A DNA stretch of 64,000 nt from Chlorokybus atmophyticus (GCA_009103225.1 RHPI01002504.1:154220-218219), one strand, 5' to 3'; positions 1 to 64,000 are shown, numbered from the stretch's first letter. The notes: generated by a model from the letters alone, not told the origin. Numbers and translations: made by a program.

Positions 1-4950
<4,950 letters not shown>

Positions 4951-5268
4951 GGCATCCGCCTCCTCCTCCTTCTCCTGCTCCTGCTCCTCCTACTCCGCCT
5001 CCACGTCCGCCTCCGCCGGTAGCACGAGCCAGTGCCACATTCAATGGCGCCAAGGCCTGTCGCCTGTCAGGCGATCCCGTCAGACTGGCTACTGGCGTAA
5101 CTATCCTGTTACGTAAGTGAATATGGCTTGAACCCGCCAGAAGCGTGTCTGGCGTAATCGGTGAATGTTATCAAAGCGTCTCACGTGACTTGGTTGGCAG
5201 TGTTGACACGTGGCGGCAACAGGGATGGCATTCATCGCCGCCGCCACCTCCTCCTCTACCTCCGGCGA

Positions 5269-7299
5269 ATGGAGGCGGCGGGCATGAGCTGGAGGGAGGA
5301 GTGGCGCAGCAGGCGTGCGACGTGTCAAGTGGATGACAGACTGGCTCGGGCGCACAGCTATACGCCTAGCAGGTGTGATGTCAACAAGTTGCGGTGTGAT
5401 GAATATGCCAGATGAGTATCAGATGACTGATTTGATTTCAACTGATGCGTTTTATTTGTGTTTTGTTCAGAGACTTGTCACCCTTGCGGGGCGATATCAA
5501 TGCCTGGCGAACTTTACGCATTGCTAGCAGCCTAGGCAGAGGTGGAGCTTTGGGCCACAGCAAAGCGAGCAAGCTGATCGAAAGTCAACAACCAACAGGG
5601 AAATTGGCCACAGGTGTACTTTATGTTGAAACAGCACTCTTGTTACATACGCAAGGTGAGTCTTGTCTGAAATACGTGCATCGCCTCACTAGTGGTGATT
5701 CATGCAGAGAAGCGAGCATCACTGCTGCAAACATCAAGCATACAAGAGCAGGAGGCGGCTGTGGAGCGTCTCAGAAGACGGGTAGAGCGCCTGAAAGGTG
5801 GGTGTGCACGTGTATTTGTGTTGTATGTGCATGTGCACTGTGTGTGCGTGTATGTGTGCGTGTGCGCGTATGTACATGCGGGTGTCTGCGGGTGTGAGTG
5901 CATGTGTGGTGCACGCATGCGCATCCACCACACATGCAGTCAGACATGCACTCTGTGTAGAAAATATGCAATGCTGTGCATGTGACTCACCATTGCACGG
6001 CCTATGTGACATATACAAGCACCAGCACAATCAATCATGCTGTGCTTATATTTGTGAGGGAGGCATTGTCTTAATCAGCTGCACATAACATGTTTGGCCA
6101 TAGGTGTCACAGGACAACAGAACAACGCCACAACGCAGCATGTGAGGCCAGTATCCGCTCCAAGCGCAATAACCACACCACTAAGTGACCGAGTATCGCA
6201 AGCCTCGGAGCAGACAATGGTCTTTCCGCCAGAATATCGAGATCAAAGGTGACAAGCGCAGCGTTAGCACTCATGCACTGAGCCCATGCATTTAACTGCA
6301 AAGGGGTCTGTATACCAATACGGTCCCTTTCTGCAGCAGAACTGCCATGGGTAATAGCCCCAGCACCGTCGTTACTGGGGGCAGCTCCAGGAGGCGGCTG
6401 TCTATTGTTGAAGAGGATAAAGCGAGGGTGTCGGAAACAAATGATGTCTCCAACTCTAAAGATCAAAGCCAAGTGACAAGTACAGTGGACTCAGCTGCGC
6501 TCGCAACCGCATTGCAAGAGCTCCACAAGTTCACGCAAGCCATCAAACAGGTGCACTGCCTTGCTTCCACAGCATTCGTACTTTGTTATGGCAGCCACCT
6601 GAGCCCAAATGCATTCCTGCAAGGGTATATGTGCAAATGCGCATGTGTAGCAACAGTGTGGGTTTTGGAAGCTGGTACATTGTGACTAAGAGTTGCATCT
6701 GTTGGCAGGCGAGTGTGGCACATGCAGAACTGACAGGTGCTTGCGAATCGGTTGCGGTGGCCTTCACTCGGTTGGCTTCGGTAAGAAGGTCTTATGGTGC
6801 AAGCAGGCCAGTCCCTGATCGACAGCTGAACGCACACACTCGCCAAGTTGGAAGTACTTACCAATGTTACAGTTCAACACTGCTGTAGAGACTAAAGAAC
6901 TTCCTGCACATGTTGCAGGAGCTGAAGTCCCAGAAAAGACCATTGTTGAAAGAGGCCACGCAGGCGAGGTGGCAGTCCACAGTGTCTGCGATCACAGGTA
7001 ACATGCGCCCGCTTTGTTGCTTGTTCAGCATTGCTGCACTGTTGCAACGGGATTTACTCCGACTCGTTGCAGCAATGACAACCTACAACCTGGACCCTTT
7101 AAGTGCAGCGCGTAGGTCGTCACCAGCAACGGAAGTGCAGCAACCAATCAAGTTGGATGAAGAGCTGTTGACCAGAAGCGCACCAGCAAGGTCTTTCAGC
7201 AAGTCTGCTTCCAGGAGAGAGCTGATATCCGATGGGACCTTACAGAAGCACATTGAGAGATACAGATCATCCATAACCAGCAGAGGGCTGGCCTTCTGA
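5269..7299 (+). CDS. Multi-exon gene, unknown protein with a short coiled coil
   Basis: Exons with canonical splice sites join in frame where checked: MEAAGMSWREEW..PSR|DLSPLRG..|EKRASLLQ..ERLK|GVTGQQ..DQR|TAMGNSP..|..SRGLAF*. No family recognised. Confidence 0.6.
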
Positions 7300-7377
7300 C
7301 AGCAAACGGACCATCACGCTGTATCTTGTGTAGCCATAGTCTTGTATGAAGCTGTACAGTAGTATTGACAACCGCGC

Positions 7378-10300
7378 TCAAGGTTTCATCATGCCAGCCT
7401 TCGCATTGTGGCTCGGCGCAGCAGGACTGGCCCCTGACTGCATTGGACCCCTGGTTGCTGGGGGAGATTTTGGCCGAAGCGCCTCAATCTCAGGCGTTGT
7501 GCCAACAAGGTGCAAGTCCTTCCCTTGGAAGCACGCTGCATATGCCTATAGAAAGAGGGTATCAAATATATGACACGACTGATAGAAGAGGTTCATGCAC
7601 TGTTGTCACGCACCAATTACACAACAGCAACTTAAACATGAACATGCGCAACAATAGCTGTATGGCTCACATATCCTTGCAGGAATGTACTGGTAGTTAC
7701 AGAGGTGATGCATTGTACATCATGCATGGGCACGACCTAAACACGTGCATAGCACACAATGTCATCGATGCACACCTCAGGGTTAAAACTTGAAGAAGTA
7801 AGGCTCTTGCCAAGCGTAATCCAACCCTGTCGGATGTTGTGGTCCTCACCAAACAGCTCAAGCCGCCTTCGCCCTTGTACAAAGTGCTCAATGATAGAGT
7901 AAAGCTCATCTGGTTTTGCCGTGCTACCTGAAAGGACATCAATGAGGACTGCCAAGGACAGTATGAAACTAATCACAGCTGTTCTTTCAAAGCACACAGC
8001 ATACCGTATGGAGGTTCTTTGGATATCATTATGTCAGTGTCTATGTTGGCATGAATTAGGTGACCATCTGTAGAGCGCCGCACTGTGCCCTTTATACCCA
8101 TTAAGCAGTGCTCCTTTGTGTGCTGAAGAATGGTTGTTTCATCGTGTATCAGTGTATCACTCATGCGTTCCCTGTCATTAACAGAACTGGAAGTCAGATG
8201 CTAATTGCGACATAAGCCTGGCTGGCAAAGCCTCTGAGTACAATGCATCTAGACCACATCAGCAGCTCTGACCTGTTGGTTTTGACCCAGCATATGTCTT
8301 CACAACGGCGATATCCCCACTTCCTGAGGCAGTTGCGACCTTTGTCAAGACCCTCTCCATCCCCGACCCACAAGAACAGAAATGATGGCGTGTCTGCAAT
8401 GGCCTCTATGCGCAGCGCTGCAATCTCCTCCCATGTCCATGTCTCTAGCTTCTCGCTGATGCCTGCATGCAACACAAGGTAAGACTTCACCAGCTTGGCT
8501 AGCCTTTGGGCTGAGAAGTGGTTGAAGTTGGATGTCTTCTCACCAGGCGCCCTGCGCGCATATTCCTCCATTGGTGGATCTATCAGGACCACATCAAACT
8601 TGACTCCACCGAACAAAGCCGGACTGAGCTCGACTTCCTGCCCATCAACTAGTCAATACCAACCCCCATCACTTGTCATTGTCTATGGGAAGCTGACTCA
8701 TGCCAAGCATACAATCCTCTTTGTTGACGTATTGAAGGTGCAAAGACAACAATGTCACCTTCAAGTCCAACTGCTTGTACATGGCAGGGGTTGAGCGCTC
8801 AGCAATGAGAGCATCTTTCCTTGATATCAACTCCTTCAGCTTGGGATACTCCTCAAAGCGATCAACCACATCCACATCCCGGATGAAGTTCTGAACAGAA
8901 ACAAGCATCAGCTAAAATGTTTGTATAGCTCATGCACATGGGAAGGTGGCTACCCAACCTGTGGTCTTTGGCCAGTATCCACAAAATGTTGCGAGTAATC
9001 GTTCTGTTCACCGCGGCTTTGGCCCCTGCCAATGCCTGCGGCTGCAGCTGTAAGCAACACTAACTACATCCTTTGGGCTTGAATTGGTAACAGAATGTGC
9101 ACTCACCTGGGGGCATGCCGGGTCTGCCAGGCCCATGCATGAATGGATCCATACCCATGCCCATTCCTGGGCCCATCCCAGGTGGGTGCATCATTCCCGG
9201 GACTATCCCTGGACCAAAACCTGGTTCCATGCCATGGCCGGGACCCATCATGCCAGGACCTGGCATCATTGGGCCTCCCCAAGGGCCGTCGAACGGCATT
9301 GGAAACATCATGTTGGGTCCTGGCATGAATCCTGCAGCAAAAGCAGCTCAACCGGTCATATTAAAAGCAGGCTTATGCCACGAACAAGCTGCAAGAGACT
9401 TGGTTAGCCATGTACCTCTTCCTCGCCCTCCTTGTCCCATGCCTCTTCCCATAGCACCATTCGGCATGCCTGCATGCAGCCTTTTGTTATTGACTGAGCA
9501 GGGCTGTGTACAAAGGTGAAAACGACAAGATTCACATCACGCAGGCTTCAACTTGCCACTGTGCTTGGTGGGTGCCAAAACACACCTGCTTCCATTGGAT
9601 GAAAGCCGCGACCTCTCCCTCTGCCCCTCCCTCGCCCAGGTCCTGAAAACTCTGGCCGAAAGCCTGGTGGCGCCATATCCATAGGGCCGTGAAAGCCCTC
9701 ATAACCTTCCGGACCAAAATCTTGTCCAAATGTAGGTGGACTCCTGCCTGCAGTCAGCGACGCATAACTCGACAACGCTCCGACCCGCATACACCCGTCT
9801 CGCAGAGTGATAGCTTTGCGCTTAGAGCAGCAATTGCTTAACATAAACACTGCATCCACTCACCAGAGCCTGGTCTGCCACGTCCCCTGGCACGAAGCCG
9901 TTCCTACGAACCGGAAAGGCAACTGTCACACACGGAAAACCACGACAAACAGGAGCAGGTGGTGGCTTACTTGCTCGGCCCAATCTGCATCACCATCGCC
10001 TTCTGCAAGTGGTTCAGGCCGTCGCAAGTCCATGCGAGGACGTTCTTGGCGATACACGTCTGGCTCTGCATCTCCCCTTCGCTCCACCCTGTCAATGAAG
10101 TCTCTGTCGTGACGCCGGGCGTCTCGAGGAGGGGTATGGCCCCAGCTTTCCTCACGATCCCGCACATCGTCCTGAGGACTATCCACCGTACATCAGTTCC
10201 GCTACAGAGTTAGAACCAAGTTTCTTGCTGCGCGCATGTGTGGTCTCACCCGCGTCCATGTTTTGGGCGCCCTTCACGCATATTCACATCTCTGTTATCC

Positions 10301-11923
10301 CTGTTGGTATATACATGGGAGTTACACACCATTGTGCAATTTCACTTAGCTACCAAATGTGCAGTACAGCAGGCTGCAGTGCAGTTGGCAACTTGCCTTC
10401 GATCCCTTTCCACAACTCCAGCGCGAACCCGCTCGCCTGGTCGTTCTTTCTCTGCAGCCCGGTCTCTGCTTCGGCCTCTATCTCGCTCTCTATCCCTATC
10501 CCTATCCCAATCCCTATCCCTATCCCTACCCCTGTCCCTATCCCGATCAGTATCCCTATCCCTATCCCTATCCCTGTTCCTGTCCCCATCCCTATCCCTA
10601 TCCCGGTCCTGATACCGAACAGACTCACGTTCCCTTCCCCGCTCCCAACCTGTTAATTTGTCTGGCTGCGCCTCTTTGACTCGCTCACGCCCATCCCACT
10701 CCCTTGTTGGTCTGTCTCTATCTGTCATGCGGTCTCTCGACCTTCCCCGAACCGTGTCCTGCTGCTGTCTGTCAAGTTCACGATCCCTGTCGGACAAGCT
10801 GTCCGCGCGAGGTGGTGGATTGGATGGCAGTTCATCACGTGGTGCGCGACTGCGGCTGCGGTTTTGCCTAAGAGGTGCCTTGACACCAGGTGCATTGGTC
10901 TCCATTGGCGCCGCCTCGTCCTACACGAGCGCAGGTATACACATGGGTGCGTTTGTGTGTGTATGCGTGTGCGCACGCACACGCGCTTGCGTGTATGCAT
11001 CCGCGTGCGTGGGCATGCGCTTGTACGTTTCTGTACATGTGCTTGTGTGGGTGGGTGCGTATAAGTATGGGTGCATGAGTGCTTGCGCGAGCGAGAGGGC
11101 GCGCGTGTGCATATGTGGGCGAGTGCGCGGCACGCACTAAAATGCATGTGGCTGCAAGTGAGTGCACGTGTGCAAGTTCATGCGCGCTTGCATGCCAAAC
11201 ATAAGAACGCACCTGCACTACCGCAGGCCGACGCACGCCCGCCTCACCTCTGCACGACAAACACCATGACATGAGTGACAGCCATGGCGCTGTGGCAAAC
11301 TTGCACAGGATGCATTGCCATGCTACGCACTGCAGCTGGGCCTTGTAAGTTAAGAAGCTGCTCAGTGTTTTGCATAGAAGCATGGTGAACATGGCAGATC
11401 TCAAGCTGCAATGCACAGCAACGACACAGCAGTTGCAGCCACATTTTGATTGCACGCAGGCTCCTGCATGGGACGCAGGCGGCTGTGATGGCATGACAAG
11501 AAAAGTGCGATGACACGACAAGAACACAAACGCTGAACGACTATCTCTCTTACAAAGCCGTGCTTGTGTTCCTTGGCTGCACATAATGCTTCACAGGTCC
11601 ACATGCACACGCGCCAACCTGCATGCGCAACTTCAACAAACTACCGACCTGTTTCGCTTCCAATGTCTACCACCGTCGGAATTATTGCTGTCATCTTCGT
11701 CCGCATCTTCGACATGATCAGCAACGACGCGCGGTTGCTGCTGCTGTTGCTGTTGCTGCTCATCCGCAGCTCTGTCCTCTTGGTCTGCCCTGCGAAGTGC
11801 CCCGCCCAGAAGAGGACTGCCGCCCTCGCTCGTTCCACTCGACGTGTCACTGCTGGACTCGCTACCACCCCTTGTAGACGGCCTCCGGGCGCTCATACCG
11901 CCCACGCCGCCCACCCCACCCAT
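7378..11923 (-). CDS. METTL14: m6A writer subunit METTL14 (plant MTB), MT-A70 family, with long RD-rich and GPM-rich N-terminal region
   Basis: Exons encode [15 protein letters not shown]|[133 protein letters not shown] and [17 protein letters not shown]. Start codon is uncertain (11923 or 11896). Confidence 0.95.
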
Positions 11924-12218
11924 GCCACCGGCAACACCACAACCATGCCCTAAACCCAAAACTAAACCCTAGTGCAAGCGAACGTTAAAGCAGCAGAACA
12001 TACGTTAAGGCTGATGGGAGATTGCACTTTTAGTTGTAACCATACGTAATGTAGTAACGTGCGCAGACCGCAATCCAACCCTAAGCTTCAGTTCAAGGGC
12101 AGGGTTTTGGGCGTGGGCGTGGGCGTGGGCGGTGGCGGTGGTGGTGTCTGTGGTGCTGGTGTTCAAGGTGTGAGGCTACTTGGCTTCGAGATGCGGAAGT
12201 GGTGAAACGCCCGCTAGC
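11924..12218. promoter_or_regulatory. Short bidirectional promoter region with telo-box-like (AAACCCTA / AGGGTTT) motifs
   Basis: About 295 bp between divergent ATGs; ccctaaacccaaaactaaaccctag near 11948-11972, aaccctaag near 12077, agggtttt near 12101. Confidence 0.55.
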
Positions 12219-14438
12219 ATGGCCTCCGACACTGCCCGGCTGGGGAAAGGCGGGGTGCAGGGGGTGGTGAGATGGCTCAAGCACCAGCCTCCAAAGACCA
12301 AGGTGCAGCGCTGGGTCTGCGTTCTCATCAAATATATAAACACAAGCAACTCTTGTTCAGTTTGTAAAGCTTTGTACATTGGTGTTTCAGCTGTGCGAAG
12401 CAAGATTCATTGTCTCATCCTGCATGACCTCCATACCAAGTTTGGTGACTGTGTCCTGCAATGATAGTGCATCATGCTGAACGCAAGTGCAGCTGGCACT
12501 TACGGCCGCAAGCCTCCGATATTGCTATCTACTTTTCCTCAATAATGAAACAAGTGTTCAAGAAGTAACGGTTTGTTTGCATTAGTCCTCTCAAGCACAT
12601 TGAGCAGTCTGACGTCGGCACAATGACTTTTGCGCAGTGTTATAAGCACGACGCCGATAAATGACAAAGCACACTATGTTGATGCTTGCATGCCGGCATA
12701 TCGTGTTTGCAATCATCATTGTTTGTCGTGCTTGTTGTGTTATGACATGGTGCGCGGCGTGTTCCATGTTGTTAACAGAGTATGTGATACCCATTCTATC
12801 GTATGCATGTTGAGTAAGACTTCAACTGTGCCGTGTGCACCATAATCAACTCAGGTTGCTTTCTGATGTTGCAGGGTATATTGTCGGCTGTCGCAGCTCT
12901 ACTTGCCCTTCTGCTCCTGTACCTAATAGTTGAAGACCATGACAACTTGTTTATACTGGCGGAGACTGTGCACGCGCTGGGTATTACGGTTCTACTCTAC
13001 AAGTTGATTCGAGAAAAGTCTTGTGCAGGTTGGTTGGTGAAGTATGGTGCTGGGATGAGCAGCACATGTTGCAAGTTTTTCAGCCTTGTGTTCTCGGTGA
13101 ACTCTTTACCATGTCATTGAAGGATGAGATTTGCCTGCCTCCTGCATGTAACAGATTGTCCACTTGTGCAGGCTTGTCGCTGCGCTCGCAAGAGTTGACC
13201 GCCATTTTCCTTGGGGTACGATTGTACTGTAGGTGAGTTTCATGTGCACTGCGTGCACAGGTAGCCGCCATGTCTATCCTTCCTGCTGTGTCTTGGTTTC
13301 ACAAGGTACCAAGTGCATCACTACGAAAGCAAGCACATGTGAACAGACATTCTGGTTACCCATCAAAGCAAGCCAGGCTGTTGCGGTCACATTGGAACCG
13401 TAGTCCCTTGCATCCAGCATGTGCACCGCTTATTGTACCTGAACAGAATCTTGCAGCCTAGTGTTCTCAGTTGTGAATGGCCTGGTGGCCACTGTATGTG
13501 TGACACATATTGGTGCCTGCAGTTTTGTGATGGAGTACGACATACACACGCTGCTGGATCTGGTCACTCTGGCGGTCACTGTTTGGGTGATTTACATGAT
13601 GCGCTTCAAGCTGCAAGCCTCATACGCGGCAGACCTCGACACTCTCCAACTGCCCTACATAGTAAGGCAGCTAGCAAGGCACACTGTTTACAAAGTTGTC
13701 ACATTTGCGTCTGTCAAGTGCGTTGACAGGGTGCACTTGCAGGTAATACCGGCTGCTGTTATGGCACTGGTAATCAACCCCAACACCAACCATAAATACT
13801 TTTATAGGGTAAGCAGCCGCTCTTGCTTTGCTGCATACTGTGTTATGTCTAACTGTACAACGCTTGACAGGTTTTGTGGGCGTTCTGTGTGTATGTAGAG
13901 GCGGTCTCAGTACTGCCTCAATTGCATCTCATGCAGAACACTAAGGTATAGTGCGCTTGCACATTGGAGGTGTCATCATTGATGCACACTGTGCAAGCGT
14001 TGAACAGTCTTCAAGTCTTGACAGGTGGTTGAGCCCTTTACAGCGCATTACGTGTTCTCACTCGGTGTAGCACGCTTTCTTTCCTGTGCACACTGGGTCC
14101 TACAGGTCAGGACTGTGGGTGGCTGTGCTAGTCAACACTGACTTGAGAAATGTGTATCTTCGTTGTTGACACATGTGTTTTGCAGGTGATAGATGGCAAC
14201 TCGTTTTTGATGAGCATGCTGGGGTCCGGTCTTTGGCCTTCTGTGGTGCTTCTGTCTGAAGTGGTTCAGACATTCATCCTGGCAGACTTCTGCTACTATT
14301 ACATAAAAAGGTCAGGCCGCATTTGTCATGCACATGTCATGTGATGCCAGTGCTTGCTTGCCTGATGTGTTTCTGGTGATATTTGGCAGCATGATGGCCG
14401 GTTCATCTGTTGTGCGGCTACCAGCAGGCGTGGTTTGA
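12219..14438 (+). CDS. ERD2: ER lumen protein-retaining receptor family, ERD2-related (ERP-type) protein
   Basis: Exons encode VRWLKHQPPKTK, DHDNLFILAETVHALGITVLLYKLIREKSCAG|LSLRSQELTAIFLGVRLYC|SFVMEYDIHTLLD, CVYVEAVSVLPQL, VEPFTAHYVFSLGVARFLSCAHW, GLWPSVVLLSEVVQTFILADFCYYY, VVRLPAGVV*. Confidence 0.93.
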
Positions 14439-16206
14439 GCCTTGCTTGTAATCTAGGCTAGTTGACCTTGGGATGAAGCATGGTTTTGGAGCGTGATGAT
14501 AGTGTTGCCAGCCAATAGTGAGTTGCCAAGCCAAGGTAATCTGAGGTGTCAGCATCAGCATTCAACATGCTTGATAAGCAGCGCCGGCTGCATCAGAAGC
14601 AAGGGAGAGGTTGTGTGATGCATAAGCATTTCAAGAGATTGTTCGTGGTTGAATCACGCACATCAACCATACAGCGTATACATGCATATGGTATACAAAG
14701 TATATGGCACAATGTGTGGTGCATGTCAATGCACAGCTACGCAGCACACATTATGCAACACGCAGTCAACACCCATGGCTGATAGGCAAAGCAGGAATAC
14801 TTTCAACTACACCCGGTGCCCCTTAACTTGCTATGCCAAATGTGCTGCGCTTACAAGTAAAGATAGCGTTCAAGCACAGACACGTGTGGTTTCAACCTGA
14901 TTGCTGTTTGCAACCAATCGTGCCGGTTCCCAATCAACGCAATTGCTGATTAGCAATCATGGTTATTGAGACGAGAGCTAGCATGCACGGTGCCATCCGC
15001 GTCCGAATAACGCGGGCACTTAAACGCAATCGCCGTGTTTACCACTTCGTAACCGAGTGATTATGTGAAAACTAGCACGGTTGGTTGTAACTTGCAAGTA
15101 ATAGTAATAGCAATAAGACCACAGCAATGCATAGTACACAACAGATGGAGGCCAATCAGTCAAGCCGGCAAGCACCACACAACATGTATATATTTTCTTG
15201 GTATGACATGATAGCAAGGTTATGGCTGTATACAGCTTGCAATTGCAATGTCATTAGATTTGGATCGCTGCTTCACTTGTAAATGTTGAAATGCAACGGA
15301 TGGCACGCAACAGCGCTATATAATACTGATATACTTTATGTTAAACACACCTGTACATGATTGTGCATGCAGCTACACTTCACTCAACCCACAAAAGTTC
15401 TTAAGTCGCAGAGACTTAGCATGGAGTGCATAAACGTTTTTGAAAGGCAACTTGAGTTGTTAACTCGTTGTTGATGTGAGATTGTTACTTTGTACAAAAC
15501 AAGCGAATGCATGCAGTAGAGCTATGCTATGATGAATGTATATGATGAAACACAAGGCTCCAGAACAAAAGTAAACACATCATAATATATGTGGTTGATT
15601 ACATGGCCTTTTACACACACTTGCATCTTCTAAAAAAAATGGCATTGTTATTCTACAAGTCACTCAGTTTGCATTAACAATGGTATGTATACATGGTGAC
15701 AACTTTGCTATGCATAACACAGTGTGTAGTGCATAGCCTATGTGATAGAATAATGTTATGCTTTTAAAAACACATTGCAAACATACAGATTCATGCGTTG
15801 GTGTATGTACGGAGCACACTTTGTGGAAGAAGTAACCCGGTTGCTGGATGATATGCAAGCGCAAGGTTACAACCGACGCACGCTCCCCTCCAAGCTACGT
15901 TTCATGATGGATCAAGCCAGGATTCGTGTTTGATACTACACATAGACACTTGTTCCAGCTTATAGCAAGTGTAGCAACACATGCTGGTTACGGGTGAGGT
16001 GGGGTGGATGATGCATCCATACATGCATGTATGCACTGCAACACCAGTGGGGAGCATGATATGCCCGCTGTTGGTTTGTGTCCATGCTTATCTTACGGTT
16101 GATGCACTGCCTGCATTAACCTAGCGGCCATACATGACAATGCTTGCAGCATTTGTGAGTGGTGAGAATTGGCAGCGGTATAAGGAGCTGTCATAGCGAG
16201 TGGCAG

Positions 16207-16720
16207 TGTCACAGCCCACTCGACCATAAAAGACTTGGTGCTTTTATGGTCGGTATTTGTGGTAATTTCATGTACCTTCCCGTTACATTCCCCCCCACTT
16301 AAGAACGCTGACGTCCTCGGCAGCTAGCTCCCATCAGCCCAGGGGTCTGATTAGGGTCGGTCACCGGCCCCACCACTCAAGGACCGGCCAGTTTAGGCCC
16401 ATACCGGTCAACGCGCTCATAGCGCGCCGCTGCCGGTCCCACAAGTTGCGTCGCCGCGATAGGCAGGTCGCGCCCTGCCGCGCCGACTGAACTGGTCAGT
16501 TCGGCGCAACTGCCATTAGGCAAGTCGCGACCTATTGATAATGGCACTTATAAAGTGACCATTTACGATGTTATTGGATCGAGAAACAACGACCGCGGAG
16601 TTTGTGTGCAAGGCGAGAATCGAACCCGGGTCTCAAGCTCCTATGAATGTCACAGCCCACTCGACCATAAAAGACTTGATGCTGTTCTAGTAGATTTATG
16701 GTATGTACCTTCCCGTTACA
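16207..16720 (-). mobile_element. TRIM-like non-autonomous LTR retroelement, 514 bp
   Basis: Short TG..CA LTRs at 16648-16720 and 16207-16287, both reading TGTAACGGGAAGGTACAT...TGGGCTGTGACA on the minus strand; 5-bp TSD GGCAG at 16202-16206 and 16721-16725; PPT GTGGGGGGGAA next to the 3' LTR; no ORF. Confidence 0.88.
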
Positions 16721-17125
16721 GGCAGTGCGGGGGCTGGTTGTCCGCATCAGCAATGTCCACCTCTCGGTCGTGGGCCTAACCTCTCCCCTCCTCTACTCTG
16801 TGTCTGTGCGCACTCTTGCACAGGCACCAGCCCATGCTTCACTTCTGCTGCTGCTGTCTTAGTCTCATACTGCGCACAGAATCCAGCCCCCTAGCCTTGT
16901 ATAGCTAGATTGCTTGCGCTTGAGGTTGTAATTTCTGGTGTCTTGCTTGTTTACTAATCTGGCCCCTTTATGTTCGATACACTACCCTATTGCGTTGATA
17001 CACAATGGTTACATACTTAATGCTTGTTATACTTGTTGCAATCATGGCATTGCATTGTTAATTTACATGTGGGCGAAGGTAATAATCGTTTGAATGGCCA
17101 TGCATGCATGCCTAACGGGGTAGGT

Positions 17126-17286
17126 GTATATATATAAGTATATATAAAAATATATATATATATACATATATATGTATATGTATGTACATACATACATATA
17201 CATATAGATATATATTATATTAATATATATAATAAGATATATATGTGTATATGTGTATATATACATATATATATATATGTGTATGT
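17126..17286. repeat. (TA)n-rich microsatellite
   Basis: Directly visible; a second (TA)n run lies at about 18281-18316. Confidence 0.95.
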
Positions 17287-18021
17287 GTGTGGTTAACGCC
17301 GTACGTAGTGAGCGGCATAGCTGCAGTGAGATATCGTATCCCGCTGGTGATGTGCCACATCAACATGCGGTAAGTTGAAGCACGATGAGGACGGTGTGAT
17401 GAAGTTGTGTATGTCACCTTGGTGCGGATTGACTTGCATGTGCATTAGCCACCTGGCAACTTTTGCACGTATCAAGAACACATGGGCTTTATGCTGAAAG
17501 GGACCGCTATTGAGCTAACATAACAAGTCTTACCAATTGTGTAAGTTGCAAACAAGGTCAACATAATCATGATGTGCATCGGGACAAAGAGTAACTCAAA
17601 TTGTGCAATAGCGCCCGCCATGTGTGCCAGCCATTTGACAACAACAGGTGCTGAGCGCAAGGTGTTGAAAGATGACACTCAATCATGATAATCAGCAGCA
17701 ATACATTAACAGTAACGATGATCGTGAAGTTATGGCGCATTCGTACCTACTCACATAGCCGATGTTGTACCTCGAACCCCCAAATAACGGAGTGTAACGC
17801 GCACTCGCATAGATGGCAACGGCTGTGTACATAAGTCTTAAGAGCTGATGTGTGTGTGGTTGGACCATTGTGATGTAGTGTGCGGTGTGTGAGCGTGCAG
17901 TGTAATAGGGAGCAACTCGCGCAGTGTGGTACATTAATGTACATACAATACAATACACTTGGCACTTAATTGATGCACGTATACACATATGATTATGCTC
18001 ACCTCCAGTTTGAAATCGTGG

Positions 18022-18279
18022 TTTGCCGCGCCGCGTGACGTGATGCGCGTCGTGATGTGACGCCGCCGTGTACCTGAAACAATGCGTCTATCTTAACGTG
18101 TGTGTATGGTGCACATATAAGGCGTCTTCTATAGTGCCACCTACTTCTAATCGTACGGTACACAGGCCCCGTGGTCCATTGTAATCTATAGCAACGGTGG
18201 ATATTGCTTGTCTTATTCTGTAGCTTAATCTTTACCTTAACATGTATGTGTCTTAACGTTATTATGTCATACCGCCATG

Positions 18280-18320
<41 letters not shown>

Positions 18321-18528
18321 GTGTAGTTTACCGCGCCGCGTGATGTGATGTACGTCGTGATGTGACGCCGCCGTGTACTGAGACGCCACATGTATCTTAA
18401 CGTGCGTGTATAATGCACAAATAAGGCGGCTTTTAAAGTGTCGCCTACTTGAGAACGTACGATGTTTAGGCACCGCGGTCAATTGTAATCTATAGCAACG
18501 GTGGAAATCATTCTTCTTTATCTGTTAA
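18022..18528. repeat. Two diverged direct repeats of about 200 bp separated by a (TA)n run
   Basis: ccgcgccgcgtga.gtgatg..cgtcgtgatgtgacgccgccgtgtac ... ttgtaatctatagcaacggtgga occurs at about 18022-18225 and 18327-18528. Confidence 0.85.
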
Positions 18529-18596
18529 GTGCATTTGGCGTCACATAATGTGATGTATATTATGAATGTGATGCACGTAGTGCGTGAGGCCGCCGT

Positions 18597-18645
18597 ATCC
18601 GTAACCGTAACCGTAACCGTAACCGAGCCCGTTACCGTAATCGTG
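18597..18645. repeat. Short (CCGTAA)n hexamer array
   Basis: ccgtatccgtaaccgtaaccgtaaccgtaaccgagcccgttaccgtaatcg. Confidence 0.85.
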
Positions 18646-19921
18646 AAGCCTTAGGTTACTGATGGCGGCTGATAAAACCGGCGTCTCACAACCGAATTAT
18701 TGTGTCTAGAGAGGCGGTGGCGGCGGCAAAACGTCAATTGTGGGTCTATTAAATTTTCAACGATTCGCAACAAAAATATTGTGTTGTCACAAAACCAGAA
18801 GTAGCGGCGGTTTCGAAACGTTGTTTGGTATCGTTGGCCACTAGTTTCGTCGTTACTGTCCGTTTGTTCACCATCAGCATGGCTACTAGCCCTCGGTGGT
18901 ACACCCGCGTTGCGATTGCACATCTCATTGAGGTACATAAGTAAAAGTTTGCACCTGAAAATGATGTCATAACTATGAACGTTGACATGCAGGATGGATG
19001 CTACGCTGTATCCATTTCTTCCGCCTGCTGATGCATTGCAAATTGCCGCTACTGTCAATCCGCAGTCCGCATTTGCTCACATGCCGCAGCAACGCACTGG
19101 TTGGATGAAGAAAAAGCAATTCAGGCTGGCCGCCACTTGATGATGCTACACGCTTTGCTTTTTCGTGTTTGGTGTCAATGATGGAGCATTGTAATCCTCA
19201 TGGGATCCAGCTTGGTGGTATTATGCGGGTGTGTCATATTGCTAGCATAGATTACCGAAGCACTGAACCCACCAATCCCGATGAACTTCAGTGGTATAAA
19301 TTACAAAAGATGGCTTCGCGTCATCCGGTCAAAGATTAAGTCAACGCAAGAGGGGTACGTTTCTCAATCTTGAATGATACACAGACCAATGTAAAAATTC
19401 TGGTATTGACAGGTTCTAGACCGGAACCGGACCGGAACCGGTGGAGAAAATAAAAATTCACGCATATCATGCGTAGTACCTCATAATGTTCGTGTTGAAT
19501 TGGTGGCGGTCTCGATGTGCTGAAGGCATACAGCCTGCAATTGGCAAATGGGACAATTACCCAAATGACGAAAGCTCTGAACACCGTAAGCATCCAATGT
19601 TAAACACAGCTGCCGGATTGCATGTGTCTTATTCTATATTGACGTAGTTGTTTTTATGCTGCCGAGTTGGAGATTTTTGTGAATGCTTTAACCGTATTCT
19701 TCCGCAAACACGATCAGCGGCTGTTTGTGCGCTTGGAGGATGCAGCGTTTGTTTTGAGCGCACGCAAAGCGCAGTGTTTGCAGAACTTGTGAACTTGTAT
19801 AACGCGACATGTAAGGATGTTGATGTCAGCGAGGACATCAATGACGAGTCAGCAACGTGGGATCTCATAAACGGTGGGTAATTTCAATGTTTATTCGCGT
19901 GTATCTTTGTGTTAATGTATC

Positions 19922-20521
19922 ATGCGCAGGTCGCTTGCGTGCTCAGCTCCCAGATTGGTGTATTCTACTGTTGCTAATATGCGAGTTGTTCCGCTCAGCA
20001 TTGAATTGCATCGGCCGGATGATACCGAAGACCCCGAAAACCGACGGTTTCACGAAAGCGACGATGATGATGACATCAAAGAGGATCATGTTTATAAAGA
20101 GCCTGAACCCACGGGAAATGAGAATGATTTAAGATCGTCGTTGTTGGCGAGCACTAAAAATCTTATTCTGATTGTTGACGCCGATTATTCGGCGATAAAC
20201 AACTGGCGAAGACGGGCTGTATGGTTTTGGAGTATGTGTGCTCAAGATTGCCGCGTAAATAGACTCCAATCCGGCCCGGAAATCTTCATCAGCCGCGGCG
20301 ATTTCATTTGGGCCCATTGCATCGCCCTCAACTCGAGCACGCCAATGTGCATTCAGCAGATCGAAGAGACAATGCGAGCTGATTTTAAGTTAGCGCGTTC
20401 GACTGCTGCTGCTGTACCCTGCATTCATCAACCTCGACCACTCGCTTTGCCAGCACCTCAGCCCGCCGGTGCCATTGACGCCAGCCGCAAACGCCGTAGA
20501 CAATTACCGCTCACAGCCTGA
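19922..20521 (+). CDS. Intronless ORF of unknown function, 199 aa
   Basis: ORF track; protein-like composition (acidic stretch, RPLALPAP, terminal RKRRR possible NLS); no family recognised. Confidence 0.35.
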   Translation: MRRSLACSAPRLVYSTVANMRVVPLSIELHRPDDTEDPENRRFHESDDDDDIKEDHVYKEPEPTGNENDLRSSLLASTKNLILIVDADYSAINNWRRRAVWFWSMCAQDCRVNRLQSGPEIFISRGDFIWAHCIALNSSTPMCIQQIEETMRADFKLARSTAAAVPCIHQPRPLALPAPQPAGAIDASRKRRRQLPLTA

Positions 20522-20880
20522 GGTATTCGCATTTTCAATTTTACTAAGTCGAAGTGCATTTGGTTCTAATTCGATGCAGTTATTGCGGGACTTAGCTCCA
20601 CGTCCAAGATGAAGAGCCTGGGACTGCCGCAACATCTGTGAAGGTCGACGAGCCGGTCGCCAACCTCGTCGAGTACCCGCGAGTTTGTCAGCATTTCTCA
20701 CTGCAAATAACTTAATTAAAGATATATATTTACATTAAACTACACGAAGATATCCATCGAACAAATGTGCGTGTTTCATGAAAAAGAACGCAATAAAGGT
20801 TAAATTATATTTTATACTTCCGGTCATTGAGCATGTGTTGCAATGAAAATACTTGATATCAATACGTCAGCAGGCGCCGC

Positions 20881-21421
20881 TGTAACGGGAGCAATAATAA
20901 TAGGGGTAATTTGGCTACCTAAATAACACATTATGAATAAGTATCTAAATATGCTTATTTACACCTTTTTTCTACGGTTCCTCGCTTATTAAAGGCTATG
21001 ATGCTTTATCATAGCTTAAATAAGTTCCATTGGGTGTGAAATCGCTTATTCAAGCCTAATTAGTATCACATTTACTTAAATGTGATCACTATCTCGTTAG
21101 GTATCTTACGATATGTATGTTTCGATAGGTACCTTATCGATAGGTACCTTATTTGAGATGTGATTGGGCTCGAGCTAAATTTCCTAACTACCCTATCTGT
21201 AGGGTCGATGTCTAATTGTGAGTTAATTATCGAGAGGTACATATTTGATATACTCTTGATATTTGAGGTCACATCAGTTTGATGTGACTTCAAACTGATG
21301 TGACCTCACCATCAATTCTCTGCTCAGTGGCGGCCACGCCGCTGAAAGGCTGATCATAGGCGGTGTGGGTGTTGGGGTGGAGGATTGAAGGGGAATCACC
21401 GGCGACGGTGGTGTTGTTACA
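20881..21421 (+). repeat. 5' LTR of the chromovirus
   Basis: TGTAACGGGA...GTGTTGTTACA; aligns with 27312-27836. Confidence 0.95.
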
Positions 21422-22489
21422 TTGGTATCCAGAAGCGGGGGGGTGATGTGGGTGCTTATAGGGGGCGGCGACCTGCTTTCGGCCATTTAGAAGGCGGCGG
21501 CGGCGACCTCCTATTCGTCCATGCAGCCCAAGCTTCAAGTCAGCTTCCCTACGCTACCTCAACGTTGAAGCCACCCATCAAAGAGGTGGCCTCTGCACGT
21601 GTGAGGTACCGTCACACACGTCGGTGACTTGCGTGCTTGCCTGCTTGCCAGCTGCACGTGTGTATTTTCATGCACATCATTCAGTGACTTGCCAGTGTAT
21701 AAGTGCAGCTTGCTAGTTTGCCATCACTGCTTGTCACGCTTAGTGCACTATCATTGTTTGCAGTGATTGCCTTACATTGCATGCGGTGATTGCTTATCAT
21801 TGTGCTTGCCAATGCATGTCACAGTTGGTCACTGTACGGCTTGCATGTTGCATGACTGTGACGTACCTGTGACCAGGCCAGCTGCTTTTCTTAGTCGCTT
21901 GACCCGGGTCCACAAGTTTCGAACCAAGCTGTTCCCAAACCCTGCCCCTCTGGCTTCGGCCTGGAGATCGTGACTTGGTTAGGATAGTTTTGGGGAAGTT
22001 TTAGGACATTCTGTTCACAAACTCTGTTAGTCTGAAACCCTCCCCCTCTGGCTTCGGCCTGCAGATTGGGACTTGGTCGAGGACAACACAGGGTTAAGAC
22101 ATCCTGATTCCATTCAGACTTGTTCTGTTTGATGACACTCCAAATCCAACCTTTCTGTTTTGGGACTGGTTTGAACTCTGTCTGGGACTTTTACAACTTA
22201 AGGTCATTTTTATCCTCTCGTTGAACCTGGTCCATTGGTGAGGTTCTGACCATTCCAATTTGCCTGTTTTGCAGATAAATGGAAGAGAACTCGGTGCCCA
22301 CCTAAAAGAAGGAAAGCTCGCAAAAAGAGCAATTATCCCGTGAGGAGGAGTTTCCATCCATGGAGGATATTTTCAACCCGGATGATGCACCTAATGAGTA
22401 TCATGATGCTAAGGATGTGGATGCCTTGGTGGAACCAGACGGGCCACCACCACCACCATCATTCGTCAAGCGTGAATCTCTACTCGCCT

Positions 22490-23485
22490 GACGAAACAGG
22501 AGCTGATGGACCACTTTCTTGGCACCTATGATGAGAAGCCTCGTGAGGCGATTGTCTTGCTCGTCAACTTCCTCTTTCATGTGGTGGAAACGATCTCAAA
22601 GCTCACCACCTTTATCGGGCGTTGGGAGGGATCGATGGGTGAAGGCAAATGTGTTCTGAACATGAACGAGCGCCTTCAACGCTCCAACAGTGGTCCACCT
22701 GTTCAGGCGCTTGCTCGTCCTGTCGAGTTTGTTCCCAACAAGCAAGCGGCAAATTTTGACTGGCTCGTGAAGCTGAGACACTATGTCAACTCCCTTCACA
22801 TTTCTGAGGAGGGGAAGTTGCGTGTAGCTGAGTTGCTGATTTCAAACGATGCTCTGGCAGAGTGGTATCGCCGTAAGCAACGTGATACGAACCTCGGGCG
22901 GGAAGTGAATCAATTATGCTCTTTCATGGAGCAGCGCTATGGCGGCGCAGATCCTGCCTAGGTTGCTCGCAACCAGCTGCACAATCTGCGTCAGACGGGC
23001 TTCCGGTTCAGCAGTATATCCAGGACTTCCAGTCTTTTGTCAATAAGATCAATGCTGGCAAACTACCCATCAGTGATGCTGATCAGCTGGATATGTTCAG
23101 GCGTGGCTTGGACACTGATCTCGTGCAGTATGTAGCCGTCAACCCCGCGAGTTTGCAAGAGTGGGCCTCGACGGATTTGCCAATGCTGATGCAGATGGTT
23201 GCTGCTGTGGACAGTGTGAAGCGCTCTTACGCAAACATGCAAACCACAGCAAAAGAGGCATCCCCGGCTTCAGCTGCAAAGCGCCCGGCCACTGACAACA
23301 AACCTTTTGTGACAAAGGCGAAAACATCTCAGCATGCTGGCCCCTACAACGCGGCCAAATTTACCATCACTTGCAACTTCTGCAAGAAGATAGGTCATGG
23401 GGAGGCCAAGTGCTATGCAAAGCAGAATGCACAGAAGGCCAAGCGGCAGAAGGACAAGAAAACAGAATTTGTCCGTGGTTGGTAG
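22490..23485 (+). pseudogene. gag: gag (capsid plus CCHC zinc knuckle), disrupted
   Basis: FDWLVKLRHY, QQYIQDFQSFV..DQLDMFRRGL, CNFCKKIGHGEAKC; in-frame TAG at 22959-22961 and a frameshift shortly after. Confidence 0.85.
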
Positions 23486-26400
23486 CTTAGTCAAGCAGAA
23501 CGTCTTTCAAAACTCTGTACTTCTTGATAAAGTTTCCTCTCTTTGCGATGTATCAGATGTATGGACTGATATGAGCACACTACATGTGTTGACAAATGCA
23601 GACGGTTGTGTTTTAATCAATATCCCATTCTCTGAATTGGTAACTGCTGTTAAGCACTTACACAAGTTGCAATTACAACATGCTGTCATTGCATGTGTAG
23701 TTATCCCTCAATATCATGGCACGTGGTCGCAGCTGTTGAAAGGGGGAGAAGTAACTATGCAACTCTCATGCAAAGATACAAGAACTTCACCGTTACAAGT
23801 GATCTTTATCAAGCCTGCTACCAATCACGGCACTTCGACATTAGCTACATTTGATGGTCACTCAGGGCCATTCAAATGGAGATTTGAGAGTCAACTTATT
23901 AGTACACCATGTACAGCATTGATTGATACTGGTGCAAACCATAACTTTGTTAGACATGCTTGGGTGAGACGTAATAACATATCTTTCACAACGGTCATGT
24001 CGTATATACGTGCTGCTGGTTCCACCCTCAATGCAATTGGGGAGGTGAAGGGGCGTTTGTTATTAACAGCCACAAGACTCGACCAACTTTCATCGTGATG
24101 GATATAGGTATCCCCGGGGTGGATGTTGTTTTGGGTGAACAGTGGCACACCGAAACAAGTTTGCAATTGGACTCTCGAGTAAATACGTGCACCCTTTGTA
24201 AGGGTGAACGTAAGGTGACGTTACCGCACCTGTACTCGCACGTGTTGCTCGCGACAATGTTCCACTCCTCTCTGATATGCAATTTAAACGTTGCATGCGT
24301 AAACGTAAGGAAGTATATTTTATGCACTTACGACAGGTAGACACCTATTGAACAGGTCGTAACTGACCTCGTGGTGCAATCACTTACGGAACAATACGCA
24401 GATGTATTTCAGGATGATTTCCCGGAGTTGCCTCCTGATAGAAACATACATCATACCATTTCGTTGGAAGAGGGGGCAAAGCCACCTTGACGGCCTATCT
24501 ATAGGCTAAGTCCCTTGAAACATGCAGAAATGGAAAAACAGCTCAAAGAGTTATTGGACAAAGGTTTGATAACCAAGAGCATATCTCCTTTTGGTGCACC
24601 AATTTGTTTGTGCCCAAAGAATGGCAAGATACGCATGTGTATTGATTACCGTGCGTTTAACAAGGTAACTGTGAACAACAGATACCCTTTGCCTCGGATT
24701 AATGACTTATTTGATAATCTGTCAGGTGCAACAGTGTTCAGCACACTGATTTTGACCAATGGTTATTATCAAATAAAAATCTACCCGTCAGATATACAAA
24801 AAACTGCATTTCGCACCCCAATAGGACACTTTGAGTATAAAGTGTTACCATTTGGGTTAACAAATGCACCAGCTACATCTCAGGCAGCAATGAACGCGGT
24901 ATTTGCTAATGAATTGTACAAGTTTGTACTGGTATATCTTGTTGACATTATTATGTTCAGCAAAACCCCGAGAGGAACACCACAAGCATGTGGAATTGGT
25001 TCTAGCTACGTTACACGAACACAAATTCTGTACCAACCTGTCCAAATGCAACTTTGCAAAAGATGAACTACCCTTTTTAGGACATGTGATTGGCAAAGAA
25101 GGATCAAAACCAGATCCTAAAAAGGTGTGTTTGGTGAAGGATTTGCCACCACCCAAGTATGTACATCAATTACGTGCTTTCTTGGGGCTAGCCAATTATT
25201 TCCGCAAGTTCATGCAAGCATATTCTGGCATGGCAAATCCTTTAACATCTTTACTGAAGAAAGATGTTAATTTGTGTGGACAAAGGCACACAATGTTGCT
25301 TTTACATGCATTAAAGATGCGTTAACACAAGCCCCTGTGTTAGCCTTCCGCGACCACACCAAGCCTTTTATAATGATCAGTAATGCTTCCACCATTGGGT
25401 GTGGGGCACTCCTACAGGTTGATAGACCATGTGCATATGAAAGCAGAAAGTTCATTCCTGCTAAACGTAATTACATAACCATTGAGCAGGAATTGCTCGG
25501 AGTGGTGCACGCGCTGCGCACATGGCGTTGCTACTTGGAAGGTGTGGAATTTTTTTTAATTACTGATCACAACCCGCACACATTCTTTCATACGCAACAG
25601 AACCTGTTGAGGCGGCAAGCTAGGTGGAATGAATTCATTTCTCGTTTCACTTTCACTTGGCAATACCGTCCGGGTCGCACCAATGTGGTGTATCCATTAA
25701 GTCGTAGCCCTGCTCTTTTGGGCGCTGACGCGCTCTCAAAGTACGCGTAATATGCAACAGCTGAAGATCCTTTCCTAAAGGAAGTGTCCACAGGTTACAA
25801 CTCAGATGATTGGTTTAGAAGTCAAACCAACTACTCTGTGGTATAAAGGGGAGCAGTTGGCAATTCCCAACTCAGACGACTTGCGTAAGCAATGCTTACA
25901 ATCAGTGCATGACCCGCCGTACGCTGGGCATTTGAGAAAACACAAAACATTCAAAGCTGCGCAACAGTTATACTGGTGGCCGTCAATGTCAGCTGATGTG
26001 GAGCAATATGTTCGCACATGTGACGTGTGTCAACGTAATAAGCCACTACGACAAGAACAAGCAGGATTGCTTAAACCATTGGCAATCCCAGAACAAAAGT
26101 GGGATAGTGTCAGTACGGATTTGATTACTGACCTACCTAAAACAGCAGCCATATACACTGCTATTGTGGTTTTTGTCGATCTTTTGACCAAAAAGGTGCA
26201 TTTTGCCCCGTGTTGCACAACTGTGAGTGCACGGGACTTAGCACATTTATTTGTGTCCACGGTCTTTCGAGTTCAGGTGTACCGCGTGAGCTTATCACAA
26301 ATCGTGATCCTCGGTTTATCTCCAAGTTTTGGAGAGAAGTCTGTGAATTGTTGGGGGTAAAACAAAGCATGTCGACTGCTTTCCACCCGCAAACGGACGG

Positions 26401-27141
26401 ACAAACTGAGCGAGCAAATCAAATACTAAAAGAAATGCTTCACCACTATGTGGCTCCTAACCATGCTGATTGAATCAGGTACTTGCCAATGGCAGAGTTC
26501 GCTGTGAACAATGCGTGGCAGGAAAGTGTAAAGGCAACCCCATTTTTCTTGAATTATGTGATTCGCCCGAACACACCAGCGCCATTGTGTGTACCTCGGA
26601 ATGCCCTGACTGTACCAGCGGCAAAGGAATGTGCCATTGATATGCAAGAAAATTTGGCTCGAGCCAAGCTATGTCTGTTAAAAGCACAGGACAGGCAAAA
26701 AGCTTATGCTGATACACATCGAAGAATAGCCACTTTCGATGTCGGCGATAAAGTTTTGCTTAACGCAAAGAACATAACATTAAAGGTACGGGTGCTCGCA
26801 AGTTGCTGCCCCGATGGTTAGGTCCTTTCTCTATCATTGATAGAGTTGGTACGGATGCTTATCGGTTGCAATTGCCCCCAAGTGTGCGTATACACAACGT
26901 GTTCCATGTGAACTTGTCGAAACCTTACCGCTCAGACGGTAGAACACAGCGTCCACCACCGCCAGTTGAGGTGGACAGCGAGCTCGAATACGAGATGGAA
27001 GCTATATTGAACCATATGCTAAATAGTCAAGGACGCGCAACTCGCTATTTGGTGAAATGGAAAGGGTATGGCCCAGAACATAACAGTTGGGAGCCCGACA
27101 GGCATCTTACGCACTGCCGCGAGTTGCTTCGAGCTTATTAG
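23397..27141 (+). pseudogene. pol: pol: protease, RT, RNase H, integrase, chromodomain; many frameshifts and stops
   Basis: ALIDTGANHNFV; YPLPRINDLFD, FEYKVLPFGLTNAPAT, YLVD in place of YLDD; YESRKF..EQELL; GH..CDVCQ, WDSVSTDLITDLP; EYEMEAIL..RYLVKWKGYGPEHNSWEP. Confidence 0.95.
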
Positions 27142-27311
27142 GATTCACGTCATGTCCCGTAAACTGTGGGCTTGGTTTTTTTATGACAGACTGTCAGTGC
27201 AGTTTCATTACCACCCTGTCATTTCCTGCTATCTCACTGGTTACAATCACTCAAAGTCAAGCCTGGTCAACTTGGGTTCAACGAGGACGTTGAAAACCCA
27301 TATGGGGGGAA

Positions 27312-27836
27312 CGTAACGGGAGCAATAGTAATAGGGGTATGATTTCCACAAAAATAACACATTTTGCATGAATAAGTATTTAAATATGCCTATTTATACC
27401 TCTTTTCTACGGCTCCTCGCTTACTCAAGGCTATGATGCTTTATCATAGCTTAAACAAGTCCCAATGGGTGTTGAACCGCTTATTCAAGCCTGTTTAGTG
27501 TCACATTTAATAAAATGTGATCACTATCTCGTTAGGTACCTTACGATAGGTATATTTCAGTAGGTTCCTTATCGATAGGTACCTTATCTAAGCTGTGATT
27601 GGCTCACGCTAAATTTCCTAACTACCCTATTTGTAGTAGGGTCGATGTTTAATTGTGAGTTAATTATCGAGAGGTATATATTTAATATACTCTTAATATT
27701 AAAGGTCACATTAAACTGATGTGACCTCATTTTCAGTTCTCTGCTCAGTGGCGGCCACGCCGCTGAAAGGCTTGTCATAGGCGGTGTGGGGGTAGAGGAT
27801 TGAAGGGGCATCACAGGCGACGGTGGTGTTGTTACA
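27312..27836 (+). repeat. 3' LTR of the chromovirus
   Basis: CGTAACGGGA (TG changed to CG)...GTGTTGTTACA followed by the TSD. Confidence 0.95.
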
Positions 27837-29659
27837 GCCGCACAATAGTTGCGCGGGGCGAACACAAGCGACCAACTGTGATTTAACAAAACACAAGTAA
27901 ACGGGACTAGTGCCGTTATCATTAAACATTATCACCATGAATCAAACTGCAGGCCGTTATCGTTTTGTCGTTTTTCCGTTAGTAGTATATGTATAGACAT
28001 AGTTATGCACGTTGTATACAATGATATGTTAATACCCAAATGGTTATGATAACGTTATGTGCTGAACTATCGAGTACATGCATAACGTAACTACCACGTA
28101 TATCTTAGCGTCGCAATATGGATCTTATTTTCATTTGTTTGCTTGGCAGCGGCGACGGCGGAACAACATTTCGCCGCAGCGAGAAGTTCTTGGCCACCAT
28201 TTACAATCAAGTAAGCTGCGAGACTTTGAATATATCAAGATAGCGCACCCCATGGATAGCGTGACAGCTACATGTATATCTATTTTGCCAATTGCATTCG
28301 AAGACAACATATTTTCATGGCAAACTCTGTGTCGCAATACATTTCAATGCATGTTATGCTGCTGTTGTTGCGGAAAAATACAACTGGGCAGCGCTGGCAC
28401 TCACTCTTTAGTCAAACCGTTTATGCCGTGTCCACCGTACGCATTGGCCAACATGTTCATGCAAACATCCATAAAGCGTAATAGCAGATGGGCCATATGT
28501 AGCGCATGCAAGCGCAATCACTCCAGCAAGTCGCGATTGCTAAACACGATAAGTTGCACGCACTTCCGTCATGTACTTCGCGTAAAACCTTTGCATTTAA
28601 TGCTGCTATCATTGCTGAACACAAAGTTGAGTCTACATAAAGAATATTCAAGCGTTGAGTACACTTATGGAAGCATTGATGTACATTCCGTTTTTGCAGG
28701 ACCATTAGTTCAATGGGCTGATAACAAACTACGAGTTAACAACTAATCATCCGAATTGCATCATATTTTAGGCATGATGTTGGCTATGAATAAATATGTT
28801 CAGCGCTATCAGACGATCTTGGAACAACCGCAGTCTGATTTGGGAGGTAAAGTCCCCTGATTTGGGGATTGGCCGTTTTTGGGTGATATCAGGCGGCCTA
28901 CTTAATCTTTCCCGGCCATATTATAGGGTGGGATAGCTCTTGTATAGACCTACCCAACGAACCCATAACCTCCTGCAACGGCTCAGTAAGGCGGAAGTCT
29001 TAAGTTTTCAAATAAGAGAATATTATTGTTCAAAACGGGGTGATGCTATCTCCAACTTTGACTGAACATAACTTTTGCATATGTCAACCAATTTGGATGA
29101 TTGTTTGTTTGCTGCGTTTCTATAGGAGCTTATTTCCAAAGTTTGATGCTATTCTACGCGGTTATGACAAAGTTACAAACTTCATAATTTTAGGGCAACG
29201 CGCAACGTTCTACCAAAGTGAGTAAGTTGTGGATATGGCCATTGTGGGTGTTGGAATGCCGTAGGAGGCCGTGTTTGGTGTTGTATTGTGTGCTGTGTTG
29301 CTACAAACTAGTCGAAGTTGAGTGCTGGGGTGTAGTTGAGGAGCACATTGGGGGGGGTTGTGGTATGCGAAGAGGGAGAGGGGGAGGAGGAGAGAGTTGC
29401 TGTGAGTTGTGCGTGTATAGACGGGCAAGGAGCAGACCAAGCAGTCACAGAGTAGTGCAGCTGCAGACTTGCATTGCCAAGTAGTTGTGCTACAAGCCAA
29501 GACTCTACCTCTGCAAGTATCTACGCTACCTCTACCTCTACTCTATGGTGCACAGCAACTCTGCCAGGGTGGGTGTATTGCAATGCTTAGCATGCTGATC
29601 GTCATTGTGGCCTTGCCACTCAGACCACCCTGTGCATCATCATGCTGGTGCACTGACTT

Positions 29660-31701
29660 GCAGCACTCAGGGCAAGCGTGTGAAGGCCAAGACACCCATA
29701 GCGCGCATGAGGAAGAGGTTGCACAACAACTACATCGACATGGTTGAAGAGATCCAGCGCGCAGTGGCTAGCATCAAGCAAGGCTGCATGAATGTTAGTG
29801 ATGCAGTGAAGGAGCTTGGAATACCAGATCACAACCATGTGGAGGTTTGTTGCCAAGCCAGACTCCCTCCCCACATACAAGTAAGTTGCTAACCTACAAA
29901 GCCTGGTGTGCACTGTTAGTCAAGTGAGTAGGTCTAGGCATTAACTCATGTGCATGCTGCGTAGGTTTGCAGGTGCGCCCATTATATTCACTAACACTAA
30001 GTAGGAAGACTTAGCAGAGTTTGTGCGTGCACGCAATAAATGGGGTCGTGGCATGACATGGACGGAAATTTGCATTGAGGGTGGGAAAAGACTTGTTGGT
30101 GATGAGAGAGCTAAGCTATTTAAGGGAGGAGTATCTGGCAAGCGGTGGTTTGAGGGCTTCAAGAGAAGAAAGTGCCTGGTCACCAAAAAAGCGGAACCCC
30201 TGGACAAGTCCCACAGAGTATCTCTCTCCAAGCCTGTTGTATACTACTACTTTGAGATGCTTGCGAAGACGGTCAAGAAGTTGGGTGTGGGACTAGAGAG
30301 GATCATATCCGCTGATGAAGTGGGTATTGAGCCTGATACGAGCATGCAGAACCAAAGGATCATTTGCGAAAGGTACACACATGTTACAAGTCACACGCAC
30401 GCACATGCATGCACACATTGTTACAAATCACAACTACACCTGCCCACACATGCACAGACATGCATGCATACTTTGTTACAAGTCACACGCACACATACAC
30501 CCACATGCACATGTTGCAATCATTGAACCATGATTGACCACATCTAACAAGCTGACCTGTTTGCAATGGGGCAAAGTGGGCGCTGGCTACCACCACTGGC
30601 AGCCGCGAGCACATCATCCTTATGTGCGCCGTTATTGGAGCTGGCCTCGCAGTTCCCCCTCTTGTCATTATCAAGGGGCGACGCTTAACAGTGGATGCCA
30701 AGGGCGTTGATGTACATGGAGCAAGGTTTGCAGCCTAAGAAAACGCTTGGATGATCACGGACATCTTTGAGATCTGGATCAAAAGCTGGCGGAGTGGATC
30801 CCGGGAGGAGTGAGCCCTACCAATCCTGCTGTTAGTGGTGGACGGACATGTGAGCAGATACAATGCCAAGATGATCCGCTATGCCCAAGACAAGGGCCTT
30901 CACATCCTCGTCCTTCCACCCCACACCACGCCTGCAAGTGCTGGATGTATCTTGTTTCCACCCGTTTAAGGAAGCATACGGGAAGGAGTATAGACTGCGC
31001 CAGGAGACTAGATACAACTTTGAAGCAAAGAGTTCCTGCGGCTGCTTGTGAAGCCTTACTACGTAGGCCTCTCTCCTGCCATCACCATTGCGGGCTTCCG
31101 AGCATGTGGGCTTTGGCCACTCAACATGCACGCGCTCAACGAAGTACTTCACAGATGCCCCCCCTCCTCCTTCTGGCCTGTCCAGCCTGCTGGATGCCAT
31201 GGAGAAGGGTGATGAGCCAGAGAACAGCAGCAGCAATGCGCACAACACCAACAACAATGCGGACAACAGCAACAACAACAACATTGCAGGAGTTGGTGCC
31301 ATAAACACTGAGGCAACAACCAAACGCAAGAGCGGCTTGAAGACCTCGCAGTTGCCTACGAGCGACAAAATAGTTGAAGGCTTGGAAAGGCAAGATGCAG
31401 AAAAAAGGCAGAGAAAGAGAGAGCAGTCCAAGCACGCAAGGAAGCAGCCTAGACATGCAAAGAAGAGGCAGCAAAGGCACAAGCAGCAATTGCAAAACGT
31501 GTGCAACCCAAGAAGAAGCCGGCAGCCCTTAAGAAGATGCTTTTTTTTTAGAGAGAAGGCTGCGAAGAAGCAAGCCAAGCTTGATGCTGAGAGAAAAAGA
31601 CAACAGCAAAAGCAGCAGGCGCAGCAGGAAGCACAGCAAGCACAACAGGCTGAGAGGGAGGCAAGGGAGATAACAGCAAGAGAGGCAACAGAACTGATTA
31701 T
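29660..31701 (+). pseudogene. pogo/Fot1-like (HTH + CENP-B HTH + DDE_1) transposase gene, 5' part, degenerate
   Basis: EIQRAVASIKQGCMNVSDAVKELGIP; GKRWFEGFKRR; RIISADEVG; VPPLVIIKG; NAWMITDIF; LLVVDGHVSR; LPPHTT/LQVLDVSCFHPFKEAY; several stops and a frameshift. Its own TIRs were not found. Confidence 0.85.
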
Positions 31702-31740
31702 CACCGGTAATTATGAGACCCCCGAATTTTTGAAAATTCA

Positions 31741-32330
31741 TGGCAAACGCACTGAATATTCGTTGGATTTACCGTTTCAGCTTTTTATCGAGTGAATATT
31801 CAAGTGTTTTCGCACATTTTGTGCAATCCCTGCCAAAACGAAATCGCGACATTCACCTATAAATCGCGTGAATATCCACACGATAAATCAATGCCACCTT
31901 TTAAAACCCATATACCTCGTATATTCAATTGAAATCGATTGAATGTTCAAGGCATGCAATTGTGAATGGACACATCATGTGCTCTGCTAAATATTCAGCT
32001 ATACATTGCCTGAACATTCATGAAGGGGCATAAGCTTGTCGCTATAACAGACAGCTTAAACTCACCAAGTCCCAACTGCCCATGAATAATCAATTGATTA
32101 GCTTGTCACACATGTATATTCATAACCTTCATCAGTTTCATGCCACAGATGTGAGTGAACATTCAACACCAATCTGAAACTACGCAATACGATTCACACT
32201 AAGTCCTAGCTTTGAGTGAATTTTCAACACCATTCCAAAATCAAGCAATACGTTTTGCACTAACTCCTAGCTGTGAGTGAATATTCAACCCCACACGAAA
32301 TAAACATATACTCTCATTTTGGCCAAGTCC
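31741..32330. repeat. Left subterminal repeats (GTGAATATTCA-like)
   Basis: gtgaatattcaa, gtgaatatccac, gtgaacattcaac, gtgaattttcaac, gtgaatattcaac. Confidence 0.8.
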
Positions 32331-32499
32331 CGAATGTGATTGAAAACCAAGTAGATTGCACTGCTAATTCCAATATACAGTCTAGTATATGTCAAAGCCA
32401 GAGTTGCTCAGCAATTCTACACAGCTGGTTTGAGTTGATGGTGGGGGACAGCTCTGATATGGACTACAGCATTGCTATGCTACACACCACCTGCTACTA

Positions 32500-35400
32500 C
32501 TAGCTCAACTCATGTCTTTGCTGTGCTAGCATACTGTCCATGAGTGTTCGCAATCGTCTTCTCAACCTGTCTGCCACTTGAGGATGAAACCAACTCCTTT
32601 GCATCTGCACACAACCACACAGCAATAACATGTGGTTACTAAGCACGTGTCGGCCTACACGACAGTGCCATTGAAGCACCTTCCACTTGTAAACATTGCA
32701 GTGCACATGCATGAACTGTACCTGTTGAAATATCCGTGCGTTTGGGTCAATTGGACCAGCTTGTACCCCATCTATAAACTTGTCAAGATAAAGCATGACA
32801 AACAACCCGCACGCAACTCCATCCTTCTGCTGAGGGACCTGCACAAACATGTGTCAATGCTTGCAAACCAAATGCATGTGCATGCATCCAATCAGTGCTT
32901 GTGACAGAATGCATGCAAACTCATCACTAGTGCAATGCAACGTGTGCTACCTGTGGTACAAGAAGCTGTACGTTTTCGGGAGAGAAGCGTCGTTGTGAGT
33001 CACTTCCATGCTTTCTGCCCCACATGTAGTCAAGGTAAGCGCGCATAGGTCCATCAACGTTGCGATGCAGGCCAAGGGAGTCGAGATGGACGAGTAAAGG
33101 CGGCGTGTCACTTCCAAGTTGGCCTCCAGGATTGCACACAAGCAGCAGACTCCAGTGAGTCCTGTGAACAATCAAAATAATTCCAGTTTGCAAATACAGC
33201 AGCAATTCAGCAAGATATTCTTGGCGCTTATTCTCACCGCGTGTCTGGGTTGACAATCACTCCCAGCAAGTCCTTGGCAAACGGATCACTCTCCCACCTG
33301 TCTATCCTGTGATTGCTCGTGTGCCAGTCATTTTGTCTATGGCAGCGCACGATCTTGGTGTAGAAATGCGGGTGGAACAGCTTCACCTGAATGCCATCTG
33401 CTCTGCCTAAGATTTCCTCTTCCTTGTATCTGCATGTGCATCCCACGTACATATGAGATACACGAATAACACAGACGCAACAAATCACATACCTGCAAAA
33501 GAAGTGGAGGATGGTGTCATTGAGCTCTTGTCTGCCATCCAGCAACCTCCTGTCCGTTTCAAGCACTGGCACCGCATCACGTGCACTTGCACTAGGGTAA
33601 ATGAACAGTGGCTGCGGTGTTGACGGCTGCGGGTTGCTGACTGGATCGTCCAGCACCATGATATCATCATCGCTGCCCACGAGGTCCACAACTGCCGCAG
33701 CCGTCGTGGGTTGCTGATTACAGCCCTCTTCGTCTTCATCGTCAACTTCCATCGTGACTGCCTCTGCAGCCATAAATGGTTCAATTGGGCAAGAACCACA
33801 ACGCAAATCAACAAGCTCAAGCACACAGCAGCTTACCATTGTTAGCCTCATCCCCACTCTCTTCAACGTGTTGAACCCCACTCTGCACAGGTTGTGAAAC
33901 CCTACCGCAACTGCCCGGCAGAGAACGACGAGCAAGGCTCTCCCTTGGGAGCTGCGCTGGAGCACCACCTTCTTCGTACGCAGCGCATCGCGAGCACGTA
34001 ACCTCAACCATGCTACCCACAGCGTGCCGTCGACAGAGGCTGTTTGGACACGTCGCGCAGACTTGAAAAGCTGCTTCGTTGCAGTTCTTCACATGGCACC
34101 TGTGTTTTGGTTCAGTACAAGTGATGATGGTTCTAGGAGTGAAGTTCCTCACAACAAGATGCCAAGCATTTGCTGCAATGAAGTCCACTTACTCATGCCT
34201 TGGGCACTCCCAATATTCATCCTCCACAGGTGGCATAGAGACACAGTGCGCGTGGTAGCTTTTCCAGCAACCTTCCACATCGCAGCCAGATATGGTGCCC
34301 CCATCCTTGCAGACAAAGCAGTAGTCTTCATGTTCCCGATGTTCCAACGCATCCAGCTCCAGTCTCGGTCTCATCCTGTGAACAAAGGTTCAGTGGCCAG
34401 GTCTACAGTCTCACAGTAGGGATATGAGGCATCACAATCGCAAACAGTACCTCTTGTACTCAAAATGCCAGTCGCGGCGTGTGGTCCATGACACCTCGCT
34501 CGAGGCGCTATTGGTTTCGCTTTGGGCACCCTGCACCAAGTACACAAGATGGTTGTATGTGATGCCAAAACCCAGGATATATGAGGACATCCAGATTCTA
34601 ATGGACAACGTTGTTAACTCTCCTCTTACCGGAGTGTCCCGGTGCATGCCTCGACGCATGAGACTGCGCCTGTCTTTAACAAGCGCTACTGTTACTTTGT
34701 TGTCATGGGGATCAATTCCCTCAAACCACTGGCCCTTGACCTGCCAGCAAGAAGGGATATTCATCAGCCATTTTCATACTACTATTTCAATTTACTATCA
34801 TCACACCAAGCACACGCCAAAACGATTGCAACACAGCCACTTACCAGGTTGCAATCAAGGTAGGTTTGTTCTGCAAAGCGGGGCTTGTCTTTTCTTAGGA
34901 TTGCAAATCCTCCACTGTGCTGGACTTGGTTGCTCATGTACCACCTAGCTCTGAGCAGCTGGTGCTCCCGACCAGCTATCACCACAACATCAAAGGATTG
35001 CACCCTGCCATACCAATGGATCTTCTTGGTTGGGTCATCTGAGTCACGCCCAACGGTAAACACGCCACAGTCCATGGTGCGGAGTTTCTTCTCCATTTCC
35101 TCTGCTCTGAACTGACCGATGTCCTTGTAGCGTGCTCTGAAGTATCGCTTGATGTACTTTGGAAAGATTGGACCGCTCAACAGCTCCATCTCGTGCTTTG
35201 TAAGCTCCCTAGCAGGTCCACGCCAGTGATGCAGCTCAGTCATATGCTCCATATCCTTTGCCACGACATGTCCTTGTGTTTGAGCCCTTTCCCTTGCCAT
35301 CCTGCGTTTGTTCACCTCCCGACTGAACTCTCTGTGTAGCAGCAACCCATAAATAAATCATACTGTCTGGGCGTTGGACATCACGTACAAAACAGCAACT

Positions 35401-38400
35401 CCCAAAGCAACTTACTCTTTTAACAGCCTGTATTCATCGTCATTCTCAGCCAACCACCACTCGAGCTCCTGCCTTGTCTTACTATCTTTATCCCCAACCT
35501 CAATACGGTGTCTCCGTCCGCAGAGCACATAGTTGTCATCATCTCGTTGCTTGCCCGATCGCAAACTGATGTCGGAGAAAAGTCGCTTCAAGGTGTCCAT
35601 GTAAGTGTTCAGCATGAGCTGGATAGAGTATCTGCAGATGCAACTGGCACTTGAACAAGGCAAACAATGTGGAAAGTTTGCACGTAACTCTCAGTGGGCT
35701 CACACAAAACTTGCCTTTTGCAGATGCTTGCTTCCACATGCTGCCTTGCAAATATCATGCGCTTCACCCACTGCATAAAGCGTTCATGTGCCCACTCCCA
35801 GTGGTCACGCGTCGGACCAAGCCACATGCACTGCTCTGGTAGATGGCCAAGGAGGTGCAGCATCATTGTGAGAGAAGTTCGCGGGAAGAACAGCTCCACT
35901 TCAGACTGTGCCTCATGCACCAGCACCTGCACTAAGTAATGAGCTATGCATGCCATAAGAGCTGGGCATGCAGAGTAAAGTGTTATTAAAGCCAACCTTC
36001 AATTCTTCGAGGTGTGACTGCTTTACTTCCAATGCAGTCAGCCGTTGATAGATGTCGCATAGTTTGAAGATGGTTCCCTTCTGATCTTCTCCAATGTCGT
36101 GTGCAGAGCGCAGCACGTACTGAAAAACGACCGACCATAAGTTGTGCTTGTCGTGCGATTTCATCGAGCCTGCATGCTCCATGTTAAAAGCTCCATGCAT
36201 GGAGAATCACTGCTTTAGCGTAAACACAAAACATATAACGGCTATCTCACCTAAATGCTTTGTGAAAAACTGCAGTTTCGAGCCGAAAATGCTTGAAACC
36301 CTCACGCCGGAGAGCAATAGCTCAATCAGTCCTACATCTGTGATTGTCCATGGAGCCTGGGGTTTTACCTTGACTGCGACTTCCTTTCCATCCTTCATCT
36401 TCATCTTTGTCTGCAGCACATAGGTTCAAGTCCTTGGTTAAATCCAACTATGGCACATGTTAACGAGGCCGACTACATACGTACTTCTAGCCAGAGTTCA
36501 GGCATGCGGCCTTGCTGCTGCAGATCTTCTCGTGATTCGATGCTGTCGCGCAAGCCAGCTAGGAGATTTGCAAAGTTGGTTGCCAGGTTGGCAAAAATGT
36601 GCATAGGGCCAACCACATGACCTTTGACAGATTTTTGTAACGGTAGCCAATATGGAAGGTCGTGAAAACAGCTCAGTCCAAGGATGCCGGAGGTCTTTAA
36701 AGGATGCCTCTTGGAGTGTAGTGGACGCTTGCTGTTGCGAGATGTCATAGCATACCTGATCACATGGCATCCATTGCTGACATACCTATGTTCTGCAACC
36801 GAATGCGCGATCAACTGAGATTGCTCACCTGTACACGCTCTCTGCAGTTCGCCTGGGTGGTGGAGGTCTGTGTTCTGGTTGCGGCCAACGCTCATCAACT
36901 CTGTAAGGATGGTCATCCGGTAGGTACCGGCGGTGGCCTTGATAGATCACCTTTTTGAGAAGTTCCACATGTTCTCCACTGCACTCACACTTTGAACAGC
37001 CAAAGATGGCTCCATGCGCCATCTGCAAGGCAGCTTTTGCCAGAGCTGCGCAACCAACATGATGTACTTCAGTAGCCACAACCATGGTTGTAAGGACAGT
37101 CCAATATACAGATACAGTCAGACACTGATAACAGTAAGTGCAAACACTGCTGCTGCTTGCGTACCTGGGCAATCATGGATTACAATCTCCAGAATAGATC
37201 TGCAACGGAAAACTGCGTCGCGGTGGCTGTCATATATGTTTATACCTACAACAAATGCTAGCAGATTACATGCCTCAGTCATGCGCATTTGTCAAGCATG
37301 ACTGCAGTAATGGAAGCTGCTTATCCTATCTGCGTTGAAACCATACCTTCCCAGAGATCTCCCAACTGGACAATAATTGGCTTGAGATAAGCCTGTAGAT
37401 TCTCTGGCTGTTTGGGTCCAGGGATTACAGCAGCTAGAAATGTAGTGTCTGTCTTGTGCATCTTGGCAATGGGCAGGTTCAACACTGAGATTGTGACAAC
37501 CCAAAACTCATAGTTTCCTGCAACTCAACAAACCCTTTGCTGCCATTCGTACAGTTACACTGCAACGAGCATACAGGAAGAAAAATGATCTTTTATACCT
37601 TTGTGCGGATCTTTGAACGGGCTCATCCCGTCGATGAACATCGCTAGGCGCACATTGCGTGGTTCTTTGGCAAACCGGCTGTAGCGTTGTTCAGTGTCCT
37701 TGAACATTGGCGAGTCTGACAGCAGCAAGTACACCAAGGGCTTACGACCAACTGCCCCAGCCCCACAACACATTCAAACATGCATACAATCGCAAGGCTG
37801 GATACTGAGGTCTTACATACCGCCCCAGCACCTCGCCGACACACAAACAAACACAGGCAAGGACACCGAGGTCTTACATGCCGCCTCAGCGCCACGCCGA
37901 CACACAAACAAACACAGGCAAGGACACCGAGGTCTTACATGCCGCCTCAGCGCCACGCCGACACACAAACAAACACAGGCAAGGACACCGAGGTCTTACA
38001 TGCCGCCTCAGCGCCACGCCGACACACAAACAAACACAGGCAAGGACACCGAGGTCTTACATGCCGCCTCAGCGCCACGCCGACACACAAACAAACACAG
38101 GCAAGGACACCGAGGTCTTACATGCCGCCTCAGCGCCACGCCGACACACAAACAAACACAGGCAAGGACACCGAGGTCTTACATGCCGCCTCAGCGCCAC
38201 GCCGACACACAAACAAACACAGGCAAGGACACCGAGGTCTTACATGCCGCCTCAGCGCCACGCCGACACACAAACAAACACAGGCAAGGACACCGAGGTC
38301 TTACATGCCGCCTCAGCGCCACGCCGACACACAAACAAACACAGGCAAGGATACTGAGGTCTTACATACCGCCCCAGCACCTCGCCGACACACAAACAAA

Positions 38401-40067
38401 CACAGGCAAGGACACCGAGGTCTTACATGCCGCCTCAGCGCCACGCCGACACACAAACAAACACAGGCAAGGACACCGAGGTCTTACATGCCGCCTCAGC
38501 GCCACGCACACAAAAGCACAAGGCACGGACACTGAGGGCTTGCATTGGACTGCCCCAGCCGCTCACCAACACAATCATGCACACAGTCGTGCCTCATTTA
38601 CCACTGAACTTGGCAATGTTACCGTGTATAGATCGCATAATCCCATCCTGACTTCGATTTGTGTGCGCCATCATCTCCGCAGCAACACTAGGTTTTAGGT
38701 ACAGAGCCCTCAGCGCAGCAGGCACGTCAAAGTAACGCCCAATCTTCCATGCAACTTGTCTACCTCCTATGTTGCGGTAGCGAGGGGCCTTGCAGACTGC
38801 ATAAGCAAGTCGTATGCTGATGGGACATGCTAATCAAATCCCATTGTAGTGAACATTTGCAACAATTGCTCACCTTTGCAAAGTATCCTGTTGGCATGTC
38901 GGCCACAATACAACATGTGATCACAGCGACAGGCATCATATGTGTGGAAGCCCATGTTGAGGCCTTCAAGGCATTTCAATAGCTCGTGCATGCTGCCTGG
39001 CATCTTATTCTCCTTAGGCAAGAGGATGCCACGCAACAACCTGGCACACAGAAACACATCAGTTCTGAACAGGCTGATGTTTCAGCAGTCAGCAGTGTAA
39101 TTTGCCCACCAACCTGAGCAGTTTATTCATGAAATTGAAGGGTATTCGATGTAGCTGCGCCAGAACCAATAGCAGCATGGAAATGCCTAGAGGGGTTGTA
39201 CGAGAGCCGAAAACAACAGGGTTGCTTGCATTATCCAGCAACGCAGCATTCACCTTGTCAAGTAGCATGGCATCATCAACGCATTTAGCCTCGTCCGGCT
39301 GCGATTCCACATCGGTTTCATAGTCTTGGTCTTCGCCGGCAACATCACCTTGCTCCGCATCACCTTGCTCCGCATCGACTTGCTCAGCAGTGGAGGTGCA
39401 GTGCACTGGCGTCTCAGGCTCTACTTGTCCATTTGTGGATTTGGTTCTGGCACCTTGATGCTCTTGCAATGTAGCATTCTCAATTCCACAAAATGCTGGG
39501 TGAGATCCGCGTTGTTCTCCATAAGCACATTGTCCTTCATGAGCACACGGATTACAACCTGCCAGCTGCAATGAGTCTAGTGGCACATGAACAATGAGAG
39601 GCACAGCATCAGCAATGTCAACATGCCACGCAAGTCAGGTCGTACCTGCTGGTTGCAAGTTGGCTGCAACATTGAAAGGAGATTCAACACTCGGTTGCAA
39701 CGGCGTGCCTGTGTCAACATGTTCAGTAGCGTCGTTCCCAACTAGCAATTGTTCGGTGTCATGGAGAGCTTCACCTGGGGCAAGCCAGATCAATGATCAG
39801 ACAGCCTGTTGTATAGATTCACAGCTGTAGAGAAGTTGCTCTCGTACCTGACGACATGTGTAAGGATGCAGCAGCAACAGCAGCATCAGCTTCTTCAAGT
39901 TCATGGGGTTGTAGTCGATCACGGTATTCAGGAGCAACAGCTTCTGGAGTGCCACACCACATGTTTTTGCCAAAGTTTTCATGATATTCAGCCCTTCTAA
40001 TGTGGTTGTGTGTGAACACTTTGCTCCCTTTGCAGTCGCGGCAAAAACACCTGCGAAAGTAGCTCAT
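32500..40067 (-). CDS. CACTA TnpD-like transposase, predicted to splice in frame to PHD-C5HCH, SIMs and a Ulp1/C48 SUMO protease
   Basis: Exons in order: CFCRDC; LLPKENKMP..YDACRCD; RNVRLAMFIDGMSPF; IPGPKQPENLQAYLKP; IVIHDCPALAK..GCSKC..GHRRYLPDDHPYR; LPYW..GPMH; MKSHDKH; FFPRTSLTMMLHLLGHL..GPTRDHWEWAHERF; WYGRVQ..LLRARWY; YCFVCKDGG..CPRHECHVKNC..CATCPNSLCRRH; ELNDTILHFF, THWSLLLV, HLDSLG, PQQKDGVACGLFV. Start codon is uncertain. Confidence 0.85.
37792..38510. repeat. 61-bp tandem repeat, about 12 copies, in a transposase intron
   Basis: Unit gcaaggacaccgaggtcttacatgccgcctcagcgccacgccgacacacaaacaaacacag; the 61-aa period in the ORF track confirms a 61-nt unit. Confidence 0.97.
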
Positions 40068-40357
40068 GCTACAAACATCAAAAGCAGTCAGCCAACATAC
40101 TGCAAGCAACTTCCAATCAACTTCCATACAGCCAAAGCAAAGACCTGCAGGCACGCTGCCGCCGCTGACACCGCCGCCGTCGCCACCGTCATGCCTGCCT
40201 ACCGTAAATTAAGGGTTTAGGACACATCCAATCCCGATTCAAAACAAGCCAGAAAGTCAATCCGGATATGCTCCACAATTTGCGTACATGCTCCTTTTCT
40301 TCTTCCATCCAGTGCATTAGCTTCTAGGGTTTGTGTGCCAGGTAGCGTGGCGCCAGC

Positions 40358-41985
40358 ATGCGCGGCGTCAAAGTGTGTAGCTTCTGCAAAGCATACTTGG
40401 TTAGGAATGGCAACAACAGACGTCTGCAACAGCATGAAGAGAAGTGCAAGCTGTACAGTGAGCAGTATGGCTTCTATGAAGCCTGCTGGCACCACAAGGC
40501 AAGGGGGGACAATGTGAGGCAATGCAGACTGCTGGCACAATGCATGAGGCCAGATTTCTTTTGGGAGGAGTGCACTTGCCTGCAGTGCTCGCTTTCCAAG
40601 TTTGAGTGGGACGGCGAGCCCATGAATCACCTGCCTTGGGCACGGCCTGGAGCATATCGCGATGGGCAGATGTGCAATGTGGTTCGACGTCAGCTCGTGC
40701 GCAACGGTCGCGGCAAGTCCACTGTAATCGAAGACGATGTCAACAACAGGGTGAGTTGAACTGTCCTTGCAAACAGCAAAACAGCGCTTGCATGCATGAC
40801 CAACTTACTCTTGAATGCCAAAGGGGAACGCGGTTGTCGACGATGTCGCGACACTGGCTGCTTGGCGGAAGGAGATTGTTGATGAGGGGCAGTCTTTGGT
40901 AGCATGCCGCGTTGTGGTGTACTGGCCAGGAATGAGCTCCTGGTATGCAGGCCACATCATCACTTTTGATGCCAACACAGGTATACTGCAGAGTATTTAC
41001 ATGCGCACGCTCATGCAAGCACCGGCTCAGGCAAACATGTGGCTCAGGAAAACATACCATCAAGTACGACGATTTCGTTGAGGACCCACGGCTGCACCAC
41101 ATCTTGATAAAGAACTGGAACATGGCAGCTGTGCGTGAGGGTTACGACGTAATGGTTCGTGTTGGTGGTCAAAGCTGTCTGAAACTGCAAGACTTGCCTG
41201 GTCGAGAGCTCGATCGATGGCCCAAGCCCCCACCCCTTCTGATCACACGCACACCAATAGACTCAAACGGAAGACGTTGCAGGCCGCGCGCACTGGATCT
41301 CTTTTGCGGCGCTGGTGGTGTAGCCATGGGTCTGTACAGGGCAGGGTTTGATGTTGAGGGCATCGACAACAAGCCACAACCGTCATACCCATTCAAGTTC
41401 TGCCAGATGGATGCAATGGACGCTGACCCGACAGCATACGCTGCGGTGTGGGCAAGTCCTCCATGTCAAGCTCTAAGTGGGGCCATTCCCACTACACAGC
41501 GCTCCGCGTACGGCAATCGATGGGAGCACGTCGACCTGATTGACCCCATAAGAGCCAAGTTGCAGTTGAGCGGCAAGCCATGGGTGATAGAGAATGTCGC
41601 AGGCGCATCAGAACACATGACAACTCACCTGAAGCTGTGTGGCACCATGTTCAAGTTGGATGTGTATCGTCATCGCATCTTCGAGACAAACCCTCCACTG
41701 CACTCAGACTTGAAATGCAACCACACTGGTTGTGCACTTGGAGAGCTGGCCACCCACCCGGAGCAGCGCCGGCAGTTGCTACCTGGGGAGAGGCAAATTT
41801 ACCCGGTGTACGGCCAAGCATCCTGCCGTGGCACGATTGCAGGGTGGCAGTCTGCCATGCAGGTGGAGCGGATGGATGCGGAATCGGAAGTCAAGAATGC
41901 CATTCCACCAACTTACTCTGAACATGTAGGCAGGCTGTTGCTGGAAGCAATAGGCTTCACTGTTGATTACCCTCCTTTATACTGA
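40358..41985 (+). CDS. Zn-finger/Tudor/C5 cytosine DNA methyltransferase (phage/bacterial-type catalytic domain), about 495 aa, 3 exons
   Basis: Exons 40358-40750, 40824-40980, 41048-41985 are phase-compatible. CSFC..HEEKC; Tudor LVACRVVVYWPGMSSWYAGHIITFDANT|GKHTIKYDD; MTase motifs I (LDLFCGAGG), IV (ASPPCQ), VI (IENV), VIII (YRHRIFE), X (NAIPPTYSEHVG). Confidence 0.9.
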
Positions 41986-43502
41986 AAGGTAGAGGTAGCT
42001 CTTGATTGCTGGCCACTTTGTTAGCCTGAACTCAAACCCAACAACAGAATGAGCGACCCATAAAGTCAGCAAGAGGTCTTAATCACGAGGATGCCTCTGT
42101 TTGCCAGCACGGGAAAGACTGACCTCCTGGGCAAGGTCTTTTCCAGAGCACCTTCATGCCCTGTTGCGCCGTCCGCCCACCCGAGACTAGACCTCCTGCG
42201 GGTTCACTGCGAACGCAGGGTATGGTCAAACCAAAGCTGACTCGCGAAAGTCATGAACCAGAGGCTCTGAGCATGTGCACAAAGTCTACAGTACGTGACT
42301 TGCGCGAGACGGCTCTGCAGGACCACATCCTGCGTTCGCAGTAAACCCGCAGGAGGTTTTGTGTCGGGTGGGTGGGCGGAGAAGGAGAACTTCTAGGTTG
42401 CTGTGCGCATGCCTTTGGTTGCGTGCAATCTTTGGACACATGCCCGGTTTCAGCGGTTGCCGGGGCCAGTACGAGGGCGTGCCAGTACGAGGGCGGCATG
42501 TCAACAGCAGCAAGAGGTGTTCTCTCGGGTGGGTGGGGGGAGAAGGACTGCCAGCCTGAATTGCCATATCACAAACAGCAACCCAAACCCAGCGGCAGGT
42601 ACAACCGCCGTCCATCCAAAAGCCCTGGAGCAGATCGCGACCAACAAGTTCCATGCAGAGGCTGGAGGTGGTTGAAAAGGTGAAATGCAATCACAGCTAG
42701 TATATGCACGAGAGCGATGCATACCTCATGACTTATCGCGGACTTCTGTTACCACCTCCACTCTACAAGTGCTGTCACACTTACCTGTGCGCCGTGACTG
42801 CATACAAACAGCAGCCAGCAAGGCTCCCAAGGCGGTGCGTTCGCAGTGAACCCGCGTGCAGTCGGGATGATCCTAAGCATACAAGGACAGGCAGATGTGG
42901 GTGATTGCATTTTGCTGCAATCCTTCAACACACACAGATAGGCAGCTAAAGCTAACACACTCTATCCTGTACAAAGACCACGAGATTGTCTTTCCTGTAT
43001 CCTGTCATGTCAAGCTCCTGTCATGTCACCTGGAAGAACACCTCCACTTCCTGCTGGTTAGCAGCGAAAGCAGGTGGCACAGGCAAGAAGGGGGCAAGAA
43101 AGTGAGCAAGAAGGGGGCTTAATCACAGGGTGATGCCCCTACGCTCTGCATACAAAGACAGAATGAGCAAGCAGAGGGCTTATTCACGAGGATGCCTCTG
43201 CATTCAGCATGAGCTCAGACCCGAATCGGGAATGAGAAACAGAGGGCTAAATCTAGAAGATGCCTATGTGTTCAGCTTGAATTAATATATATACTTACAC
43301 ATGAGGTTGGCCCTACGCTGCAAGAACGATAGATTCTGCACAGGCATGGTGAGGTAGCAGAGGCTCCTGCAAACACAACAGCAGCAGATGTTAACGAGAG
43401 CAATACTTGCATCTTTTGCTATTGTACAAGCAGTGTCCATGCGTGTTCCAACCTGCAAAGCTGGTAGTCGTGAAGTGAACAACCTCGAGGTTGCTGTTAC
43501 AG

Positions 43503-46500
43503 CTACCTCTGCTGCTGCGGCTGCTGCTGCTGCTGTGTTTCCTTCTGCTCCCGCCGCTGCTTCCGCTGCTCCTTTCCCTGCTGAGCCATTCGCTTTATCT
43601 GTTGGCGCTCCTCCTCCTTCTGCCGCTTCAGCTGCTTACGCAGCTGCTCCTGCTGCTCAAGGGTCTCCTGTGCAGCTATCATCTCCTGCTCACGCTGATA
43701 TGCAGCTTGATGTGCCAGCTTCTTGCCCTCCCGACGACTGCTGATTTGTTCCAGTCGTTCCAATTTCTGCAACCTGCTTGGCCTTGCTTTGCCGAACTCA
43801 AACTTTGAACGATCTAGGAGGTGTGCTTGCTGTTTAACAAGCAAGGTCCGTTCATAAGTCTTGGCAGCCGACACAAGCAAATCGAACTGATCAGCATTCC
43901 AATCTTGGTTGCAAGGACCCTTGGGCACGCCAATGCGCACTACTTTCCTGAGTCCCTGGAGAAACAGTTGTAGTTTAAGGGCCTTAGGCACCAGCTCAAC
44001 GCAGGTGTTTGCCACCCCGCACAATTGTGCAAACTGCGCGTGATATTCGTCCACGGTGCGCTCCCCCTGTTGCACACGATGCAGCTTCTGGAAAGCACTG
44101 GAAGGCGTGTTGGCCCTTTGCAAAGCAGCTCGCTGTTGGCGGCGTGACGGGCGGCGTCTGCGTTTCTTGGGGTCACTGGTGTCACTGGTTGCTGCGATGC
44201 TGATGTCAATTGACATATCACTGATAGCATCAGCCTCCTCCTCAACAGCGGCATCAACCTGCATAGCGCCAGCCTCCTGCTGGCTCCTGGCCTCAGCCTC
44301 CTGCCTTTGCTGGTCTTTAGCCTCGTTGGCCTTAGCCTCCTGCCTCTGCTTGGCCTTGGCCTCCTCCTGCTTGGCCTTAGCATTGGCCTCATCCTGCTTG
44401 GCCTTGGCCTCCTCCTGCTGCTGCTTGGCCTCGGCCTCCAGCCTCTGCTTGGCCTTGGCATTGGCCTCATCCTGCTTGGCCTTGGCCTCCGCCTCCTGCC
44501 TCTGCTTGGCCTCGGCCTCCTCCTGCCGCTGCTTGGCATTGTCCTCATCCAGCTTGGCCTTGGCCTCCGCCTCCTGCCGCTGCTTGGCCTGCTGCTTGGC
44601 CTCCTGCTTGGCCTGCTTGGCCTCGGCATCAGCTTGCTGCTTGGGCTGGGGCTCGGCTTGCTGCTTGGGCTGGGGCTGGGGCTGCGGCTCGGGCTGGGGC
44701 TGGGCTTGCTGCTGGGGCTGGGGCTGGAGCTGGGGCTCGGCTTGCTGCTTGGGCTGGGGCTGGGGCTGCGGCTCGGGCTGGGGCTGGGCTTGCTGCTGGG
44801 GCTGGGGCTGGAGCTGGGGCTCGGCTTGCTGCTTGGGCTGGGGCTGGGGCTGCGGCTCGGGCTCGGGCTGGGCTTGCTGCTGGGGCTCGGGCTGGGGCTC
44901 GGGCTGGGGCTGGGGCTCGGGCTCGGCATCTGCAGGGTACATGCAGCGCAGGACTTCTGGTGGCATGTCGGTGCGCTGCCAAGAGAGTATACCATTTGCA
45001 TCACCAACAGACATGTAATGCGCGCTGGGCTTGCTTGGATCCGTGTTGCCAATGATTATATGGCCAGCCACATCGATAACATCCTCGCCAATCACCACTA
45101 CAGGTTTGACGGAATGCTTATCTCCCTTGGCATCCACTGTGTAGTACCTCCCGACATCGCCTTCGATGAGGCCGCCCTTGTGCTCTGCTTCCCAGCAGTA
45201 CTGCTTCTCGTCGGCAACCTCAGTGAGCTGCACAGTACCGATGTGAATGCCAAGAGCGTGCGCCATGATCGCCACTTGCAGTTGATCGGTATAAACGCTC
45301 TCTTCAGCGATCACTTTCTGCAGAGCTTCTACAGCGGTGGCTTTATCTTGCTTAGTCTTGAGTTGCTTTTTGTTAAGTGCCCTGGTTACGCCATATTTCC
45401 TGGCCATCTTTTTTTAATCCTGGCCCATGTCACCACAGGCCCCGTAGTTGCGATACTCCAGCAACCAATAAAGGTTGACCTGCTCAGCACAGATCTTCCG
45501 AAGCTTTTACGCTTGCTCTCTTGTTGGCAGCTGTTTGCCATTGTCCAGCACAATGCTTCGCCAGAAAGACCCGTTGTCCGCTGTGTTCGCGCGTGTCAAG
45601 CACGCAGCGTTCACGCGAGGGCGCGACTGGGCAAGGCAGGCATAGAAGCAATTCCCATCTGCATAGGCATCGAAAAGCCGAAGCCGGTGTTTATCATGCA
45701 ACAGCCCAACCAGCTCTAACTCGCCCTCCGTTTCTGCTGGAGGTAGACCGTCTTCTGATTCAACAGCAGAAGTAGAGGTACCGGCTTCAGGTCGAGGCCC
45801 TTCCTGCATTTGTGCAGTCTGGGACTTGGGTGGGGCCTCAGCTTTCTGCTGGGCCTCCGCGTCGGCTTGCTGCTTGGCCTCAGCATCCGCTTGCTGCTTG
45901 GCCTCCGCGTCGGCTTGCTGCTTGGCTTGGGCCTCCACTTGCTGCTTGGGCGCCTCTGTTTCGTAGTCAAGACCATATTCCCCGATGTCGATGCCCATAG
46001 CAGCTGCCTCTGGATCACATAGCCTTAGCTCTTCCTCCACATACTGCCGTAGCTTGAGCCTCCATTCTCGATTGAGGGAAGCCAAGTCTGGTTTGCACAG
46101 CGCTTTCTTGATAAAGACCACCAGCTCACCCCATAGCATGAGGTTCTTGCTCTTCGCCTTCGCTTTCCTCCAGTCAGAGAATTTCTTTCACCACTTTGTC
46201 TTCGTTTCTTCATGGATGTCATTATCGGTAACAACATCTTCAAGGCCAAAATGCCCGAGGTCCATACCCCTAGCAGCTGCCTCCGAATCACAAAGCCTGA
46301 GCTGGTCCTCCACGAACTTCCATAGGCAGATCTGCAAGTTCTTGTCGAGCTCAAGCAAGCGAGGATCTTCATTCAGGTTCTTCTGCATTACTTCAACCAC
46401 GACATCCCAACTGTATTCTGCGGACATCTTCGCCTTCCCAGCCTTCTCCTCCTCCCTTAGTTTCCGCCAATTATTGAACCCCTCCAGCAACTGAGCCTTT

Positions 46501-46556
46501 GTGGTGTCAAAAAGGTCTGCAATAGACAGTGTTATTGCAACAATGGTGGCAAACAA
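43503..46556 (-). pseudogene. OTU deubiquitinase / PQ- and AKQ-repeat / Gag-capsid-like protein; one frame with three premature stops
   Basis: ORFs 46188-46556, 45507-46139 and 43503-45407 share one frame, with stops at 46188, 45507 and 45414. OTU motifs ADGNCFYACL, YTDQLQVAIMAHALGIHI, HYMSV. Further upstream exons are likely. Confidence 0.75.
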
Positions 46557-46949
46557 CCGCAGTGAGCATGCGTTAGTATGGTCAGCTGGAACAGCGCTAC
46601 ATTGCTTGATTTCTTGCAGGGTTTCTGCATGACAGCTTCCTTCTTAGCAGGTTCCTTCTTGTGCGCTGGACCCTTGTGCTTCTTGTCTGTGTGCATGACC
46701 AGTGTTACCACATGTTAACGATAATCATGCTGAACAAGCATACATTACTTATTACCTGCAGGCTTAAACTGGCCAAGGGGAACGAGCTTTCGCTTGGACA
46801 TGATGAACGACCTGAGGAAAGCCTCACAGCCAAAAACAAGCACACATAGTTGAGCAACATGAGCATGCACACACACACACGGCTGCCTATTTGAGCATGC
46901 AGACAAGCCTGAGCATGCACACTTTAGCCTCAGCCATAATGAAAACTAT

Positions 46950-47221
46950 AAAACAGCTTGAAAACTGAGCAAGAGGTGGTCTTACGCACGAGGCCGCCCC
47001 TCTGGTTAGCATCAAGTGGTGGCTAACAAGAGTGCATGCTCAAATAAAACAGCTTGAAAACTGAGCAAGAGGTGGTCTTACGCACGAGGCCGCCCCTTTG
47101 GTTAGCATCAAGTGGTGGCTAACAAGAGTGCATGCTCAAATAAAACAGCTTGAAAACTGAGCAAGAGGTGGTCTTACGCACGAGGCCGCCCCTCTGGTTA
47201 GCATCAAGTGGTGGCTAACAA
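46950..47221. repeat. 96-bp tandem repeat, about 2.8 copies
   Basis: aaaacagcttgaaaactgagcaagaggtggtcttacgcacgaggccgcccc recurs at 46950, 47046 and 47142. Confidence 0.93.
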
Positions 47222-47869
47222 CATAGACAACATGCACTTTTGATAGTTAGCGAAATGATCAAACGGGCATGCATGCAAACAAAGACAAGCACGGCATGTG
47301 CTGCACCTTGTTGGAAGCAGTGCCAAAACCCTCCAGCAAGCCCACCCGAAGCTGCAAGAAACCACCTCGCCAGGATTCTCGGACCCAATGAAGTAACTAC
47401 AACAACCAAGCGAAAACACAACACTTCAGCATTGAAGCCAACGCCGCCGCCGACCTCGCCAACAACGCCGCCCTTGCCGCCCAGCCTTGCCAGTTGCAAG
47501 TTGTCTGCTCGATCGCTACACCAAAACCCTAAGCAAATCAGTGATGGTCCATCAGTGATGGGCTATCACCTTTGACGCCATAGCCGGCATCCCTAACCCT
47601 AACCCTGATGTTTTTGTAAGTTGTTGTAGTTTGCAAGGTTGGTGGCGGGGAGGTTGTTGTGGTCGGCGGCAAGGTCGTCTTGGTCGGCCGCGGCAGCGTC
47701 TTTAGTTATAAAGGTTGTGGGCGGCGTGGTCGGCGGCGAGGTGCTTGAGGTTGGCGGCGACGGCGGCAGCCATCCTTGGTTGATGCAGAGCTACTTAGGC
47801 AGATACGTGCAAGCCTGCCTGCATGCATGTTTTGTTTGTGCGCGTGCGTGTGTGTATGTGTGCTGGTCA

Positions 47870-48180
47870 TTCACTGGGGCGGCATGTAAGCCCTCAGTGT
47901 CCTGCCTTGTGGTTTCCGTTATTTGCATGTGTTGGTGATTCACTGGGGCGGCATGTAAGCCCTCAGTGACCTGCCTTGTGGTTTTGTTTCTGTGGTTCTG
48001 TTGGTGATTCACTGGGGCGGTCTGTAAGACCTCAGTGACCTGCCTTGTTTTTGTGTTTCTGTGCATGCGTGCTGGTGAGTCGCTGGGGCGGTCTGTAAGA
48101 CCTCAGTATCCTGCCTTGTGGTTTTGTTTTTCTGTGAATGTGTTGGTGAGGAGCTGGGGCGGTCTGTAAGACCTCAGACC
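47870..48180. repeat. About five diverged ~70-bp repeats
   Basis: Core ctggggcgg(ca/tc)tgtaag(c/a)cctcagt recurs about every 68-71 bp. Confidence 0.85.
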
Positions 48181-48399
48181 GGCCCTGTGGTGTGGATTGG
48201 GTGAATGTTTTTGTGACTCTGTTTCGCCATATGTCATAACCCTAACCCTAACCGCCCGGACATGTTGTTGTAGGTTGTGGCCGGGAGGCAGCGAGGTTGC
48301 CGTGGTTGGCGGCGAAGTCTTTGAGGTCGGTGGCGACGGCGCCAGCGATCTTGAGTTCCTAGCAAGAAGCTCAGGCAGATACGTCGCATGCAGATTGTA

Positions 48400-51300
48400 G
48401 TCAAGGTCGTCGTCGGCGGCGCCGGCGCAGGCAAGGTCATCGTCGTCGTCGGCGGCGGCGGCGATGCTGGAGCGCTAGCGGCTACACAGCAGATACGTGC
48501 ATGCCGTGCTTCCTTGCGCATTCCATGCATGTGTGTGTGTGTGTGTGCGTGCTGTGCGTGATGTGTTTGCTGCAAGCCGCTGGGGCAGCCTTGTGCATAA
48601 CCCCTCAGTGGCCTTACCTGTGCTGCGGCACAAACGTTGTTTGCTGCCAGCCGCTGGGGCAGCCTTGTGCGTAACCCCTCATTGGCCTTACCTGTGCTGC
48701 GGCACAAAAGCTGTTTGCTGCAAGCCGCTGGGGCAGCCTTGGGCATAACCCCTCAGTGGCCTTGCGGCAAAAGGGTGTTCTTTCTGTGTGTGCTTGCGCT
48801 AGCATTGTGTCTTTCAAGAGTCATTTCCCTGCTCCATTTCTGACTCTACTGTTGGTGAACTACGGTGTGTGATCTACAGGTAAACAGCTACCATTCAGCG
48901 ATGGCCGGTCGCTTTAGGTCCATGGACTTAGGTCATGGACTTAGGGTTTTGGAGTTACAGCAGCCATTTCGCATGCAGATTTTAGTCAAGGTCGGCGGCG
49001 GCGGCGCCGGCGCAGGCAAGGTCATCGTCGTCGTCGTCGTCGTTGGCGATGCTGGAGCGCTAGCGGCTACACAGCAGATACGTGCATGCCGTGCTTCCTT
49101 GCGCATGCCATGCATGTGTGTGTGTGTGTGTGTGCGTGCTGTGCGTGCTGTGTTTGCTGCAAGCCGCTGGGGCAGCCTTGTGCATAACCCCTCAGTGGCC
49201 TTACCTGTGCTGCGGCACAAAAGTTGTTTGCTGCAAGCCGCTGGGGCAGCCTTGGGCATAACCCCTCAGTGGCCTTGCCTGTGCTGCGGCAAAAAGGTGT
49301 TTGCTGCAAGCCGCTGGGGCAGCCTTGTGCATAACCCCTCAGTGGCCTTGCCTGTGCTGCGGCACAAAAGTTGTTTGCTGCAAGCCGCTGGGGCAGCCTT
49401 GGGCATAACCCCTCAGTGGCCTTGCCTGTGCTGCGGCAAAAAGGTGTTTGCTGCAAGCCGCTGGGGCAGCCTTGTGCATAACCCCTCAGTGGCCTTGCCT
49501 GTGCTGCGGCACAAAAGCTGTTTGCTGCAAGCCGCTGGGGCAGCCTTGGGCATAACCCCTCAGTGGCCTTGCCTGTGCTGCGGCAAAAAGGTGTTTGCTG
49601 CAAGCCGCTGGGGCAGCCTTGTGCATAACCCCTCAGTGGCCTTGCCTGTGCTGCGGCACAAAAGCTGTTTGCTGCAAGCCGCTGGGGCAGCCTTGGGCAT
49701 AACCCCTCAGTGGCCTTGCCTGTGCTGCGGCAAAAAGGTGTTTGCTGCAAGCCGCTGGGGCAGCCTTGTGCATAACCCCTCAGTGGCCTTGCCTGTGCTG
49801 CGGCACAAAAGCTGTTTGCTGCAAGCCGCTGGGGCAGCCTTGGGCATAACCCCTCAGTGGCCTTGCCTGTGCTGCGGCAAAAAGGTGTTTGCTGCAAGCC
49901 GCTGGGGCAGCCTTGTGCATAACCCCTCAGTGGCCTTGCCTGTGCTGCGGCACAAAAGTTGTTTGCTGCAAGCCGCTGGGGCAGCCTTGGGCATAACCCC
50001 TCAGTGGCCTTGCCTGTGCTGCGGCAAAAAGGTGTTTGCTGCAAGCCGCTGGGGCAGCCTTGTGCATAACCCCTCAGTGGCCTTGCCTGTGCTGCGGCAC
50101 AAAAGTTGTTTGCTGCAAGCCGCTGGGGCAGCCTTGGGCATAACCCCTCAGTGGCCTTGCCTGTGCTGCGGCAAAAAGGTGTTTGCTGCAAGCCGCTGGG
50201 GCAGCCTTGTGCATAACCCCTCAGTGGCCTTGCCTGTGCTGCGGCACAAAAGTTGTTTGCTGCAAGCCGCTGGGGCAGCCTTGGGCATAACCCCTCAGTG
50301 GCCTTGCCTGTGCTGCGGCAAAAAGGTGTTTGCTGCAAGCCGCTGGGGCAGCCTTGTGCATAACCCCTCAGTGGCCTTGCCTGTGCTGCGGCACAAAAGT
50401 TGTTTGCTGCAAGCCGCTGGGGCAGCCTTGGGCATAACCCCTCAGTGGCCTTGCCTGTGCTGCGGCAAAAAGGTGTTTGCTGCAAGCCGCTGGGGCAGCC
50501 TTGTGCATAACCCCTCAGTGGCCTTGCCTGTGCTGCGGCACAAAAGTTGTTTGCTGCAAGCCGCTGGGGCAGCCTTGGGCATAACCCCTCAGTGGCCTTG
50601 CCTGTGCTGCGGCAAAAAGGTGTTTGCTGCAAGCCGCTGGGGCAGCCTTGTGCATAACCCCTCAGTGGCCTTGCCTGTGCTGCGGCACAAAAGTTGTTTG
50701 CTGCAAGCCGCTGGGGCAGCCTTGGGCATAACCCCTCAGTGGCCTTGCCTGTGCTGCGGCAAAAAGGTGTTTGCTGCAAGCCGCTGGGGCAGCCTTGTGC
50801 ATAACCCCTCAGTGGCCTTGCCTGTGCTGCGGCACAAAAGTTGTTTGCTGCAAGCCGCTGGGGCAGCCTTGGGCATAACCCCTCAGTGGCCTTGCCTGTG
50901 CTGCGGCAAAAAGGTGTTTGCTGCAAGCCGCTGGGGCAGCCTTGTGCATAACCCCTCAGTGGCCTTGCCTGTGCTGCGGCACAAAAGTTGTTTGCTGCAA
51001 GCCGCTGGGGCAGCCTTGGGCATAACCCCTCAGTGGCCTTGCCTGTGCTGCGGCAAAAAGGTGTTTGCTGCAAGCCGCTGGGGCAGCCTTGTGCATAACC
51101 CCTCAGTGGCCTTGCCTGTGCTGCGGCACAAAAGTTGTTTGCTGCAAGCCGCTGGGGCAGCCTTGGGCATAACCCCTCAGTGGCCTTGCCTGTGCTGCGG
51201 CAAAAAGGTGTTTGCTGCAAGCCGCTGGGGCAGCCTTGTGCATAACCCCTCAGTGGCCTTGCCTGTGCTGCGGCACAAAAGTTGTTTGCTGCAAGCCGCT

Positions 51301-52881
51301 GGGGCAGCCTTGGGCATAACCCCTCAGTGGCCTTGCCTGTGCTGCGGCAAAAAGGTGTTTGCTGCAAGCCGCTGGGGCAGCCTTGTGCATAACCCCTCAG
51401 TGGCCTTGCCTGTGCTGCGGCACAAAAGTTGTTTGCTGCAAGCCGCTGGGGCAGCCTTGGGCATAACCCCTCAGTGGCCTTGCCTGTGCTGCGGCAAAAA
51501 GGTGTTTGCTGCAAGCCGCTGGGGCAGCCTTGGGCATAACCCCTCAGTGGCCTTGCGGCAAAAAGGTGTTCTTTCTGTGTGTGCTTGCGCTAGCATTGTG
51601 TCTTTCAAGAGTCATTTCCCTGCTCCATTTCTGACTCTACTGTTGGTGAACTACGGTGTGTGATCTACAGGTAAACAGCTACCATTCAGCGATGGCCGGT
51701 CGCTTTAGGTCCATGGACTTAGGTCATGGACTTAGGGTTTTGGAGTTACAGCAGCCATTTCGCATGCAGATTTTAGTCAAGGTTGGCGGCGGCGGCGCCG
51801 GCGCAGGCAAGGTCATCGTCGTCGTCGTCGTCGTTGGCGATGCTGGAGCGCTAGCGGCTACACAGCAGATACGTGCATGCCGTGCTTCCTTGCGCATGCC
51901 ATGCATGTGTGTGTGTGTGTGTGCGTGCTGTGCGTGCTGTGTTTGCTGCAAGCCGCTGGGGCAGCCTTGTGCATAACCCCTCAGTGGCCTTACCTGTGCT
52001 GCGGCACAAAAGTTGTTTGCTGCAAGCCGCTGGGGCAGCCTTGGGCATAACCCCTCAGTGGCCTTGCCTGTGCTGCGGCAAAAAGGTGTTTGCTGCAAGC
52101 CGCTGGGGCAGCCTTGTGCATAACCCCTCAGTGGCCTTGCCTGTGCTGCAGCAAAAAGGTGTTTGCTGCAAGCCGCTGGGGCAGCCTTGTGCATAACCCC
52201 TCAGTGGCCTTACCTGTGCTGCGGCACAAAAGGTGTTTGCTGCAAGCCGCTGGGGCAGCCTTGGGCATAACCCCTCAGTGGCCTTGCGGCAAAAGGGTGT
52301 TCTTTCTGTGTGTGCTTGCGCTAGCATTGTGTCTTTCAAGAGTCATTTCCCTGCTCCATTTCTGACTCTACTGTTGGTGAACTACGGTGTGTGATCTACA
52401 GGTAAACAGCTACCATTCAGCGATGGCCGGTCGCTTTAGGTCCATGGACTTAGGTCATGGACTTAGGGTTTTGGAGTTACAGCAGCCATTTCGCATGCAG
52501 ATTTTAGTCAAGGTCGGCGGCGGCGGCGCCGGCGCAGGCAAGGTCATCGTCGTCGGCGGCGGCGGCGGCGATGCTGGAGCGCTAGCGGCTACACAGCAGA
52601 TACGTGCATGCCGTGCTTCCTTGCGCATGTCATGCATGTGTGTGTGTGTGTGTGCGTGCTGTGCGTGCTGTGTTTGCTGCAAGCCGCTGGGGCAGCCTTG
52701 GGCATAATTCCTCAGTGGCCTTGCGGCAAAAGGGTGTTCTTTCTGTGTGTGCTTGCGCTAGCATTGTGTCTTTCCAAAGTTATTTCCCTGCTCTATTTCT
52801 GACTCTACTGTTGGTTAACTACGGTGTGTGATCCACAGGTAAACAGCTACCATTTCGCGATGGCCGGTCGCTTTAGGTCCA
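48400..52881. repeat. Higher-order tandem repeat: four units, each with a variable array of 73/74-bp monomers (147-bp dimer)
   Basis: Shared tail ...gtgtgatc(t/c)acaggtaaacagctacca.. near 48865, 51656, 52387 and 52825; main array 49150-51555 has about 33 monomers; 49-aa period in the ORF track equals 147 nt. Confidence 0.95.
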
Positions 52882-53873
52882 GTGTAGTTGATCTCGTCGA
52901 ACATGAGGTAGGTATTTGGTCTTGACTCAGATGCTTGCATGCATTCAACAGAGGGTATGATGATTCAGCCGGCTGCTTCCAAGACAGCAGGTAAACCAGA
53001 GCTCGCATGCCAGGCATGGTTTGTTTGTGGATGAGACTCAGGTCAGAGTATTTGGCTCTGTGTTTTGGGTGTCTTGGCATTCTTACAGCTGCTATCAACA
53101 GATTGAGCATTGCCTGCAGCATGTTTGCAGGACACCGCCAGTCACGGTGCCCAAGAAGTTGGCAAGAGCTCCAGCGACGACAGGGACAGATAAATGCATC
53201 CTTGCATGCGTATCACATGAATGTGCATGTGTGTGTATGGTGTCCAGTCAGCTGGGGCAGTTGATTGTAAGCCCTCATGTGTGTGTATGCGCGCGTGTGT
53301 CGCAAAAGTCCGTGTTCACTTCTTCTGCTGCGCAAACATACCTTGTATTTGTGCATATGTGAGTGCAGTTGTGAGGGGTTTTTCCAACAGCATGTTTGGG
53401 CAATTCTACTGCCAGTGTTAGGCGCTTGCATGCCTGATTTGTGTCCAACAGTTTTGAGCGCAACCCGCTTTGCCTTGCAGGCTGTGCTACGGCCATGAGG
53501 TAATACAAAGTACAAGGTCAGATCTTTGCGTCATCCTTGCACAAGGCCTATAGTTTGGTGGTAGTTTTGGTAGTTGTATAGTTGTTGTGTAGTTGTTGTT
53601 GTTGTGTAGTTGTATAGTTTGGTGGTAGTTTGGTAGTTGTTGTGTAGTATAGTTGTAATGTAACTAATCTGCTAGTCACTATGTTGTTGTGAACACAATT
53701 GTGGCGGTTGTGCCTGAGCTGATCTGCTGCTAGATCTCCAAGTTGCACAAAGGCACACACCCCACTGTTATCAGTAATTGCACATGCAACAGCCACACTT
53801 GGAGAATTACCAGCAGAGCAGCTCAGCGGTAACCAGAGTGTAAAGGGCAAACAAAGTGTGTGTAGAGCAATGG

Positions 53874-54783
53874 TCATTGCGACGAGTCACTAGAGTCACT
53901 AGGTTCACTAGGAGGGTCGCGAGTGGGGAAAATTCCATTACAAGTTGGTGTGAGATTGGTACCGGGCGTTGCACCAGGTGCAGGGACCTCGGAGCCAGTA
54001 AACACACTCCAGCGTGCAGCAATATTGTTGTCGCACTCGATCACAACGCGCAGGCCAGCAGCGCCATAGGTGCCCGAGTCAATGATAGTGCGAGCAGGAA
54101 GAGGCGCATCATGAGGCGAGGGAGTGTTCTCATGCACGGAGACTGCCACATACACACCGGTTTGTACAGTAGGTGCAATCGCAATGGGTGCCTGATGAAC
54201 AATTCCACGAGTTGAAAGCTCCCAATTGCATAATTGGACCTGACAAACAAGTTTACAGGTTAACTCGCATGTTGCATCGCATTCATTCATAAACGTGCGC
54301 CAGAAGTTGATGCAAATGCATAGGCAGCGCCTCTATTGTTATGGACATGAACTGGACACGCATTCAGGCAGTAGCATGGCATGACATGCACGGCATGTAA
54401 CGCGCAAGGGTGCTGCATGGTAGCAATCAGAGCTGTGCATATATATAGGCGTTCCTATCATAGCAGGACAAACATATGCACACTACACAGGCAAACTCAA
54501 CCCAAATCGCACACAAGGCATACGCATGTACAAACAATGCGCAACAGTATGGCACATGCATAGTGGCATGCATAGTCAGCAGCATGCAGAGTGACATAGC
54601 GCACGCAACTCACACCATGAATAGCGAGAAAGATACCTGATGATAGCGAGCATCGCCAGAGTCCACATAGCCGTTCCACGGTTGTGTCAAGACCTGACCT
54701 AGTCCCACTAATCGCCGCCCGACTGCGAGGAGCGCCTGCGTTAGAGCCTCATTCATGGTGCGCATGGGTACAGGGGGGTCCAT
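53874..54783 (-). CDS. Two-exon ORF of unknown function, about 170 aa (TE cargo)
   Basis: MDPPVPMRTMNEALTQ..DARYHQ|GTATC..TTGTCAG|VQLCNWELSTRG..DSSQ* joins in phase 0; upstream exons near 54900-55080 are possible. Confidence 0.45.
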
Positions 54784-55320
54784 TGTTGCAGCACACAGCA
54801 CTTCACATATCCTATACAACTACCAGCATGCATTGGATGTTTGGGTTAGGGTTACTTATAGTTTGGGGTAAGCCACACAGACACCGTCCTCGGACATGGA
54901 AGATTTCATCGGAAATAGAGAATGTAATTTCGCTTGGTTTGTATGGACCAATAAACATAGAGTTCATTTTGGCAATCAAAGTTTCGACAAAAGGCAATTT
55001 CCACGGCAATTGCTCGTGCGGCCTATTGCGGTCGGAGCAAGCGGAGACGCGACTGGTGTCCGACCAGCACAATTGCTGATGTGGATTTTCCGAACGATCA
55101 CTGCATTCCATTGATTGCAGGGATTTCCGCACCGGGAATTGCACTGATTGTCCCACAGCACCGGCGTACTTGCTGGTTGTGTTGGCGGCGGCGGTGCTGT
55201 GGCGAGGTGAGCGAGCGTTGTCAGCTGTCTTGTCGCACTGCTTTTCTAGTGGTTGCATGCTGGGTCACTTCGTTGCAATTAGCAAATACAGCATGGTGTT
55301 GTGCCGCTAGCATTCTGGAC

Positions 55321-56360
55321 TGCCATTTGCCTGCTAGCTTGCTGTTAGGCTTACCTTTGTCGTGTTCAGCTGGCAAGAAGCTGAAGCAGCTTCTACTCTA
55401 CAAGGTACTGGGTGTTTGGCTTGCAGTGTGCCTGTTTGACAAGTTCACAAGCACATGTTTGTGCATGCACATGCCATTTGCCTGCTAGCTTGCTGTTAGG
55501 CTTACCTTTGTCGTGTTCAGCTGGCAAGAAGCTGAAGCAGCTTCTACTCTACAAGGTACTGGGTGTTTGGCTTGCAGTGTGCCTGTTTGACAAGTTCACA
55601 AGCACATGTTTGTGCATGCACATGCCATTTGCCTGCTAGCTTGCTGTTAGGCTTACCTTTGTCGTGTTCAGCTGGCAAGAAGCTGAAGCAGCTTCTACTC
55701 TACAAGGTACTGGGTGTTTGGCTTGCAGTGTGCCTGTTTGACAAGTTCACAAGCACATGTTTGTGCATGCACATGCCATTTGCCTGCTAGCTTGCTGTTA
55801 GGCTTACCTTTGTCGTGTTCAGCTGGCAAGAAGCTGAAGCAGCTTCTACTCTACAAGGTACTGGGTGTTTGGCTTGCAGTGTGCCTGTTTGACAAGTTCA
55901 CAAGCACATGTTTGTGCATGCACATGCCATTTGCCTGCTAGCTTGCTGTTAGGCTTACCTTTGTCGTGTTCAGCTGGCAAGAAGCTGAAGCAGCTTCTAC
56001 TCTACAAGGTACTGGGTGTTTGGCTTGCAGTGTGCCTGTTTGACAAGTTCACAAGCACATGTTTGTGCATGCACATGCCATTTGCCTGCTAGCTTGCTGT
56101 TAGGCTTACCTTTGTCGTGTTCAGCTGGCAAGAAGCTGAAGCAGCTTCTACTCTACAAGGTACTGGGTGTTTGGCTTGCAGTGTGCCTGTTTGACAAGTT
56201 CACAAGCACATGTTTGTGCATGCACATGCCATTTGCCTGCTAGCTTGCTGTTAGGCTTACCTTTGTCGTGTTCAGCTGGCAAGAAGCTGAAGCAGCTTCT
56301 ACTCTACAAGGTACTGGGTGTTTGGCTTGCAGTGTGCCTGTTTGACAAGTTCACAAGCAC
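55321..56360. repeat. 151-bp tandem repeat, about 7 copies, each containing an AG/GT-flanked 35-nt exon-like cassette
   Basis: ORF starts 55412, 55563, 55714 are 151 apart; each unit has ttcAG|ctggcaagaagctgaagcagcttctactctacaag|GTactg. Confidence 0.95.
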
Positions 56361-56553
56361 GCCTTTGTGCAAGCAGCTTAGAGACACTTCTTTTGCAAGG
56401 TACATGGTTTGCTTGCTGTGACAAGTCAACAAGCAAGTCCACATGGCTTACAACCTGCAGTCACTTGAGTCAACCAAGACTTGAGGTTGATTAGGGTTGC
56501 GGTTGCAACTGACTTGTAAAGCAAGCTTGATCTATCTACAGGAGGGCATCATC

Positions 56554-59051
56554 ATGTCAGGCACCACGTCGGGTGGGCGGTCCAGCAACTGCAGCGAAGG
56601 ATGGGAGAATTTGGACGAAGAGATATGGGGGAAGAATGCTGGTGGTCCTTCTGATGAGCAGCTGCAGCATGAGTGGGAAACCAGTGAGGCGACTGTTCAC
56701 CTGCGTGATCTTGAGACCACAGCAATGGTCTCCTTAAAAGTGAGCTTATGCATCAAGCATCCGCAATCAATGTCAGACCTTGCTGCCGAAGTCTGTTTTG
56801 TCCCATGTTGTACTAGTGCACCAATGTAAATCATGCAGGCACTGAAGGTCCTACATTGGCGTGGGAAGCATCATGCCCGTGATCGTCGCAAGGTCACCAA
56901 GCTGGCCGACAAAGGCCGGATTTGCTACGAGTACTGTCGCATGATGCCGGGGAAGACTCAAACGAAGCAGGACCCATTCAAGTTCGCTCTTGCAACCAAA
57001 TGCTGGCATCTGCTGAATCCAGAGCTCTCCTATCAAATGGTTGGCAAATTCCCACAGTTACATGAGCTGTCATGCAATATGGCAGCATTGTCTGAGCTAG
57101 GAGGAGTTTGCTTTGCATGTGTTGGCCTTCACAACTTCTTCATTGGTGGGTAGGCGCGTTTGAAGATTCAACAGTATCTGGGCAACAAAAAGGGATACAG
57201 CAACCCCAAGCACAAAGAGAAGCAGAAAGAAAAGAGTCGGAATCGTTACAAGGAGATGATGGAGAAGGCTTTCGCGGGGGGCTTTGTGCCAAGGCGCAGG
57301 GGAGGGCCTAGCGACAAGAACAACAAGGTGTGTGTCATGTAGTGACTAAGGTGTTCGTGCGATGTGCATGTCTTGAGTGCCTTTGCCATGTGCTTGATAG
57401 AAAGCCAACAAGAAGAAGCCCAAGAAGTCAAAAGAAGTGCAATCTGCCAGCGACGACGAGGATGCCACCTCAGAGGGTGACCTACAGTTTGCACAAAGTT
57501 GGCTTTGTCAATGTCGTGTTGAGAACGATGCTTTGTGTTTGATGGTGCCTTATGTATGCAGGTTGTGTGGTGTGTATGATGACCCCTTGTAATTGCACGG
57601 CGCCCACGCGTTCACATCCCGCCAGCGACGCCAGCGACGACAGGAATGGCACCTCGCAGCGTGAGCCGCGTCTTGCGCGCGCAGGCAGCTGCTGGAGTAC
57701 TGTGTGTATATGCAGGCTTTTGTGATCGGTGCCTTGTGTATGCGATAGGTAACAAGGAAGGCACTGCACCACAACCCTCAAGTTCTCCTGCTACTGGTTC
57801 ACAGGTCAGATGCCGCTCCTGCTTGTACTTTGCTAAACATGTGTTCATGATCGTTCATGACTGTTGTGTTCAGGCACGTGCCAAGCAGGGTGCTGATGTG
57901 CGTGACAGCAGCTCAGGGAAGCGCAAAGTGTCTGGTGAGGTACGCAGCATTGGACTTGATAGAGCGGCAATGCACTGAGTTGTGGCTCACCATCTGACTT
58001 CATGCTGTTGGCAGGAGGATGAGGTGTCAAGCCCCCCCAAAAAGAAAACAAACAAAACTGTTCGCTCGATACCGGCTCCCTACAAGTCTCAGGAGGCAGG
58101 CCACTCGACTGGCAAGCAGGAGACGGTGTTGGAGAAGAAGAGCGGCAAGCAAAAGGAGGTATGAAAGCACCATGTACTTGATCTTATGGGCTTCTTGCGT
58201 TCTTCTGGCTGCACACAAACTGTCACCTGCGGCAGGCACGCATTCGTTGCGTGACGGTTGTAAGCTTGTTAACACGTCGTGTCACCTTGTCGCGCAGGAT
58301 GAGCCAACGTATTCAGAAATGCCTGAGACAGATAGAAGCGAGAACAGCGGTGAAGATGGCGCCAAGGACAGCGCCCCGGACAGCGAGGGGGACAGCCCCA
58401 ACAACAGCGACAACGACTCGCAGAAGGCAGGTCGCTTCGCAAGCGCTGTATGAGAGATCACATCTGTGTATGTGTGTACCTCTTGATGTGTTTGTCACTT
58501 GCATGCGCAGGAAGAGCTGAGCGACAAGGACGACACCGCACCGACGATGAAGGTTGGCAGTGAAGTCCAACTGTTCATTAACGGGCGCAAAGAACCAGTA
58601 GGGGAGGCGCACGTAAGCGACATCAATCCTGTCAACAAGTTTCATGGCAAGAAGATTGGAGACGGCAACATGGTGGTCCAGTTCAGCCGCAGTCTTCCCA
58701 TCACTAGGACCAGACGTCCCGGACCAGGGGAAGAAGAGGTTGTGCCTCTGCCAATCAGCTTCAAGCGTGATGGGGTTGGAGTGCAAGTGACCCACTTGAA
58801 AGGTGAACGCGTTTGTGTGCATGCGATTGCATGAACAGTTTCAACATTGTGCAAGTCAGCTGAGTTCATGTGTGGTTGATGTATGCGCAGAGTGCGAGCC
58901 GGGTTTGTTGCTACTTTGGCCTGTTGGGTTGCTGAAGAGTATCAAGGTGAGGGAGCCAGCAAAGAAAGGCACAACCACACAGCGCGGGAGGGGCCGTGGG
59001 AAGGGCAGCCCGGGTGGGCGCGGTGGGCGTGGTCGAGGCAGCAAGAAGTAG
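56554..59051 (+). CDS. CACTA TnpA/TNP1-like second protein, multi-exon
   Basis: Spliced K/E/S-rich ORF; C-terminal KVGSEVQLFINGRKEPVGEAHVSDINPVNKFHGKKIGDGNMVVQF..LLLWPVGLL resembles the TNP1 C-terminal domain; RG-rich tail; lies next to the right TIR. Confidence 0.6.
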
Positions 59052-59199
59052 GTAGCAGAGATATATTGTAGACATCAGTGAATTTGTTGTTCAAGTCAGC
59101 TGCCATTCAGCTGACATTGCTGTCCAAATTCACCGGCTGGACTGATTGCTATGTGCTATGTCACAGCTATGCTATGTCACAGCTGTTGACGATAGCAAG

Positions 59200-59823
59200 A
59201 TGCAGTGATTATTCAACCAAACTGTGAGTGAATAACCACTTATATGTAGGACTATGTGTGTGAGCAGAAGTGCTGTATTATTCAATTATCATTTTTGTGG
59301 AAAATCAACCAAAGGCAGCAGTGTTCAACCATACTATGGGTGAATAACCACTCATATATAGGACTGTGTGAGAGCAGATATGCTGTATTATTCAATCACA
59401 AATCGTATGAATAATCACTCGCCAGTGTGGTACATGTGCTGTTGAAACAGCTTTGGTATGTGTGAACATTAAGCCAATATGCGTGTGAATAATTACCTAT
59501 AAGGAGGACATAGTGTGAGAGCAGGCGCTGTAAATATTCATGCACACAAAGTATGAATAATCACTTGGTGCCATGGTACAAGTCTAGGACCATGTATACC
59601 TAAGAAGACTGAATATGCAGTTCTGTCGCGAGTGAATAACTACTCACATGTAGGAGGTTGTGTGCGAGATGGACAACTGCAATTATTCATGACCAAAATG
59701 TGAATATCCATTGCTTGTATTCAGGGCATTTGGCCTGAATAATCAGCAATCGTAACAGCGACCTCTGCAGCCACGCAAGTGGCGAGTTCACACATAAAAC
59801 ATGAGTATTCAGGGCAAATGCGC
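59200..59823. repeat. Right subterminal repeats (GTGAATA / TATTCA motifs)
   Basis: gtgaataaccact x2, gaataatcact x2, gtgaataactact, gtgaatatccat and several ttattca. Confidence 0.8.
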
Positions 59824-59862
59824 TGAATTTTCAGACATTCGGGGGGTCCAGAATTACCGGTG

Positions 59863-59944
59863 TATGCGGTATGAGTGGGGCCCACTGCAATGCCACATTC
59901 AACTAGAAGACCCCCTGTGGGATTGTGCTGAGGAGTTCGCTTAG
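59863..59944 (+). pseudogene. Displaced C-terminal end of the pogo-like ORF
   Basis: Removing 31702-59862 and one TAT gives ..gaa ctg att atg cgg tat.. = ELIMRYEWGPLQCHIQLEDPLWDCAEEFA*. Confidence 0.7.
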
Positions 59945-60265
59945 CGCCACCTTCGCCTTGATCCAGCTCCCAACGCTGCAGCAAAGGAGGCGGGCCTTCG
60001 CTGGAGACAGAGGAGGAAGCACCGGCTCACCAACACCCACACACCACCCTAGACCACTAGATTTAGCTACTTTGCATAGGACGCTATGCAACTCTATGTA
60101 CATACATGCCCAACCGTGTGACCTCCGCTTGCTGCTGCCCACACCCGCATGCATGCCACCGCTCCCCATCTCAACAACAACAACCTTACAACTGCCGTCA
60201 TCTTTGCCACTTCGGCGGCAAAACTTGGCGGCGGCAAAACGCCTGCAAGCACATGGATCCTGCAG

Positions 60266-63200
60266 CCCGTGCCAGTACTGGCACAAACCCGTGCCAGTAC
60301 TGGCACAAAAACCCCGTGCTAGTACTGGCAACCTGTATAAGACCCATGCCAGTACTGGCATAAACTATGCCATTACTGGTTTATGAATTATAGACCTGTA
60401 ATGGCACAAGTACTGTGCCGGCAATGGCACAGACGTCTTCACTGGCACAAAGTTGGTGCCAGTACTGATCGTAAATGGCTAACAAAGCCAGCATTGGCAC
60501 AACCATCTCACTCAGCACTGGCTTAAACCATTTTAACCCCAGGGCTGGTCTTAAACCGTGTATGCCAGCATTGATACAACTTGTCAAAGACCAGCACCGG
60601 TTGCAGACCGCGTTTTCCAGCACTGGCACAACCTACATGCTTGCATATACTGGAAAGACCTGCTCACAAACCTTCAAGTCCCAAAAGACTCAGTACTGGC
60701 TTAAGCCCTCTGACACCGGTGCCGGTCATAGACCGTGCTTGCCAGTGTTGGTAAACCTGGTTTAAGACCAGCAACGGTTGCAACCTAAGTTTCCCAGCAA
60801 TGGCACAAGCTACATGCGTTCCTATACTGGAAAGACATGCTCGTAAACCTCCAAAACCCAAAAGACTCAGAACCAGCAACGTTAGATAGTTATACATGCC
60901 ATTACTGGCTTACAAACTCGAGAGCACTGCAATTCGGAACTCAGGAAGCTCCCGCAGGCTAGACCCGCAGGCTAGACCAGGCCAGACCAGGCTAGACCAG
61001 GAGGCGGCTGCGGCTACTGCTGCAACCAGCAAACCCATTGGCGGAAGCTTGCAGGACCTCAAGGTCTTTGGGTGGAACGGTTCTGGAGCTGGAGAAACAC
61101 TGTTACAGCTGCCAAACAGCTGCCAATGCTTCACAACCTACCGTTCTAGCACCGGGGCTGCAGACCCGGTGTTAGAACTTGCAAGGTTGCAGACGGCAGA
61201 ACTGCTTGTTTGGTCAACGTAAGCTTAGAATGCCTCAAAACCACTGCAAAAGCGTGTATTGAAAGCTATGCAACCAATGCCCTAGCTGTCATCCAGCATC
61301 CCAAGCTTTCCAAGCTGATAAGCCGCTGTTGCATGCTCAGGGGTTGCTCACCAGGGTTAAGCCGGTCTAAGACCTGGTCTTTTGGTTGAAGCAGCGGGCT
61401 GGCCGGCTAAAACACCCGCAGCAAGCCTGCTCCAGCTTTCCAGGTACGTCTATGCAAACTCTGATGAAGTCCGTTTTGATCCAGTCTTGTGGTTGTATTT
61501 TAGCTCTGGGTGGAATTCTTTCGCTTAGCCATGCATTGTTGCGCCTGTGCAAGTTTCCTCCAACCACCTGTCCGTAGTAACTACAGTCTTGAATTAGCTC
61601 CTTGTCAAATGCCTAGCTAGTCCAAGCCAGCCAGGTCTTTCAGCTGCTATGGCTGCCTGTTGACAGTATCAAGCTAACATGCTCTTTCGTTTCTCCTAGA
61701 TCCATGGCTAGTCGCATTGCACAGCTGGACGCTATCGGCCGCCGCAATGCATTCAATGAGGCAGTTGCTTTACTCCAAGTGCCGGTCCATAAAGCATCCA
61801 GACGTACGCAAGCAAAGTTCAAACAGCAGCAAAGACAGCCTGCATTCCAGCCGCGTGACAGTCAGCAGACTATCTTGAATGCAAGTCAGCACCAAAACCC
61901 ATTGCAGTCCATTCCAAACATTGCGGAAGAGCAGCCGCGGCCAAACCACCAGCAAGAAAACCAAGACAATCCGCAACTTCTACCAGCCTCGCAAGACCTC
62001 TTACATGACCAGCATCACCACAACCTTGAGACACCAGAACATCCAATCCACACGCAAGACCCGCTGGGAGATTCTCTTCTTGCCAGTTCACTGAACGGCA
62101 TTCGTGACACTCCTGAGCTGCCATGTGACCAACCTCCACAACCCTCACCTGAACCAAAGGAGTTGCCTACACATCTGCAAGCAACGTTAGAACCATTGGT
62201 CCAGCCCAATGAAGACCCGGTTGCAGACCCACAGCTGTCTACATCTCTCAGATCCTGTCCGTGCTCCAAGTGCAACAATGAGGTGACTTACAGATCTTTT
62301 TGACCATGGCAGTGATGTTTTTTGGTGGTTTTGATGGTTTAGGGCTTTCGTTGGCAGCGTGTTTGGCTAGATCCTAAGCTTTTCTGTCACAGGTGCTGCA
62401 GAGGAACTCAGTAATCCAAATCCACTTGCACAAAGACCGCGTGCTTCAGCAATTCCGGGCCATTCCCAAAGTTGTGTCACCTGCTGTAGCACCAGCAGAG
62501 AGTGACCCACTTACCGTGCACCAGGAACCCGAGAAGTCTTACATGGACAAGTACCTAGACATCATGACCATTGCCGACGAGGGCGGTATGTCGAAAGACT
62601 GCATCAACAAGTTGCTGGCCTGTCTGTTCAAGGGCGATGACTCTCTTCTCAGTATGGCCACCAAGAAGACCTTTAGTCCGGAATCAGAGGGTTGCAAGCT
62701 ACCAACATCCTGCAAAACTGCCACCAGCCTGTTCAATCGCATGGGTATGCCAGTGCCTTTGCACTACTCCGTTTGCAAGGACTGCTCTTACCTCTTCAGC
62801 AAGCCATACCCGAGAGACTTTGGCGATGACGTTACCGAAGAGTCCTCTACTTGGCGTCAGCGTGAGAAGTTACGCAAGACAATGCAGCAAGAGAAGTGTC
62901 CTTGTGGTAACCTGCGCAAGGACTGCGTGAGCTACTACTACCTACCTCTCAAGGCTAGACTGCAACTGATGTTTCGTTGCCCTACCATCTGCTACGACTG
63001 GTTGCAATCATGGCGCGAATGCGACAGATGGCTTGATAAAGACCCTGCAGTTCCTCCTGCAGCGCAGCAAGAGGCTTGGGATGGCTCCCGCTGGCGAGAG
63101 CTTTCGCACTTTTGGAACCCAGACAAGTCCTTTTGGCTGCCTGTCAGATGTGAGTTCTGTGGAACAATTCATCGTCCTGGACACCATTTTGCTGAGACAA

Positions 63201-64000
63201 AAGATGGGTATGCATGGGTCTTCAAGTGTCGCAACGCCCAGTGCCAGCAGATGACCTCTGCTCTCAGGCAGAAAGCCTCCGGAGACCCGAGGAATCTGGC
63301 TTTTATTGCCCATTGGGATGGCTTCAGCACTGCCACAACCACCAAGCGAGGCACCCTCATGATCAACGTTGCAGTCTTAAACGGTGGAAAGCTCTTAAGC
63401 ACGCAAACCTCCTCGCTGCTGCCAGTGGGTTTTGTGCCAAAAGACCAGATACCTAATGGGATTAACAACATGGACCCGTTCTTGGAACCCCTGGTGATTG
63501 AGTTAGAGTCCCTTTACATCGAAGGGTTTGGCACAGAGTACGGACTTGCTACTTCCGATGTCGCGGACAACCTGCATCAACAAGCAGCAGGTACACCCAG
63601 CAGCCTGCTTGACCAAATGACAGATTAACGTGTCTTAGACTCGTCCTAGAACGTTTTAGACCCTGTCCTAGGACTTGAGACTTGTCCTAGAACCCAACTC
63701 CCATGTACATTGCAGGAAGCACTACAAAGTTGCGTGCTATGCTGCTGCTGTGGGCTGGAGATCATCCTGCCCAATGCCAAGTGCTGAAGATGAAGGATGG
63801 TGGCATCTGTGCCTGTCGGCGCTGCTGGTTGGTTGGTGAGCCACACCAAGTAGCTCTGAAACCCAAGGTGCATGAAGCTCAAGGTGCAGAGCCCGCCAGC
63901 ACCTCACGCAGGTCTAAAAAGAACAAGAAAGGTCGCAAGGCATCTAGTAAAAAGGCAAGCAAGCCCCGACAAGCTGCAAAACCCAAAAAAGACACCATGA
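60266..64000 (+). mobile_element. Left part of a second CMC/EnSpm transposon from a different subfamily; runs off the right edge
   Basis: Probable CCC terminus (CCCGTGCCAGTACTGGCAC) followed by palindromic TGCCAGTACTGGCA repeats to about 60900, then a transposase gene. Right TIR and TSD cannot be checked. Confidence 0.75.
61704..64000 (+). CDS. EnSpm/CMC transposase, spliced, truncated by the window
   Basis: CPCSKCNNE|VLQRNSVIQIHLHKD; YYYLPLKARLQLMF; EAWDGSRWREL; GDPRNLAFIAHWDGFS; MDPFLEPLVIELESLYIEG; LRAMLLLWAGDHPAQC..CRRC. Confidence 0.9.

Follow-up and report, generated by a model that had tools for sequence, protein, structure and literature searches.

We found that positions 31702 to 59862 of a 64,000-nt stretch of Chlorokybus atmophyticus DNA (GCA_009103225.1 RHPI01002504.1:154220-218219, one strand; here called the window) very probably form a single bounded CACTA element, with a C5 DNA methyltransferase, chromatin-reader domains, a Ulp1 protease and a probable OTU protease as its cargo. 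We consider it likely that the element, ∼28 kb in length, is one complete copy of a multi-copy and recently mobile DNA transposon of the EnSpm/CACTA type (CMC clade). Epigenetic enzymes have been described as cargo in a small but growing class of transposons (TET/JBP, SET, N6/N4 methylase, and retrotransposon DNMT), to which this element adds a new combination.

Boundaries of the element and its other copies

The terminal features of the element are as follows.

31699..31701, no strand: left TSD, TAT, identical to the TAT 3' of the right end
31702..31761, plus strand: left TIR, CACCGGTAATT (11 perfect bases), then imperfect to ∼60 nt
31731..32287, no strand: left subterminal repeat zone, 25 matches to a palindromic TGAATATTC-like motif
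59206..59833, no strand: right subterminal repeat zone, 18 motif matches
59803..59862, minus strand: right TIR
59863..59865, no strand: right TSD, TAT

The TIRs that begin at 31702 and 59862 are identical at 11 of 11 positions (CACCGGTAATT) and agree at 51 of the first 80 bases. A degenerate 26-nt TIR pattern matched only twice, at the two outer ends, with 0 matches expected by chance. The termini read CAC...GTG; they agree with the canonical sequence in the CAC only, with CG in place of TA/TG at positions 4-5. The 3-bp TSD TAT flanks both ends, and subterminal repeats of the GAATATTC type are clustered at each of them. Counts of TGAATATTC-like palindromes (up to one mismatch, both strands, whole 64 kb) were 25 on the left (31731-32279), 18 on the right (59206-59825) and 8 elsewhere; 43 of these 51 matches lie within ∼660 bp of the element ends. 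Such palindromic repeats are likely to serve as binding sites for an element-encoded protein. The TIRs, the TAT on both sides and the subterminal repeats bear out the first-pass annotation, which had described a single CMC/CACTA element bounded by TIRs and a TSD.

That annotation had also proposed a search for other full-length copies, and left ends of other copies were found. In contigs from two public runs (X1 and X2), the left end of the element was joined at 31701, 31702, or 31704 from three other, unrelated flanks, with ∼99.6% identity to the element. The left terminus is thus independently fixed, and these joins and this identity indicate a family that is multi-copy and recently mobile. 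A single 2.9-kb contig spans 31701-34503 with 11 differences, so that the compared copies show the Ulp1-PHD arm. The k-mer depth of the contigs was ∼37 and 28 over the element versus 3 to 7 in unique-flank contigs, and 73 to 74% of the 31-mers of 39700-46700 (methyltransferase-OTU region) were present in runs X1 and X2.

No further TIR or TSD was seen around the internal genes, and the family TIR occurs at the two outer ends only. Comparisons of the element with its flanks, and of the left flank with the right, revealed no similarity; the reconstructed empty site contained no decisive ORF, and no Rfam family or tRNA was detected in the window. The CpG observed/expected ratio was 0.58 in the element and 0.52 to 0.61 in the flanks, an equality that leaves no element-specific footprint.

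Genes of the element

The transposase gene and the exons that follow it occupy the left part of the element.

34845..40194, minus strand: TnpD/Tnp2-type transposase gene, about 15 exons
near 39879-40194, minus strand: N-terminal Cys-rich transposase exon
36828-37773, minus strand: Transposase_21 (PF02992)
35699-35920, minus strand: DUF4218 (PF13960)
34195..34326, minus strand: NSD-type PHD finger (PF22908, E 1.2e-6; PF13771, E 6.3e-7)
34000..34104, minus strand: C5HCH (NSD Cys-His rich) domain (PF17982, E 1.7e-5)
33645..33694, minus strand: two SIM-like motifs, VVDLVGSDDD and IMVLDD, within an acidic linker
32503..33530, minus strand: Ulp1/C48 SUMO-protease domain in four exons (PF02902 and splice reconstruction)

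The exon chain of the transposase was deduced from ORFs and GT-AG sites. Transposase_21 was matched in three ORFs (E 5.7e-7, 2.2e-9, and 7.2e-7, at profile positions 8-44, 48-109, and 135-207) and DUF4218 at E 1.1e-9, which upholds the original naming of the gene as TnpD. The translations show IDGMSPF (D-G...F), YDSHRD (the second D) and CSKC (the CxxC after the second D); the third acidic catalytic residue was not located in them. A homologue search with one transposase exon gave no match, a blank that carries no weight given the word index and length window used. The segment that aligned to plant TnpD is GPMHIFAN, and we take its plant counterpart to be DVMHIEKN. The difference might mean that a catalytic Glu has been lost. 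Animal and fungal relatives have the motif D-x-[LM]-H-x3-L-G, without a fixed Glu (PMC1636069); taking this motif as the equivalent of the GPMHIFAN segment, we did not count that segment as a sign of inactivation.

Directly downstream of the transposase exons are those encoding PHD, C5HCH, SIM, and Ulp1 segments, on to which the transposase could possibly be spliced, in-frame joining being feasible. The PHD finger scored above cutoff with both PF22908 (29.1 bits, cutoff 23.9) and PF13771 (zf-HC5HC2H; 30 bits, cutoff 29.1), and it is followed directly, in the adjacent exon, by C5HCH, which scored just under its cutoff (25.3 bits, cutoff 26.3); the PHD-C5HCH reader first annotated here is accordingly retained. 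The SIMs of the same annotation correspond to the two motifs visible in the translation, recognized by eye. The Ulp1 SUMO protease was likewise recovered. Peptidase_C48 (PF02902) matched over two ORFs (E 0.0035 and 0.005; 17.7 and 17.1 bits), below the cutoff of 20.7 because the domain is split over ORFs. After removal of the predicted introns (33430-33492, 33162-33237, and 32839-32950), THW, LDSL, and QQKDGVACG supply the catalytic His-Asp-Cys and the oxyanion Gln in family order. Across the element, canonical GT-AG introns of 60 to 120 nt restore domains that are split between frames, in agreement with the spliceosomal introns reported at first pass.

On the other side of the transposase gene are two genes with further cargo domains.

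40358..41985, plus strand: gene for a Cys/His region, a Tudor domain and a C5 DNA methyltransferase, 495 aa
40358-40750, 40824-40980, and 41048-41985, plus strand: exons of this gene, with two canonical introns
∼40884-41125, plus strand: Tudor domain
41260-41982, plus strand: methyltransferase domain
43503..46696, minus strand: gene encoding an N-terminal module in duplicate, a probable OTU protease, low-complexity repeats (PQ/EAKQ) and a gag-like segment
45648-45650 and 45018-45020, minus strand: candidate catalytic Cys and His codons, respectively, of the probable OTU protease
43947-44108, minus strand: retrotransposon-gag-like segment (PF03732, E 4.2e-5, at cutoff)

The 495-aa methyltransferase ORF is apparently intact, with no defects seen. 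It matched database homologues at E 7e-69 (phmmer), with 40% identity to mycobacteriophage methylases and 4067 relatives at E ≤ 0.001 among 1.84 billion representatives; with Pfam PF00145 it gave E 2.8e-4 and 20.9 bits versus a cutoff of 22. Motifs I (FxGxG), IV (PCQ), VI (ENV), VIII (RxR), and X are present in order, and DLFCGAGG, SPPCQ, VIENV, RHRIFE, and NAIPP align with 16 homologues. The phmmer match and the full set of catalytic motifs confirm the C5 DNA methyltransferase named at first pass, and the encoded enzyme is probably active. It falls in a clade of orphan methylases of the phage type, and the gene documents a methylase of this type that has acquired introns and eukaryotic reader domains.

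The nearest relatives of the methyltransferase are on gene-dense metagenomic contigs of unknown origin, possibly viral, and viruses, too, have Ulp1-like and OTU proteases. Both points would suit a region that is an endogenised virus fragment (giant virus or polinton-like), a reading to which we assign hardly any probability in view of the spliceosomal introns throughout, the Tnp2 transposase, the TIRs, the 3-bp TSD and the subterminal repeats. None of the ORFs scanned encodes a capsid, polymerase, or packaging protein, and an endogenous virus was rejected on this lack of any viral hallmark gene in them.

For the Tudor domain, the search covered the half of the ∼55-aa barrel that lies in exon 2, the second half being in the next exon. 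This first half matched a 66-aa Tudor chain (7de9_A) at E 0.01, with conserved W/Y aromatic positions, and Pfam Tudor_KDM3B reached only E 0.062; the Tudor reader annotated here remains a tentative assignment. We take 7de9 to be the RDM15/PDS5C Tudor domain bound to H3K4me1, and the resemblance hints weakly at a plant Tudor of the PDS5C/RDM15/MSH6 type. This gene and that of the transposase are divergently oriented, and the start of the former is at most roughly 160 bp from the predicted first transposase exon. The short gap and the opposite strands suggest a shared divergent promoter.

The gene at 43503-46696 had been annotated outright as an OTU deubiquitinase, which was too firm. Its Cys motif, DGNCFY, matched nairovirus OTU chains at E 0.03, an AHY motif lies ∼130 aa downstream, and the protein-atlas neighbours of the OTU piece are OTU clusters, at only 0.83. 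The Pfam search gave no match to OTU (PF02338) even at E 10, and a homologue search with the OTU piece found none either (word index and length window; a blank without weight). A single-sequence AF2 model of the C-terminal piece had a pLDDT of 44.8, too poor for fold comparison. Taken together, the motifs and neighbours make an OTU deubiquitinase the probable product.

CACTA elements capture host fragments (PMC6379663), and the gag-like piece inside the OTU gene resembles a captured fragment. One potential explanation is therefore that the cargo consists of passive passengers, copies of host or viral genes acquired by Pack-CACTA-like capture, which contribute nothing and are decaying. We regard this as improbable: the methyltransferase gene is complete, with all its catalytic motifs and two clean introns, the Ulp1 domain, interrupted as it is by three introns, has kept its His, Asp, Gln, and Cys, and the fusions of readers to enzymes make functional sense.

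Known systems and possible roles of the cargo

The element resembles plant En/Spm (CACTA) in its Tnp2/TnpD transposase (Transposase_21 and DUF4218), 3-bp TSD, CAC...GTG termini and clustered subterminal repeats, and also in its large size, its internal tandem arrays and its Ulp1 domain, which some plant copies carry. It differs in its termini (CACCGG versus CACTA/G), in having no recognisable TnpA, and in adding the C5 methyltransferase-Tudor gene, the NSD-type PHD-C5HCH reader and the probable OTU protease. Its genes are arranged in divergent pairs, whereas En/Spm has one alternatively spliced transcript.

In red algae, transposons of the EnSpm/Plavaka lineage carry DNA-methylase+SET and 2OG-oxygenase accessory genes, which are common to several transposon families (10.1101/2025.02.11.637652). 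The giant Plavaka elements with the PAG1-3 cassette, 17 to 19 kb in length, are likewise DNA transposons of algae and fall in the same broad clade; they have several accessory genes, one of which joins a DNA methylase to a chromatin domain, and tandem arrays that adjoin these genes (10.1101/2025.02.11.637652). Their methylase is PF01555 (N6/N4) with SET, accompanied by a ParB-like 2OG oxygenase (10.1101/2025.02.11.637652), whereas ours is a PF00145-type C5 methylase with Tudor, accompanied by Ulp1 and probable OTU proteases. The domains of the PAG cassette (PF01555, SET, and 2OG-oxygenase) had no match in any ORF scanned. Unlike Plavaka, the transposase here fits the classical Tnp2 Pfam models, by which it was placed.

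TET/JBP cargo has been described in 11 DNA-transposon lineages (PMC12730594) and TET cargo on Chlamydomonas transposons (10.64898/2026.10.09.758095). These fungal and Chlamydomonas carriers, EnSpm and Plavaka among them, are also cut-and-paste elements with a DNA-modification enzyme, and their cargo hops between transposon lineages (PMC12730594; 10.64898/2026.10.09.758095). Their enzymes erase or modify 5mC; the one on this element is a 5mC writer. DNMT cargo is known from retrotransposons (PMC5890265). Those of dinoflagellates and Klebsormidium, the latter a streptophyte alga, share with our element a mobile C5 methyltransferase whose catalytic motifs are conserved, and are LINE, DIRS, or LTR elements with eukaryotic Dnmt3-type or other DNMTs inside element ORFs (PMC5890265). 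Here, in contrast, the carrier is a DNA transposon, and its compact phage-type methylase is encoded, with a Tudor reader, by a gene of its own that contains introns. The anti-silencing protein VANC of VANDAL (MuDR) transposons is a sequence-specific hypomethylation factor without an enzyme domain (cited in PMC12730594 and 10.1101/2025.02.11.637652); VANDAL is a further DNA transposon with a factor that alters the epigenetic state of its own copies. No VANC homology was seen in this element.

The first-pass annotation had known of no description of its combination of genes. The exact set (phage-type C5 methyltransferase-Tudor, PHD-C5HCH-Ulp1, and probable OTU in a DNA transposon) was likewise not found in the literature searched, which also yielded no cut-and-paste element in which a 5mC writer fused to a histone reader is accompanied by a SUMO protease with readers to guide it. 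The claim does not extend to epigenetic cargo as such: TET/JBP, SET, and N6/N4 methylases on DNA transposons and DNMT on retrotransposons are known.

From the domains, we infer a function in chromatin-guided 5mC writing and in SUMO/ubiquitin removal around the element. The transposase would cut and paste the whole 28 kb. The Tudor domain would bring the methyltransferase to chromatin marked by methyl-lysine, where 5mC would be written, and the PHD-C5HCH-SIM module would bring Ulp1 to SUMOylated chromatin proteins. There Ulp1 would strip SUMO, and OTU ubiquitin, needed for host silencing or transposase turnover, so that the cargo would modify chromatin at or around the element in its favour. 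The first-pass annotation had suggested that the element controls its own chromatin state or counters host silencing; a net effect of countering or steering such silencing is a serious possibility, if one somewhat short of probable. A methyltransferase is paradoxical as anti-silencing cargo, and a simple anti-silencing story fits poorly. More tentatively, and with some doubt, the Tudor-fused, phage-derived C5 methyltransferase could be a histone-mark-guided de novo 5mC writer in a streptophyte alga, a mobile module common to several DNA-transposon superfamilies. If this were true, transposons would be vectors, perhaps a main source, of a DNA-methylation activity in the Chlorokybus atmophyticus genome, and would employ it, along with the SUMO/ubiquitin proteases, to control the chromatin of their own copies.

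Alternatively, the methyltransferase may have no anti-silencing role and may methylate element or host for self-restraint or stealth, or, like phage orphan methylases, guard DNA from sequence-specific nucleases (e.g., those of algal viruses), with a host that tolerates this or benefits. Its place in a clade of phage-type orphan methylases would agree with this, as would the view that DNMT retrotransposons shape host methylomes and do not erase marks (PMC5890265). The fusion to Tudor favours chromatin targeting over plain sequence-specific protection, and overall we think the alternative unlikely. As a complete, sharply bounded copy in a near-identical multi-copy family, the element is a practical starting point for tests. 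Such tests could ask of the family whether a transposon is able to choose the chromatin on which it writes DNA methylation, whether SUMO/ubiquitin removal is a general anti-silencing tactic, and how such cassettes pass between transposon superfamilies.

Tandem arrays and the right-hand gene

The remaining features are one gene and a series of tandem arrays.

37800..38507, plus strand: 61-bp tandem array, 11.6 copies, 97%, core GAGGTCTTAC
46948..52287, no strand: non-coding tandem-array block
46948-47221, no strand: 96-bp array, 2.9 copies
47859-48191, no strand: 69-bp array, 4.8 copies
48564-52287, no strand: 73/147-bp array
55321..56375, plus strand: 151-bp tandem array, 7 copies, 99%, immediately 5' of the right-hand gene
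56443..59051, plus strand: right-hand multi-exon gene of unknown function, ∼549 aa, Lys/Glu-rich, with an RGG tail

The 61-bp array is presumably intronic, since it sits between transposase exons. The arrays at 37800-38507 and 47859-48191 are inverted and bracket the methyltransferase-OTU region.

In fungi and red algae, accessory genes pass from one transposon lineage to another (PMC12730594, 10.1101/2025.02.11.637652). With the bracketing arrays, this would fit a Tudor-methyltransferase gene that, with or without the OTU gene, is a mobile cassette of its own or an often-exchanged module nested in this CACTA copy, which would make the toolkit a composite. With the left array between transposase exons, the bracketed segment includes 5' transposase exons and is thus not a simple insertion. 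The restriction of the family TIR to the outer ends and the short divergent spacing from the transposase gene, with the shared promoter that it suggests, also speak for one element, and we give a nested cassette little credence.

The right-hand gene had been called TnpA, which we could not sustain. It had no Pfam match (Transposase_24 included) and no TnpA homology, and atlas searches with two of its ORFs gave no usable match. A single-sequence AF2 model of its beta-rich ORF reached a pLDDT of 34.7, too poor for fold comparison. The rough splice-aware gene finder that we used divided the methyltransferase gene into too many or too few exons, depending on the intron penalty, and served only for coding potential and open chains, key junctions being set by hand. 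With it, the right-hand gene model scored 79 versus 9 in a control region. The ORFs with coding scores in this region are all on the plus strand, and the gene adjoins the right end of the element, towards which it reads.

Element boundaries and related insertions

The CACTA/EnSpm-type element at 31702-59862 had been described in the first-pass annotation as a single unit bounded by terminal inverted repeats (TIRs) and a target site duplication, and our data bear this out. The terminal 11 bases on the left (CACCGGTAATT, from 31702) and on the right (AATTACCGGTG as read on the forward strand, ending at 59862) are perfect reverse complements of each other, and TAT flanks both ends. Similarity between the TIRs extends for ~60 nt, with identity at 51/80 of the first positions. 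A 26-nt degenerate pattern of the ends matched twice in the 64 kb, at the two element ends, and not at all in shuffled sequences. The near-palindromic motif TGAATATTC (≤1 mismatch) occurred 25 times in 31731-32279 and 18 times in 59206-59825, versus just 8 times in the other ~62 kb of the window, and the subterminal repeats carry GAATATTC. On the basis of these sequences, the terminal architecture is of the En/Spm type. Within the 64-kb window, no similarity was found between the element and either flank or between the two flanks. To the left of the element, a direct repeat of ~540 bp (85% identity) lies at 20882-21421 and 27313-27836, 6.4 kb apart.

Copies elsewhere with these TIRs were sought in X1 and X2, two public sequencing runs from two studies, whose contigs were aligned to 29300-35200. 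One X1 contig of 2,892 bp matched 31701-34503 with 11 differences and had 89 unrelated bases ahead of the match. In a second X1 contig the match began at 31704, preceded by unrelated sequence that was different again, and in an X2 contig it began at 31702, downstream of its own distinct unrelated sequence. Homology therefore ends at the predicted left terminus in three other insertions, each joined to other flanks at that end. Together with the two TIRs and the TAT duplication, these contigs provide evidence, at the level of the outer boundaries, that the gene cluster moves as a unit. Contig k-mer depth across the element was ~37 in X1 and ~28 in X2, and 3-7 in the few unique-flank contigs. 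Judged from these contigs, the element family is multi-copy, with ~99.6% identity between copies, a sign of recent activity.

The contigs over 29300-35200 reveal that at least the arm comprising TIR, Ulp1, C5HCH, and PHD is contiguous in another copy. For the methyltransferase (MTase) and OTU genes, presence in other copies is suggested by the k-mer share of the MTase-OTU region (39700-46700), where 73-74% of sampled 31-mers were present in X1 and X2. Depth almost doubled at 34422-34618 (65 in X1 and 48 in X2, versus 37 and 28), and therefore a short segment there also occurs elsewhere in the genome. Separate 61-bp contigs were observed at 34459-34519, between the transposase and PHD exons.

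Transposase gene and the PHD-C5HCH-SIM-Ulp1 arm

Pfam domains in the left part of the element
37558-37773, minus strand: ORF with Transposase_21, profile positions 8-44 (E 5.7e-7)
37324-37524, minus strand: ORF with Transposase_21, profile positions 48-109 (E 2.2e-9)
36828-37172, minus strand: ORF with Transposase_21, profile positions 135-207 (E 7.2e-7)
35612-35998, minus strand: ORF with DUF4218 (E 1.1e-9)
34192-34389, minus strand: PHD_NSD (29.1 bits, cutoff 23.9) and zf-HC5HC2H
33820-34188, minus strand: C5HCH (25.3 bits, below the cutoff of 26.3)

With Transposase_21 in three ORFs and DUF4218 in a fourth, the element carries the TnpD transposase first assigned to it. The segment of Transposase_21 missing from these matches is found in ORF 37121-37291 (GINIYDSHRD...HDCP), which is connected in frame to its neighbors through two predicted GT-AG introns (101 and 119 nt). 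IDGMSPF, the second Asp, and CSKC are visible in the translations, in which the third catalytic residue was not located; no stop codons were seen inside the conserved segments. Typical TnpD N-terminal sequence continues in upstream exons out to ~40194. A 61-bp tandem array of 11.6 units (37800-38507) lies between transposase exons and is therefore presumably intronic.

The PHD-C5HCH reader was likewise recovered, downstream of the transposase exons, as two adjacent domains with PHD_NSD above the Pfam cutoff and C5HCH just under it. Three canonical introns (63, 76, and 112 nt; predicted) interrupt the Ulp1 domain, which is also on the minus strand. The spliced sequence reads ...LNDTILHFFCRYKEEE...VIVNPDTRTHWSLLLV...LLVHLDSLG...VPQQKDGVACGLFV, so that none of the catalytic residues (His, Asp, Gln, and Cys) is missing, as expected of the SUMO protease originally proposed. 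The claim of SUMO-interacting motifs (SIMs) stands in part: the acidic linker contains two SIM-like cores, VVDLVGSDDD and IMVLDD, which were picked out by eye with no statistic attached.

How the arm relates to the transposase can be read in two ways. A GTAAGT donor at 34844 closes the last transposase exon, from which at least two in-frame routes lead to the PHD exon, and an ATG lies near the start of the PHD exon. Therefore, a fusion and a separate gene are both possible, and we lean slightly toward the transposase being fused by splicing to the arm.

Methyltransferase, probable OTU, and right-hand genes

Genes between the transposase exons and the right end
40358-40750, 40824-40980, and 41048-41985, plus strand: exons of the Tudor-MTase gene (495-aa product, predicted splicing)
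43503-46696, minus strand: OTU-gag gene (one 636-codon ORF with a strong coding score and an upstream ORF)

The Tudor-MTase gene starts at 40358 and has introns of 73 nt (GTGAGT...AG) and 67 nt (GTATAC...AG); the transposase gene runs on the opposite strand, and its predicted first exon is at most roughly 160 bp away from this start. The presence of a C5 DNA methyltransferase, with predicted catalysis, was upheld. Within the 495-aa reading frame, the C-terminal 250 aa matched database methylases at E 7e-69, and motifs I, IV (PPCQ), VI (ENV), VIII, and X all align. Relatives at E ≤ 0.001 numbered 4,067 among 1.84 billion representatives. Identity to mycobacteriophage cytosine methylases was 40-41% over 95-98% of the domain's length, and in each of the two best-scoring matches, both from phage contigs, two methylases are arranged in tandem, with a terminase beside one match and Thy1 beside the other. 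P0121 (L002:779-2140) and P0122 (L003:1402-2745) are double C5 methylases of this kind and compact family, on phage contigs with a terminase in one case and Thy1 in the other.

In the tree, the window methylase is sister to a small clade with moderate support (92/89); an insertion following motif IV and a DYPP motif at the C terminus are common to it and members of that clade. In several clade members, the target-recognition region contains an inserted methyl-CpG-binding domain. Relatives with this domain (P0001, P0123, P0125, and P0126; L001:606-1568, L004:2028-3050, and L005:447-1616) sit on short, gene-dense, intron-less metagenomic contigs, and P0001 adjoins a 2OG-Fe(II) oxygenase gene. 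A 5mC writer with a built-in 5mC reader, as in these relatives, might act as a maintenance-type enzyme.

The Tudor domain that had been assigned to this protein is only partly substantiated: exon 2 alone matched the 66-aa chain 7de9_A at E 0.01 with the aromatic positions kept, but Pfam alone gave just E 0.062. We take 7de9_A to be the H3K4me1-binding Tudor of Arabidopsis RDM15/PDS5C. No Pfam match was found for the Cys/His-rich N-terminal 130 aa. The spacer that separates the MTase and OTU genes contains a pair of 78-nt inverted repeats (42150-42398), which are 93 nt apart and 78% complementary and may represent a hairpin, a terminator-like structure, or a small MITE.

An OTU domain is probably present, on the strength of its sequence motifs. 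DGNCFY in the upstream ORF can be aligned to the motif around the catalytic Cys in OTU structures from nairoviruses (E 0.03), an AHY motif follows ~130 residues later, and a predicted 111-nt GT-AG intron links this ORF to the 636-codon ORF. The protein-atlas neighbors of this piece were OTU-bearing clusters, at just 0.83, but Pfam, homologue search, and the AF2 model gave no support, and the deubiquitinase of the first-pass annotation is kept with this reserve. Within the 636-codon ORF are PQ and EAKQ repeats along with a Retrotrans_gag-like segment (PF03732; 43947-44108, minus strand) at E 4.2e-5, exactly at the Pfam cutoff. The C-terminal half of the probable OTU shares this ORF with the gag-like segment and the long repeats; such a protease-gag chimera would be unusual for a DNA transposon.

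From 46.7 to 56.4 kb, no convincing coding sequence was found (crude gene model score of 9, versus 79 for the right-hand gene), and the sequence is largely tandem arrays. The core GAGGTCTTAC is common to the arrays at 37800-38507, 46948-47221, and 47859-48191 (periods of 61, 96, and 69 bp), with 26 matches at ≤1 mismatch versus 2 expected. Those with periods of 61 and 69 bp are mutually inverted, ~9.4 kb apart, and bracket the 5' transposase exons and the MTase and OTU genes. By analogy with the arrays that adjoin accessory genes in Plavaka elements of red algae, the GAGGTCTTAC arrays may serve to bind proteins.

At ~56443-59051, the ORFs with positive codon scores are all on the plus strand, and a crude model chains them into a ~549-aa product, Lys/Glu-rich with an RGG tail. 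No relative of this product was detectable by Pfam or in the protein atlas, and its AF2 model was too poor for a fold search. The name TnpA, previously given to this gene, is a guess from its position next to the right end and was not borne out.

Published elements and possible roles

Eleven DNA-transposon lineages, EnSpm and Plavaka among them, carry TET/JBP cargo, which has been transferred from one lineage to another (PMC12730594), and in Chlamydomonas, TET genes occur on Helitrons as well as on a large DNA transposon (10.64898/2026.10.09.758095). In giant Plavaka elements of red algae, the accessory cassette, next to tandem arrays, includes a PF01555 methylase-SET protein together with a 2OG oxygenase (10.1101/2025.02.11.637652); passages of the same report cite SET cargo and VANC. 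C5 DNMTs are known in dinoflagellate and Klebsormidium retrotransposons (PMC5890265). OTU is present in Helentrons, and Chondrus has enlarged En/Spm elements (PMC6431247). A full-text literature search found neither a phage-type C5 methylase-Tudor gene nor the whole gene set described on a DNA transposon. Epigenetic cargo on DNA transposons is already known, and the methylase-Tudor gene and the gene set are apparently undescribed; the novelty first proposed thus appears to hold for the exact combination but not for related cargo (PMC12730594; 10.1101/2025.02.11.637652).

CpG observed/expected ratios were 0.52-0.79 throughout the window (1-64000), with TpG and CpA at 1.3-1.7, consistent with genome-wide CG methylation in Chlorokybus atmophyticus. 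Depletion was equal inside and outside the element, which is not distinct in this respect, so the sequence offers no hint of the methylase's role; the enzyme may counter silencing, restrain the element itself, provide stealth, or protect against nucleases. Our observations comprise the anatomy, the intact catalytic motifs, and the near-identity of multiple copies. In the mechanism that we propose, the transposase would move the entire unit, and an element protein would bind the subterminal palindromes. The methylase would find marked chromatin through the Tudor domain, Ulp1 would find SUMOylated chromatin factors through PHD-C5HCH and the SIMs, and the OTU would take off ubiquitin.
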